DNA of 64,000 bases from Amoebophrya sp. A120. Lineage: Eukaryota; Protista; Dinoflagellata. This document shows positions 1 to 64,000 of the stretch, piece after piece. The first letter of the stretch is position 1; each line of letters starts with the position of its first letter. A program made the translations under genes and the position numbers. The notes beneath the pieces are model-generated. The model saw nothing but the letters and a program-made list of their open reading frames with translations. It was not told where the DNA came from and searched no databases. The stretch spans positions 2,718,089 to 2,782,088 of the forward strand of contig CAJINV010000001.1 of NCBI GenBank assembly GCA_905178155.1, read 5' to 3'.

Positions 1-2587
1 GAGAACCTTGCCTGCAGAACCGCCGGTCGCCACCGGCGGGTACGGAACACGAGCCGAGGCAAGGCCGTGGATGGTGTGCAGCGACGTCCGAGATCACTTG
101 TGCCGCTCGGAGATGCCGCCGTCGCGGGGTTCAAGGCAGAGCACGAAAAGCGCCCGTTCGATGTTGTGGCGTTCGTGAACCGGGAATCTGGGGGGCAAAC
201 CGGAGTAGCGGTCTTGTATGAAGTAGAAGGCGTTATTGCCTGAGAGAGAAGGCCGCGACGCGGTTGTTACGAGCAGGCAGAGCGTGAGCAATAAGCTATT
301 TTGTTCTCAGCTATGTGCCTATCCTTACTACACTACGCGATGCATGTGTCATTCAAAGGGAACGTACTACAGAAGCAACAGCAAGCTGCATTCGACGCTC
401 GAAAGCAAATATTCATTCCTGTTACACTGCTTTATCGCTGTGCTGCCTTCTCTGCAGGAAGTATTTGGAATGAATTAAGCAGCTGATCAACCTACTGGGC
501 GGTGAGCATGTGGTGAACCTCGCCGACCCCGAGGAACCCGCCGCCACCCTCGCGACTTGGGACTACCGGCTAGCGAGCGGTGTTTTCCGGGCCAACCGAG
601 CGAGCGGCGCCTGGTCTAGTGCGGCGTCCAGTCCAGAGCGGGAGAAGAACTTGCTGCAAAATATTAAATCAACCGAGAAGCCTGTACTACACTTTGCCCA
701 AGAGAGTACTAGACCACTGAAAGCGAAAACGAGCAGCCAAGGGTCAATCTCCAAGTCGTCCCCTGCAGCCGTGAAATTCGCTAGCGACGAGGAGAAATTA
801 TACGAAGTGTTTGAAGACGCCGTCGAGCAGCAGTACTACCATTCCGATGATCAAGGTACAGCTACTACCTTTCCGCAAAAACTCTTCCACGACGTCGATC
901 ACGATACTTCATCTCGCGGCATCCGGTTTCTGGTTTGCGGTGGCGATGGGACGGTGAGCTGGATTTTGAGTGAGATCGCGGCTTTCCCCGCACTTTCCGC
1001 GTACCACAATGGCGTTGCGATCTGCCCGCTCGGGACCGGAAACGACCTGGCGAGGAGTCTAGGGTGGGGGAAGGGCTTGCAGCGCTTGGAGGACCTGAAG
1101 CTCTTCCTGGAGTGGACCATGCACGCGGATGCAGTGGAACTTGACCGGTGGTGTTTAGAAGTAGAGCCGGAAGACGAGTTGCCAACCGACCACTGCTTCC
1201 ACCAATTTGAGAACTGTCTGCCGAAACGGGAAGAGGTGAACGATTTTGAACTTGAGAAGGCGTCCTCACCGCTACGCTTCTCTAGTCCGCAGCGGGAAGG
1301 GGAGGAGAATGCTGACAAGGACGAGGATCCATGCAGCACGGCAACGCCGTCCGATACGAGTCGCACGCCCGCGTCCTCGGTCCGAGAGAGGCACGGCAGG
1401 GGCAGTGGGAGTAGTAATAAAGTGGAGCCTGTTCATCTTACTAGCGTGCTTCGTCAAGTAGATCCTGTGTCAGGAACAACCGCTTCCTGGACTAAAAGCC
1501 CTAATCTCGCCTACGCGGTGCCGTTGCCGAAATACCGCGGGTATTTTCACTGCTACTTCTCCATCGGCCTGGATGCGGAAATAGCCTACCACGTGGAACG
1601 GAGCCGCAAACTTTCGGCGGTCGGCCGCCGCTTCTTCCGGGCAGGGCTGGGAAAGTGCTGCTACGGGTGGCATATCAAATCCAAATATGTCTGGGTCTGG
1701 AAGGTTCCGAACTTGTGATGCGTGTTTCGGATCCTACAAAGATCTGTGATGCATAACGTGCAAAAGGTGCCCACTTCTGGCCATGCTGAGAGGGCATTTC
1801 TCATGCAGAATACGCATCACCAAGGACCTGCAGAACCTGTGACGCTAGGCCCTGCATTCCAGACGGGGGGGAGGTTGGAAAAACTGCATGACAAATCTCA
1901 GAATCTCCCAAACCCAGACATTTTTGCATTTGATATGGCAGGGGTTTGCGAAGGTTGGCTGTTTTGCGCGCCAGTTTTGCTGCAACTCGACGCTGCTGTC
2001 CCGGGACGTGCGGATCTTGGAGCCGCCGGTACACAACTCAAGCCACACTTTTGCGTAGTGCGTCATTTGATCAGATCAAATACAAATTGATCTTTCCTTT
2101 TTGTGTAAGTACTGTGAATGTGGTTCTAGAAATCCAGTGCGAACAAACAATGTCACCGGCGTCCTCAACTTCTTTTCAGGTCGAGCAACTGGAAGCTCGG
2201 AAGATTCAAGCGTGCCTCTTGAAAGGTCGTTGCCGCCAGCTCTCCCTGCTGAACATCAACAGCTACGGAAGCGGTGCGCAGGGCGCGCGGGCCGAGACGC
2301 AGAGCGCGCGGGACCAGCATCTGGAGCTCTGCGCCGTGCGGAATCCGGGGTTCGATACGGCGTTGTTTTGCGGGTTGGCGAAGATGCAGGAACTGGAAAA
2401 GGTGCAGCGCTTGACGCTGCACGTGCAGAAACCCGTCTTCATGCAGTACGACGGGGAGGCTTGGTTTCTTCCCTGTCCTTCGGTAATCAGCATATTTCCG
2501 GCGAAGGACGCGGTCCGGCTTCTGCGCGCGCCGCCGGACGCGCCATTTTGGAACAATCGGCAAACGCACGGGTTTTGGGATCAATAG
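1..2587 (+). CDS. Diacylglycerol kinase (5'-partial); exons ~<1-222, 483-1672, 1941-2028, 2180-2587
   Basis: DAGK catalytic motifs VAFVNRESGG (frame from base 1), VCGGDGTVSW and PLGTGNDLARSLGWG; accessory-domain motifs YFSIGLDA, LNINSYGSG and MQYDGEAW. Joined through GT-AG introns 223-482 and 2029-2179 and the TIR element at 1673-1935. Confidence 0.9.
1673..1935. mobile_element. TAT...ATA introner-like element, family A (263 bp), TSD TGGCA
   Basis: 5' TATCAAATCCAAATATGTCTGGGTCTGG and 3' CCAAACCCAGACATTTTTGCATTTGATA; TGGCA at 1668-1672 and 1936-1940; removal gives ...CCYGWQGFAKVG... Confidence 0.93.
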
Positions 2588-3151
2588 GGACTACTTCGAA
2601 ATGTAAGTAAGTAAGCAGTCGTGGTACAACGGAGAAACCACGACAGCAGCGCAGGAAAGTAGTGGAGCGAACTTTTGTCCTCAATCGTGTGAGTTTGAAG
2701 CTTGGAAGTCACATAATCGAGGAGGCTGTAACTGTCTTCTCTGCGTTTGCGCCACACTTTATCGGCTTCGATTGTGCGAGCCCTTTGGTTCTTCACAAGC
2801 GGAAACTACCGATCGAGATTTAATACTTGTTGGGCAACTCAGGATCTCTTGCACTATTGTGAGTAACCCTGTTGGTCTTCAAGAGATATCGATGGTCCGA
2901 AGATTTATGCGCCACGTTTTTTTTTCGAGCTTTGCCAAGGAAGTACGTTGTCGCATTTGTACATCCACGATTTTTACTGACTCCGACGTAGGTCTCCACT
3001 ACGGAATTGACTTCAAGAACCCAATGGCGAGGGAGAATGAGCTAGGGATTATTTCCTTCTGTCTGTTGGAACCGCTACCGCTACTAGCGAAGCACTTAAG
3101 TCGTTGTACAGAGTCGATCTTTTTCCTGTGTTTTTTTTCAAAATTTAAAGT

Positions 3152-6100
3152 ATGAGAGCCTTCGTCTCCTCCGTGTCCATTCTTCTGGCCTTCTGGCCGT
3201 TGTCAGTCCACTTTTGGCCACTTGCTCAGGCTGCGGAGACCCGCACCCGTGTTTTTAGCGATCCGGTCGGGCTGCTGCTCAGCCGCTTCTATTTCAGCGA
3301 CAACGAAGGCAGGTTGGAACCGAGTGGCGCTGCAACAACCGAGGACGGAGAATCGTCTGGTGCAGGGGCCGGAGAGAACAAAAGGGATCGGTCGTTGAAG
3401 GAGCAGCTTTCGGACCTAACAGAAACTGCAACCGATCTGCTCGGCGATCTACGCGAGAAAAGTTGCAATCGGTTGAGGGGGGCATGGCGGGTCGTTTTGT
3501 GTGTGAAGATTCATGGAGCAGTAGCTGATCAAAAATATGCATCCAGGTGTATTGATAAAATGATTTTTGAAGCTCCATGCACTGCTTTCTAACAAATCAT
3601 GAAATTGTTTGAAATGATTGTTCCACATTCGAAGCACACCCGGCATTTTTCGCCTTCAATACTAGCGATTCCAACGACTGGGTGCGGCGAGTTTCTGCGA
3701 CGGCACGACAGGACGGGCTCTGGTGCTTGGTCCCCGGCTTGCAAAAATCCGGCACCGAGACGAGCCAAGTGGAGCAGTGTCTACAGGACGTTTTGCGCCG
3801 CATCAGCTACCGACCCTTCAACGTCACCGCGCCGGAAACCGCCTCGCTGCAGCCGTTTTCTCAGTTTCTGGCCGAGTTTGCGCGGGTGCTGCACCTTTCG
3901 GGGGCTTGGTTAGAGTTCCAGCTGCGCAAGCACAAAGCGGCGTACGCCAGGTTCTATAACAGTCAAGAAGATGGAGATGATTCCTCTACTAGTTCATCCG
4001 CGTCTTCCTGGAAAAGGTTTTTGGCGCGGAACGGGCTCAAGTTGAAGGCCGACCAAACCCAGTTCGAGGGGCAACCAAAAAGCTTCTCCGACCAAGCTGC
4101 CTCGGAGGCCCTGCACAAAGCGGAGGCGAACTTTTATCGCCTTGTGGGCGAGATCTGGGAGTATTTCGGCCCCGAGATTGACGACGTGTCTTGTGAAGAA
4201 GACAAAAATGTGTACCACTGGATTCGCGAGTCCTACGGCTTCTTTTTGCCGAGCGTCAGCCAGTATGACTGTCGGGTGAAGCGGCGAGAGGATGATGTTC
4301 TTGCCGGTGATCCTCCTTTGCTTGCCGAGAAAACCCTGGCCTCCCTGCAAAACCTGTCAAAGGACCGGGGAAACCGCGAAGGGCCGCGGACGCGCAGTAT
4401 CACCGCGCCCGACTGCGGGCTGCACCGAGATCGCTACGTGACGTTTTCTGACAGCATGAAGTTTCTCACGGAAAACGCGGGACTCGCAGCGCCAGCAAAA
4501 GTGCTGACGCGAAAGAACGTGTGGGAGGTTGTGGACGACAGAACTGGTTCATCAAGTGTGGTTACCACGAAGGAGAGCTCGCCGCGGGGAGATGAACGAG
4601 ATGCCATTATCCGACATATCGAAGCGAAGCAGCCAACACAACTAACCGAGCAAGCTGCATCAACACCAGCGTCGTCCGCAGCCAAGCTACTTCTGCAGCA
4701 CCTCATCCCTGAGCGGCTCCGCGATATCCACCGTTTGTCCTACGTCACCTGGGACGGCATGTTGGTCGGCGAGCTCGGAATTTTCCGTATTTGGCAGGAG
4801 GATTATGTTTTCCCTCGGGGCCGATGGTTCGTGAACGAGCTGAGCAGCCGATTCGCGCGCCGCCACAGCTGCCACGGCGGCACGGTGGTGATGCTGGTGG
4901 TGGCCTACCACACCTTTCTGCTAGACTTGCAGTTCGCGCACGCGGCCAATATTTTGCTGGAATTGGCGGAGTATCTCCTTTTGCGCCCGGAATCGGTAGA
5001 CGAATTCGATTGGGGGCTGACGAAGGAAGACGTTTTTGCGACCTTGCAAGCACTGGCAAACTTCCTCGGCGACTTGTGTCTGCACGAAGTGGAGAGCACT
5101 TTTTTTGGAAGTGAGTACGACGTTTTGTCCACCGGCGAGCAGCGAAAAAGCGAAGGATTTGATGCTTCGGAAGCGAGTTTCACAGCGACCGTTTTGGCAA
5201 AATTTCAGAACACGACAGCACCAGCAGATAATGTGTCGAGCGGGAAAGATAAAGAAGAAAGCCGTCCCTCGTTCTTTCCCTCCCCACCAGACCAAGGTGA
5301 GAAAAAGCGAGAAAACGAGCGTTTGGCCTGGAAGGCGCGGATACAGGCGGAGATTGCGCAGGATCCCAAAGCGATAGAAGTGTACTGCCGCGATTTTTTT
5401 TACAACAATCGGTTTCGCACAAATCACCCCAAGCACTTTGCCAGAACCGCAAGCCCCGCGATCGCGGGCTTTTTGACGGAGTTCCTGCACTTGGAGGAGG
5501 AAGATGAAAACCACCTTGCGGTTAGAACAAAGGCACAAGCAGCTACCTCTTCCTCGAAGCACAAAACTTCCAGCCTTGTCGACACCCTTCCGCCTGGCAG
5601 TTTCGATCCCTACTACGCCCACCCGGTGGCCGTGGCGATGGACATGTTTTTCAACCGGACAAGTTCGGACAGGCGCAAGCTGTACCACGAAGTTGGGGTG
5701 AATGTCTACGCCACCGATGTGCCGTTTGTGTTACACAAGCGGATTTCGGCTCCACGAATGAAGACCATCCACAGCAGTGAGAAGAAGGTGGATCCGAGCC
5801 TGCTGCAGTTTTTGATAGAAAAAAAGCTCGCGAAGTTTCATGGCTTGGTTGACGGTGTTAATGCTGACAACGCCAACGGCGACTCGGTAGGAAAACATGC
5901 AGCTTCTGGCGATTCCCATTCCACAATGACCACTGCTTTTACGTCGCCACAAGAAATAAACACGGACAGCCGAGCGACCCGCTCATCCCCCGACCATCGC
6001 CCGCGTTCCGAGGAAAGCAGCAGTACCTCTTTGAGCGCCGAGGAAGAAGAAGAGCGCGAGTTTTTTTCTGACGATCCTGACGAGGAGGATCTGCGAGACG

Positions 6101-9100
6101 GAACTACTCCCGAACAGCCTCCGCAACGCCCTGGACAGAACAGCCAGGATAGAAATGCAAATACGGGTGATTCAGATTCAGTCGCTTTACCGGGAAGGAG
6201 TAAAGAAACAAGCTCAAAAATCGCAGCTGCGCCACCCTCCCAACGGCACTTCGAGTTGTTCCAGCGCGCTCTCCCGACCTGGCAAACCGCGAAGCCGTAC
6301 TTTGAGAACCGGGTGTACGTGAAAAAACCGTGCTATGGAAGTGTCAGGTTTGAAATCGACAAAGTTGAAATAATTTCTCATGCATAAATTGCAAGGCATG
6401 AAGTGCCTCTCTTGCAGGGATGGCAAGTGAGGCCGATCGTCAGCCTGTTTGGGGTCTGCGGGAGAGCTGCTAAAGTAGCATGGCAAAAGCCTTCTTCTGT
6501 TCCTAAACAGCATGACAGCCTGGATTTAGACGGTGCCAAAATTTGTCATGCACCGCTCGGAAATTGGACTTCCAACTGGTATCGATTTTCTGCATTTCAA
6601 CTTTGACGATTTCAAGCCTGACACTTGCATACGTGCGTGCAACCGGTGATCGAGAACGCGTGTCTTCATTTTGACCACGTGTACACCGATTCTCTTCCGG
6701 AAAACACGCTTCTGCCCTCCTGCGCGGAACTGCGCCAGCGCGCCTATGTGCGCACGAAACGGTTTCCGAGAAGTAAGAACGCGGAAAAATCTAAATCATC
6801 GTCGAGAAGTGGTGATGGGAATAAAGTTTTTTCGTTTGAAGATTTCCCGCCTTACAAAACCTCCAGCGGCACCAGCAGAGAAACGATCGGGATTGTCACC
6901 AACATGAACCTGCCGGCCAACGTTGGGCACGACATGACATGGTATGTGCCCCTGGCAGAGACGGTGAAGAAAGTGCAAAAACAGGCGAAAGAGTCTGAGA
7001 AGCCGGTAGACATTGAGATCCAGCTCTTCTACCATTACCACTACGGGAATTCGCTGAGCAAGATTTGGCAGCGCACGGTACAGACCGTCGGGAATTACAG
7101 CGAAGCAGTGGACGACGCTGGGGAGGAGGTTGCACTTGGCATAGAAGAACAGGCCGCGCAGACCTTGGAAAAGCTGGAAGAAGTCGCTGGGGCGGAAATA
7201 AAAGCGTCGAGCAGTCCTCCGGAGCTGCTGTCAGAAACTGTGAAGCACCAGATCATTCCGAAATTCGCAAATTTCGTCGAGACCGAAGTGCTACCAAGAA
7301 TCGCTTCCGGGGAGAGAAACGCGTTTTACTATGAGGATTTGTTCAAAAACTTTCTCCAAGACGTGCCCGTGCACCACAGCCTCCACTCCGTCTCCGAAAT
7401 GCGGTGCTACCACAAACTGGTTTGGGGCCGCGGACCCCTGTACAACATGCGACACGCGGTGCAGGCGGGAGTGGTGGCGGTTGGAGGAGAGGGCGATATT
7501 AGAATCAGCGGAAAGATGTTGAACAGCGGAGACGAAATAAAGCCATTCATCTTCGCAGCAACTGATCTTCCGCACGACCAGGAGCATTTATCTGCAGAGG
7601 TAGCGACGGCACAATCTACTTCCGCGCTTGCAACAAGCAGCTTCAATAGCCCGTATTTCCTTGACAACCGCAGCACCACTGTTGCGCGGTTTTACCCCGG
7701 ATTCGAACAAACAACTTCAGCGGCTGCTCCAGGCGGAGCAGACACTAGAGAAATAAAGAAGCACAACGACGAGAATAAAGACCAATCGCCCTTCTTCCCT
7801 TCCAACCTGATCTCCTTTTCCCGCGAGAACGGAGACTATTTCGTTGCCGAGTACCGTGACTACCTGCAAAACTGGGAGTGGAACCCGACCGACCGCAGAG
7901 TCGCGGCCGTGCGCGAGAAACAACCGCTCCTGTGGCAGGCCTCGGTTTGCCCTGTGGACGAGGAAAAGAACCTGGAGACCAATCCGATTGCGCTGGAGGA
8001 CGCGAATATCGGCGAGTACGACCAGGAAGTCCTCCACTCATTCGGGTTTCTCGGGCTCCCACCCAGACCGCTCGTGGATCCGGATATGAGTGTCCAAAGG
8101 GAGTTGGTCGACTCCGAGGCGAATCCGCGCGGCATGCTGCAGGACGACGAACAAAACATGCAGTTGGGCGTGCCGAAGTGCATCCCGGTCCAGACGGACA
8201 ATACGACTTCGTGGAGCTCCCTGGTGGGCGATTTGGACCGAAAAGTGGATGAACTCGCGGTGGCGAGACGGGTGACGGAGAAAGCGACGTACTACGTGCG
8301 CAGCATGCAGTATCCCACGAAAAAAGTGTTACAGTTACACATTTGTTGGAGTTTCTGCGTCACAAATTTTCTCTGTGTGGCAGAGAAAACTTGTAATGCG
8401 AAGATCATCAGGGAAATCAGGAAGGAAACCAGGCTCCCAAGCATCTCCTGCATGAGAAAGGTTGTCTGTGTTGCCGGTCTTGCAGCACACTGTGTAACTG
8501 TAGCACTTTTTTCTTGCGATATGCAGACCTCGCAGTCGAAGAAAACGACGCACATGATGTACGTGCACCCATTGCACCAGGAGCCCGTGTATCCTGTGTA
8601 AAAAGGTCCCCACGTCGACCCCAGAGTTGTCATGCAGATTTGCAATGACAGGCTCGCTTGTAATGCGCTCTCCCATGACAGGCATTGCCAATCGTGTTTT
8701 GCCATTTGTAATGCTGCAAACAGGATCAGCAGACGGATTTGTGATGCGGATGTCCTTGCTGACATGCACTAATACACTGCGAACTGCAACTTGTCATGCG
8801 TGGCTCCCAAAACTTGCGGATTTGTGTTGTTAAGTGTCCAACTTCACTATGGGGTGGGCACGTTTTTACATATGATACCGTGCTGCGGGCCCTCGGCCGG
8901 CAAACCCGGCCGAAGGCGCTGCTGTTCGACCGGCCCGGGGGCTATCCGCGGAGAATTTTGAACTTGGAGGAGCTCGCGCGGTTTTTACTCGCGAAGTTTT
9001 CCACCGTGTTCGACTGGCACATCGTCGCGGGCCTGGAGCAGTTCAGCGGCGCGGACCAGATGCGGCTGTTCGCGCAGTCCTCGTTGGTTGTCGGCGCAGT

Positions 9101-9758
9101 GGGCACCAGCATGCACTTTCTGCTCGCGATGGAGGACGCGAGGAAGAGAAATTCCCAGGGGACCACGAAAAAGCATGAGAAAGACGAAGCTGTTGAAGGC
9201 AGTTCAGGTCATCGTCTTCTTTCATCGGACAGCAGCAGCATATTAAACAGGAACAAATCTAGTTCTTCTACTTCCACCTCGGTCGACCAAACGTACGACC
9301 GGTTTTTCGAACGCAATGCGCACCTGCACGAAAAGATCCGACCGACCGTCATTGAGTATGCCCCTTTGAAGTACAAGCCGCACGATTTAGAGCATTACGA
9401 GTGCACGGACAATTTTTTCCTTGACAAGTACGGGTGGGTAGGCGGCCAAGCGAGGCAGCAGCAAATCCGGCACATCTGCTTGCGTGCGCGAGCGCTGTTC
9501 GAGCACGACACGTTCGCGCGCCAGGACGCCTTTGGGTTTACGGTGGCCGCCGCGCGGTCGCAGTGGCGCGCGGCGCACTTGAAAGTTCTGAATTTCACAC
9601 AGTTGGAGGAAATCATTGAAAATGTGGTTTTAGCAGATGTGGACGCGTCTGTGAAGAGGGAACTCAAGATCGGACAAGGATTGCTCGGCGATAGCGAAGA
9701 ATTTGCTGCGGCCACCAGCAGCCTCAGTTCTTACTCATCAATCGGAGAAGTCGTGTGA
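3152..9758 (+). CDS. Large secreted protein with C-terminal glycosyltransferase family 61-like domain; exons ~3152-3471, 3666-6333, 6637-8310, 8527-8589, 8883-9758
   Basis: N-terminal signal peptide (MRAFVSSVSILLAFW...AQA). C-terminal RRILNLEEL...LEQFSGADQMRLFAQSSLVVGAVGTSMHF resembles the GT61 core. The frame is continuous after removing one GT-AG intron (3472-3665) and three TIR elements. Confidence 0.7.
6334..6631. mobile_element. TAT...ATA introner-like element, family D (298 bp), TSD CGTGC
   Basis: 5' TATGGAAGTGTCAGGTTTGAAATCGACAAAGTTGAAAT and 3' ATTTCAACTTTGACGATTTCAAGCCTGACACTTGCATA; CGTGC at 6329-6333 and 6632-6636; removal gives KKPC|VQPVIEN. Confidence 0.93.
8311..8521. mobile_element. 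TAT...ATA introner-like element, family C (211 bp), TSD TGCAG
   Basis: 5' TATCCCACGAAAAAAGTGTTACAGTTACACA and 3' TGTGTAACTGTAGCACTTTTTTCTTGCGATA; TGCAG at 8306-8310 and 8522-8526. Confidence 0.92.
8590..8877. mobile_element. TAT...ATA introner-like element, family B (288 bp), TSD CCGTG
   Basis: 5' TATCCTGTGTAAAAAGGTCCCCAC and 3' GTGGGCACGTTTTTACATATGATA; CCGTG at 8585-8589 and 8878-8882; removal gives HQEPV|LRALGR. Confidence 0.92.
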
Positions 9759-10368
9759 CAGGAACAGGACTGGGACTGCTCAGATTGTAAAAAACTGCCG
9801 CAGCATGCAGCTTCCTGATTCCTTGTCTTTCTTGCGTTTGTTGTTCCAGCGCCTACATTGAGAAATCGAAATGTGCTTTTTGATGAAATCATCTGTCGCA
9901 GAGTGTCGTCCTGATGAGGTTTTTGAAGTGTAAGTGCCCGCCGAGTTCTTTTTTTGGTATCGGTTTCGGTGCTGTGATTTCGTTGTGTGAATTCATCATG
10001 GAAATTAAGTATTGGTGATCCATGGAGACGAAAGCGAAAAGATCGAAATATGGTGATCGGTTCTTTGAAGAAAGAAAAAATTGAGTTCAGGGAGTTTTCT
10101 AAGGATTGGTTGAGATGATTGTCCCTTGACTCATGTCTGCGTTGTCAAATCCATTTGAAATTGAAAATCATTTTCCACAGTGAACGAAGAAGTGAAGTCT
10201 CGAAACGTGGAGACGAAGACAACAGGTACATGCAGTGAATAGAGTATACTTAGTTGTGTCACGACACAACATCACACTGCGTATTCTTCCGCCATTTGTG
10301 ACTAGGTAGACGTTGATGTAGTTGACTATTCTTTCACGTAGAGCTGCTGCTTGACTGAGACGCAGATT

Positions 10369-13300
10369 ATGGGACGATGGGGCGGACGCAAAGGCCGTGG
10401 CGGAGGAGGTGCGAAGAAAAATAATTTCAAGAATCACTCCCGCGGTCAACACGGGAACCAGAACCAGAAGGGCTCGGGCAAAAATAACAGCGCGGGGAGC
10501 AAGCGAACAAACCATCACCAACACCATGCGAGCAGTAATCAACATGGGTACAACAACTACGGGAAAAATAATAACTACAGGAAGTGGTACACGAACTCTC
10601 CTGGAGACGCCCAGTACGAAGTGCGGAGATTCGCGCTCGGGCTGCACGGTGACGAAAACCAGGAGGCGCCGGACCTCACCCCTCTTCAATGGAATTCGCC
10701 GGCTGAGTACGCGGAGGCGTTTGGTGGGGCCTTGTGCTGGGAGATTTCGGCTCTGGGAAGGAAAGTGTTCAGCGAACCGGGTGCGTCCTCTCCATCCGTG
10801 GACGTGAAATTGGTTAAGGATCCGCACAATGTGACCTCTCACTACAGAGGTAGCATCCAGGACGACTCCAGTGTGTTGCGCCTCTCCGTGCAGCTCGAAC
10901 TCAGTACAGACGCGTACTGGAAGCTCTGGGAGCAGGTCGGACGGGGACGTGGGGTTGCGCCTCAGATAGGGCACGTACTGGACAGTGACTGCTTCTGCCG
11001 ACTAGTCGTGCGCTGTGGGGTGGGAGAGGTACAGCTTTCCGGCTTCATCACGAAGTCGAACTGCGCGCGCCCGACTGATGGAACAGATGTGTCCGGTGCT
11101 GGAAAAGGCAAAGGCAAGGGAGCTGCAGGTCGTGGTGCTGGCCCTTCCTCGTCGTCGTCTATCGGGCCCCCGGTGGTCGGTGCCTCCAGCAGCAAAGCAA
11201 AAAGCATCGACTTGGAATTACTCGCGCGCGTTTTTCCGGAGGGCAAGGCAGTGCTGCAGCGAGAAGCTGCGGCCAGAAAAAACAAAGCGAACAACAAAAC
11301 CTCCGCCGCCGAGGCAAGCAAACCTGCTGGGTTGTTCACGAAACGCGACGCAAATAATCCAAATAATGGGCAGTTCGTGCCGATCTGGTCTGCGGACGGC
11401 GCAGCGGGCGCTTGGGGCGAGGGGGACGTGGAAATGGCGACTGAGCAGGAACAAGAAGGCGATACCACCGAGGAAGAAGAGGATGACGAAACCCCGCCGG
11501 AGGAAGCTGAAGAGGGCGAGGCCGAGCCCCAATATCACTACCTGCCAGGCCCTGCGGAGCTTTCTGCGATTTTCCGTGCAGGTTCGCCGCAACTGCAGCT
11601 TTTGCCGAATAGCAGCGCAAAAAGCCACGTACGAGCGCGGTTAGCCTGTGATAAAGTTCAGAAGGCCACCGCCACAACTGGTTACCAAGTCGCGCAAGAT
11701 CTGGCAATCACGCCTCTAGAAGACTCAACATCGGCGACTGGTGCCAACGCGAACTTTGATGATGAAGCTGCTGCTGCGCACGACGCGCAACTGAGACAAG
11801 ACGTTGACGCGAAACAGATGGCAGCATGGGATGCCTCTGAGAAAGTGAAAGAGCTAGCAGCCATCAAACAAGAAGCGGAGAAGCAACTCGCGGAAATGCA
11901 GAATAAAACTCCGAACGAACAAGAGTTTCTCGCGGAGAATCCTGCGCCGGTATGGGCTACATTTCTTCAAATCCCTGAAGAAAGGATCATCCGTGAACAA
12001 ATTGGAAATGTAAAGTGTGACTCTGGAAAGCACAGCACGCAGACCCGTGCCTGGGTGGTTCAGAACGATCGGACCTACATAGCGTGGTGCCGCGGCCGGC
12101 CTGATCAGAAAGATTGGATGAAGAAACTGCTGGCCTACGACGACCTGGCATCTGGCCGCAAACACTTGACCGCAGTGGTTCTGCTCGAGAAGCGGCAGGA
12201 GGCATTCAGCGAAGCGCAGAAGATATGGAAGGCAGAGCGTGCAGAAATGGCAGAAGCGCTGCGGGCCGAGGCGAAAACAGCTGTTCAAACTGCAGATGAG
12301 AATTTGAAAACCCAAAAGTGCGCCGAGGCTGAGGCCAAGCGCGCGTTGGATGCGGCCCAGGAGGCGCTGGAGGCGAGTGTGATTTCCCAAGATTTGAAGC
12401 GGAAGCGAGAAGACCTGCTAGCGCAGGCTGGTTTAAACGATTCGCAACTCGATGCGATTAGAACGGCGCTGCGGGGACCAGGTGTAACGACTGTGCAAGG
12501 TCCCCCGGGGACGGGGAAAACGCGGACAATCGCGACGCTGGCACAAGTATGCACCGTACGAATATGCTTTGGTCTGGAGAAACGGAGGCTTGAAACTTAG
12601 ATCGTTGCTTTTTTTTTTGCCGCATGCTCGGTGTTTCTTCTTCTTCAGGAATCTGTGATGCATGATTTTTGATCACTGAAAGCAAAGCGCGACCCTGGTG
12701 TCGTGTGCAATTCAGACTTCGCTCGAGCGCTGTGCTGTAGATTGCGTTCCACCACCAGTACTTCATTTGTGGCTGAGTCTACCAGCAGTGCTGGCACAAA
12801 TGAATTCAACGATACGACAAGCCTGCGTCTCTACAACTCCAAACCAGACGTTTTTGCATTGGATATCAAGTCCTGCTGGAAGCGGAACCAACCGCTGAGC
12901 CGACGCCACCATCCTCTTCACCGACCCAGGCCTCCGGACCTGGGCTGGTTTCGCCACGCCAAAAGCTCGATGCGGACGCTGACCGGCCCCCGGGAATCGG
13001 CCGCCTGGCGTCACAGAAAAGTTTCGCGCCGAGACGCGTAGTTTTTACTGCTTCCTCCAATAAAGCGGTTTTCAATATGCTGGAAAAAATCGCGGAAGAG
13101 CAGTCCCGCCTCCCGGACGATCTTCGCTGCCCCGGGACTATCGTGCTTGTGGGAGTGGAGGATAAGGTGCCGGATCACTTGCGTCCCTACTTCGTGCACA
13201 CCCGGTTCGGCGACGTTTTCGAGAACACCGCTGGTGTGGAGGTGGAGGCGGTGCAGCGCCTCGTGCGGGACGCGCCGGACTTCTGCAGCAAGTGGGGTCT

Positions 13301-15650
13301 CACGGATGACGCCACCAAGTTGCAGACGCTGCGAAAGGACTTCGAAGTTGCGCGTGAGAAGCGCAAAGCGGAGCGGGAAAGGAGGCAGCAACTACAGGAA
13401 ACAGACAAAGGCAACGCGGCTGGAAATTCGACCTTGAAAGCGCTCACACTACGGGAGTTTTTGCAGGGAACAAAAAAAGCACAACCAGATGATTCCACGC
13501 GGCTGCCGGAAAAGCTTGACCTGGAAGACGAGTTGCTTGGTGGCGCTAATTACATCTTTTCGACGCTCGCCTGCCTTGGGCGACCGAAGATTGCGGAAGC
13601 CATAGACGAGAAGAGCGCATGTTTGATCTCGCGAATGGTCAAGAAGGCGAACGCGTTTGCGTTGTCTGGTACCGAGAAGCGCGACGCAGAGGCCGCGAAA
13701 GACCTAGCGATTGTTGTGGACGAGGCGGCGCAGGCTACCGAGGCTGACACGTTCCTGGCGTTGTCGCTGAAGCCCAGCAGGCTTATCCTGGTCGGGGACC
13801 CGCAGCAGCTATCGGCGACGGTTATTCACTCTCGCGCTTTGGAGCAGCGGGGCTACGCGCGCAGCCTACAGGAGCGGATGCAGGCGCTAGCAGAGCAAGG
13901 ACCTTGCTTCGGCAGCCGACGCCCGGAAGTCTGCTTTTTAGAGACCCAGTACCGAATGCACCCGGAGATCTCCGCGTTTCCGAACCTGCAATACTATGGT
14001 GGCCGCTTACAGGATGGGACGCAGCCGGACCAGGAAGCGCCGGGGCTGATGCGTGAGTTTTTCTCCGCTCGCCGGCGTCACGGGCTCTCCTCTGCAGCAA
14101 ACGAACTGCTGGACAAGTGCGCCGGGCAAGGACAGCGCTACATCGTGGTCAACCACAGCGGCAATGAAGAGCACTACGGGGCGAGCTTCAGCGCGCAAAA
14201 CCCCCGGGAGGCCGAGTTGGTAGCCCGAACCTGTTTCGCAATAACTCCGGCTGCGTCAGCGGAAAGCTGTGTAGCTCTTACGTTCTACCAGGCGCAGCGA
14301 CGTTTGTTAGAAAACAAGTTGCAGCGGCTCGCCTCAGACGGTCGGTTTAGTAACAGAAGCGCAAAAGATAAAGACACCAGCCACAGCTCTGTTGTGCACA
14401 CCGTTGACAGCTTTCAGGGAAGCGAGTCGGATGTCGTGCTGTTGAGTTTTGTGCGTAGCACCAGCAAAAGGACGTTTCTGGCGGAGCCCACGCGGTTGAA
14501 TGTCGCACTAACGCGGGCGCGGGGTTTCGCCATAATTTTCGCCAACGTCGAAAAGCTCCTCGGGGAAAGACCAGGACAAATCGACAGCGGGAGAAGTCTC
14601 CTCGAGACACCAGGGGACGCTGACACCGCTAGTGCTGACCAGGAGAACCAGGTCCGTGCGGTGTTAGAGGATGCGAAGCGGCGTGGTTTGGTGGTGAGCG
14701 AAGCCGTTTGGGAGGAAGTTCTGAATGACAGACAGAACTATAATCGCTTTGACAGACACCAACACGCCGGAAGCCGCGACTTGTATTCGTCCTCCGGTGC
14801 ACGAAGTTACAACAACATTTCGAACCATTCGCAGTATGCTGGAACAAGAGGACCATATCAACAAGACAATCTCACTCGGAGCACTTACAACTCTTCGAAC
14901 AGCATCAGCAACAATACGGTTTCCAAAGCTCCGCAGCCAGCACACCACTACAACCAGCACCAGGTACTCCAATCCAAGGCAAGCGGCCGTATAATCGGCA
15001 ATGGTCACCAGCAGCCAGCACCTTCTGCTCAATACCAGCAAGGAGCACCCACCCAGTACGGCTACGGTTTTGGCAACGTGGTCAATGCTGCTCCGCACGT
15101 GGGGTCGTCATCAAGTGCTTCTTCCAGCAGCGGTTGGCAGCCGGCGCGTGCTGGTCCTCCAACTTCATACACTGGCCCGCCGGCGGCAGTTGCGGGCGGA
15201 ATGAATGCAGCTTCGTCCTCTTCTTCGTCCTCGCAACACGGGTTGTTCCAAAGCAGCTATCAGCATTCATTCAACCAACAGGTACAGGGCTACAACGCTG
15301 GTCGCACCTTCGGGCAACCACAAGTGCTGCAACAGGTCCACCAGCCGCAACAAAACAGCTCCTGCTTCGACAACCGACGCAGTCAGAGCTCCACTTTGTT
15401 TTCATCACACCAGATGATTAGCGACACTCACAGAAATAACGGGAGCCGCTACACGGATCTTCGTGATAGGACAGGGTATAATTCCTCAAGAGCGCCACCT
15501 GCAGGAAGTCATGACTTCCGGGACGGGCAGCGGAACAGGTCGCGCTCGCGCGGACGGGATCGTCAAGGTGAGCGCGGGTGGGAAGCCGATCGATACAGAA
15601 ATCAGAGGAATTTTGACCACCACAGAGACGACCGCTGGCGAGGACGTTGA
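10369..15650 (+). CDS. Upf1/Sen1/DNA2-NAM7-like superfamily 1 helicase, paralogue 1; exons ~10369-12547, 12871-15650
   Basis: LNDSQ, QGPPGTGKT, VFTASSNKAV, VVDEAAQA, LVGDPQQL, QYRMHP, TVDSFQGSE and RLNVALTRA; Q/S-rich and RS-like tail. The halves join in frame when the element at 12548-12865 is removed. Confidence 0.9.
12548..12865. mobile_element. Degenerate family A TAT...ATA introner-like element (318 bp), TSD ACAAG/TCAAG
   Basis: 5' TATGCACCGTACGAATATGCTTTGGTCTGGA and 3' TCCAAACCAGACGTTTTTGCATTGGATA; TSD has one mismatch; removal gives TIATLAQ-V-LLEAEP in frame with helicase motif Ia. Confidence 0.82.
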
Positions 15651-16543
15651 GGCCTCTGCTCGTCATATTCATGGAGTTGCGAGAGTGAGTTGATCGTGGA
15701 ATTCGAGTGCTGCAAAATATAACGAGTCTCTAGTTTCTCGTTCATTTTCGCAGGTCCTCGAACTTTCACGGTCGTGATCCAACATTGATTTAACAAATAA
15801 CGCGACAGGAGATTGATAAACATCATGAGCACGGATCCAGCTAGAGCCGTCATCAATCATGCTGGTCTCCAGAAGAGATGGGAAATAAAGTGAAGCGACT
15901 GCGAGAAGGCGCTACTTCTTCTGCTGCATGTAGTTCGACTCTCCGCCACGACGGAAGAGCATGAGTTGTACAAGATGTGTTCTCGTCTTTTGAAACGATC
16001 GTTTGTGGAATTGTCGCGCTATAGATCCTTTGGTACTGTCTTTGGTGCACGCAATGTTCGAGTCTTGGTGACGAAAAAGTATGAATCTTGTTTTGAATCG
16101 CTCCGAGTACACGGCTATCGTTCATGAACATTTCAAGACCTGACATCGTTTCTGCTGCAAAGTGTCGTGACTTGTATTTCGGATGCATCGATTCGTGAAG
16201 CGAGTGCCGAAAAATTTGAGTGTGAGCGCAAACATCGCGTTCTTTTTTTCGGCCGCAGCACTAGCACGGGCAGAGTCGTGTCGGAAAGACATCTATCAGA
16301 AAACGTTCTCCGTTTTTCAAAGCAGTAGCGATCTGCGACTTTGTTCGTTTTTCTTACGTGATGCAGCGTCGATGCAGTGCTGATTTTGATGCGTGGCGTT
16401 TTCTCGTTGCTCGCCTTTCGCTTTTAACAAGTTAGTGCGATGGATTGATACATACATCACCAGTTTGAGTATGGAAAAATGTAGCGGCACCATTAACTTC
16501 AAGATCATCTGATTCCAGACGACGACAACAGGACTGTGGCGTC

Positions 16544-19500
16544 ATGGGAGGTGCTGGTGGACCGTATTCTCAATGGAACGCGAAGGCCGGCTATGGCACG
16601 AACACGAAGGGCAAAGGCGGTGGTAAAAAGGGCGGCGGAAAAAGCAGGATCAATCCGCAGAATAGCAGCGGTACTTCTGCCGGGACCGATGTTCAGACCG
16701 AAATTCGCAGGTTCGCGCTTGGCTTGCACGGCCCGGAGCATACTTTGGCGCCTTCCTTGGCGGCCCTCTCGTGGGACGATCCAGTAGTTTACGCCAGCAC
16801 TTTCGGATTGGCGTTGTGCGTCGAACTCAGCGCCTTGGGGCGGAGGATTTTCAAGCAGGAAACGTCGGGTGCAGCGGAACCACTGGAAATCCAGCTTGAC
16901 TCCACGAATTTGCCGGAGGTCTCTGCAGGCCTGTCTAAATGCCTCCCCGGGGCAACTGTGTTGCGCCTTCGCGCTTCGTGCTACCTAAACCGCGACACGT
17001 ACGCCCGCCTCTGGGGCAAAGGCGCACACCCGCCCAAGATTGGGCACGTTCTAGACAGCGACTGTTTTTGCCGTCTCCAAGTGTGGTGTGGATACGAGCA
17101 GGTTACGGCACTCGAGTCCTTCATCATCTGGTCCGACGTGCACGCCCAGCAGCCTCTCGCGGACCCGGAAGATAAACCAAAAAGAGTCAGACTTGACCTC
17201 CTCGTGAAGATCCCGGCCGATGCAGGGGAGCTATTGCGGTGGTATAGTGGAGAAACCTGGCCGTTCGGTACAGGACACTCTTCGAGCCACGTTCTTGCAG
17301 ATGTGTTGGAAACCTATGAATTCAGTTTGTACCTGGAACTCTTGCGGGACAGCAGTGCAAAACCGTACGTGCGGGCCCGGCAAGCTTGTGATCAAGTACA
17401 GAACTCGTGGCCTGCATCAAATCTCGCTAGGAAGTACCCGGTAGCACGCGACATCGCCGTAGCGACGGCGACCGGTGTGGATACTGGCGGACTGGACATC
17501 GCAAGGACATCAACAGCCGTGTCTGCCATCCCCGTACCTGAAAAAGCGCTCGCGCTTGCGTGTGGAAGTGCTGTAGATTCGATCGAAAGCAAGATCGCCA
17601 AGTCCATCGAAAAGATTGCTTCCCTGACGACATTCAAGAAGCAAGCCGAGGAAAGCCTCGCAAAGAAGCAAGAGGCGCTCGGAGCCGACAGGCTAGGTGG
17701 ACAAGAGAGTACGGAGAGCGCGCTTGCCCGTGCTGCAGTCCGTGCAACTCTGCCAGAGCCGGTGCTGGCAAGTTTTGTGCAGGCGACCTCGGTAGAAAGC
17801 TGCGTAGTGGGGCCAAATACGTTAGTCGGTTTCGGTAAGTTCAAAGACTACATGATGCGGTCGGTGTGCGCAAGCACCGAGGGAAAAAGCTACATCGCGT
17901 GGTGTAAGGAGCAATCAAGCCCGGGCGGTCCGATGGAGAGGCTCCTTCACTACGAAAGCGTGCATTCTGGCCGCGACACGTGGGAGAACATTGCAAGCAA
18001 AATTGCGGAGGCCAAGTTTCACAACTCACACAAGGTTTGGAAAACGAACTTCAACAGGCGCTTTAACGAGACGCTGCAAGAAGTAGCGGGGATGACTAGT
18101 GACGAAAGAGCGAGGCAGCTGAGGCTACGCGCGTTTGTGCTGGAAGAAAGTGCTGTGAAACAAGCGGATTTCGCTCTGACCAAGGAGATGCGGCGTGAAG
18201 CGTTTTTGCAGAGGGCACGCGTTACAGCGCAGGAACTGCGACTGGCGTTTAGCAAAATGGAAGAACAGCAGGAGACGGTGTTGCAAATGTCCGGACTGAA
18301 CGACTCGCAGCTGGAGGCCGTGCAAGCTGTCCTGCACCACACGGGAGCGACCATTTGTCAGGGACCGCCAGGCACGGGTAAAACTAGGACAATCGCCACA
18401 ATGTCTGCGGCACTAGTTCGCGCAACGCCGACAGAAACTGAGCCGGCCGAGATCACAAGGCTTTTGAGGAACTTCGAGCAAGGTTTACAGAGCGGCTCGG
18501 AAGATCATCTACACGGAAGCCAATTTTTCGGTACGTTCAGCGCGAGCGCCACCAGCAGCGGCTCGGATCACGTAGAGAAAGAACTTCGGCGATGCACTGC
18601 GCACATGCGTCATACTCCAAGGAGGGTATTGTGCACGGCAGTAGCAAACAAAGCAGTGTTCAACATGCTGGAAAAAATCATCCAGCAGGAGGCAGATCTA
18701 TCCCCCGAAGATCGCTGCCCCGGAACAATAGCCCTCCAGGGGGTCGAAGACGGTGTCCCGGCGCACCTGCTTCCGTACTTCATCCACCGCAGATACCGGG
18801 ACGTTTTCCAGGCTCCGGTGGGTAGTGTGAATCTCCAGACACTGCGTGAGTTGGTCAATGATGCTCCTGCTTTCTGCAAAGCTTGGGGTGTGAACCTCAG
18901 CAATTTGAATGCGGTCTGGAATGAATTCGAAGCCAAGTCGCAGATTCGAAAGAACGAGCGAGCCGCGGCACAGAGGTGGAAGAAATGGGCGCAGATCCCA
19001 CCTGAGCTCACGCTGGAGGACTTCCTTCGCAACGCAAAAAACACTGCGGATCCGGGAGAGGCAGGGTCGAGAGCAGACGGCGCTAAAAACAGTCGTGACC
19101 AACGTAGAAGCATCCGTGCGCGGCCGCTGCCACTGGAACTCGAGCACGAGCTTCTTGCCGGGGCTAGCTACATTTTTTCAACGCTTGCGTGCTGTGGGCG
19201 CAGGAGCCTCTCGGACGCGTTAAATGACACCAGTGTGCTGGTTTCTCGACTGCAGAAAAGACACGCTAGCGAAGATTCCGATTCGTCAGTGGAGCAGGGC
19301 AGTGTTGATGCTTCTTTCGCACAAGATCTGACAATCATCGTGGACGAAGCCGCGCAAGCCACTGAAGCGGATACATTCTTGGCCCTCGCCTTGCAGCCGA
19401 GCCGCCTCGTTCTTGTCGGGGACCCGAAGCAGCTAAGTGCGACAGTGATTCACAGCAACAGCCTGCGAAAGCGGGGATACGCGCGCAGCATGCAGGAACG

Positions 19501-21340
19501 CCTGCAGACCTTGGCCGCGCAGCCGAGCAGGGATCCGGCTGGCCAAGCAGAACATGGTTCGCCGCGGATGCACGCCCCGCGCGTGTGCTTCTTGGACACA
19601 CAGTACCGGATGCATCCGGAAATCGCGAAGTTTCCGTGCAAGCAATACTACGATGGTAGGTTGAAGGACGGAACGCAAGCTGAAAACGAGGCGACCGGAG
19701 TAGCAAAGGTGTTCTTATCGTCCCGGCTTTCCCCCGCACATGCGCAGGACCTCTCTGTCGATGCACGGACATTGGTCGAAGCCTGTGCGCAAAATGGACA
19801 GCGCTATTTCGTAGTGTGCCACAGTGGGGAGGAAGGGCGGCAGGGCGGGAGCGCACAAAACTTCCACGAGGCCGACTTGGTCTTCCGGACGTTTTTGGCG
19901 TTGGCTGGGGATAAAACAGCGTGGCAGCAGACGGATCATCAAAGCGCAGCGACGTCGGCAGGAGCTACTGTGTCGACTTCTACTTCTTCCCATCCACGAA
20001 ATCCATTTGCCGGAGGACAGCGTGAATCTTCGGCTGCAGTGTCGACGGAGCCAGATCGTAAGTGCGTGATCTTAAGTTTTTACCAAGGACAGCGACGATT
20101 ACTTGATCAAATGTTTGCCGCGAGAACTACGACTCAGCCCAGCGGCAGAACCAACTTCATCAAGACAAATACCAGCAAGCAGGGCAGCGCCGCAGTCCAT
20201 ACGGTTGACAGCTTTCAAGGCAGCGAGGCCGAAGTAGTATTGCTGAGCTTCGTGCGCAGTACAAGCGAGCGGACCTTCCTGTCGGACGCCAACCGATTGA
20301 ATGTTGCCCTCACACGGGCCAAGAAATTTGCGATCGTCTTCGCCAATGTCGAGAAGCTGTTGAACGAATCGGCGGAAAGCCACGGTGGTGATTCAACAGA
20401 GGACGCGGACTCGTCCGCACAACAGGCCAATCAGGTCCGCGCAATATTGACCGACGCGAAGAATCGCGGTCTGCTGGTCCAGGAGGCCGTTTGGGAGGAA
20501 TTGCTAGGCAACAAGGGTCTGCAGCCTCTTGACAACAAGAATACCGCCGCGGTACTAGATGCCACATGTAGAAACACAGACCAGCAGCAAAGCGCGACGC
20601 GTGCTCCGATGGCACAGTTTTCCGGTGATAAAGGAGCGTCCTCTTCTTCTTGGCATGGGCCGTCGTCTTGGACGTGGCAAACTATGCACTGCAACAACTA
20701 CAGCAACTATCACAACCATTCGAATTCTGGAACAGCCTACTTTGGCGCGGGCACTGGATGTGGTCCACCGACGGCGAGAGTTCCTACCGTTGCAACGCCT
20801 CTTGCTGCGCCTGGAGGCTGGAACTTGCCTGCAGCTTCATCTTCGTCGACTTCTGCTTCGTCGTCTTCTGCAGTGCAGTACCCGGCGGTCGGCATTTCGA
20901 ACGGAAAGCAAGTCTTTTTTTCTAGCGAAGATGCAGGGTCGTGGGATTGGCCTTGGCCGGATGAGGACGAATGCCAGCATGATCTTCTCGGTGTCAGTGA
21001 CTACGTTGACGGTTGTGACGACAAAGACGTTGGGCACTGCAACAATCACACGAGTGAAGAAAAGCAGAGCGATTTGGCACAGTCCAGTAAACAAAGAAAT
21101 AATGATCTCGTTAACAATTACAATAGGAATAGACCGGCGTCACCATCCCGACCCCGGCGTCATGACGAAGGTCGCGACAACGCCCGCGAGCGACGGTCGC
21201 GCTCGAGGCGTCGCGATTCCCGGAACCGACAATCGCGCTCGAGGCGCCGCGACTCCCGGAACCGACGCAGAGACCGATCGCGATCGCGCAGCAGAAATCA
21301 CAGGAATCGGAATGGGCGGCGGCGCGGCTCGTGGCGCTGA
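16544..21340 (+). CDS. Upf1/Sen1/DNA2-NAM7-like superfamily 1 helicase, paralogue 2 (single 1598-aa ORF) with C-terminal RS domain
   Basis: QGPPGTGKT, LCTAVANKAV, IVDEAAQA, LVGDPKQL, QYRMHP, TVDSFQGSE and RLNVALTRA; N-terminal blocks (RRFALGLHG, IGHVLDSDCFCRL) shared with the gene at 10369. Confidence 0.92.
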   Translation: MGGAGGPYSQWNAKAGYGTNTKGKGGGKKGGGKSRINPQNSSGTSAGTDVQTEIRRFALGLHGPEHTLAPSLAALSWDDPVVYASTFGLALCVELSALGRRIFKQETSGAAEPLEIQLDSTNLPEVSAGLSKCLPGATVLRLRASCYLNRDTYARLWGKGAHPPKIGHVLDSDCFCRLQVWCGYEQVTALESFIIWSDVHAQQPLADPEDKPKRVRLDLLVKIPADAGELLRWYSGETWPFGTGHSSSHVLADVLETYEFSLYLELLRDSSAKPYVRARQACDQVQNSWPASNLARKYPVARDIAVATATGVDTGGLDIARTSTAVSAIPVPEKALALACGSAVDSIESKIAKSIEKIASLTTFKKQAEESLAKKQEALGADRLGGQESTESALARAAVRATLPEPVLASFVQATSVESCVVGPNTLVGFGKFKDYMMRSVCASTEGKSYIAWCKEQSSPGGPMERLLHYESVHSGRDTWENIASKIAEAKFHNSHKVWKTNFNRRFNETLQEVAGMTSDERARQLRLRAFVLEESAVKQADFALTKEMRREAFLQRARVTAQELRLAFSKMEEQQETVLQMSGLNDSQLEAVQAVLHHTGATICQGPPGTGKTRTIATMSAALVRATPTETEPAEITRLLRNFEQGLQSGSEDHLHGSQFFGTFSASATSSGSDHVEKELRRCTAHMRHTPRRVLCTAVANKAVFNMLEKIIQQEADLSPEDRCPGTIALQGVEDGVPAHLLPYFIHRRYRDVFQAPVGSVNLQTLRELVNDAPAFCKAWGVNLSNLNAVWNEFEAKSQIRKNERAAAQRWKKWAQIPPELTLEDFLRNAKNTADPGEAGSRADGAKNSRDQRRSIRARPLPLELEHELLAGASYIFSTLACCGRRSLSDALNDTSVLVSRLQKRHASEDSDSSVEQGSVDASFAQDLTIIVDEAAQATEADTFLALALQPSRLVLVGDPKQLSATVIHSNSLRKRGYARSMQERLQTLAAQPSRDPAGQAEHGSPRMHAPRVCFLDTQYRMHPEIAKFPCKQYYDGRLKDGTQAENEATGVAKVFLSSRLSPAHAQDLSVDARTLVEACAQNGQRYFVVCHSGEEGRQGGSAQNFHEADLVFRTFLALAGDKTAWQQTDHQSAATSAGATVSTSTSSHPRNPFAGGQRESSAAVSTEPDRKCVILSFYQGQRRLLDQMFAARTTTQPSGRTNFIKTNTSKQGSAAVHTVDSFQGSEAEVVLLSFVRSTSERTFLSDANRLNVALTRAKKFAIVFANVEKLLNESAESHGGDSTEDADSSAQQANQVRAILTDAKNRGLLVQEAVWEELLGNKGLQPLDNKNTAAVLDATCRNTDQQQSATRAPMAQFSGDKGASSSSWHGPSSWTWQTMHCNNYSNYHNHSNSGTAYFGAGTGCGPPTARVPTVATPLAAPGGWNLPAASSSSTSASSSSAVQYPAVGISNGKQVFFSSEDAGSWDWPWPDEDECQHDLLGVSDYVDGCDDKDVGHCNNHTSEEKQSDLAQSSKQRNNDLVNNYNRNRPASPSRPRRHDEGRDNARERRSRSRRRDSRNRQSRSRRRDSRNRRRDRSRSRSRNHRNRNGRRRGSWR
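21197..21266 (+). repeat. 36-bp-period tandem duplication in the RS tail (SRSRRRDSRNR twice)
   Basis: TCGCGCTCGAGGCG(T/C)CGCGA(T/C)TCCCGGAACCGAC at 21197 and 21233. Confidence 0.85.
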
Positions 21341-22031
21341 TGCTGAATGGTTTGTCTACTTGAACGCGAAATCGCTATCGCACACGATTGTACTCTGCGG
21401 AGTCCTCAACTTCACTTGAAGAAAAAGTTCCCAAAATCGATTTCATTGCTCGGTCCCAGATTCCTTCGATATGAACTTATATTTTCCCTTCTTCCTGACC
21501 CTGAGCATGAGCTTGACAGAAGGAGTATACTACCTCACTGTCGATTTCCTTTGTGAGCTATAAATGTATGAACTGACGTATCATCTATCGATCTTGGCAA
21601 GAAAAATGGAAAATGTTTGTGGTGATCGCGTTTGCCTTTTGTTGACATGTTGGTGCAGATTTTGGCCATGTGTTCAAGCAAGCTGCTAAAACTAACAGGC
21701 AAGCTTTTTCTTGCTTGCAGGCGATAGACGCCGTGATCGAAAATCTACTTCCTTGGTCACGTGCGAGATAGCCTCGCTGATCTGTCCGCAACAACTCCAA
21801 CGCCACCTCCAACAAGAAAAAGATCCTTTTCGATGCAATTTTTGGGTAGGTGGACTTTCTTTCTGTTTTAGGGAAAATCCCAGACGGGGAAGCATTTGTT
21901 ATGGTGGATCGAATGAAAAACGAAACTACGGTACAAGTGTTTTGTCTTTATGCCCGAGTTCAAGTTTTTTGTTTCTTATAGTATTCTTCGCATCGAACTA
22001 GTTGTCCAAGAAATATACCTGACTTCCGAAG

Positions 22032-22976
22032 ATGTTGCCTTTCACCGCCCCGGTCCTTCTTGGCGCGCTAGCGCTTACAATTACGCTGCTCATCGTGATT
22101 CCGCGCCTGTGCGCCGCGCGGTTCTACGACTTTTTGATAATCCGGATGACGCGCGTTTGGTACAAAGAGGTGCTTTCCCGAGTAAACGACGGCGATCACG
22201 TCTTGGACATCGGTGTTGGCACCGCCACGGCTCTGCTCCGGAACAAGGAACTATTGGAGAAAAAGAAACTGCAAGTTTTCGGTGTTGACTACGATCAAGC
22301 GTACATTGATTTGGGGAAACAGCAGCTCCTAGCGACGAAAACGTCGAACCAGGTGCAGCTCACCTGCAGATCGATTTACGACGTCGCGGGCGTTCTGTCG
22401 GACTTCGCAGCAAGTTCTGGTTGCAAGTCCGGGGACCAGCACGACTCAGGAACGAAGAAGAACACCGGTTCATCGATTGCGTCTTCCCCTGGGATGAATA
22501 AAAAGGTAATAATGAAAGACCAAGTAGACGCTAGCCCAGCACTTTCTTCGCCCTCAACCGCCGCTCCCGATGGCGAAACTTTGGAGCAAGACTACGATGA
22601 ATACAAAAACAAGTTCGACGCGGCTTATTTCAGCGGCAGCTTCACCCTGCTTCCGGACCCGGTGGCGGCGTTGCATTTGGCGAGAGACGCTTTCGTGAAG
22701 AAAAACGGGAGGATTTTCATCACGCAAACGTTTCAAAAGCAGCGTTCGCCGATGACCGCTTTGTTAAAACCCTTGTTGAAGTACGTGACGACCATTGATT
22801 TCGGGACTTTGACGTACGAGTCCGATTTGGAAAACATTTTGGAGAAAGCCGGATTGCCAATTCTGTACAATGAGCCAATCCCGAACTCGATCGACACGCG
22901 GTTTCAAGTCGCAAAAATCATCTGTCTCGACTGCGGAGATAGAACGGGGAAAGGGGCGGGTGCGGCGAGGGGGTAG
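22032..22976 (+). CDS. Class I SAM-dependent methyltransferase with N-terminal membrane anchor
   Basis: Motif I VLDIGVGTA, post-I VFGVDYD, FDAAYFSGSF, and LLPDP...VKKNGRIFI; hydrophobic N-terminus; intronless. Confidence 0.88.
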   Translation: MLPFTAPVLLGALALTITLLIVIPRLCAARFYDFLIIRMTRVWYKEVLSRVNDGDHVLDIGVGTATALLRNKELLEKKKLQVFGVDYDQAYIDLGKQQLLATKTSNQVQLTCRSIYDVAGVLSDFAASSGCKSGDQHDSGTKKNTGSSIASSPGMNKKVIMKDQVDASPALSSPSTAAPDGETLEQDYDEYKNKFDAAYFSGSFTLLPDPVAALHLARDAFVKKNGRIFITQTFQKQRSPMTALLKPLLKYVTTIDFGTLTYESDLENILEKAGLPILYNEPIPNSIDTRFQVAKIICLDCGDRTGKGAGAARG

Positions 22977-23749
22977 TCGTGAACTACGTGTTTTGGCTTG
23001 ATGGTTGGCAGCGTCTGTGTGAGAGGTGCTCCTTGCTGGTGCACCTCGTCGCTTGTTTTATTATAGCGAAACGGAGAGGGAAAACGAAAATAAAAATTGG
23101 AAGAAGCGAAAACAAGCAACGGCTTAGCGATCTTTGAAAAGCAAACGAATGGGAAACATGGAGCATGATACTTGCATTGCTGTCTGTCGTGCACAAGAGG
23201 CCGCAATTTTTGATGTTCCTTCGATGCAAAAGTCGAAAATTTTGTATCAGCTAACGCAATAATTGAAAGTGATCACGCAGTGAATTTTTGCGCCGTACTA
23301 GAAGTACTCCCCCAAGAACGACCTGCGAAATCCACAGCGCTTCGAAAATAATTGACAGAAGACCGAAACCCGTTTTGAGCTCTGATTCGATCGTAAGAAA
23401 ACCACAATCGAAAAAGTCCTCGTCAACGCCCTGCACCTCTTTCTTGCAAAACTCGACTTCATTTGAAATTGTATAATCAAATTACTGAACAAGCTGATCA
23501 TTATCGACAGGTACGCATCGCGTCACCCCTCGCTTTTCAATTTTCATACAAACATGATTATGATCTCCTCCCCAGCAGCTTCATCATGTTTCGCACTTCG
23601 ACAGACTGAGCTACGGATCTGTGAATTCTCTCGAAAGTTCCATATCTTTCAACAAAGAAGGAGTTTTTTCTTGTTTCACTTGTAACCAACACAACATCAA
23701 GTTTTGGCCTACTGAATTCTTTTCGCCTTGCAGACGTGAACCAAGAACC

Positions 23750-25314
23750 ATGTCGGCCAAGCAGAAAGAGGCCCTGGCGCGCCTTTATGCGAAGCAGCAG
23801 AAGAAGCCCGCGGGCGACATTGCTCCTGCCGCGCCCGCTGCATCCGAACCTCCCAGCGTGGGTGCCGGACCCGCACCCTCCAGCGCCGATCCCTTCAACC
23901 CGGACAACAAGGATAAATGGCAGCATGATGGGTACCAGAATCAGCAGAAAGGGTACTGGAACGGCAACAAGGGCAAGGGCAAGAACGGGAAGGACGACCG
24001 CGAGAACCCCAGCAGCTTTTTCTGGCGGTACTACGACCCGGACTGCGGCATGGCCAAGGCGGAGTGGGAGCGTGAGCGCAAGCGGAAGCGGCAGGAGCGC
24101 CAGGCCATGGAGTACCTCGCGCAGGCCGAGACTATGGGCAGTCTGGAGCCGAAGGCGGTGTTATGGAGAAAAAAAAGTTTGTCAGAGTTACTAACTTGCA
24201 GGCTTTGCATTACAAATTTTCTCAGCATCACAAACTTTCCTTGTATTGCAGAAACACTAGGGAAATCCCTCATGAAGTTTGGCTGTGATGCATTTTTACG
24301 CATGACAAACAATTTTGTATTGCAAGAATGCGCATGAGTGATCGTGACGAACTTTTTTTCTTCGATAGGTGTCCGATGAGGACTACTGGGCGGCGATCTT
24401 CGCCCGGGAGGAGCGTGAGATCAAGATGAAGAGCATCGACGGGTATCAACCGCAAATATGTCTGAGTCTGGAAAGATGCAAGGTTTGTCATGCTCTACCA
24501 GCATGATTCTCAGGTTTGTCATGCAGATCACCCAAATGCTCAATTTTTCTGTCATGCAGAGCCCCAGTTTCTCATGCAGAATAGACAACACCGCAGAAAC
24601 ATGAACATCTCCAAAACTTGTCATGCTTGGCAGCCAATTGAGGCGTGCTCCTCGTTGTCCAACCACCATCACAAGTTTCCAGACCCAGACATATTTGCAA
24701 TGCATAACGGGAACCTGATCTACGGGAAGATTGTGAAGCGCAAGGAGATGTACGACACGACGGTGGAGTTGCAGTTTGACTACGACAAAAACGCGAAGTT
24801 CAAAAAGAAGACGCGGACCGAGGACCACGATATGCAGCAGCAGCGGAGCAAGATCGAGCTGCCGCAACGGATGCAGCAGTCAGAATTTCTCGGCTGGGGG
24901 CGGTCGTCGAACCGGGCGAAGGGCGACTGGGACCACTTGAGCAAGGACAAGATGAAGGGCGCCATGAACCGGGATCGCGACGACGACAGTCCGCGGTTCG
25001 GGAAATCCAAGGGCAAGGGAAAGCGCGGCGGTTCGCGGTCTCGGTCCCGCGGACGTGGCGACGGAAAGGGAGGCTCGTCCTACGGTGGCGGCGCGTCCTC
25101 GTCTTCGCGACCCTGGGGCGGGGATAGTAACAATTACCGGGGGCGGGGAGACCACTACAACGCGGGTCCCTGGGACGATCGCAAGGGCGGCAAGGGGAAA
25201 GGCGGGTACGGCGACGGTGGCAAGGGGGACAGTAGTTCTTACAGCCGGCCTGCGACAAATCACGACAACGCGCTCGAGAGCCACATGGGCGAAATCACAC
25301 TAGACGATCTGTGA
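23750..25314 (+). CDS. Uncharacterised protein with RGG/RS-rich low-complexity C-terminus (probable RNA-binding protein); exons ~23750-24161, 24373-24443, 24712-25314
   Basis: Frame continuous (KAVSDEDYWAAIFAREEREIKMKSIDGNLIYGK) after removing two TIR elements; RGG/GKG/RSRS tail. Confidence 0.75.
24162..24367. mobile_element. TAT...ATA introner-like element, family C-like (206 bp), TSD GGTGT
   Basis: 5' TATGGAGAAAAAAAAGTTTGTCA and 3' TGACGAACTTTTTTTCTTCGATA; GGTGT at 24157-24161 and 24368-24372. Confidence 0.88.
24444..24706. mobile_element. TAT...ATA introner-like element, family A (263 bp), TSD ACGGG
   Basis: 5' TATCAACCGCAAATATGTCTGAGTCTGGAA and 3' TTCCAGACCCAGACATATTTGCAATGCATA; ACGGG at 24439-24443 and 24707-24711. 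Confidence 0.92.
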
Positions 25315-25997
25315 TGAAGTTTGATAGAGTTTTCTCATTTCTTATTTGAGCGAAACACAAAGCGTTTGTAGCGCGACGAAGGAACAATGCGAATGGCGAC
25401 AAACGAAGTCCTTACCAACCTCTGCGACAATAGAATTCTTGGGCTTGTCGCCACGGAAGAAAAACCTGTTTTGAAGAAGTTTATCCTTGACGAAGCGGTG
25501 TCGACAAAGAAGACCCTTCTAGTGCGTATCCTAACGCAAAGTGAATCTTTGATATTACCTCATTTTGAGAAAACCCTTTAACTAAGGCCCAACCGAACTG
25601 CGTTCGCCCTTCTTTGCGTAAGAATCAATTTTTTATGGTGAAACAACTGTTGAATTGTAGTGCCGTTATTTGATTTCTCGTTCTCCATGTCGAAGGCTTT
25701 CCGTTTCCGTGGTCATTCCGCTTCGTTTCCGAGTGGAGAGTGAAGAAGAGTGTCAAACAATTTCCTTCTGGCAAGGTGGTTGCACTGATGTTGATGATGT
25801 GTCGTCGAAGCAACAAAAGTCTTCTTCCTGAGTGTGACAAACGACGTGCTTCTAGGTTCGGAATGATCTGTTGGAAATTAATTCTTTCGATTTGTTCTTG
25901 TTGTTTCAAAGCAAAGCTACACCTCCTAAACACTGTCGCTGAACCACGGCACTTTATATGAACGAAATAGAGTATCCTGCCCTGGCCCTGCCCAAAA

Positions 25998-28975
25998 ATG
26001 CCGGTGGCCGCGAGCTCTACGATCTGTAAGCTTGACGTCTCCTCCCAGGCTGTGATCGACCGGTCGGACTCCGATCCGCGGACGATATGCGGCGACAAGA
26101 CGACGAAGAAGCTGAAGCACCTGCACAGTGGCTCGCTTCGCCCGGACCTGGGGCCGTACTTCAAATGCCAGCGGGAGTTGTACGACAGTGGAAAAGTCGC
26201 GCTGAACGTCGAGGAGGACGGCAGCGCGTTCGCGTACTACCCGAACGGCAAGCGGGCGATCTGCGTGTCGCAGGCGCAGAAGGCGCGACGCTTCTCCGCG
26301 ATGTTCTTCGGGAACGAGCAGGGCAGTCCGTGGCTCGGATCCATCAACGAGTGGGGTTTGGGCAAGATCGAGAGTGCGGCAGACGAGGGTGGGAGCATCT
26401 ACCGATTCGTTTCGACCCGCGACGCCGTCTCGGTCACAAAGAAGTCCGCGGAAACCGGAGCCGTTTTGTCCACCGAATCGGTTCCGTGGGCGACCGCGGT
26501 GGATGACAGCAGCTTCCAACGGATCCAGATGCCCGTGGCGGCGTCCTCCACGGGCTCCATCACGCTCCGCGTCTGTTTCAACCGGTTCGCGAAGCACAAG
26601 GCCGAGACCAGCCGCGGGCCGGGCCGCACCGGCGTGCTCGGCAGCCAGCCGCAGACCACGGGCGTCATTCTGGCGGATTTCCGGGCGGAGAAGGTGAAGC
26701 ACACGTTTGTGCTCGGGATCGTGCCGCCGTCATTGTTCGACCCATCTAACGCCGGGCTGGCGCTTTTGCAGATAAAAACGATGCGGCACAGCGACCCACA
26801 GCAGCACGCCGAGGACGTGCGGTTAGAAACCGCGGGGATTCTGGAAAGAACCTCCGCGGCTTTGAGCCGTGCGCAGTCGGATTTGACGACGGCTCTGCCC
26901 GGATCCCCCGCCAAGAAGATGTCAACTAGTACCAGAGGCGGTGGATCCTCGTCCAGCTCCGCGCTGCACCATCAGACGGTGAATGTGGACCCGGTGACGG
27001 GCAGACACCTGTTCGGCACGATCAAGGATAAGTTTGCGGCCGTGACGGGAGCCGCGCCGGTCACAGACCTTGACGGCACATTTGAGAACCTCACGTTGAA
27101 ATTGACGAAAAACCGGGTGGAGTACAACGTAGAGCGAGAGTTGGCGCAAAAGGTGGCGAAGGCAAACCCGACCTTTCCACGACTCGCCGGGTCGATGACG
27201 AACGAGACCACCGGGGAGTCGGCGAAAATTGGGATCAAATACTTGAGTGGAAAGCTCATGCTCGGAGGGGAGTCCAAGTTGAAAGCCAGCAAAGGGATTG
27301 ACGATGGGGTAGGTGGTCCTACCTTTGTGATAAAATGTTTCTCTTCGACGGTTGAACAATTATGAGCATAACGCACATCGACGATGTTGAGGTTTGGGAG
27401 AGCGAGAAATTTGATTTTTCCACGTAACATCGTATACACAGCACAACCGCTGGTTCTATCCCAAGACGGTGCAGACGCTCAGCCACGACGAAATGGAAGA
27501 CGCTTTGACGCGAAGTAAGGCCAAAATGTTTGTCGTGTGTTTTCACGCACCGTGGGATCCCCAGTCGAAGCACGCGGAGAAGCTGATGCAGGTGGCCTGT
27601 GCCTGCGCGAAGAAATTTGAGAAAAGCATCGACTTCGCAATGGTAGACATGGCGGAAAGGGGGGCGCTGATCTCCGACCGAAGGTGCTTACTTGGCAGTC
27701 ACTTTTAGAAGTGTGGAATTATGCAGCGATGTTGATGTACTAGAGACAGCACAGGAAATGCGAATGCCAGTGTAACGACCGCGTTTGGTTTTTTCGTCCA
27801 TCATCATTCACCACTTATACACTTTTATCTTTCATATTCATTTCTATTCACATCAAATCCATCGATGTCCACATCAGGTTCGTCAACGAGCTCGCGCACA
27901 AGTACTCCGTATCCTGATTAAAAACGTCCCCACACCAGAGTCAAGATGGGGATTTTGCAACACAAACCTAGGAGCTTTGGGAGTCACGCATGACAAGTTT
28001 CAGTCCGTAAGGTAGTGCAGGTTAGCAAGGAAAGCCGCATCACAAATCGATCTGCTGATCCTGTTTACAGCATTACAAGTTCCCAAACACGATTGGAAAT
28101 GCCTGTCGTGGGGTTGCGCATCACAAATGTTCCTGTCATGGCAAATCTGCATGACAACTCTGGTGGTCATGGTACAATGGGGGGGAAAGTGTGTCGCATT
28201 TTGTTTAGCATGACAACTCTGGTGTGGGGACGTTTTTACTCAGGATACTCCGTAACTGCCACGCCGTGGCTTCTGGTCTTCAGCAAGGGCGTCCTCATGG
28301 TCTCCAAGAAGATGACGGGTTTTGTCGAGCGCTTGCGGTTCGAGACCTTTGCCAAGCCACGCGCGCTGCTGGTAGAAATCCCCGGCACGGTCGTCGGCGA
28401 GCGCGGCTTTCCCTACGGACCCGAAAACCAGCGGCGCAGCAAGAACGCGCTCGTGCGCGCACAAGTGGACGCGGACCACGCACTCAGCGGAAAGGACGCG
28501 ATGCTCTTGGCGGGACGCATGACGCCACCCTATGGACTCGTGTTCGCGAGCAGCGAAGTAGGATGTCGTTTTTTTTTTGGGCACCTGAATGATTGAATAG
28601 ATAATTTTATTCTCTGTTTTTGAAGAACACGTCGAAATAGTAGCACTAGGCACCGACGACCACATCTTCCCACACGACTCAACCAAGGTGCCTTACTCCG
28701 AGCTGGAGGGCATTCGCGGCATGGTGATGCGGCGCAACCCGGGCTGCCTGTTTTTCCTAATTCACCATGACAAAAAGCACATCGTCTGTCCGGAGACCCA
28801 GCACCGACTGCTCGACAACCCGGCGGGTGTGGATTACGTATTCCGCCGCCCGCTGGCCACGAGCCGCATTCAGTCCGTGCTGGCAGAGCTCACGCACACC
28901 GAGTTCGCCCTTGCGGGGGAGAGCGGACACCAGTTCTGGGATTACTTAAAGCAGCTGCTGGAGCTGAAAACGTAG
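25998..28975 (+). CDS. Multidomain protein: FAM194/ERICH6-like domain, thioredoxin-like fold and degenerate receiver (REC)-like domain
   Basis: YDSGK...DGSAFAYYPNGKRAICV (FAM194-like); FVVCFHAPWDPQS...AMVDM...LAHKYSVTATPWLLVF (Trx fold, no CxxC); ALLVE...ALSGKDAM...PYGLVF...VP...GVDYVFRRP (REC-like). GT-AG introns ~27309-27441 (acceptor could be 27465), 27684-27877 and 28558-28687, plus one TIR element. Confidence 0.65.
27910..28247. mobile_element. TAT...ATA introner-like element, family B (338 bp), TSD CTCCG
   Basis: 5' TATCCTGATTAAAAACGTCCCCACACCAGAG and 3' CTCTGGTGTGGGGACGTTTTTACTCAGGATA; CTCCG at 27905-27909 and 28248-28252; removal gives HKYSVTATPW. Confidence 0.94.
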
Positions 28976-30658
28976 GTTTTGAGAAACTACTGGATCAGGG
29001 AGCAACTGTCAGGAGGAAAGAGGCTACCTCGGTCGAGGGCCAGCCTGACTGCTCAAAGGCCCGAGCCGGACAGGCAGGCCTGACGCAGGAGGACACTGCT
29101 GCGAGGGCGAAGAAGTGAGACGCTCCAGGTGCGTGCGTGCGCGCGTGCGTGCATTCATGTGGAAAGAAGCGCAGCGGCGGCGGCAAACTCAATTCCTGAA
29201 AAGACCAAATGCAATCGTGGGCAGATCTGCTGCTGCGCCTCCTCTGCTGCACAGACAACATTTTCCCACTGCAGTGTTCACAAAAAGCGCTCAATTGCAG
29301 GTACTAAGTAGCGACCTGTTCCGAAAAAGATGTGCAAATGTTATGAGGGAGCTCTAGTAAAATCAACTGCCCCTGTCCACAAAAGGGCTCTCGGCCCACT
29401 TCTTTGCGTTGCTCGTGAAATATCCAGAGAGAAGTCATCTCGCCCTCCGGAGGCGCTCACTGTGCTTTCCACCTATGACATTGGGCAGCTTCATGTGCTT
29501 AAGTACTTCATTTGGAATTTTCTTCCTTCAGGAAATGGCAGTCAATCCAATATGTCTTTCGATCTGGGTCGTTGTTGAGTGCGGTAAACAAAAACGGAAG
29601 TCGTTCTAGTTTTGCGCCTAACAAGTCAAAGTCGTTGTATCGGAGACTCGCACACTACACACCATTCGCATTCCATCGGGGTCGTGCGTGAGCGGCAGGT
29701 CGTGACGCTCAGACCGCTAATATTCGGAAGTAGTTTTCGTTGACGAATCTCTGGGTGTAGTTAGTTGCATGTAAATTAACACATTTTGGAACGTCCCGTC
29801 GTGCAACAAATCCACATGCTTGTAAAGGGTGTGGAAACTGCATTGGCTTCATCAAATCATTTCGTTACCGGATATTCGTTTGGATAGTAACTCGCAGATC
29901 ATAAGATGCGACCAATGTGCTGAACTTGTACAAGGACGTATCATGTGAAGACTCGCTCGACTAAGACGAAGAAACGAAAAGCAAACAAGAAGCGCTACGT
30001 ATGATAGTAAGTAAGTAAGTAAGTGGAAGAAGCTAAAGCTTGAAAACAAGGCTTTCTTTTTTCTTCGGATATCGATGTTGTAGTGCTAGTGGAACTCCAG
30101 GAAGGAGAATAGTTCATACTGTCAACTACAGAAATTTTGGCAGCGTTTTTCATCGTATCCATCGAAGGAAGATGCGCAACAGGAAGATGCGCAGCAGAAT
30201 GCTGTCGAAGTTCCTTCTTCTTCCGTCTTGGCCAGCATGTTGGTCGTGGTATTCATCCGCTCCAAGAACTTCGGCACTTGTTGGCTTACTCGTTGGCGTC
30301 GCCTCTTCTGCTAATACCGGATCAGAAGATGGGAAAGGCGGGACCACTGACCGTGACGACACGCCACCCGATCTTTTCAACCACGGACCGCAGCAGTCAG
30401 AGTACAAGTACAATTGCATTTTGTCTGCTTTCGAGGACGTATTTGGTATTATTTGCATTTGCTCCGTTTTTTTGCATTTGCATTGATCTTTCAATAAAAA
30501 AAAGTCCGCCAAGGCCAACGGCACGGTGCATGACGAGATCGCAAAAAAACAACGTTTTATTCTCCAGCCATCGCTCCGAACAACCGGAGGACTCGTACGC
30601 CAATCAGCAGCTTCTGGCCACTCGTATGCTTGGTCCACGCACGGCACGCGGTAGCAAA

Positions 30659-33041
30659 ATGAGCGAAAGTAGGCACGAGGAGCAGGACAAAAGCGGGCTT
30701 CTAGAAGAAGCTGCTTCGTACTTCTCGGCCAACGGCAAAGATTTTCTTCAGATCGGCAGGAGCGGCGACAATCAGAACGACGCGCCGCCTTTTGCCTCCC
30801 GTTCCGGAACGCCGCCGCGCGGGGCCCTGGCTGACAGCGCATCCGATGAACACCTCAAACAGGGAGAATCCGGAGCGATGATGGTTGCCGGGACGAGTGG
30901 TGCGCAGTCTGATTCTCCAGGTCGTGGAGGCGAAGTCGAGCTTTCCGTGCAGCAGCAGCTGGCCGAGCTGCGGGCGACCGTGGCGGCGCTAGCAAAGGAA
31001 AACGCAGAGTTACGCAACCATGTCAGAAAAGAAGTGACCGCCATCCGGTTGCAGGTCGAGCAGGGATTCGAGGGCGTGCGCGACTTGCTGGCGTGGTTGG
31101 AAGTAGTACTCGGGGGCGTGGTCAGCTACATACTGTGCAGCTTTCGGATGAAGTACACCTACACCGTATCCTGAACAAAAACGTCCCCACCCCAGAGTTG
31201 TCATGGTGCAAATGCGCAACGATAGAAATGGAGCATTTGTCTTGCGCAGTTGCATGAGACGCATTTCCAGTTGTGTTTTGATATTTATAATCCTGTAAAC
31301 AGGATGGATGAGAAAATGGCTTTCTCATGCGGCTTTCCTTGCCAACCAGCACTACACTGCAGAGGGAAACTTGTCATGCGCAGCTCCCAAAAGCAAAACT
31401 TGGAGACTTGTTTTGTGTTACTAGATTCCCACGTTGACTAAGGGGTGGGGACGTTTTTACACAGGACACACCGCGGTTTTCCTCTGCTGCGGGTATGTCG
31501 CAGTGCTGGTCGGCCTCGTGCTCCCCACTCGCCTCGTTTTCTTTCCGCTAGAGTACGTGGAAGAAAGCAACGAAGGCCCGGAAGATGCGCCCGGACGAGA
31601 AGCGGACGACAGCAACGGGGCGGAAGCGTCGCGGCTACGGGACGAAAAGGGGCGGGGGGCGATGGGCGAGGAGGCGGAAACGAAGTTGCTGCTTCCCTGG
31701 AATTTCGCCTACATGGGGACCCTCTCTTCCGTCACGCAGCAGCAGGCAAGCGGAGAAGGCAAAATCTTTACCGCCTGTATGGTCATTAACGAGGTCTGCG
31801 TGCTGCTGTCCTGCTACACTTCGGTCCTGTACGATAGACCGGACACGGGCGGGTGGGGTACCAGCGGGACCGAGTACCTCAATGTTCCGGCAATTGAGGC
31901 GGATACCGTTGGGAACCATGCGCTTCGCGCCACGTGGCTGATTCTGCCGCGCGTCCTGATGTTGCTGACCGCGACAATCCCGTCGGCGAGTTTTGAGGAC
32001 GAGGAGGAGGAAGGTCCCGGGCATGCGGATGAGCGCATGTCCGAAGCCGAACGCCTCACGCACATGCACGCGAATCGTGGACGGAAATACATGCTGCAGA
32101 TTCATCGAGCAGTTTATCCTCACAGAAAAATACAACTAGCGTGCTGCCAGAAATGTAAAGGAGCAAAGCCAATTCCTAACACTACGCGTACACATAAAAA
32201 GAACCTGTCAGGAGCGAGCCTATGGCCCGGTGCTTCGGATGTGCAAGTAGCGATGTTCTTTTTTATTTGTGGTGTGCAGCTGTAATCTAAATTTTGTTAT
32301 TTTTGCATTTGCTGATGCTGTTGCGTTAGGAATATCTATGACATGCTAGGTGTTTCTTTTCCCTCTCATACGATGCTCCTCGCGATGGCGTTGCTCTTGT
32401 TCTTCGAAACGCGGCAGCTTGTATGGTGCGAAAAGGTGAGCATTCCACAGGTGCTGTTTGCTTGTACGCCGCTACCTGGTGAGTCCGGTACCGGGTTGGT
32501 GCATGAACATGACAGAATCCGGGACAGCCGGTGGCTGTACTTCCCCCGCGCCCTCAGCCTGGTTCTCGGATGGGTGTTCTGCGTCGTTTTTGCGGTTTTG
32601 GCGAACGTGTTGCAGCATTCGGATGCTCGGCAGAGAGGTGCGGCGGCCGGTGGCCGGCTGATGCCGAAATCCACCAGTCTGTTATTGCCGCGGTCCGTCT
32701 ACGTCACGGAAGTGTTGGCCATGCTAACAGTTTACGGCCTACCGTTTTGGCCGATGCTGCTCGCTGCTCTAGAAGATGAGGCACAAGATGGATTGGGATT
32801 GCAAGCTGGCGGCATCGGGAAAGACCCGCTCGGTTCGATCGGAGACAATGTAAACAGATTGTGGGACATGACCTTTTATTGGACGCCAAGCTGCGGTACG
32901 CATGCGGACTTGCTCCAGAAATTTTACAACAGCACCGCCCCGCCATGCGATCCTGACAAAAGCTGGTGGGACCTAGACTGGGAAAGCGGTCATGACCCAG
33001 CGTGGCATGCGCGGTTTAAGGCACGCTTAGGTTTCGAGTAG
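30659..33041 (+). CDS. Uncharacterised multi-pass membrane protein with N-terminal coiled coil (start codon uncertain); exons ~30659-31166, 31474-32114, ~32376-33041
   Basis: Coiled coil QLAELRATVAALAKENAELR followed by several hydrophobic helices; frame restored across the elements at 31167 and 32115. Confidence 0.65.
31167..31468. mobile_element. Introner-like element, family B (302 bp; ends ACA), TSD CACCG
   Basis: 5' TATCCTGAACAAAAACGTCCCCACCCC and 3' GGGGTGGGGACGTTTTTACACAGGACA; CACCG at 31162-31166 and 31469-31473; removal gives KYTYTAVFLCC. Confidence 0.9.
32115..32370. mobile_element. Putative old, highly degenerate TAT...ATA introner (256 bp)
   Basis: 5' TATCCTCACAGAAAAATACAACTAGC versus 3' GCTAGGTGTTTCTTTTCCCTCTCATA (weak IR); flanks CAGTT/CGATG are diverged, but removing element plus 5 nt restores the frame (HRA[V/M]LLAMALL). 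Confidence 0.55.
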
Positions 33042-33793
33042 CGCCAGGCCGCTCGGCGTTTCTTCGTTTCTTTAGCACCGCGCAAAGAAAAAAAACTGCA
33101 GGCTGCAATGAACAGATGAGGATTAACAACTCACTTCCTCCACTAAAGTGAAATGACATGTATTTCTCCTCTGCGTCTGTCATTGATTTCGCAATAAGCG
33201 ACGTGTGGCGAGCAGGCGATGGTTCTTATTCCTACAGGCACTCTAATCGAAGTAGAGCACCATTGCTGATGTGCCTCCGCCTTCTGGTCCGGAACCTAAT
33301 GTGCTTCCTGGTCGAGTTGTCGTCCAGGAGTTGTAATTGAATTGTTTTGGATCCACAGTACGGTGGCTGAGGCTGAGGGGAAGAGCGAATGAGTGTCCTT
33401 GAGAGTGTGCAAACGTGCTGGTTGAGTGATTCCCTCAAATAAAGTGCCTGCTCACAACCTACAAACTCCGCCTGCTTGCGCAGTCTCTAAAAGAAAGGAG
33501 GCATTTTTTCGAAAACTATTGCAATCGTTGACTGAGTCATCTGGGCTAGCACGACAAAAGCTTTTTGCCGGATCTACGAACTCATTTTTGCGTAGAGATG
33601 TATCTATCAGGAGAGTTGTGAGGTACATACTAGCAGCTCCCCAGACACTTCTCCTTGCAGAGGACACTACGCCACATAAAATCTACTCGACGTCGACTCA
33701 GACCAGGGGACGTCTCTTGCGAAGCGGGGGAGTGGAATCGACAAGAAAAGACAGCAACAAGAACGACAAAAACCAGTCGTGCAGTGAAACAAA

Positions 33794-36700
33794 ATGAAGG
33801 CCCACGAAGAGATCGACATGGCGGAGCAGGAGGAGAAGCAGAGTTTGCTTCGCACCCCAGGAGGCGCCAGCACGAACGCCGACGGGGTGAGCCAGTCGAA
33901 CCAGTCTAGCGTGTTGCTCATTGACGAACACTATCAAATGCAAAAATGTCTGGGTCTGGAAGAGTGCATGTTTGTCATGCTTGTGTGGCATGATTCTCAA
34001 ATCTGTCATGCACGTTACCCAAGAGCGCCATTTTTCTGTCATGCAGAAACGCAGTTTGTCATGCAGAATAGGCAACACCTAGAAGCTCAGAAACTTGTCA
34101 TGCTGAGCCAGCACTTGTGGCCTCCTCATGATAAGCCACGCAGCATCACAAGTTTCCAGACCCAGACATTTTTACATTTGATAAACCCCCCCACGAGGGC
34201 ACTGCTAGTGGGAGCCCGGTCGACGTAGACAAGTATTCCATTGTCGGGACGGCCAGGCGGCGCACGTCGTCAGAGCTCATTGCCTTCACCATGTTCAATT
34301 TCCCGTTCGGAGCGGTGCTGGGCTGCAGTGTCACGTTGCTCTCGCTGGAATCCGAAAAGCTCGCGCCGGAGAATAGCAGTGTATATATCATAAAGTCGGC
34401 TATTGAAGATTATACTTACCCATGCTACCCTGGCTAGTGAACCCAGTATCTTGAAGATCGTCTCATTACCTCTAGTTTCTTTCCCATTCGATCCAATGCC
34501 AGTTAAATTTATCGTATGTACATCAAAACAGTTGATGCTCGGGCTTTTCTGCATCATGGCCGGTCTGGCGCAGTTGGTGTGCCTATGAAATGCAAATATG
34601 TCTGGGTCTGGAAGAACAATGCAAGATTTGTGATGCAGGTTTTCCATGACCCATGAGGTCTGGAATGCGAGACCCAGCATGACAGATTGTTTGAGGTCTC
34701 TATCATGCCTTTCCTGCACGAGAGACGCCCTCTCAACGTGGTCAAAAGCGGACAGCTTTTGGTACTGACGCAACACAGATTTTTGCATCATTCAGATTTA
34801 GCATGACAAGTTCTAATCTTCCAGACCCAGACATTTTTCCATTTGATAGTGCCCCCCACTCGGCAAACTGTCGGATCGGTGCCGCTCGGTGTACGGGAAG
34901 CGCCGCCCCTACATGACGATGTTCTATCAACTGCGAAGATAATGTCTGGGTCTGGAACAAGCTTGCCAGACAGAGATTTGTAATGCTGAATCCGAATTAA
35001 AGTGCAGTCATGTCATGGAATTGGAAAAATGACACTGCCTGTGTTTGTCACGCAAAAACGGGATAATTTTGCGTGCGGGTTCTTGCTGGGGTAGTAGTGC
35101 ACTACGCAACCGCTCAGAACAAGTTTCTCATGCGTGGCTGCATACTGTTACTGGAGCAGTTAGCTTGTCACCCATATGCAAGTGGCCTCACAACTTTCCG
35201 GACACAGACATGTGATTTGCACTGCATTATCAAGAGGAAAAATCCCCCCTCCCCACACCGAAAAGGTATGTTTCCGAAAATTTGTGTTGCTGATTTGAGG
35301 TCACAAATCACATTTGTCTTGCAAGAAGACAAAGGCAGATGCTTCCGCCCCATTATGGAAGCGATTTGTCATGCTGTTGCGCCTAAAGGGGAGCCGTTTG
35401 CCATGCTGAGCAACTAGACCCATACGCCCCTACCTACCCTGGGGATCTGGCCGCAGTGCCTCTCCAGCAAGACAAACCTGATTTGTGTACACAAATCCAG
35501 CATCAGAAATTCCGTTTTGATATGGGGAGGGGGGATTTTTCCTTTCGATATGCATATGCTCACCTTTCCAACGATCTTCGCGTTCTTCCTGATGTGGCAC
35601 TGCTCGCTGGAGAAGAATCTGGTCGGGTATGTCCTTTCGCTTCTTCTGATGATGATCTGCATCTCCGCGGCGCAGACCGCCTCCCTCGGCATCATTGCGG
35701 ACCTGGTCTCTCCGGAGCAGCGCGGCGAGGCCAGCGGGTACAGTGGCGCCAGCTGGCTCTTCGGCGCACTCGCCGGGAACTTCTTATCTTGCGTAAAAAC
35801 GTACGTCCACACCCCCGAGTCAGGATGGCGATTTTGCTACAAGCTTTTGCTGTTGCGCATGACCACGCGCAGTCTGTGAAGCATGACAAATCATCAAATA
35901 GCATCAGAAAATGCGGCTGCGCATGAGAAGCATTTTTTTGCATGCCACTTTGCACTACAAGTCTGTCTGGAGTGGGGCCACGTTTTTACACATGATACTT
36001 CTGTCTGCAGTCCGTGGCCTACGTGGATTTCCGGCTACTGTACGGGGTGATGGCGGTATCCCACGAAAAAACTGTTTCACTGTGATGATTTTGCAAGATT
36101 TGCATCACAAGTTTGTTAGAGCGGGGTAACAAACTCCAAAAGAGTAGTTGCAGGCCAACTTCTCATCCACCCGGCCGGGTGGATGAGAAGTTGGCCTGGA
36201 TGGCCTGTCCGCGTCGCCACTCCATATGGCTCCGCCCCGCCGTTCGTTCCCCCAGATCCCGGATCCCCCAGAGCGTTCGTCTATCTGCAAACACAAATCT
36301 TCACTCTCCACCCAGAAAACACTCCCACCACCCCATGAGTTTACATATACAGTTTCTATGAAATGCAATACAGAAGATGCAACTTTCTCTATATATATAA
36401 TGCAGCTTCAAACTCAAATCTCTATATTGAAAATCTGCACGCGCACGTGCAAGAGTGCAGGGCTGGCGTTTTCTGGTGGTTGGTGGTTGCGAGTATGTGC
36501 AGAAGAGAGGCGAGTATGTGCAGAGGAGTGGCTGGTGGTTCCGAGCAGTCGAGTGCGGTTTGGTTGCGAGATAAACCGTGGCACCGCGTGGCGAGATAAA
36601 CCGTGGCTACGACATACGCGTGGCGAGCCCGTGGCTGGTCGGTTCGGAGCCCGTGGGTGGCTTACTTGGTTGCGACATCAGCCCGTCGCTAGTCGTCTCG

Positions 36701-39700
36701 TTGGTCGGTTGCGACATAAACCAGACTCGCAACCCGGAGGGCAAGTCGCAACCTACCGCTGTAGAAGAAGCGCCGCCTCTATCTCTGAAGAAGCCGATGG
36801 ACATCCAGCAGGCTATTGGAGTAGACCGCCCGCTTCTGTCTCTGTCCAAATACGGGGCCCCGAAAGAACAAGCATGGGGGGACAGACGGCAGCACACTGC
36901 TGCTGTCGAGGGTGGTCGAGTCTCGGCTGGTACTTAGAGATCCGCTATCGCGCTCCGTGGTGGTTTATTCATTTCTGTCCTTTTTATTCTCGTACTGCTT
37001 CCAGAAACAGGAGCGCGCTCTCCTTCTCCTGAGTGCCACAAGCAAAAGCCTTGCACTTAGGCTTCTCGAATCACGACGGCACGGCGTGCCCTGGTTTATG
37101 TCGCAACCGACCAACGAGGCGACGGGTAACCAAGTTTATGTCGCAACCCACCAGGTAAGGTAGTCCAACCACGCCACAGTTTATCTCGCCGCCAAGGAAA
37201 CCCGGATCTCGCAACCAAAAACCAAACCACCACCAAAAAAGCGCCAGCCTTCAAGGTGTGCTTGAAGCTCTTCCGTACTCACTCGATACATTCGCGACCA
37301 CCAACCACCACACTGTATACTCGCAACCACCAACCACCAGAAAACGCCAGCCCCACACTCTTGCGCGTGCAGTTATATACAGAGACTTGAAATTGTAACT
37401 CTAGTTGCATTATAGCAGCTTGCGTCTTCTGTATTGCATTTATAGAAACTGGCGTCTCTTCTGTGTTGCGTTTGAAAATAGGAGCTAGTGCCTGTCGTGT
37501 TGTATATGCAAATTTATGGTGTGGTGGGAGTGTTTTCTGGGAGAATGAGTTAATGTTTGCAGATACACGACCGTTCCGGGGGATCCGGGATCTGGGGCAA
37601 CGACGGGACGGAGCCGGATGGGCTGGCGACGCGGACAGGCCAACCAGGCCAACTTCTCATCCACCCGGCCGGGTGGATGAGAAGTTGGCCTGCAACTACT
37701 CTTTTGGAGTTTGTTACCCCGCTCTTACACATGACAAAGAAAACTTGGCATGCGTGCTTCCTAAGGGAAAACACAGCTAAAAATCCAATGTCTTGCATGT
37801 GTAGCAAGACAAACACATGTGCGTTCCGTTCTATGCATCACAAGTTTACAGTGAAACAGTTTTTTCTCGCGATAGGCGGCTACTTTGTTTATGTCCTGGC
37901 TGGTGATGATGGGCATCGTCGCGGAGCGCGACACGAGCAAGGACCCCGAGGTGAAGAACCGGGGCGCGAAGCTTTGGGAAGATATGCATTGCAAATTTAT
38001 CTGGTTCTGGTAGATTGCGGAATTTGTCGTGCTAGTCTGGCATGACTCTGAGCTCTGTATTGCGTGGCCGCGTGGATTCCTCGTGCCTGTCATGCAAAAA
38101 CGCACCGGCCTATCATGCGGGATAGTACGCAACGCAGAATGAACCACGGAAAAACTTGTCGTGGTTTTTGGCAGCGCATGATTGCTTCCAGCGTGCTCAC
38201 TATGTATTCCTTTCCTTGCATTTCACCATCCCAGACCCAAAGATTATATTTGCACCTGATAAAGGAGTTCCTGGACTGTTTCACGCTGGATACCAGCCAG
38301 GGCTACGACTTCGCGTTTGTGGTACTGGGCCGCACGTTCTACTACTGCAGCGTCTCTTCCCAGGCGTTCATCTTTTTCTACATTCGGGACTTCCTCACCG
38401 CGGACCGGCACCGTATCACCTACAATCTGGCCGGCGTAGCCATCATCAGCTACTGCATCGCGGTCATTGGCGCCTCGACCGGGGGGGCCCTGTCGGACCG
38501 CCCGGGGTACGGGCGGAAACGGATGGTGTACCTGTCCTGCATCGTTATGTGCGTCAGCTGCGGGATGCTGTTGCTGTTCCCCTACGTGGTCAACGGAAAC
38601 TTTGCCCTGCCGAAAACGGTGGAATTCCGCCAATTTCCCAAAATGGCGCTCGACCCGGAGGAGGAGCGAACGGAGTAAGTAGTTTTCGCTGCTTGTTCCT
38701 TGGACTGCAGTTGTTTTCGAGATTTTGATATTGATTCTGCCACTTCCTTGCACCTGCGCGTTTCTGCACATTACATGCCTAAAGAAGATGCCCTGTAGTC
38801 CTTGTGAGTTCTTCCAGAACCTCGAATAAATGCAGGTTCCTCATTCCGTCTGGGGACAGTGACGATGACGGCCCTGCGGGCGTAAAAACCCTGAACTTTC
38901 AAACCCTTGCCCATTTCGTTTCTGACAAGCTCCACTTCGAAAAGTTGAAACAAAGCGTCTTGAGTATTACATGGAAAAATGTCCCCACCCCCAGAGTTGC
39001 AATAATTTGTGATGCGAAGTTTCCAAATGAAAACTTTTTGTCATGCATGAAAGGAATATGAATCTTTGTGATGCAGAGTCTAGGCGTATATAGCATTGCT
39101 TGCATGACAAGCGCCGCTCTTGCTGGGATCTTTTGCAATACAAATTTTCGCTATTCACGACTAGAAATCTGTGATGCTGCTAGATGCAAGAGGGCGAGTG
39201 TTTCTCTTGGAAAGGTTTGCAATACAAATGCTCCCAAGTCCGGGGATGGGGGCACTTTTCACTGCGATATTGAACTTCCTTCATTCCATCGAAGACCCGT
39301 CGCAGCGAGAACTGAGGGGCTGGTAAGAAAGTTATTTATTTTCATCGCTGCGGCTAATAATGCTTATTGTGCTTATCTATGGTATCAGATTTGCTTTACC
39401 ATAGTACTCCAGACCTCCGATTCTGTCGTTTCTTGGCACGATAATTCTTTATCAAAGATTGTCTCTACTCCACGTCCACTTTCCAGGGGTTACATTTTTG
39501 CGACCGCCATGGTCTATGCCTTGGGAAACGGGGCGTTTTCGGCTGTAGACTACGCACTGGCGTTGGATACACTTCCTAACAAGAACGCGGCGACGCAGAA
39601 CCTTGGATTTTGGTCCATCTCGCACTTCATCGGGTTTGCGGTCGGCCCGGCGGTGTATGGCGTGCTCCTTCGTGGCACCGCGCAATTTTCCACCTCCGTT

Positions 39701-39817
39701 GAGGCCAACGACCCGGCAAATTTCGCCTACACGGGCTACGCCCTGGTGTACTTCACCGCGATGCTCTTCCAGTTGATCTGCGCGCTCTTGGTTTTCAAGG
39801 TGAAAGGAAGCACCTGA
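33794..39817 (+). CDS. Major facilitator superfamily (MFS) transporter, 11 exons
   Basis: The reconstructed protein has motif A GKLSDRCRSVYGKRRPY, IIADLVSPEQRGEASG, GALSDRPGYGRKR and AVDYALALDTLP. It is interrupted by seven TIR-element introns and three GT-AG introns (34381-34531, 38675-38835, 39323-39486). Confidence 0.92.
33932..34183. mobile_element. TAT...ATA introner-like element, family A (252 bp), TSD AACAC/AACCC
   Basis: 5' TATCAAATGCAAAAATGTCTGGGTCTGGAA and 3' TTCCAGACCCAGACATTTTTACATTTGATA. Confidence 0.92.
34584..34848. mobile_element. TAT...ATA introner-like element, family A (265 bp), TSD GTGCC
   Basis: 5' TATGAAATGCAAATATGTCTGGGTCTGGAAG and 3' CTTCCAGACCCAGACATTTTTCCATTTGATA; removal gives QLVCPPLGKLSDR. 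Confidence 0.93.
34925..35556. mobile_element. Family A introner-like element (outer) containing a nested element, TSD TGTTC/TGCTC
   Basis: 5' TATCAACTGCGAAGATAATGTCTGGGTCTGG; the 3' TIR CCGGACACAGACATGTGATTTGCACTGCAT..A is split by the inner element; removal gives RRPYMTMF|TFPTIFAFF. Confidence 0.87.
35228..35550. mobile_element. Nested TAT...ATA element, family E (323 bp), TSD TGCAT
   Basis: 5' TATCAAGAGGAAAAATCCCCCCTCCCCA and 3' TGGGGAGGGGGGATTTTTCCTTTCGATA; TGCAT at 35223-35227 and 35551-35555. Confidence 0.9.
35785..35997. mobile_element. TAT...ATA introner-like element, family B (213 bp), TSD CTTCT
   Basis: 5' TATCTTGCGTAAAAACGT and 3' ACGTTTTTACACATGATA; CTTCT at 35780-35784 and 35998-36002; removal gives LAGNFCLQSVAY. 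Confidence 0.9.
36119..37724. mobile_element. Non-autonomous foldback/MITE-like DNA transposon with TTA TSD (PIF/Harbinger-like signature), 1606 bp
   Basis: Termini GAGCGGGGTAACAAACTCCAAAAGAGTAGTTGCAGG... and ...CCTGCAACTACTCTTTTGGAGTTTGTTACCCCGCTC; TTA at 36116-36118 and 37725-37727; imperfect inverted arms of roughly 600 bp; no transposase ORF. Confidence 0.85.
36151..36198. repeat. Perfect 48-bp palindrome (second copy at 37645-37692)
   Basis: CAGGCCAACTTCTCATCCACCCGG-CCGGGTGGATGAGAAGTTGGCCTG is self-complementary and identical in both arms. Confidence 0.95.
37983..38261. mobile_element. Degenerate family A introner-like element (279 bp), TSD GAAGA/AAGGA
   Basis: 5' TATGCATTGCAAATTTATCTGGTTCTGG and 3' CCAGACCCAAAGATTATATTTGCACCTGATA; removal gives AKLW[E/K]EFLDCF. 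Confidence 0.82.
38965..39269. mobile_element. Family B introner-like element (305 bp), TSD TTGAG/TTGAA
   Basis: 5' TATTACATGGAAAAATGTCCCCACCCCC and 3' GGGGATGGGGGCACTTTTCACTGCGATA; removal gives KQSVL[S/N]FLHSIEDP. Confidence 0.85.
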
Positions 39818-42800
39818 TAAGCTGTACTACTGGGGAACAGTTGCAAGATCACACGGAAGATGCAGGTGGACCACCGGAACTGGCTTTGAATACCATCAAG
39901 ACGTGCAAGTAGGTACCACGTCGCGGAGCTTTTTTTGGGCATGGAGGTCGCTGTGGACTTCCAAAAGACGAGAACTAATTGCAGAACTTCCGGATGACCA
40001 CGATGAGGCATCTTCGGCAGGGACCGACGTGTGGTACTAGTCCGTCAAGCCGTTTTTCGCACATTCCGAGCCGGCGATGCAGTACGACATTGTGCGATGG
40101 GAGCTGACTTCTACGCAGGACGTGGCTGTCGGGCCGCAGGATATTGACAAGGAAGAAGCAGTCTCGAGCACCCTGCTGCGCAACTGATGAGAAAGCACAG
40201 AAAGCTGCACAAGGCAGCTTGCAACTTGCGTCAAGAAGAACAGCGGGCAATATGGCTCTGGTAGCGGATTTTGACATTGAATGGAGGTGGTGGAGTCCGC
40301 GCGCGCGGTTCGCGCGACCAGGCGAGTTGCACATGCCACTACAGGCCACTTTGATGTAGCTTCGTTCGTGTGGCGTCGCCTTTGAGCCCACTTCAATCGA
40401 AAAACATTGAATAACTGTACCCTATCACAGAGCTTGTGCTTCTTAATGAGTTTGCTTCTGCTCCTCTTTGCCTTGCGTATTTTCCGCTATTAAGACAACG
40501 AATTTTGGGTATGCTCATTCGCAGCACAAACTGGGCAACTGGAACTACATACTTCGAAGACACGACTGAAAGAAGATAGACAGACGAGTAGATGGGACCG
40601 CGAGCTACAACAAGAAGTAGTCAGAACATGTCGGATGAAGAACTTTGAAAAAAATTGAAGTCCTCTCTCAGTAGAAAAACTCAGGATGATTTTCTACGAG
40701 AATGCACAGGACGAGGATGCCAGAAGAATTGAACCTCGCCATGAGTGTGAGTTGCAGCTGTTCTATTCAAAGAAGCTATTAGTGTTTTCTGTGGGGGGAG
40801 CCGAGTGCTAACGTGTTGCGTTTCGCCAACACACTTTTCTCACTTACGCCGCTGCGATATGGAAAGCGTTCCCAGACCCATGTAAGGGGCGATGAGCTTA
40901 CAGCACAAATCAACGAAGAAACGAGATGAGCGAACCAGTTGGAGGAGGAAGCCACACCCTACGTGTGGCTCCTTTTCTCATCGTGTGTGAGTGAGTGCAT
41001 TGATCTCATAGTAGTGAAAAAAGCTACTTACTTAGATAGAATACTGCGAGCGCTTTTTCGAAAAGTCAGCCTCTTCGACTGCAGTGATTGCGTTGAATTG
41101 TAGGAGTATTGCGGTTCGTGGCCGCCTCGGCGCCGACTAACGAGCGGAAGTGTTTGCGTTGTCCGTTTCGACACGGCGCGGCCTGCGTTCGCAGATGGCG
41201 AGCAATTTCATGGCTGTCCCGAGCGCCTTGGCGTTAGATGCCAATATCTTCGCAACGGAGCCGCCCAAGAGGACGCCGCCCGGCCGTCGCGCCTTCGTTC
41301 CCGGATGCGGGAGCCTGCGGGCGCCACCGCTGTGCTCTTCCCCGTGGCAGCCCCTTCGGCGCTTGCCGCCCGGGGCTGGGCTCGGCTCGCCGCCTTGCGG
41401 GCCTTCCCTAACGACGGAGCCGCAGGAGCGCGCAGGCACGCCAGTCCTAATGGGCCGGCTGGGCGCAGCAGGTGCGGACCAGCGGACTCAGCCCCGTGGG
41501 GCTCCGCGGCCGCCTCGTTTCCCAACGAGGGGCCCGCGCCTCGCCGTCCCGCCTGCGTGGCTGGCGCGTCCCTGTCAGCTCCTCGGTGTAAGCATGTAAT
41601 AGTAAGCGTTGCGCTTGCGCCTGGTTCGTTTTGTCAGAGGTGAGCCCAGGTAGACGAGTGATGCGCCGCCGCGCTTTGGTGTGTGAGCGTCGCCGTCGCT
41701 GGCCGAACGGCTGACGCATGACGGACGTCGTCCTGCTGCACTCATTGGTTTTGTTCGATTGTCGGACCTGCCGTGCGCCCGCTTCAAATCATCGCCCTGG
41801 TCGTTTCTGCCTGGTCCGAGTTTTTGGCGCCAGTGGCTGCGGTGTTCACACGTTATCAGACGTTTTTTCAGAAAAACAGAATCCTTGCCAAGTGTGCCGG
41901 GCCATATTTTCAATGCCTAGCTGCAATGAGGGCGCGCCGGTGTGAGATTTAGCAAGGCTATGAGAGCTGACGCACAACGTCGACGTCAGGCATTATCGGG
42001 GCGACGTATGTCTGTGCAATTGCGGCTCATATTATGCATAGCTCGGCGAGACTTGCCGTGATTTGTCTGAGAGTCATTACAAGACCCCAGCATTAGATTT
42101 GGATGTGGCTGACTGCTGCAGCGAGCATGAGCGAATGAATTATAGTAAGTGTCGACGAGGGCAAGAAACGACCTTTTGAGTCGTGTATGGAGACGGTAGT
42201 AACAGCTGTTGCAAGAAACTGCTGGGTGTGGACGTTCGCGTCCGGATGTATCACGATCTATCAGGAATACTTATCTGTCTGATGGAACAAGAGAAAAAGC
42301 TGCGCGGCATCAACTAGCGAGCAGACACAAACATGCGCAATCATGGTGGTTCATCGGCTTGAGTTGTTCGTTGGGTTGTCCCTACAGCTTCGCAACTGCG
42401 AGACGAGCCGCGAGTGGCGGCCGTGGGTTTTGCCAACGAACTGCGCCGCTGGATGTTGGCGCCTTTTTGGCGCCTCCCGCGATGGCCGGCGACATCCCGG
42501 CCGGTTGCTTTTGGCCGGGGCAAAAAACGCAAACGCGGAAATTGAGTTGGACGCGACAACTAATGTTGTGTTCGACGAATGGCCAGGAGATAGACGACGC
42601 CGGGGCCATTCAGGTGCGCCGTCTCTTCGCCGCTCTGTCTGTGTACTTAGTCGCCGCGCCGCGTACGGCCGCGGTTTTGTTGCCTGTAGCAGGACAAAGG
42701 CAGCGCCTGCCACCGCCGGGGCGTGTGCCTTTTCGCCAGGGGTCTCCGGCATCCGGCGCAGGGGGGCAGGGCCCAATACTCCCGCCGGCCCTTCCGCGGA

Positions 42801-44817
42801 GGCGGCAGGCCCGCCGTAGCTCCGGAGCGCCGCCTGCCGGTGCGTTGGTTGCCGAGCGGGTTCGTGCCGGGTTGATACGAGCCCAGAGCAATCGGTCGCA
42901 GCCTCCATCGTCGAGTCCGCCGGGCCTCCTTGACCCGCGACTGGTGGCGCGCCCGCCAGGTGCCATGCCCTTCACAAAGGATCTGGGCCACCGTTCGCCG
43001 CCGCTATTTGTTAATGCTCGCCCGAAATGGAGGTCGCAGAGTGCGTCGATGTTCCATGTCTAAATGTGGACGCGTGGCTCACTGTGGCCGCTCTTGCAGC
43101 AGAAGTGTTCCTAGGAAAGCTGGCGCAGGCCTGAATGAGCATCGGCCTGCCAAGTCACGAATTACAGCAGTGAGAAGCTTGTGTGGTCTACAGTCTTTGC
43201 ACGTTATGTCGCACGTCTCGCTGATTATGGAATGGCTTCTGTTTCTGAGAACTGGAACAGGAGGATGACAGACTGCAACAGATGGTCAGTTGGATGAGAT
43301 GACTAACGACCGAGCTGAGCGATGTGTAAGGCCACGAGGTTGGCGTTGGCCATCTTATCACACAGGAGTCTTGTGTGTGTGTGTTTGTTGATGGAATCGC
43401 GTAGCTAGAGCAGCATATCATCCTGCATGCAATCATCTCGCAGGCCCGTTGTGTGCCTAAAGTAAGGCAAACATGTACTAACGGGCGCGCGTTCTTCGAA
43501 GCTTCGTCAAGAATGAGCAGAGCCGGGTCGCCATTTTCTGCAGGCCCGCCGGCGATGGCCACCGCGGGCGAGCCCCTGCTGCATGTGGGAGCAATTCCGG
43601 GCCGTCTGTGGTGGATCTTCAAACCCGACCAAGGGGGGGGGGCAGCTTTGGTGGATTCGTGCCGAGCTAGCGCAAGGCGACCGCGCGGAGGGCGTGCGCG
43701 AGCTCCAAAGCAACAAGACAAAAACATCGCCGAAAAACCGGTGGGAGTCTGTCAGTTGCGCCAGCGGGGGCGGACGCCGAGCGGAACACCCCCGCCAGCG
43801 GCCCCCCGCTCTGTTGTTGGGCTGGGCGGGAGGCTTGGGCCGTCCGGCAAGTGTGGAAGCGCGCGGCCGCAGGCCAGCGCCGCGCGCTCCTGGCGCTGTG
43901 TGTTTCTTTGCTGGCGTGCCGGCCCTCGCTAGTGGGCGCCCGCCGGCCGCACACACAGCCTGCCAACCTACCCTCAGTGGCCCTTGTTTCGTTCGGCTCC
44001 GAGGGGTCCCACATTCATTCCCCGTTGCCCGCGCGCAGGCGAAGCGCACGCCCCCCCGATACAGGTAGGCCGGCACACGTGGCGTGGCCAGCATGTCTGG
44101 GCGCCGGCCGGGCGGTTCGCTCGCTGCCAGGGTAAGCAGTATCTCCGGACGGCTGCCTTATATATTGAGAGGTGGAGGCAGCATTGCGCGTCTTGGTTTG
44201 ATCTGTCGTGCCAGCGGACGCCGGCCGGTCCTTCTAGAGCTGTAGTGCGCAATATGTAAAAAGAGGAGGCGTATCAGGTCGGTGCCCATGCTTTTGTCTG
44301 TGCGCGACCCCGTTAGCACGCAAGGGTGAGGCATGTCGCCTCTAGAAAAGTGCGTAGTGGTGAAGATAGGTGCGTTCAAAGCAAGAGGAGAAGGATGAGG
44401 AGCCGTGAGCTCCCCGGTGTTGCAAAACGTGCGTGCTCGTCTTTGCCGGATGGGTGCGCCGCTGATGTTTTCACTGCATTGACTCGACTGACGGCAACCA
44501 GTATCGTCGCTACCAAATAAGACACACCTCCCAATGCAGTGCGTTAGGCAGGAAGAGGGTTTCTTGGTTTTGTTTGTCAAGAATAAAGACCGATACTTGC
44601 TGCAGGTCGTGCTGTACAGCTGATATTGAATGATTCCGAGCAGACATGCACTTGCTTTCGCGGTTCTAGCTGTGTGACGACCACTGTAAACGCATTCGAA
44701 GCTTACGGGTAGCTGAGTTGCCGTCCTAGCGCGCGCCTCTAAGTCCATCTCTTGACGGGTTCTTCTTCGTACAGAGTTACGCAGCACATCCATCCTCGCG
44801 CACTATGAAAGGCACCG

Positions 44818-47800
44818 ATGAACGTCCCGTGTGAGAGTTTGAATGACACGACGCTGCTGGAGCGTCGCTATTTGCTGCAGCGTCTGCTGATCTCGAATCA
44901 CGAGCAGTTGGGAATCACCAGCCGGAGTAGAACAAAGCATGCTGGCGTGCCGCAAAATAAGCGGCTCGACTTTGGTGTCGTTCCCTTCATCGGCAAGGTT
45001 GACGACTACTCCCTCCCCTCCCATAGCCGCCAGCAGGAGCCCTTCGACGCGCGGAAGCACCGCTCCGGATACCTAGCCGGCAGGCGAAGTGGCACGAGAT
45101 GGACAAATCGCGGACCTGTACCGGAGCCGGTTCTGCCGCCACCGGAAGGAACTTTCGGAACCGGCGCTCGCAGGTGGAGCGACGAGCACGGCGATTCCAG
45201 TACCTTGCCGGGGGAAGGCAAGTCGCGGTCGGAGGGCGCTTCGCTGCGACCGAACGGCCGGTTGTCCGCCTCGCCGAGGCGGAACTTCGCTTCGACCAGT
45301 AGCAACGCCACCGGGTGGCCTGTTTCGGCGCAGCTTCCCTTCGGGATATTAACAGGCAGTGGCTCAGCTGAAGATCGAAGACAGCAGGCCGAGGTGCTGC
45401 CGCTTCTTCTCCAAACGCGCGACGATGCAGTGTGGTCGAAGCCTCGCTGGAAGCAGTTTCTCGACCTCGGTCGTCGTTTCGCCGCGACAAAAAAGCTCGT
45501 AGATCGAACGTTTCGAAATAAGTCTTCGAAAGCAAGAACTACAGGGGTGCAACTTGCTGAGGATGACGCGCCTGAAAGTCGCGCGAACTTCACTACAGCT
45601 GTGGATCATTTGCAAAGAGAGTTTGCCGGACCGGAGAGTTTCGAAAGCTCAGCGCCGTACGCCGGCTACGGAACAGGTGCTTCGGCGGTGTTTCCAGGAG
45701 CAGGCCGAATAAATGCAGACGGTGGAGTCTCTGCTTCATCGCAACTCGGAGCGGCTGCAAACAGTATCGACTGCCCGCCACCCCCGCTGGATGTGCTTTG
45801 TGCAAGTGCCAGCTCGTTGACTCCCGCGGGACCAAGATCTTTGTCCGCCAGCGCTGCTGACGATCCCGCGATCGTGAAGCTTCCAAGCATATTGAAGAAG
45901 CCGTCACCAATAACGATGCCTGGAACAGCACCCGCAGGGGCCTTTGAAGAAGATTGTCTTGGAACAGCCGCGACCGAGACGCAAGTGCCTCCCGCAGCGG
46001 AGACGCCACAGCTGGGGCTTTTCCCTGTCGAGTTGAAGCGCGTTTCGAATGGCGGCCTTTCTTCCATCCCGCTTGGCGCCAACGACAACATCCGTGCTTT
46101 ACTGGGCTTGGAAGACAAACCTGAACTGCAGTCCTCGACGGGAGAGAACCAAGGGACGACAGAAGATGGAATCGCAGAAAGCGAGAGTGGTGCTACTGGT
46201 ACTACGGATGCACCAGCCAAAAGAACCTCTGCTGTCGATGCACACCTTCCTCCTGGCCAGCGCACTTCTGCGATTTTCAACAACCAGCAGCAGTCTTCTG
46301 CATCAGAAACCGCTGGTGCTTCAGGTGTAGACTTCGACAAGCCATCCGGGACCCTCGACGAGCTTGCGGCGCGAGTTGGGACCTTCCGCACTTCGCGGTC
46401 CACCGATCAGCGCCGGAAAACGATATCTGCCATTACCTCCGGCGGTTTACTGGATTTCGGAGGTCTGGTCTTCGGATCGAAAAATGGTAGCGACCACACA
46501 GGAATAATTTCTCCCGGGGGACCACCAGCAGGGACCACCGGAGTAGAACAAACTCCTTTCGGCGCGTCACCCTCGACGAGCCGCCGCAGTGCCGCCTCTA
46601 AGATGGACACGGTGTTAGAGCAGGGGGAGGACGCAGCTGCGCTTAGCCAATCCAGTGCTGTGGCCGGCAGTCCTATGGCATCTTCCCCGGGAGGAGGTAC
46701 TGTTGTCGCCCGGAGTCCGCGAGCCCGGTTCGCCCGGGCCGCGACGGTCGAGGTGGGCGCCCTGTCATCCCGACCGAGCATCAGTGCGGCATCTAGCAGT
46801 CCGTTTGGCACGGCCAATGCGCAAGGCGGCGGGGCGACTTCCAGTTTGCTCGGGTCCGCGGCGGTGTCCAGGCAAAGCCAGCGGCGAAACTGGAAGGAGC
46901 GGGAACAGCAGCTTTTCAACGAGAACTTAAAGCGGCACGTGAAGACGGTCAGGAACACCGTCTCCGCGGTGAAAAGCTACGTTGACGGCGGCGGGGCGGG
47001 GGCGCAGCAGCAGGAGAATGGTAGTACTAGTGGCTCACCAATTAGAACTTCGGTTGGGCGGATCAGTCAAACACTTGGGGCGGGACTTGGTGATGGATTG
47101 GCCGGCGGCGCGACAGGCGGCGTCGACGGCGCGGAGCTGCAGTTCGGTGGCTCTGATGGGCAAGCAGAGACTGGCTCGGGCGATAATGTTACCAGAGGCG
47201 ACATTCCAATTAATACTCCGGGCGGAGGACATCAGCAGGATCAATCACCGCAACCAACACCAGTTTCGCCTCCTTCGTTCTTGCGAAACAGCAAGAAAAC
47301 GATTCTTCGTTCGCAAACGATGTCAACATCGTCCCCGCTGAAGAAAAAGGCGACAATTGAGGAGTTTAGATTCGAGAAGGCCATCCCGCTCATTCCCGAC
47401 GAAAAAGATAAACCATCAATATCGAAGGACTTTCTGATGTCCAGCAGTTCATCTTCCGGCGCAAAGGGACCGGAGGAAGAGAGCAAGAGCAAAGAAAAAG
47501 CGACAGAGCCACCTGACGCGCTAGCAGCGGGGAAGAAGATACTAGAGGAAGGCTCGACCGCCGCAGGAAGTGCAATGACTGCCGGTTCTTCAAAGCTAGA
47601 GATGAACAAAACCACCGGCAGTGCCGAAACGACCTCGACCGCCACAGTTGTAGCGAGTCCTGCAGCCTCACCGATCGCCCCAACTGCTACTTCCCCTCCG
47701 GTCGCCGCCGCCAGCACCAGCATCCGACGTTTCACGCGCACCGGGATCCCCATCATATCACAGCAACCCAACATCACGGGAGACGCGCCAGGGGGCGGCT

Positions 47801-50800
47801 CGGCCCGACACCGACCGGTTCGGCGTGCGTCGTTGGTGCGAGACCCGTCGGGCCGAATCAGTTTCATTTCGGCAGCGGACTTCCGCAGGGTGGGAACGAC
47901 CGGCGGACTCCTGGGGAGTAGTAACAGCCAAGACACGAGCCCCAGTTTGACGGGCGCGTCGCCCCTCCACACGACCAAAAGCGGTTCCGGCACGGGGTCG
48001 GAGAGCATGCCACTCTCGGCCTACCGCAGAGGGTCAATTTTCAAGGGCGTGAAAAAAATCGAGGACCTTGGGCTGGGCGATCGGGGGATCCCGCTCTTCC
48101 AGAACAAAGCCAAGCGGTTGTCAATCGAGGAAGGGAAAACGTTGAAAGCGTTGCAAAAGTCCGACTCGCTACTGTCAGATGTCGAGGAGGACGAGGATGT
48201 GGATGTTGCGGGAAACAAGAAGAGCGCTGAAACAAAAAAGGACCTCGCGGACGATACAGAGGAAAATCGAAAAGGCGACTCGGAGAAGTCTAAGTCAAAA
48301 ACGACCGCGACCGGTGAAAGCAGAGGACTAGTGGTTGCTGAGAACAAAGAGAGCACGTTATTTTCCTCACCGGCAGGAGCTTCATCCGACACAGACGCAA
48401 AATCAAGCTCCGCACCTCTTTTCCCAGCGGATCAGAAAGTGATGAAAACCTCTACCCCAGCAGAAGAAGACTTAGTACGCCTGCTCCCAGTCGTGGCACA
48501 AGCCGTGTTGCAGAAGATCTACGCGGATTACGCGTTAAGCGCAATCCGCCTCGAGAACCAGGTCAACGTAAGCCGCCAGCCACGCCGCAGCAGTTTGAAA
48601 TCATCCTCCTCCGTTACGACCGGGGGAGCGAGTGCAGGACCTCCGACATCCTCTCGCCGCTTGTCCGTCACCTTGACGGACACTCCGCCCGACCAACAGA
48701 CGTTTCTCGTGGACAAGCGGGAGACCGAGCAATTCGAAGATAACGGCGAGGAGAGCTATAAAAACGATTCATATAGTTATAGTATTAGTAAGAAAAATAC
48801 ATCGAGGCCGCAGCGCATCAAACTGGCGATGAAGGCGACATTGATGATGGAAGGCGATGAGTTGGAAGACGAAGACGAGGAACAACAACAAACTGGGGGT
48901 GCAGCTTCTCTCAATGCAAGCGGAAAAAATCTGCAAAATTATCCCGACAAGAGTGCGAGCAGCTCCTCGGCAGGCGAGACCAGCCAGAGCGACCGGGATT
49001 ACAATTCTACTAATGTGAACAAGAACTATGCTTCTTCCCGATTCTCTGCGAAGTCGCCGGACGACCGGGTGAAGCAAATTTCGCGACAGCTCCGTCGGCG
49101 TTTGCAGAGCGCTGTGATGGACCGCGCCAAGGACGGGCGGTGGGATCGAAAGACCACGTTTTTCGGACGGCGGTCCACCGAACGGGGTGTGAACCCGCGG
49201 GATTTAGGGGAGATGTTCCACGTGCGCTACTTTACGTTCGTCATGCACTTCCCGGAGGCGAAGTTGCTGATCGACCGACTGGCGTGGCAGCACGAGAAAA
49301 AGGGCCGCATGCTATCGGAGGAAAATCTCGAAGGCGTTTTTGAAGAAGTGCAGTCCGCGTTGTCCGGGCTGCTGCTGGGGTATGTGAAAGGTATTTACTA
49401 ATTAGTGCTGTTTGGTCGTGTTCATCGAGTGCAGTCAATATGCTGACGTTGATTGTGTTTGTGTCTTGCTGCCATGCGTGGCTAGCTGCTATGGTAGATG
49501 TAGATCTTTGTGCAAAAATCCCCAATTTTTATCGATCCGAAAAATCCAGATGCTCTGGAAGCCCAGACGTCTCAGAAGAAGCAGGCGAGCACGGAGAGCG
49601 TGCGTGCGGACCGGTGTGTAGATTTTCTGATGGAGGTCGGACTTCACCCCCTGGTCGAGGAAGAGGAGAAAATATTGAAGGAAACCCTGCACAAATACCT
49701 GCGCCTGAACCTCATGCCATCCACGGCGTCGGGAACGACTGGTGCGTTTTCGCTGGCGGGAATAGGAGGTACAAACATGCTTGGAGGTGCTGGATCAAGT
49801 AGTCCTCCTGGCGCGGGTGGCGGGAACAATACGAAATCAATTTTTAGTGACACTAGTCCGAGTTCTTCTACCAGTCCGACTGGGATCATGATGAACAGGC
49901 CGAATGGGACGAATGGCAACCGCGGCGGGGACCAAAATACCAATTCGATTTTCTCACCCTCAAATTCTGGCGCGAACAAAAACGGCGGGCTGACGTTGAG
50001 CAGCCCAAATCATGGAGCAGGTGGAACCAATGGAACTGCTTCGCCCTCAAAGAACAGTTTTTTCGCCGGCGGTTTCGATGCTGTGAACCGTAGGAATTCC
50101 ACGAACGCGAAGGCACTGTCGAAGGCGCTTCCGTACGAAATTCTGCGGAAAATCCATATGCAGCCGAGTGACGTGGTGAAAGTAGTTATCCTGAGAAAAA
50201 AGTGCTACAGTTACACACTCTGATGGAAGACAAGCAAGACAGATAAACTCTGTCATGCAGGAAATGCGTGCCACCCTCATTTCATTCGTGTTTTCGCCTT
50301 ATAGTCTGCGCAACACAGGTTTTCTTTGCCATGTCGAGCAGCTTTGTGATGCAGAAAGTCCAACAAATGTGTAACTGTATGTAACACTTTTTTCCTGTGA
50401 TAGTAGTGAAGGAGACACTGGAAAACTTCCAAGCCGTCTATGACGACCAGAAAACCAAGGTGATTGAGGACTACGACCTGAACAAACAAGTTTTACCCAC
50501 GTTCCAACGCGGCGGGGCCGCGAGTTCCTTCTCCCCGACTTCGTCCAGGCCGTGCTCGCCGATGGGAATAGTTGGTGGGCCGTTCTCACCAGGGAGTGCT
50601 GGTGGTGGTAGTTTATCGAGCGAGGACGAGACGCACATGCTCCGAGACTTGTTGGAGCTGTACAAAGCTTTTTGCGCCATGGACACGGGGAAATGCGGCG
50701 TTCTAGCGGGCAAGCAGCTGGACTCGCTGTCCAGAACGGTGTTCGGCGAGAACCGAGCGGCCAAACAGAAGTATCTGCACAATGTGACACAGGTAGATCT

Positions 50801-52794
50801 GCGGTTTATTGAGTTTCATTCGCTTGTTCTTGCATCTGGTGAGTCGTCGCGCAATGAATGTAGTTCAAAGCACAGCGAGTCTATCTGTCATGGTTGTTTC
50901 ATAGTTAAGTAGCGAAAACCGCATCACAGGTCACCTTCTGCGACTTCCTGCGTCTAGTCCACAAGCGGCGCCTGGACGACTTGGAGGACTTGAAGCTGGA
51001 CCTCTGGCGCATCACGCCCCACCAACAGGATTTAGCCACGCAACCCGACCAAGTAACCGAACTCGAGCTGATGCGCATTCCCGGCCGCCAAACGCTGGAC
51101 GCGTCGGCGTTCGAGAAGCACCAGGAGCTCTACTCTCACACCTTGAAACAGGCAGATGTCTGCCGGATGCTAGGTATGAGCATAGTTGGTTTCTTTTTGG
51201 ATTTGGAACTTGTTAGAATTTTGAAAATGCCAATCCACCCTAGGACTTGCCAATAGAAAATGAAGCAGTGGAGCATTGAGAACTTCGATCTGTCGGCGAT
51301 ATATTATCTATCGACACACATTTTCATTTTTCATCATCAGCCCGTCTCGAGATTTTCCCGAAAACTCGTGCGGAACAGCGGGAGATCCAGGAAATTCTGG
51401 AACTAGTCTTTCCCACTCCCGACGAGGCGCTCACGTTCGACGAGTTCCAGTACCTCTGTCAGAAAATCCAGAACTTGTTGCACTTCAAGTACAGCGAATC
51501 GGAGCTCACTTTCGTGCAACAGTTCTTCTCGCCCCGTCAGGTCAGCCTGTTCCGCAAAAGCTTCGACCGTCTCGCTATGAACGAATACGGTCGGGTGGCG
51601 CTCGCGCAAGTCCGGAATTTTTTGTTGATTTCCTACAAAATCCCCATCGAGCCGACGGAGTTGTGGAAATTTTTAGAGGAAGAAGTTCTGTTGATCCACG
51701 AAAGGAAGGATTTGCTAGCCCCGGGGCCAACAACCACTTCGTCGAAGAAAGGCGGTGCGGGTGCTGCGCACCTTCAGGCTGGGAATAAACAAAGCACCTC
51801 CCGCGGCGGCGTGGAGGGCACATTGAACTCCGCTTCCTCGAACTTGACGCAAAGAAGGATGTCCATCAAGCGGCGCAGCGTGCACGACGTGAAGACCGCG
51901 GCGGTGCTGGCAAACATGAAGGACGCATTGCTGAGTCAAGCGGCCATGGCCGCAGGGGCGGCGATCGGGGATATCAGTGCGAAGACAGTGAACACTACTG
52001 CATCCGCGGAGGGAGTAGAGCAAGGTGGAGCCGACGAAAGAGACGGCATGTTCGGAGGACAGTCGCACGAGGGCGGGGCCAACAATGGGTCGCTTTTTCC
52101 GTTGCATGCAATGGACGGGGAGGCACAGGCAGCCCTCGGCTCCCTTTCGCAGCCGCTTGTTTCCGCCGTGATTTCCTCTTCGACCGCGGCTTCGGGCCAT
52201 GATGCGCACTTTTCGCTCGAAGAGCGGATCACAGACAGTAGGGGCGATGTTTTGCATCATGGCGATAGCGCGGATCACCTTCATGTGCAAAGCGGACACG
52301 ACGCAGATCGTGGTTCCGCCGGTGGTACAGCTGTCAGTTCCGGGCATGGAGGTGGCAATGCCGATCCTGGTAGTGCTGCGGGGCACGGAGGACAAAGCCC
52401 TGCGACACAGAATTTCGATAGCACCGCTGATCATTCCGGCGGGGGAACTGGGTCTAATCCCAAGCAAAACGCACCCTCCGGAGGTCCAACCGCTACTATC
52501 AACGCACCGCCTGGTGCCGGCCAGAAAAAACCGGCGGCCGCGATGGGCCGGAGACAAACAATCGTACGCCGCGAGGGGGCGTACCGACCCCCGGATGCGA
52601 ACCCGCTTGCCATGGAGTACGGCGGTGCGGCGCGCATTTCTTCGGGATTTGGAGTTGGCGGCGGACAGCACCAAATGACGCTGCAGATTTTGCAAGAAGT
52701 CGGGCTCAGTTTCGACCAGTTTATCGTGGTGCTACATTGGGCTTTGTCGGTGAAACGGGCATCGAAGAAAGCAAATGCGAATAAGGCGGGATGA
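44818..52794 (+). CDS. Very large low-complexity protein with C-terminal degenerate EF-hand-like motifs; exons ~44818-49390, 49550-50186, 50408-50792, 50930-51173, 51341-52794
   Basis: Long S/G/T-rich ORFs joined by GT-AG introns (49391-49549, 50793-50929, 51174-51340) and one TIR element; EF-hand-like segments LYKAFCAMDTGKCGVL, VTFCDFL, LTFDEF and LFRKSFDRLAMNEYGRV. Confidence 0.7.
50187..50402. mobile_element. TAT...ATA introner-like element, family C (216 bp), TSD GTAGT
   Basis: 5' TATCCTGAGAAAAAAGTGCTACAGTTACACA and 3' TGTGTAACTGTATGTAACACTTTTTTCCTGTGATA; GTAGT at 50182-50186 and 50403-50407; removal gives DVVKVVKETLENF. Confidence 0.92.
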
Positions 52795-53461
52795 GGACGA
52801 TTGTGTCGGTGGATGCTGTACTGAGCTGCTCCAAGAACAGTGCAACATGGAGTCAATGTAAGATTTTAGAGTTTCATTCCTTGTGGCAGGATACTTTGCA
52901 GCACGTGATTGCCATATCCATGTTTGATTAATAGTAGTTTCGTCTTTGTCTTCGAAGATCAATTTGCTAAAGAGCCAGAACACGGTCAAAAGGCTGTTTC
53001 GTTATTATGGTAAAAAGTGAAGAATGCTATGGATGTAAAATGTGCTAAGTACCAACATAAGTTATCGCTGAAACTGTTTGCTGTAATCATGAGAACCCTC
53101 CCGCAGGAGCCGTGCAAAACGACGCTTCGGGCTGAGTGCGTAAAGCATTTACTGATACCACAAGATGAAATGCAGATGCACCATCTGCATAAGTACTGAA
53201 GAAGACGCGCAAGGACTACCGAAATCTGCAATGACCTTGCAAACTGGTCGTTTCGGCGTAGTTGCAACAGCGCTCTTGAACACGGTGTTCGGCTCCTTTT
53301 CCTGTTCGCAAGATATGCAAAACGCACACACAACTAGAGCTACATGGTCTCCAAATGATCTTTTCACCTCACGGCTTCGTCAGTAATTTCACAATCGTAC
53401 AGTCTATCGGTTTTGATGCCTTCGTTTATCGCCTCCTGAAAAAATCCCATCTCGATTTTGC

Positions 53462-55645
53462 ATGTACTTTCTACGAGTCGACAGATGGAGGACACTTTGC
53501 CACTACGCGCTGGCCCTCTGGCACGCTGAAAAGTTTCTCCTGGTCGCGCACGGCGTTTCGTACCTTTTCCCGACACGGATAGAAAGCACGACTAGCGGCG
53601 CAGCTTTCACCGATGATCTACTTACACGTGCAGAGGAAAACGAGGATGACCCGGCCACGTTCTCGTCGCCTCTCCCAAAAAAAAAAGGTGGAGGCGGTCG
53701 CGGAGGTACAGCCGCAAGAGCAAAAACGTCCAGGGCGGCGAGCCATCAAGCCCGCGCCATCCAGCGCTACACTGCTCGTTACCAGCGGAAGACCACGATT
53801 GTTGAGAATCTCGCGAAGAACGGGTGGATTGCAGAGCGCGCCGCCGACATTGAGCCGACGATTCTCGCGGGCCTGCAGCACATCTACCGGAACATCGATG
53901 GGAAGGAATGCGACGGACTCATCCCTGCGGTGCTCGTGCCAGACGGCAGCGCACCGGATTGCGAGGTGATCTGCGCGCTGACCGAGCAGTGCGAGGCCTG
54001 GCAATTCTACAACGGCACCTGCTACTGGGGCAACCCGTTCCCCGAGCGCTGCAAAGGCGACCGGGACTTCTATCCGCCGCGGCCGGCGGGGGAGGTGGAG
54101 GAAGAGGCGGACTGGTACAACTCTGAAAATGGCAGCGCCAGCCTGTGGCCAAAGTTTCGAAGGGACGAGCCGAAGTTTCGGCCGGGAGATCCGGTCAGCG
54201 CGGCGTACAATAGAAGAGTGGTGGGTGGTCGGTTGCGGTGGTTCGCGTGGAAATTCGCAAACAGCCGGTGGTACGAGACCTTGCGACTCTACTCGGAAAA
54301 GCAGAAGTTATGGGATTTTGTGGAACAGTGGGAGAGAGAGCAAACAAAAACAATAGGGAACGAAAAGGGTTCTTACGGTCAGGTGGATTCTTCATCTTTC
54401 CTCACTTCCTTCGACCGAATGCGGCTCGCTTACCGCGTTGGCACGAATGAGGACAGACAGTCTATGGAATTCTGCCAACGAGAGGACAACAAAGAAACCG
54501 ACTACCCCTGGGCCCGTCACGTGGACGACGGCGCGGAGCTGCGGAAGCAGAAGCTGTCTGAAACCTCCCGGTACTCCCTGCTGCGCCTCCGCAGCGCGAT
54601 TCCGGCGCACCTGCGCACGGGGCGGTTTCTGAATTTTGGCATTGGACCGTGTCACGTGTCCGACCCGTTGCACCCCTTTTTCCACCATCAATTGGTGAGA
54701 GAAGATGCAGAGAAAGTGGATTCTCCGCCCTTGAATGGCTTCGGGTTCGAACGCTCTTTCGACGAGTTTGACGAGGAAGATTTCGCCGCCGTGGGCGTTG
54801 ATGTCGCGTCTACTTCCGGCGCAGAAGTGGCACCAGGGAGCAACTACAGGGAAAAAGATAAATTCGCAGAAAATTCATTTTCATCAAGCGCCGACGAACA
54901 GGCAGAGGACGAGGAGGAAACAGGCCAAGCCGCAAGGCTTCGCAAGGGCTGCAAGTACTACCGGAACACCACAGTGATTTTTGACACTGTGACGCCAACG
55001 AATTTCCTACCAACGCTGCGCAATAACGCCCCGGACTGGTTTTCTTCACCGGAAGATGAGCACGAAGATCATGGAGAACTACAAGTTCCTAAAAATCCGA
55101 TTGAGTTCTTCATTCTGGACATTGATTCCCACGACTATCAAATTCTTCGGGAAATGGTGACTTCGAAAATCCCGGTTCTCGTGTACATGATCGAAATCGC
55201 CACCCACTTCCCCCCACCGCTCAAGTACGCAAACGTGTACCAGCCCGAGCAGGTGTCCGAGGCCAGCCGCAAGGTGGAAACCGGCGAGACTGGGAAGCAC
55301 TCGGTGAATTTTGAGCTTCTTTCTGGTTTGAGCTTTTCCCTCGCGTTAGACTTGCTGAAAGACACGCACGACTTCTTCATGTTCCCGGATATGGGCGATG
55401 CGGTCTTCACGCACAAGTCGTTGCGGCCGTACTTGGAAAAGGAGTACGGCGTGAGGCTCCCGTTTGATGAGTTTTTGTGTTTCGCAAAGTCCCATCTGTG
55501 GTTCATGTACCCGACGGACATCGTCGCGCAGTGGGGCTTTCTCCGGGGGTTTGACAGTTTGCATGACATGCTCCCCTGGGTGTACCGGAATATTTCCGCC
55601 TCGGTGGAAGATGGGGTGAACCACCAGTTTATGCTGTACATCTAG
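53462..55645 (+). CDS. FkbM-like SAM-dependent methyltransferase with a PAN/apple-like cysteine module
   Basis: FLNFGIG...DP, VTPTNF, IEFFILDIDSHDYQIL and MIEIATHFPPP match the pattern of FkbM-like methyltransferases; CEVICALTEQCEAWQFYNGTCYW is PAN-like. Confidence 0.65.
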   Translation: MYFLRVDRWRTLCHYALALWHAEKFLLVAHGVSYLFPTRIESTTSGAAFTDDLLTRAEENEDDPATFSSPLPKKKGGGGRGGTAARAKTSRAASHQARAIQRYTARYQRKTTIVENLAKNGWIAERAADIEPTILAGLQHIYRNIDGKECDGLIPAVLVPDGSAPDCEVICALTEQCEAWQFYNGTCYWGNPFPERCKGDRDFYPPRPAGEVEEEADWYNSENGSASLWPKFRRDEPKFRPGDPVSAAYNRRVVGGRLRWFAWKFANSRWYETLRLYSEKQKLWDFVEQWEREQTKTIGNEKGSYGQVDSSSFLTSFDRMRLAYRVGTNEDRQSMEFCQREDNKETDYPWARHVDDGAELRKQKLSETSRYSLLRLRSAIPAHLRTGRFLNFGIGPCHVSDPLHPFFHHQLVREDAEKVDSPPLNGFGFERSFDEFDEEDFAAVGVDVASTSGAEVAPGSNYREKDKFAENSFSSSADEQAEDEEETGQAARLRKGCKYYRNTTVIFDTVTPTNFLPTLRNNAPDWFSSPEDEHEDHGELQVPKNPIEFFILDIDSHDYQILREMVTSKIPVLVYMIEIATHFPPPLKYANVYQPEQVSEASRKVETGETGKHSVNFELLSGLSFSLALDLLKDTHDFFMFPDMGDAVFTHKSLRPYLEKEYGVRLPFDEFLCFAKSHLWFMYPTDIVAQWGFLRGFDSLHDMLPWVYRNISASVEDGVNHQFMLYI

Positions 55646-56158
55646 ATAGAACAAGCGTTCTTGTTTTCGAGTCTGACCATAGACGCATAGAAACGGAGTT
55701 GCATCTGGTGCTCAGGATCTTCGATTAACAACGAAGTCGTGCTTGAACAGTTCTTACGCGTTGGCTCCGGATACATATCGCCTCGCTTTCGCCGCTCCGT
55801 CATGGTGCGCAACTCCTTTCATGAACTGAACACGAAATCCTTGACGCGCAAACGCAAAGCGTGCGAGCTCCCATCTCAGCGATGCTGCAGTTTTTTGTTT
55901 TCGCTGCGAAAAAATCGATCGTTGTTCGTTCAATCTATCTAGATCTACACTCATCACTGGTCTCTAGAGCGAAAAGAGATTGAGAGAGAGTCTATATGGC
56001 AGTTCTTCTTCCAAAAGGCTAAACTTCAACTTTCAAATGGATGAAATGATTCGTACACATCCATCGGACCACTTTTTCTGTCTCTCAAGAGTGAAGAGCA
56101 CGCGTGTTGTTTTTGGTTTTTTCGTTGATGTCCTCGGCGTGAGTCATCTTCCACAAAA

Positions 56159-58971
56159 ATGACGGTCTTGTCGGACAACTTCACTCCGCGTTCGACACAT
56201 TCGTCGAAAAACGCGAATCATTCCGCGAAATCGACACCTCGCGGCAGTACCGCTTCACACTATGGGGACGAGAGTATACACGGCACTCCTGCAGCAGGTG
56301 TTGGACCTGCCACTGGTGGAGGATTCCAAAGAAGCATGTCCAACCACAGCATTGCGTCGTCGATTCACGGGAGTGAGCAGCACGCTGTCGACAGAACGCC
56401 TGCGGCTGTTGTAAACAATGCGAACGATGATCTTCAGGGAGACAGTAGCAAGCCACTGGGCAGTGGTGACGGGACGATCTGTACACCGACAGAAACTACA
56501 GGACCTGGGTCAGTGACCACGAGGACACCTGTAGTTGCTTCCACCCCGATCACGTCCTCTGTACTACCAACCCCGTCGTCGGCACCAGCTCCTTCCAGTA
56601 GCAGCAAGCAATCCTCGTTACCGGTAATCAGTGCTCCCACGACACGCCCCCTCATCTCCTGCCAGGGGTGCGGGAAACAGACCACGTCCGAAATGTGCTG
56701 CCCCACGTGCAACCAGTTTGGGAGGCAAAGCTTCTTCTGCACGCAGGACTGCTTCAAGAAGAACTGGAACGTGCACAAACGGCTTCACACCCTCCTGCAG
56801 CAACAGAAAGAGCTGGCGGAGAGCGAAACGGCGAGCCTGGCCTCGGACATGGCGGCCACGTCGCCAGACCACCGGTCCGAGGGACTGATGAAGCGGGGCT
56901 TGTCGCAATTACGCGACAAGGTTTTCTATCAAGTGCAAAAATCTCTGGGTCTGGAAACTTGTGATGCTGGGTGGCGTCTCATGATGAGGCTACAGATGCT
57001 GGCTCAGCATGACAAGTTTCTGAGCTCCTAGGTATTGCCTATTCTGCATGACAAAGTGCGCTTCTGCATCGCAGAAAAACGGAGCTCTTGGGTCACGTGC
57101 ATGACAGATTTAAATGTCATGCCAGACAAGCATGACAAACATGAATTCTTCCAGACCCAGACATTTTTACATTTGATATTTTCCACCAAAGCAGCAGCTC
57201 GTCCTTGTCGGTGCAGAAAAAAACGTCTTACGCCTCGCGGAGTTCCAGCAACAGCAGTAGTGTGAATGAGGAAGATCCGCAAATGGCCAATACTATCGAC
57301 GGAGAAGACGATTCCAAGAATTCGAAACCGCTGTCCACCATGTTTGGAAAATTGTTGTCTTCACAGCCCTTCTTGAACAATTTGGTGCAGCAGCTCCCGC
57401 TTTCCTCCATAAGCGTTTCGCCGTCCCGGGGTCCGAGCAAGCGCGGGCTGTTGCCAGGCGGGGGCGGGATGCAGAGTGGTGTGCACAGCCAGCAATTGAA
57501 TCACGCGGTTCTTTCGTCTGGGGCGTCCGGAGGAGGACACCAGAGTTCATACAAGCCGGGCGCTTTGGCGGCTGCCTGGAACTCTAGTAGTGACCCGGGC
57601 GGCGGGGGTGGAACGGCGTTTTCTGGTTCGCATCACGGACCGTCCAATTCAGGGAAAGTGCAAGATGTTGCAACCTCCCTACCTACTTCCCCAGCGCAGG
57701 TGTGCGCAATGGTGTTCTCTTGCTTCCTCGGCCTACCGCGCTTGCTGAAGATGCTGCTTTTTGCCTGTCTTTTCGTCTTCCTCACCATCGCCTACATCAC
57801 GCGTCGGCTCGCATCGCCAGAGATGAACGGAGCACTCGGGTCGGCGCCGGTGGGAGCGCCGATCCAGGATAACGCGAGCGCGCGGAAAGGCGCGGGCGTG
57901 TCCTTTCACCACGACCACGGCTGGACAATGGAGGACCTAGCAGAGCATCTGGAGGAGCACGAAAGAAGAATAGAGCAGCTAGAAGCCGCCCTGGCGAACT
58001 ACGAAAATGCAGGCTCGTCTTCCGGTGGAGCGTCCGTGAACGCAAGTCCCTTTGCAGCAGTCGGCAGCATTAGTGGAAGCAAAAGTAATACTCGGCCGGA
58101 AATCAGTGTGACTCCCGCTTCTTTTGCCGCGCCAGCGAGTAGTTCTCCTTCACTTGTTGTAGGTGGATCCTCCAACAGTAACATAGGCGCGGTCGTGTCG
58201 GTAGCTTCAGCAGCGAATTCTGCTGTTCGGAGTTCGACTAGTAGCGGTAACGCAGCAAGCTTTTCAGCAGAGGAGACCCAGCCTTCCGAGGGAAGCAAGC
58301 CTACGTCAGGTGAGGCCACTGGATTCGCTACTGCGCAGCAAATGAACGACATGTTCGCAGCCGTGGGTTCGCCAGCGCAGAAGACGGCTGCGGCTGCTAC
58401 TGGAGCGGTAGGACCGAACTCCGGTACAACTGCGGGAGTGGGAAACCAAGCTCCAAGCATTTTGGCTGGCACCTCCATGCCGGCGTTCGCAGCTTCGCCC
58501 GAGCCTTCGTTTTCTGAGCCGAAGGACGGTAGAGCGCCTGGCGACCCCTTTGTTGCTAATGGCCCTGCTGCTAACGGAGACGCATTCACTGCCACGAACC
58601 AGGTACAACTCATGCAACGTTGATGCGTCGAGTCGATCTTCCAAAGAAGGATGATGCAGCAAATCATTCGAATAAAAAGCGTGCGACACCAAAATGGCCA
58701 AAACTTAAGGAACCACGGATAATTAATCTCTCAGGTGCAACAGCAACGAGATGGGCCGGATTCGGCGTCCATTGGGAAGGCCATGCCCGAGGAGCAACCG
58801 TCATCATTTATGCAGGGCGGAGGTGAGCAAGAAACAGAAAATCGAAAGGCAGGAGGCACAGATGAGCACGAAAATCATCACCGCGGACTCGGATTGCCGA
58901 GACGAGAGAGTCCTGGACATTCTGACGAAAGTAGTGCATCGAATGACAGTCCAGGACAAGACAGGTTTTAA
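56159..58971 (+). CDS. zf-C6H2 (MetAP1-type, MYND-like) zinc-finger protein with a transmembrane helix and coiled coil; exons ~56159-56926, 57184-58602, 58735-58971
   Basis: CQGCGKQTTSEMCCPTCNQFGRQSFFCTQDCFKKNWNVHKRLH; TM MLLFACLFVFLTIAYIT; frame restored across the element at 56927-57178 and the GT-AG intron at 58603-58734. Confidence 0.78.
56927..57178. mobile_element. TAT...ATA introner-like element, family A (252 bp), TSD TTTTC
   Basis: 5' TATCAAGTGCAAAAATCTCTGGGTCTGGAA and 3' TTCCAGACCCAGACATTTTTACATTTGATA; TTTTC at 56922-56926 and 57179-57183; reverse-complement near-copy of 33932-34183. Confidence 0.93.
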
Positions 58972-60629
58972 GATGTGCGTTTCGAAGCGAGGAGCAACCC
59001 CACCACACATGAAAGAAAGACCGCGCTCTGCTTTCTCGAATTCACAGCGCTCAGGTTGTGTTTTTGATTCATTGTAGGTATGGCTTGAGCAAGGACTCTA
59101 CAGTACTGATGTGTTCTAACGCATGAGTGTTGTGATATGTAAATCATTGCCCTACGACGTTTGCGTTGTCTTGGATTCAGATGGGATTTGAGATGGGAGC
59201 GTTGAAGGAGGCTCTCCTTTTCTTGAGCGTCTCAAAAGGTTGCAACGACAGCTAAGCATGTATGTGTACCTGAGTGACTTCAGCGGTAAACTGCGTTCAG
59301 CTGGCTTCGGTGCGACTTCGTCACAACGTTAGAGATAGTGTCTACGGCTACCGAAAGAAGTTAGTAAAGAAATTCATATTCATTAGTTTCTTCTCGCGGA
59401 CGAGGTTCCATAGTTGGACGATTGGTATAACGTTCCACTCTTCATGTTCATCCGTAGGCATCGTCTGCCTATGAAAATTTCGAGCGAAGTTGAGTCAAAA
59501 GAGCGAGCACAAGACATACGAAGTTCTTCTTCGTGTTCGTTACATACCATCGTGCACAACGCAGACATGTGCTACTCGTGTGAATGCGCTCTATGCAGCA
59601 GCTGCATTGCTAGCATCAAAAATGGACGGAGGGCTGTTGTATGATTTACGCCCGCCGAAGCTGCTGCCGGCGGAGTGGCGCGCACGTGGCGCCGGTTTTC
59701 CTCATCCGGGGGAGCGCCGCCCAAGAAGAGTAGTCTCATCAAGACTTAAACAGCCTCCGTCACAATGCCGGCGGCGGGGCAAGCAGAAGCAAGAGGAGAG
59801 CGGCGCGCAGCCCGCCCCGGCCTTCGAAGTCTTCCAGAGGTTGGGGGCCCTCCCGCGGCGCCCTCCCCAAGCCGTGGCGCCCCCTCTGGGCGAAGTGGGT
59901 CGCCCTCGAATGGTAGCGCCCCATGTTATTGCCGGCACCCCCGGACGGGGCCAGGGCGGCCCGTCCCCCGGGCTGCCTCGTACGCGCCCCCCCCCCCCGT
60001 GGGGGGTTCTGCAGCCGCCCGCCCGGCTGGTGGTGGCTTCCAATCTTCCTCGGTCGTGTGGTCATCCGGAGGGCGCGCGCGGCCGTGTGCGTTTTGGGCG
60101 GGGGGGCTGCCCGGGGGCCCTGAGGCACCTGCACGCCGCACTGGTCGCAGTATATAATGAATGGAATCTGTTGCAGTCTGGGCGCCGTTTTATTGCCTTT
60201 ATTGGGAAAGCGGCTGCCCGGTGCCGGTGTTGGCCGCATCCCGGACTTGCGGGACCGGTATAGCAGTTGCATCTCTCGACCTTGTCATTGGTGCGACAGA
60301 CAAAGTTTAACAGTGCCCCTCCTGGAAGGGAGATTGTGTTTGTGCCAGCTGCTGGCGTAATATGACGAAGGTGCGCGTGGGAGTGTTTGGAGGGAACAGT
60401 AAAACACAAGGCCAAACGCAAACGAAGTTCAATGCTAGCGTGCACTGGCCTGCCTGAGAAAACAATGAGAGACAAACGAGTTGGAGTTGAAAAGTATTGG
60501 AGGGCGTAGACTTGCGTGTTCAACGACTCTATTTCGGAATCTGTGAGGGTATCTTTGTCGTTCTTTGTGATCGTGAAAGCACGTGTGAAGAAATCCAACG
60601 AGTTTCTTGCCAGCACCATCTCTGTTTGA

Positions 60630-63330
60630 GATTGCACCCAGAGGCCCGCGATGGTCTTGCATGCCACCGGTGGAGCAAGACTCCGTTGCGGGAAGCGGAG
60701 TCAAGGACGAGAGGAGCGTTGGCTGCTCATGCTACGCGAGAAAATGCAAAAGAGTGGCTATGCAGACTTCATCTTTTTGTCCATTGATCATTACCTTTAT
60801 CTCCTGCTTCTCCAAACACATTAGCGCCAATAGTGTCTTCTTTTGTGTGCCATTGTAAAAGTTGGACGCCACTGGCGCCACGACCTGACCGCGCTCGCCT
60901 GCGACCCCTGGATCGCTTTAGCGAGTTGCGGGGCAGTCCCGTCGATAGAGTGGCGGCCCAGCCCCTGAGTCTCGACGCCAATCGCGAAATCAAATGTGAC
61001 TCGTACATCAGAGAACGCGCCGGAGAAGGGGGCCAGCGCGGGCGAGTTCGCAAGGGCAACGCGGCCGGCGCCGGCGCTTGCCAGCCTATCGGGGGCCCTC
61101 GCTCTGCTCTGCAGCGTGAATTTGCGGCCGGTTTCTCCGCGTGGTCCTGTGCCACCAGGCACAGCGCCAGCCGCCCGGGCCATGGGCGCCGTTCCGGGCC
61201 GGCGGGCCCGCGGCCTGGCCGCGCCGGTGCCTGCTCCACAAGGCACCCGCCTTGGCACCCCTTTGCCTGCCACGAATCTACCCGCACGCAGACCGGCCGA
61301 TTAAGGTAGCACGGCCGGCGCCCGCATGTGCCTCGTTGTGGTCGCTCGCGCTGACGTGTTGCGCCGTCTTTCCAATGGCTGCATGTGGGGCGCTGCTAGG
61401 GCTGGCCGAGTGGGCCTCTCTACGTGATGTGCCAGTTCCGCTGCAGAGGCGATTGCCGCCGACCGGCACTTGGACGTCATGTGGAGACCAATTTCGCTTC
61501 GAACCTCATTCAAGAACGCTGCTGACTTCAGGGGGCTTCTGCAAGATTGTTAAGCATGAAGAAAGCTCTCTGCTATACTTGCGCTGGCAGCAAGGGAGAC
61601 TGCAGGAGAAGAGGCGCCATAGCGGCTTAACCATGTTCCTGCCTATTTTTTGGGTCGCGTGACGAGGCATCGTCATGCGACTCTTTGAGGGTGAGGACGT
61701 TCTGACGAAAAGCAACGCTCTAGAAGTACAGACCAGGAGAGCTGTCGACGCAAAACGACCGAGACAAAGGTGTGTGGAGAAATGTCAATCCTGTTTCAGC
61801 AAGAAGGCTTCGGTGGCAATCGAAGCGAGCGAGCAATAAATGATTGAAGTATAAAATACAAGGACCTACTACTTGTTGTAGGCGCCTGTGAAACTCTCAA
61901 AGCCTGAAGCCCGCCGTGGCCGAAGATGCCACCGACGAAGCAAGCCTGCAATGCCGGGAGCGGAGTGTTTAGAACGAGAAAAAGAGTGGCTATATAGTTC
62001 TACCTAAAGTAAATTTCTATTTTGATTTTACATTGCAATATATAGTTCTAGACAGCATCTTTTTGTCCATTTTTGAGATTATTTGCCTTTATCTTCTGTA
62101 CTTCCAAATGCGTTAGCGTCAAATTTTTTTTTTGGGGACTCATTGGCCCGCTGCAAAAATTGGGCGCCGCTGCTGCAGGCCGCTCTTGTCTGCGGCGCCT
62201 GTGGTGCTGACAAAGAATGCCCATTCAGCTGGACGCGAACGTTCCGAGAGGATCCGCGCCCTTTGTGGCTAGACCCGAGGGCTCCGGTGCAGGAACAAGG
62301 CCCGCCGGTGCTGTTCGCGCGCTTTGGGAGAATCCAGGGGCGCCCGCGTGTGGGGCGCAAAGCAGCCGGCGCCGGCGCCCGCCTCTTGTTGGCCCGCAGA
62401 GTTGTGCGTTGGCGGTATTATTCTGGGCGCAGCGGCGCGTGAGTTAGAGTTTGGCGGGGCGCTTCGCGCCCGTGGTGCGGCCGCGGCCCTGCCCCGGCAG
62501 GCTTGCGCGGCTCGCGCCAGTGCTCCGCCAGGCGCCCGTCTTGGCGCCCTTTTACGACAGGGTCTGCCCGTGTGCACGCCGGCGAATTGTACTGAGACAT
62601 TGCGGCCGGCGCCCGTTGTGGTCGCCGGCGCCGGCGTGTTGCGCCGTCTTTTCGGCGGCTGCCTGTAAAGTGGTGACGGGGCCGGCGGGCCGGTCGAGAA
62701 CGAAGGTCTTTCAGAATGATCTACATGGCATGTAAGTTCCCCTGCCGAGACCGACGATCGCCGTCACTCAGACGGCACGCACCTGGACGTGATGCAGAAA
62801 CCAATTTTGTTTCGCACATCATTGAAGAACATTGATTGCGGGCTTCATTGACTTCAGAGGGCTTCCGCGAGTGTGTTAAATGAAAGCTATCTTCAAGGAA
62901 GCCACTTGTCTTGCGCTTGCAGCAAGGAAGACAGCAGGACAGTGCCGTCATATTGTCGCAGCCATGTTCCTCCATGACTCATGTTCTGGCTTATGTGAGG
63001 CATCGCAATGCGGTTCTGTGAGAGCGAGGAGGCATATGGAGAAAAGCAAAACTCTAGAACTGCAGACCACGAGAGCTGCCGACGCAAAACAATGGACACA
63101 AAGCTATGCCGAGAGATTTAACGCCTCTTGCAGCATGGAGGCAGGCTTCGGTAGCAAGACTTGAAGCGAAGCAGAAGTATTACTGTATATTAAAGTATCG
63201 CGTACTAGTTGTAGGCACCTGTGAAACTAACTCGCGAAGCCAGAGGCCCTCGGTGGTCGAACATGCCACCGACGGACCAAGACTCCGTTGCGGGGAGCGG
63301 AGTTTTCACGCCTAACGAGTCCGCAGTCTT
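60630..63330 (+). repeat. Degenerate ~1.3 kb tandem repeat (two units plus a partial), each with a GC-rich core
   Basis: Anchor motif GCCACCG...CAAG...AGCGGAGT at 60663, 61928 and 63265; CATCTTTTTGTCCAT at ~60770 and ~62056; GTGTTGCGCCGTCTTT at ~61356 and ~62636; CTCTAGAA...CAGACCA.GAGAGCTG.CGACGCAAAAC at ~61718 and ~63052. Confidence 0.8.
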
Positions 63331-63549
63331 GCCTGTCACGGATTCTCGCACACACGCAAACTCGTGGGACACTTACGACATCGCTACTCCGCAGAACAAC
63401 AAAACATACCGAGAAAAGATGGCGGACGTAAGTACTTTTTTCGATGCGGCGCACTCCTTGAGCGATTGTTTCTGTAAATATGTTTTCTTTTGTACTTCGA
63501 ACTAGTTTTCCAGTTTAAGGAAGTTTAAGTTTGACTCATCTGCAACGCA

Positions 63550-63850
63550 GTGAGCAAACTGAAATCAAGCGCGAACCTGAAAATAAAATCTTACCCCACC
63601 GAACAGATGCAGAAGGAGCGGAACCAGCAGGTGCGGCAGTACATCCGCGACGAAGCGGAGCAAAAGTACACGATCATCACTTTGGAGGAGAACCTGCAGG
63701 ACAAGATCCGCAAGCTGCGCGCGGCGCACGCGGAGATCGCCCGGCTGCAGGAGATCCTCCGAAAGAACGGGCTGGAGGCCGAGGTCGTGCGGGGGTGCCG
63801 CTACAATTCCGTCGGGGCCATCGACGAGGAAGTGGTCCCGGAGGAGGAGG
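63550..63850 (+). CDS. Partial coiled-coil protein exon, interrupted by an element and continuing beyond the window
   Basis: GC3-rich ORF EQMQKERNQQVRQYIRDEAE...LQDKIRKLRAAHAEIARLQEIL; the 5' end is unresolved. Confidence 0.6.
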
Positions 63851-64000
63851 TATGGATTGCAAATATGTCTGGGTCCGAAAGATTCCGAGATTTGTCACGC
63901 AGTTTTTCCAAGCTCCGCCAAGGCTGGAATGCAGGGCATAGCATCACAGGTTCTGCATCTGCAGCTCGTTGGTGATACCTATTCTGCATGAGAAATGGTC
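63851..64000. mobile_element. Family A introner-like element truncated by the window end (left flank GGAGG)
   Basis: TATGGATTGCAAATATGTCTGGGTCCG; the body is the reverse complement of the 3' part of the element at 1673-1935. Confidence 0.85.

Follow-up and report, generated by a model that had tools for sequence, protein, structure and literature searches.

Mobile elements with terminal inverted repeats (TIRs) that interrupt coding exons of Amoebophrya sp. A120 are removed from its transcripts together with exactly five flanking nucleotides, and the removal appears to follow a single cut register in which three bases are constrained. We arrived at this conclusion by analyzing a 64,000-nucleotide stretch of the genome (hereinafter the window; contig CAJINV010000001.1, positions 2,718,089 to 2,782,088) along with contigs from sequencing runs and a second assembly. 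Of the machineries that could carry out such removal, we lean towards a relaxed spliceosome, reading T at +2, A at +3 and an A seven bases before the acceptor, over a separate structure-guided system.

The class of elements is not new. The spliced model of the MFS transporter gene (33794..39818, + strand; Pfam MFS_1; 582 aa), which accommodates seven host-level elements and three GT-AG introns, is identical letter for letter to the public protein P0001 of Amoebophrya sp. A120, and the 21 TAT...ATA elements of the window match the published definition of the A120 inverted repeat, namely a TAT start, seven loose bases and then at least three A (Farhat 2021, PMC7789003). The sequence-only reading, which had assigned the elements to the known Amoebophrya introners, was thus correct, as were the open reading frames (ORFs) that it restored for the MFS and DAGK genes: the DAGK model downstream of the first intron (563 aa) also equals a public protein, P0005. 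Organism, TAT inverted repeat, direct repeats (3-5 nt in the published description, for elements of about 240 nt) and RNA-supported non-canonical ends are all shared with the A120 introners of Farhat (2021). What differs is the single register with three constrained bases inferred here; the published text leaves the border position open or variable and contains no mechanism, although figures S19-S25 of that study may show more.

The 21 elements counted in the sequence-only reading resolve into 19 complete host-level insertions, one nested copy and one copy cut by the window end, and they occupy 10 of 13 genes, all on the + strand and delimited by reading. An automated scan yielded 16 of them (TIR scores 11-23; 20 control sequences from a dinucleotide model gave 0-4 hits each at the loose cut-off of 6), and the remaining five came from motif search and reading. 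All start with TAT, and the only departure from a terminal ATA is the ACA at 31468, as had been described. Exact target site duplications (TSDs) flank the family-1 element of the DAGK gene (1673..1935), the elements at 6334..6631, 8311..8521 (where a GT..AG pair is possible 1 nt off), 8590..8877 and 24162..24367 (where a GT-AG placement is possible), the family-1 element at 24444..24706, and the element at 50187..50402, which is oriented opposite to that at 8311. The family-1 element at 56927..57178 is 89 % identical to that at 33932, in opposite orientation; a decayed family-1 element with a TSD mismatch at position 1 lies in the SF1 helicase gene (12548..12865; motif search and ORF test); and only the left part of another family-1 element falls within the window (63851..64000; motif search and reading). 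For the elements at 6334, 8590, 24162, 24444, 50187 and 56927, the evidence consists of the scan and an ORF test.

Ten further sites, all in 27800-39900, are covered directly by joints in RNA-type contigs (four runs of one sample, classed as RNA by guess); the elements at 1673 and 8311 are covered indirectly. At 10 of 10 sites and in all four runs, the contigs skip the element plus five nucleotides, which bears out the prediction of precise loss of the element and one TSD. Outside the MFS gene, this is the case for the elements at 27910..28247 (exact TSD; skip 343 = 338+5, 4/4 runs) and, in the opposite orientation, 31167..31468 (the ACA-ended element; exact TSD; skip 307 = 302+5, 4/4 runs), and for an old element with weak TIRs at 32115..32370 (skip 261 = 256+5), of whose TSD only two of five bases are identical. 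The MFS gene contains a family-1 element at 33932..34183 (TSD mismatch at position 4; skip 257 = 252+5); another at 34584..34848 in the opposite orientation (exact TSD; skip 270 = 265+5); a third at 34925..35556 (TSD mismatch at position 3; skip 637 = 632+5), the right TIR of which is interrupted by a nested copy (35228..35550) that has an exact TSD of its own and an insertion point 1 nt short of the end of its host; an element at 35785..35997 (exact TSD; skip 218 = 213+5); a 209-bp element enlarged by a 1606-bp insert (36057..37874; exact TSD; skip 1823 = 1818+5), the insert being an unrelated long inverted-repeat element with TTA on both flanks (36119..37724); a family-1 element with slipped TIRs (37983..38261; TSD mismatches at positions 1 and 3; skip 284 = 279+5); and an element at 38965..39269 (TSD mismatch at position 5; skip 310 = 305+5). 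All 10 joints of the MFS gene, introns included, are seen in the RNA-type contigs. The letter counts across the skips add up with nothing inserted, ordinary GT-AG introns are equally absent from the contigs that skip the elements, and both orientations are removed, as the 27910/31167 and 33932/34584 pairs demonstrate. At 1673, the stretch from 1667 to 2179 is represented in an RNA-type contig by 92 letters, as predicted, and at 8311 an RNA-type piece stops at 8304, as expected of element-plus-five removal, not at 8309, where the GT-AG pair would place it. Element retention and splicing at nearby cryptic GT-AG sites, the two outcomes that the sequence-only reading had named as speaking against it, did not materialize: no retention was seen in the RNA-type contigs, and none of the 15 joints inspected, of 16 in 27800-39900, showed cryptic GT-AG use. 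Outside the DAGK and MFS genes, removal of the element plus five nucleotides gave the longest open run in comparison with plus four and plus six at 11 of 11 sites, marginally so at 27910 (114 vs 113 codons); the script behind this comparison misjudged the frame at 1673 and at 37983.

The flanking 5-bp duplication claimed for every element is present, but exact in only 13 of the 19 host-level insertions; four have one mismatch, 37983 has two and 32115 three. Across 41 element ends, positions 1-3 read T (41), A (40) and T (41), and A occupies positions 11-13 in 36, 38 and 40 ends. Copies fall into families with interior similarity of 69-89 %, and the depth of the DNA-type run X1 reaches 14,000-92,000 over element bins compared with about 45 on their flanks, a contrast that is not a copy number. 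In the second assembly, which contains the same element families and may represent a taxon other than A120, an exact 5-bp repeat flanks 256 of 391 candidates, with 4-bp repeats in three and 6-bp repeats in none, by a finder that gave preference to partners whose 5-bp repeat matched best. No transposase was found for these elements, and a 2459-bp TIR-bounded copy contains a 415-aa ORF without a match in Pfam or the Atlas. Integrase-like (Ginger/Copia-related) MITEs share with the elements TIRs, a 5-bp TSD, the lack of coding capacity and a repeated subterminal motif (PMC12130899). The same source reports Copia/Gypsy-like ORFs in a TIR family of A120, a family described as lacking Ginger termini and TSDs and compared here by description only.

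The diverged TSDs allow one to ask where within the duplication the cut falls. If k = 4 stands for an intron that begins 1 nt ahead of TAT and ends 4 nt past ATA, the allowed registers of five elements are 3-4 (32115), 4-5 (33932), 3-5 (34925), 3-5 (37983) and 0-4 (38965); these intersect at k = 4 alone, a register that accommodates all eight mismatched TSD bases, and leave room for no other common cut. At k = 4, and dependent on it, T is found at +2 in 19 of 19 elements (with the local A at +3), whereas no constraint is apparent at the first and last bases of the intron, and the first exon base can be A, C, G or T, so that the ends read N-TAT and ATA-N4. The three placements of a GT, GC or GA donor with an AG acceptor that had been noted among the 19 elements (24162, 36057 and 37983) are indeed the only ones, and none of them is at k = 4. 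In the second assembly, such a placement is possible in 13 of 186 elements, GT-AG occurs at k = 4 in only 3 of 230, and there is no pull toward G at +1 (42/186; 55/213) or toward AG at the 3' end. An attempt to identify the exonic TSD copy in this assembly by codon likelihood and stop codons gave no signal and no stops. We found no earlier statement of the k = 4 register or of the strand-dependent constraint described below in the literature searched, which did not extend to subscription papers and figures.

Further information comes from variants of the terminal triplets in the second assembly, the distribution of which depends on the strand of the host gene. At 5' ends, TA is kept, with 7 of 7 changes at TIR position 3; at 3' ends, 8 of 9 changes spare the first A of ATA and fall at TIR positions 1-2. 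This asymmetry is significant (Fisher p = 0.0014; 0.0022 when restricted to the 12 firm strand calls) and is based on 16 elements with host strands assigned by codon score alone; one of 17 candidates, with a start that could lie at either of two positions 2 nt apart, was left out. Because local strand calling was right at only 14 of the 19 window sites, margin and locus filters and whole-ORF scores were used. No 5'/3' asymmetry is apparent at TIR positions 4-16. We infer from these variants the code N-TA...A-N6, which amounts to a canonical GTA donor minus its G, combined with a candidate branch A located 7 nt from an acceptor without AG. The kept bases, T+2, A+3 and A-7, look like spliceosomal signals. 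A connecting case is the first intron of the DAGK gene (216..475 or 215-474, + strand), a hybrid with a GTA donor, A at -7, no AG acceptor and no TIR; an RNA-type piece begins at 475, and the join is present in P0005. Of the roughly 13 GT-AG introns previously proposed for the window, seven are RNA-supported, and the first DAGK intron lacks the AG acceptor. GTA is found in 7 of 8 RNA-supported canonical donors, and A at -7 in only 4 of 7 canonical introns.

The principal competitor, which we consider unlikely without dismissing it, is a euglenid-like endonuclease-ligase that would read the paired element ends, cut 1 nt (5') and 4 nt (3') outside the stem and release a circle or linear RNA. Strong end hairpins are predicted in 15 of 18 scored elements (z of -2.1 to -9.0), removal is independent of orientation, and the terminal bases are free, with no pull toward GT or AG, all of which suits such an enzyme, as does the reported failure to find a U1 snRNA in A120 (PMC7789003). 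The code of Euglena, which has been defined genetically, has the same geometry, a paired motif flanked by a 5' spacer (N3) shorter than the 3' spacer (N5-6; PMC12501133), and euglenid nonconventional introns share with the A120 elements a MITE-like origin, paired ends, TSD-like repeats, the lack of GT-AG and the longer 3' spacer (PMC12501133, PMC11282704). However, end pairing is weak or not predicted at 32115 (z -0.4), 37983 (z -0.7) and 34925, all three with RNA-confirmed removal of the element plus five; the pair between the ends is broken rather than kept in 12 of 17 terminal variants, and the 5' TGT variant, which would keep a wobble, was never seen among them. Furthermore, the kept bases are those of the canonical GTA donor, and the hybrid intron at 216-475 contrasts with the rarity reported for hybrids in Euglena. 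The published euglenid code, N3CDG / CH'GN5-6|R, also differs from N-TA / A-N6: the A120 elements show neither its CAG/CTG-type paired motif with these spacers nor a purine at the exon start, and whereas euglenid introns are described as leaving as circles with paired ends (PMC12501133, PMC11282704), pairing appears dispensable in old A120 copies. Of the precise, structure-guided system apart from the spliceosome that the sequence-only reading had proposed, the precision stands, while structural guidance and separateness appear less likely than a relaxed spliceosome.

It is improbable that the cut instead occupies different places in the duplication in different elements or molecules, such that k = 4 would be a coincidence of five cases and there would be no simple code. 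Five random registers would share some value with P = 0.13, rare variants are lost from contigs, and the legend of Fig. 3 in Farhat (2021) describes the splice sites as variable relative to the hairpin; yet the chance that five elements fit k = 4, the register indicated by the N-T starts of Table S4 in the same study (second base T in 9 of 9 predominant A120 site classes), is P = 0.023, and strand-dependent conservation of three terminal bases requires fixed positions. Least credible of all is that RNA editing first creates GT-AG ends or that excision takes place in the DNA, with the transcripts stemming from empty alleles: possible editing is reported at 2-4 % of intron boundaries (PMC7789003), far too rare for an organism with more than 60 % non-canonical introns, and in 1-15800, the region covered by the DNA-type check, run X1 continues across the junctions into the elements and shows no differing letters, and one contig covers the whole 12548 element.

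The relaxed spliceosome that we prefer would operate on elements that presumably spread as non-autonomous DNA transposons, as their anatomy suggests, and that, as seen in the contigs, are lost with five nucleotides in either orientation. With the cut fixed as the five diverged elements indicate, the intron would be N-TAT...ATA-NNNN. The symmetric TIR would supply both signals in either orientation, and selection would hold T+2, A+3 and A-7 only, judging from the 17 variants. A-7 is the predicted branch point, with the acceptor set by the distance from it, and the end hairpin may help to bring the ends together while being predicted to be dispensable. Whether the A120 spliceosome has gone so far as to drop G+1 and AG, reading only N-TA...A-N6 with a ruler-set acceptor, we regard as evenly balanced. 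Nearly all spliceosome proteins are reported to be present in A120 (PMC7789003); the failure to detect U1 snRNA counts against the spliceosome, and so does the apparent freedom of the first and last intron bases, between which splicing needs a non-Watson-Crick pair. There is no branch-site consensus around the A at -7 in the elements. Fixed branch-to-AG spacing has precedents in Yarrowia, Trichomonas and Giardia (PMC2483917), with the acceptor 6 or 8 nt from the branch A (counted from the published consensus) compared with the 7 proposed here; these organisms have retained AG together with a strong branch consensus, whereas the A120 elements have neither. In Fritillaria borealis, transposon-derived, non-GT-AG introns with TIRs and TSDs similar to those of A120 are reported to be removed by a modified major spliceosome, with AG-AC and AG-AT as preferred ends, U1 retained and U2AF duplicated (PMC13326754, PMC11282704); unlike in Fritillaria, both terminal bases look free in A120, and U1 snRNA was not detected.

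For the removal of the more than 60 % of A120 introns that lack GT-AG, there are now base-level predictions: a 5' end 1 nt before TAT, a 3' end 4 nt after ATA, and branching at the first A of ATA. In the A120 annotation, such a rule would settle the position of thousands of intron borders that are now ambiguous. If it holds, every TAT-ended transposon would be a ready-made intron regardless of orientation, which would explain tens of thousands of copies in coding exons with codons unchanged, and the TT-starting introns of A25 (9 of 9 predominant site classes in Table S4 of Farhat 2021) would represent independent use of the N-TA donor. The alternatives are a spliceosome indifferent to both terminal bases and a second, euglenid-like splicing machine, and either outcome bears on the relaxation of the spliceosome active site and on how transposons turn into harmless introns.

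Scanning the window for TAT...ATA ends whose termini pair and which are flanked by a 5-bp repeat yielded 16 elements, with scores of 11-23 against a loose cut-off of 6, at which 20 dinucleotide-model controls gave 0-4 hits each; five more copies, decayed or cut, were recognised by motif search and reading. This inventory of 19 complete host-level elements, one nested element and one cut by the window end agrees with the 21 elements of the sequence-only reading, as does their presence in 10 of 13 genes, on genes delimited by reading. None of the 21 lies in the roughly 17 kb of the window outside gene spans. The 5-bp flanking duplication is perfect in only 13 of the 19 complete host-level elements; four others carry a single mismatch, 37983 has two and 32115 has three (elements are named by their start in the window). 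All 13 genes occupy the + strand, which agrees with published unidirectional clusters in Amoebophrya. The long GC-rich intergenic tracts at 40000-44700 and 59600-63300 contain no TAT...ATA elements, and the stretches near 60700-61950 and 62000-63300, which are related to each other, resemble duplicated repeat units.

As had been supposed, the class itself is not new. In A120, published inverted repeats start with TAT, followed by seven loosely conserved bases and then at least three A, are flanked by direct repeats of 3-5 nt and number 29,850 copies, and U1 snRNA was undetected (Farhat et al. 2021, PMC7789003); the elements of the window fit the available description exactly. A search with the MFS exon protein gave three matches, namely the A120 record P0001 (100% identity), with which the spliced model coincides across 582 residues, and the A25 homologues P0002 and P0003, which show no gap next to six of the seven insertion points; the remaining one, the first, falls in the N-terminus, where the alignment is poor. 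From the end of its first intron onward, the DAGK model equals the public protein P0005 across 563 residues, and nine homologues are colinear across insertion site 1673. Tandem SF1 (AAA_11/AAA_12) helicase paralogues (10369-15650 and 16544-21340) differ in that only the first carries an element.

Elements totalling 5.5 kb contain the subterminal motif TGTnATGC 56 times, counting both strands, vs 2 times in the 58 kb outside; it is likely a transposase-binding repeat common to several families, and the old element 32115 lacks it. In a twintron-like pair (34925-35556), a second element has entered the right TIR 1 nt short of its end, and the resulting duplication rebuilds the terminal ATA; all 637 nt are removed precisely. 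A 1606-bp inverted-repeat element (36119-37724), nested inside an introner, has TTA on both flanks, arms of 131 nt at 94% identity, further arms and internal palindromes; judging from the 3-bp flank, we take it to be PIF/Harbinger-like. Its start (TTA, then purines) resembles the published A25 repeat motif. At ~30040-30071, a solitary right-end-like motif without a partner is read through unspliced in RNA-type contigs.

Removal was followed in four contig sets (X3-X6) from a single sample, which are RNA by guess, may not be independent of the published annotation and conceal rare isoforms. As predicted, the element plus exactly 5 nt is skipped at all ten elements covered (10 of the 19 host-level ones, all within 27800-39900), in all four runs, alongside five GT-AG introns, with at least 15 joints listed in total. 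Record 16 of X6 spans 34380 to 39486 in 1087 letters, by the sum of its listed joints, with zero inserted letters. Contig evidence extends to two further host-level elements, bringing those covered to 12 of 19: at 1673, X3 has 92 letters from 1667 to 2179, as predicted; at 8311, a piece ends at 8304, as expected for removal of the element plus 5 nt, and not at 8309, where use of the GT-AG pair 1 nt off would place it. In the DNA-type run X1 (region 1-15800) the elements are in place. Copies in opposite orientation are both excised (27910 vs 31167, with 75% interior identity; 33932 vs 34584), so that the excision signals are located in the symmetric ends. Two GT donors 6 nt apart (30402 and 30408; acceptor end 30567) are each used in different RNA-type runs.

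Where the duplication is exact the joint can slide, whereas diverged copies reveal which one the mRNA keeps. With k the number of upstream-copy bases retained, five informative elements allow k of 3-4, 4-5, 3-5, 3-5 and 0-4; k=4 is the sole common register, and 8/8 mismatched bases agree. For this small sample, random registers would fit k=4 with P=0.023 and any one value with P=0.13. The intron would accordingly read N-TAT...ATA-NNNN. The border position is left open in the available text of Farhat et al. (2021), but the T-second classes of their Table S4 (9/9 predominant A120 classes, including GT-AC, CT-AG, AT-AG and GT-CG) agree with k=4, although aligner preferences may colour the table; all 9 predominant A25 classes start with TT, and the A25 repeat with TTA (PMC7789003). 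A codon-based register test in a second public assembly (JACKZZ contigs) gave no signal.

All 128 loci matching an exact 30-base TIR fall in the JACKZZ assembly, which shares the element families at up to 94% identity; its 391 candidates include 256 with an exact 5-bp repeat, 3 with 4 bp and none with 6 bp. Seventeen carry a single terminal-triplet change, one being left out for an ambiguous start, and were oriented by the coding strand of the host gene, as judged from sequence free of elements. At the 5' end all seven changes fall on the third base and leave TA intact; at the 3' end 8 of 9 affect the last two bases and spare the first A of ATA, the ninth having the weakest strand call. The asymmetry was tested on this small set (Fisher p=0.0014; 6/0 vs 0/6 among 12 firm strand calls, p=0.0022), and the ACA end in the window is consistent with it. 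Simple pairing does not explain it, the terminal pair being broken in 12/17 variants, and transposition is blind to the host strand. At k=4 the kept bases would be T at +2, A at +3 and A at -7, the last with no branch consensus around it. Among canonical donors with RNA support in the window, 7/8 are GTA. The first DAGK intron (216-475), with a GTA donor, A at -7, no AG and no TIR, ends in AT (placement one base left gives TG..AA), and the CTGCAG 18 nt upstream would yield an in-frame stop; the intron may be an old introner or else a hybrid.

We consider it somewhat probable that these are non-autonomous TIR transposons removed by a relaxed major spliceosome. A transposon would insert, duplicating 5 bp; the spliceosome would use N-TA as donor and the first A of ATA as branch point, and would cut 7 nt on, thereby removing one duplication's worth of bases and restoring the codons, with the hairpin perhaps assisting in young copies. 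U6 and Prp8 read intron positions +2 and +3. Yarrowia, Trichomonas and Giardia have a short, fixed distance between branch point and acceptor (PMC2483917), and in Fritillaria a modified spliceosome splices TE-derived non-GT-AG introns (PMC13326754, PMC11282704). The first and last bases at k=4 occur in many combinations, which counts against spliceosomal reading because a non-Watson-Crick pair between them is normally required (PMC13326754); in JACKZZ there is no drift toward G+1 (42/186) or AG, and GT-AG appears in 3/230. The main rival, excision by a euglenid-like endonuclease-ligase, shares the staggered cut geometry (PMC12501133) and strikes us as unlikely. Strong end stems are predicted for most elements, but 32115 (z -0.4), 37983 (z -0.7) and 34925 (TIR split by the nested copy) are removed exactly without one. 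The precise removal proposed earlier is supported; its guidance by structure, separately from the spliceosome, is less likely. A plausible source of the 5-bp duplications is the A120 TIR family reported to carry Copia/Gypsy-like ORFs (PMC12130899). A 2459-bp JACKZZ copy (L032:476-2934) with family-1 TIRs, an exact 5-bp repeat and a 415-aa ORF without Pfam or Atlas match is a candidate cargo-carrying or autonomous element.

The k=4 register and the strand-dependent three-base constraint are absent from the accessible text of the literature searched, including two review articles (PMC11282704, PMC11453091) and a more recent paper on an Amoebophrya genome (PMC12005148); supplementary figures S19-S25 of Farhat et al. 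(2021), the PNAS datasets and papers behind subscription lie outside it and may anticipate the register. The elements are real and their class is known; the proposed splice rule is new and testable.

What the first reader, a model, noticed from the sequence alone, without database searches (positions are those of the whole stretch)
1673..64000. The same element families sit in both orientations in sense-strand genes, so excision is orientation-independent
Seen: reverse-complement pairs 33932-34183 versus 56927-57178 (both 252 bp, family A), 1673-1935 versus 63851+ (A), 8590-8877 versus 27910-28247 (B) and 8311-8521 versus 50187-50402 (C). All hosts are on the + strand. Inference: polar signals such as a branch point or polypyrimidine tract cannot define removal. 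The symmetric TIR stem (UAU...AUA pairing), or a DNA-level process, must define the ends.
Basis: partly seen in the sequence, partly recalled or inferred. Interest (0 to 1): 0.85.

Follow-up and report, generated by a model that had tools for sequence, protein, structure and literature searches.

The report
Two-way transposon introns, one-way cut
In the marine parasite Amoebophrya, already described transposon-derived introns sit both ways round inside genes and are skipped either way in likely-RNA assemblies, and the cut likely falls a fixed, lopsided distance from the element's ends rather than at normal splice sites, which would make its unknown splicing mechanism testable.

Summary
In detail: all four pairs are reverse complements and every host reads on +. 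The window is Amoebophrya sp. A120 and the elements are its published introner elements (TAT...ATA ends, 5-bp target duplication). Likely-RNA contigs skip all 10 element sites in 30900-50899, in both orientations, by exactly element + 5 bases, on the contigs that also skip GT-AG introns. In a related strain, family A lies 52:49 against the predicted host strand. The inference is only half right. The 25-38-base inverted repeats give each transcript the same ends either way, so only signals in the element body are excluded. Two results show polarity: the only cut register that fits all 10 joints is 1 base before TAT and 4 after ATA, and copies with unlike ends put TATC first 39:12. DNA-level removal is unlikely. 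Stems are predicted, but show no G-U bias, and one stemless old copy is still skipped. Two-way introners are known elsewhere; I did not find the fixed register or the TATC bias in print.

The parts
1673..1935 (.). Family A element, + orientation, in a diacylglycerol kinase gene; duplication 5 of 5
   Evidence: DAGK_acc match stops at the element start; removal not seen in RNA
6334..6631 (.). Element (weak reverse match to 35228), joins 907+654 codons
   Evidence: absent from annotated protein P0001
8311..8521 (.). Family C element, + orientation; frame-neutral (216 bases with duplication)
   Evidence: absent from P0001
8590..8877 (.). Family B element, + orientation
   Evidence: absent from P0001
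12548..12865 (.). Diverged element with A-like ends in an SF1 helicase gene; duplication 4 of 5
   Evidence: removal gives one 1652-codon frame; paralog 16472-21337 has no insert here
24162..24367 (.). Element, weakly C-like
   Evidence: X1 contig of 1441 bases fits exactly with this and 24444 removed
24444..24706 (.). Family A element, + orientation
27910..28247 (.). Family B element, reversed
   Evidence: X1 contig of 2473 bases fits with it removed, after one GT-AG acceptor was re-chosen to fit
31167..31468 (.). Family B element, + orientation
   Evidence: joint skips 307 in 3 of 4 runs
32115..32370 (.). Old, degenerate element; duplication 2 of 5; no predicted terminal stem; excludes register 0/+5
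   Evidence: joint skips 261 in 3 of 4 runs
33932..34183 (.). Family A element, + orientation, MFS transporter gene; duplication mismatch at base 4 excludes registers -2 and lower
   Evidence: joint skips 257 in 4 of 4 runs
34584..34848 (.). Family A element, reversed, same gene
   Evidence: joint skips 270 in 4 of 4 runs; orientation
34925..35556 (.). Element with A-like ends carrying a nested element in its 3' inverted repeat
   Evidence: joint skips 637 in 4 of 4 runs; sequence
35228..35550 (.). Nested element with its own 5-base duplication, inserted one base before the outer element's end
35785..35997 (.). Element, family unassigned
   Evidence: joint skips 218 in 4 of 4 runs
36057..37874 (.). 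1.8-kb element with C-like ends and an internal 430-base inverted repeat
   Evidence: joint skips 1823 in 4 of 4 runs
37983..38261 (.). Family A element, + orientation; duplication 3 of 5
   Evidence: joint skips 284 in 4 of 4 runs
38965..39269 (.). Element, family unassigned; duplication mismatch at base 5 excludes register 0/+5
   Evidence: joint skips 310 in 4 of 4 runs
50187..50402 (.). Family C element, reversed
   Evidence: joint skips 221 in 1 of 4 runs, depth 5.8; frame
56927..57178 (.). Family A element, reversed
   Evidence: 266+479 codons joined; no RNA laid here
63851..64000 (.). Family A element, reversed, cut by the window end
   Evidence: removal untested
33788..39817 (+). MFS transporter gene with 8 elements (one nested) and 3 GT-AG introns; spliced frame 584 codons

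Best explanation
These are the non-autonomous inverted-repeat introner elements of Amoebophrya A120, which sit in exons in both orientations and are likely removed from the pre-mRNA by a modified spliceosome that is predicted to read the inverted-repeat ends instead of GT-AG, cutting likely 1 base before UAU and 4 bases after AUA. Steps: (1) insertion by a DNA transposase that duplicates 5 bases, with no base preference (duplication shown; transposase inferred). (2) Because both ends carry the same repeat, either orientation presents N-UAU(C/G)..A-run at the 5' side and U-run..AUA-NNNN at the 3' side (shown). (3) Removal of element + 5 bases restores the coding sequence (shown in likely-RNA contigs). 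(4) The mRNA keeps four bases of the upstream duplication and one of the downstream copy (inferred from mismatched duplications, assuming one register). (5) The offset puts U, A at intron positions +2, +3 as in a normal donor, with +1 and the last two bases free; the terminal stem probably stands in for U1 and for acceptor scanning by holding the ends together (inferred, untested).
For: 10 of 10 element sites in 30900-50899 skipped by element + 5, on the same contigs as 3 of the 4 GT..AG joints listed. One register, -1/+4, is common to all 10. Orthologous A120 protein P0002 has the residue expected if base 5 comes from the downstream copy (indirect). 167 of 203 elements in related loci have a perfect 5-base duplication, against 0-5 at lengths 3, 4, 6, 7, 8; no base bias in the duplication; only 5 of 142 would be GT-AG. 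Orientation 52:49 for A, 5:6 for B. TATC preferred 5' among unlike-ended copies, 39:12, p 0.0002, 17 tests, locus permutation p 0.001; 24:10 with an independent strand call. Farhat 2021 (PMC7789003, sections 10, 16 read): U2, U4, U5, U6 and 83 of 89 spliceosomal proteins found in A120, U1 snRNA not; 15% of canonical A120 introns have the same repeats (section 11).
Against: No lariat, branch point or snRNA pairing was tested; nothing here shows that the spliceosome is the enzyme. The register rests on three joints (33932, 38965, 32115) of one sample, none of them a reversed A, B or C copy, and on assuming one register; 2 of 10 joints would allow GC..AG or GA..AG in another register. A second protein test of the register found nothing. 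The TATC bias is absent in the window (3 against 4), and three TATG-first copies (24162, 34584, 37983) are skipped. No G-U excess supports a selected RNA stem; 32115 has no predicted stem. X1-X4 are only guessed to be RNA.
Confidence: 0.5

Rival explanations
1. A separate, non-spliceosomal RNA endonuclease-ligase recognises the terminal stem and cuts at -1/+4, as proposed for euglenid nonconventional introns.
For: Terminal dinucleotides are free. Stems predicted in 15 of 16 elements folded (pair probability 0.58-1.00 at repeat positions 11-25); arm duplexes -15.5 to -50.2 kcal/mol against -5.5 to -11.4 for 7 GT-AG introns. Euglena rule N3-CDG...CHG-N5-6 is also a lopsided count from a paired motif (PMC12501133 abstract and passages); circular excised forms are reported there (review PMC11282704 section 6).
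Against: No G-U bias; stemless 32115 skipped; the TATC-first bias points to reading of a single strand, and it favours a C-C over a G-G mismatch. Stems follow trivially from transposon ends. No such enzyme was searched for.
Confidence: 0.3
2. There is no single register: a relaxed spliceosome picks the best near-canonical dinucleotides within the slidable duplication, intron by intron, as in Polarella classes with several frames.
For: Farhat Fig. 3 legend calls splice sites variable relative to the hairpin. GC..AG is possible at 36057 and GA..AG at 37983. Multi-frame classes in P. glacialis (10.1101/2020.10.14.339549 passages).
Against: 0 of 10 joints allow GT..AG in any register, 8 of 10 allow none of GT/GC/GA..AG; duplications show no G or AG enrichment; one register fits all 10.
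Confidence: 0.14
3. Elements are cut out of the DNA (ciliate-like elimination or somatic transposase excision) before transcription.
For: Transposon anatomy and orientation balance fit; X1-X4 and X5 are different samples, so a stage-limited process is not strictly excluded; only 15 of 788 X5 joints were shown.
Against: DNA-like run X5 has unbroken contigs at single-copy depth (24-30) across exon-element borders at 24162, 31468, 38261, 38965, 39269 and through 32115. Skips share contigs with GT..AG skips. Register and TATC bias follow the transcript. Farhat found two putative transposases in A25 only, none in A120.
Confidence: 0.04

Closest known systems
Introner elements of Amoebophrya sp. A120 (Farhat et al. 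2021, PMC7789003)
   Same: Same organism; repeats start TAT, seven variable bases, then an A-run; 5-base direct repeats; about 240 bases; in exons; non-canonical ends (sections 10, 11, 16, supplement part 2 read).
   Different: In the text I read, orientation within families is not discussed (all hits for 'orientation' shown concern genes) and the borders are left unresolved (Fig. 3 legend; Fig. S23 legend, 1-5 bases). Figures were not visible.
Two-orientation TIR introners of Aureococcus anophagefferens (Huff 2016) and Polarella glacialis (Roy et al., bioRxiv 10.1101/2020.10.14.339549)
   Same: MITE-like elements with target duplications that make introns in either orientation, with some strand bias (passages; Huff 2016 itself not held).
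   Different: They carry or recruit GT/GC/GA and AG sites, so the duplication has a required sequence; here it has none and neither end is a standard dinucleotide.
Euglenid nonconventional introns (Nomura et al. 2025, PMC12501133)
   Same: No GT-AG; paired motif near both ends; cut at a fixed, unequal distance from it; slidable direct repeats.
   Different: Motif CDG/CHG with spacers 3 and 5-6 and a purine after the cut; here UAU/AUA with spacers 1 and 4, long repeats and recognisable transposon families; unrelated lineage.
Fritillaria borealis non-canonical introns (review PMC11282704 section 6; preprint 10.1101/2025.08.15.670264 one passage)
   Same: MITE-derived introns with non-GT/AG ends removed in a species with an altered U2 spliceosome.
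   Different: There the splice sites are the repeat ends with preferred dinucleotides (AG-AC, AG-AT); here the terminal bases come from the random duplication.

Membership tests
Amoebophrya A120 introner elements | Genome is A120 | tested here: met
   P0001, named Amoebophrya sp. A120 by its source, 100% identical
Amoebophrya A120 introner elements | Inverted repeats starting TAT, 7 variable bases, at least 3 A | tested here: met
   A-run irregular in a few old copies
Amoebophrya A120 introner elements | 3-5 base direct repeat at the borders | tested here: met
   5 bases; 167 of 203 perfect in related loci
Amoebophrya A120 introner elements | Repeated, and removed from transcripts | tested here: met
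   families; joints, runs only guessed to be RNA
MITE / non-autonomous TIR DNA transposon | TIR, fixed-length TSD, short, non-coding, multicopy | tested here: met
MITE / non-autonomous TIR DNA transposon | Cognate autonomous transposase | not tested
   no genome held; superfamily not assigned
U2-type spliceosomal intron | GT/GC..AG ends | tested here: not met
   0 of 10 GT..AG in any register, 1 GC..AG; 5 of 142 GT-AG at -1/+4
U2-type spliceosomal intron | Branch point and lariat | not testable with these tools
   no raw reads of this strain
U12-type intron | 5' site of the form R-UAUCCU (consensus recalled) | tested here: inconclusive
   UAUC at +2..+5 in 123 of 142, TATCCTG 16 at 5' against 8 at 3', but +1 is free and family A has AA at +6,+7
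U12-type intron | U11, U12, U4atac, U6atac snRNAs | not tested
   reported absent by Farhat 2021
Euglenid nonconventional intron | N3-CDG...CHG-N5-6|R signature | tested here: not met
   ends read N-TAT...ATA-N4; works alike, not a member
Euglenid nonconventional intron | Circular excised intron without lariat | not testable with these tools
   needs RNA experiment

The most novel reading that the evidence does not exclude
Amoebophrya A120 runs a second splicing code that ignores terminal dinucleotides: a reader of N-UAUC (U12-donor-like, in a cell reported to lack U1, U11 and U12) plus the transposon's own stem measures off -1/+4, so that any insertion of these elements into any exon, either way round and even inside another element's end, is erased from the mRNA without a scar.
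Probability: 0.3. Interest if true: 0.85.

Novelty: already known. Interest (0 to 1): 0.5.

Why it matters
What is open is how A120 removes tens of thousands of introns with no fixed ends. A single -1/+4 register and a 5' preference for UAUC, if they hold genome-wide, turn that into precise tests: they define the true intron ends for lariat or circle searches, say which bases a U6, Prp8 or new factor must read, would allow the A120 intron set to be re-annotated, and give a parallel to the Euglena code in an unrelated lineage. They would also explain why the family could spread so far: insertion needs no target sequence and no orientation.

Tried and rejected
No whole genome is held, so snRNAs, transposases and genome-wide counts could not be examined. 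No holder is on record as RNA. The joint table was filled by other copies in X5 (15 shown, 773 not). My first guess of the GT-AG introns around 27910 gave 2440 bases against 2473 seen; moving one acceptor to the AG at 27441 gave the exact length, so this fit is after the fact. G-U against A-C test: no support for a selected RNA stem. Protein test of a base-4 mismatch (L072) found no homolog. Pfam did not detect the downstream half of DAGK_acc after 1673. Rfam: 0 matches in the window. Earlier findings: none returned. Huff 2016 not held. Family C gave 0:3 and the 150-base family 9:2 by end type, so balance is shown for A and B only. A resemblance of TAT..ATA ends to the IS3EU transposon group is recalled only; the word does not occur in PMC12130899 and I did not test it.

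Full report
Observation. The eight coordinates are exact ends of elements that begin TAT and end ATA. With the terminal repeats trimmed, each pair matches only as a reverse complement, at 74-88% identity and scores 91-247 against at most 25 for shuffles. All ORFs over 340 codons lie on +. Scans for paired ends and an end profile give 21 elements in the window. Family A stands four times one way and three times the other, B two and one, C one and one (plus one weak copy).

Identity. A 270-residue exon piece is 100% identical to a protein named Amoebophrya sp. A120 by its source. That protein equals the translation with elements 6334, 8311 and 8590 removed, and not the one with 8311 retained; this is an annotation, not independent RNA evidence. 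Farhat et al. 2021 (PMC7789003; abstract, sections 10, 11, 12, 16, word searches, supplement part 2 of 5; no figures) describe these as introner elements: repeats starting TAT, seven variable bases and an A-run, short direct repeats, 29,850 copies, U1 and minor-spliceosome snRNAs not found, borders unresolved.

Removal in both orientations. Four contig sets of one sample, guessed to be RNA, were laid on 30900-50899 at 99% likeness. They list 14 joints: 4 GT..AG introns and 10 that skip an element by exactly its length + 5. These are all 10 element sites of the stretch: A+ 33932 and 37983, reversed A 34584, B+ 31167, reversed C 50187 (1 of 4 runs), and five unassigned, among them a 1.8-kb one and a nested pair. 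The MFS gene is one 2712-base contig in X1 whose length equals the sum of its exons and gives a 584-codon frame. In one search, a 1441-base contig fits exactly with 24162 and 24444 removed, and a 2473-base contig fits with reversed B 27910 removed, after one acceptor was re-chosen. That the runs are RNA is inferred from the GT..AG joints and from zero depth inside the long intron.

Larger sample. A collection scan with the family A end gave 159 loci; the 80 rows shown all belong to one record set (JACKZZ01), a close relative rather than the same strain (91% protein identity at one locus). They hold 203 elements, 167 with a perfect 5-base duplication. Host strand was predicted by a codon model trained on the window (47 of 47 held-out chunks right; 11 of 13 same-contig groups agree, 84 of 91 agree with an open-frame call). 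Among 142 elements with a margin of at least 5, A lies 52:49 and B 5:6; C 0:3 is too few. The duplication has the base make-up of its flanks. No RNA was available for these loci.

The repeats are 25-38 bases long, so a reversed copy shows the transcript the same first and last 25-38 bases. Only body-borne signals are excluded. Roy et al. (preprint passages) and a review of Huff 2016 (passage) report TIR introners that make ordinary spliceosomal introns in either orientation.

The cut is lopsided. Where the two duplication copies differ, the joint shows which copy the transcript keeps. 33932 allows intron starts -1 or 0 relative to TAT; 38965 allows -5 to -1; 32115 allows -2 or -1; 34925 and 37983 allow -2 to 0; the five perfect duplications allow all. 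The only common register is -1/+4: intron = N-TAT...ATA-NNNN. No register gives GT..AG at any of the 10; GC..AG and GA..AG are possible once each. One outside check agrees: at L004, mismatched at base 5, the A120 ortholog has the residue given by the downstream copy; a second check found no homolog. The register assumes uniformity and is not shown for a reversed copy.

A polar preference in the ends. Among copies with TATC at one end and TATG at the other, TATC is at the transcript's 5' side in 39 of 51 (p 0.0002; best of 17 tests; locus permutation p 0.001; 5:6 where strand is uncertain; both body orientations of A show it, 11:6 and 18:3); 24 of 34 with the open-frame strand call. It was found after looking at the data, is not seen in the window (3 against 4) and is not absolute, since TATG-first copies are skipped. 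Biased insertion relative to transcription would also produce it.

Stem. Terminal stems are predicted for 15 of 16 elements folded, in both orientations, but any inverted repeat folds so. G-U pairs do not exceed A-C mismatches on the transcribed strand (20:27; 90:108), and 32115 has pair probability 0.01 yet is skipped in 3 of 4 runs. The nested case fits stepwise removal: taking out 35228 restores the outer end, and the joint lies 4 bases beyond that restored end rather than beyond the inner end; it does not separate stem from linear signals.

DNA level. Run X5 (kind not recorded, flat depth, introns present, possibly the window's source) has unbroken contigs across five element borders and through 32115; its joint table was cut, so rare empty sites are not excluded. 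With the transcript-linked register this makes DNA excision unlikely.

Mechanism. Most likely (0.5) a U1-less, modified U2-type spliceosome reads N-UAU as donor positions +1 to +4 and places the 3' cut by distance from the repeat end, helped by the stem. A stem-directed enzyme as proposed for euglenids follows (0.3). The match of N-UAUC to the U12 donor is recalled and is a lead only; the minor snRNAs are reported absent.

Novelty. The elements and two-way intron creation are known. Nine literature searches and word searches in Farhat 2021, Gozashti 2022 and 2025, and two reviews showed no statement of orientation balance, of the -1/+4 register or of the TATC bias for Amoebophrya. The library lacks most subscription journals; Farhat's figures S19-S25, the Gozashti datasets and preprint supplements were not seen and may bear on this. 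PMC8469720, PMC12005148 and the tunicate preprint were seen as passages only. Interest 0.5: a known system, with a new and testable handle on an open question.

Noticed in passing
window 34925-35556: An element nested one base inside the 3' repeat of another; the pair is skipped cleanly, which fits inner-first removal (a twintron).
   Followed up: partly
window 36114-37729: A 430-base inverted repeat (75% alike) with palindromic tracts inside the 1.8-kb element; high depth in X5 suggests a further repeat family inserted there.
   Followed up: no
window 10369-15650 and 16472-21337: Tandem paralogous SF1 helicase genes (AAA_11/AAA_12); the first has the element at 12548, the second has none at that place, a local example of intron gain.
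   Followed up: partly
window 63846-63853: At -1/+4 this copy would start GT and, if its duplication is perfect, end AG, which would explain why some canonical A120 introns carry the same repeats.
   Followed up: no
window 41000-44800 and 59400-63300: GC-rich stretches without long genes; 61466-61969 and 62779-63306 are 69% alike; 41572-42905 is covered at low depth in X1-X4.
   Followed up: no
window 34762-34848: Raw RNA run X8 has about 200 reads on the 3' part of this element with foreign flanks, i.e. an unspliced related copy in a transcript or DNA of another strain.
   Followed up: no
L017, L019, L021, L026, L030, L040, L046, L049, L061, L072: A 135-165-base family with unlike ends, not in the window; TATCC end lies 5' in 10 of 12 copies, so this family is not orientation-balanced.
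   Followed up: partly
L073:1329-1608: One element flanked by an 8-base rather than 5-base direct repeat.
   Followed up: no
window GT-AG introns, e.g. 27309-27441, 34381-34531, 38675-38835: The 7 canonical introns listed end in C/A-rich stretches with little U-tract, so a polypyrimidine tract is weak here even for ordinary introns.
   Followed up: partly
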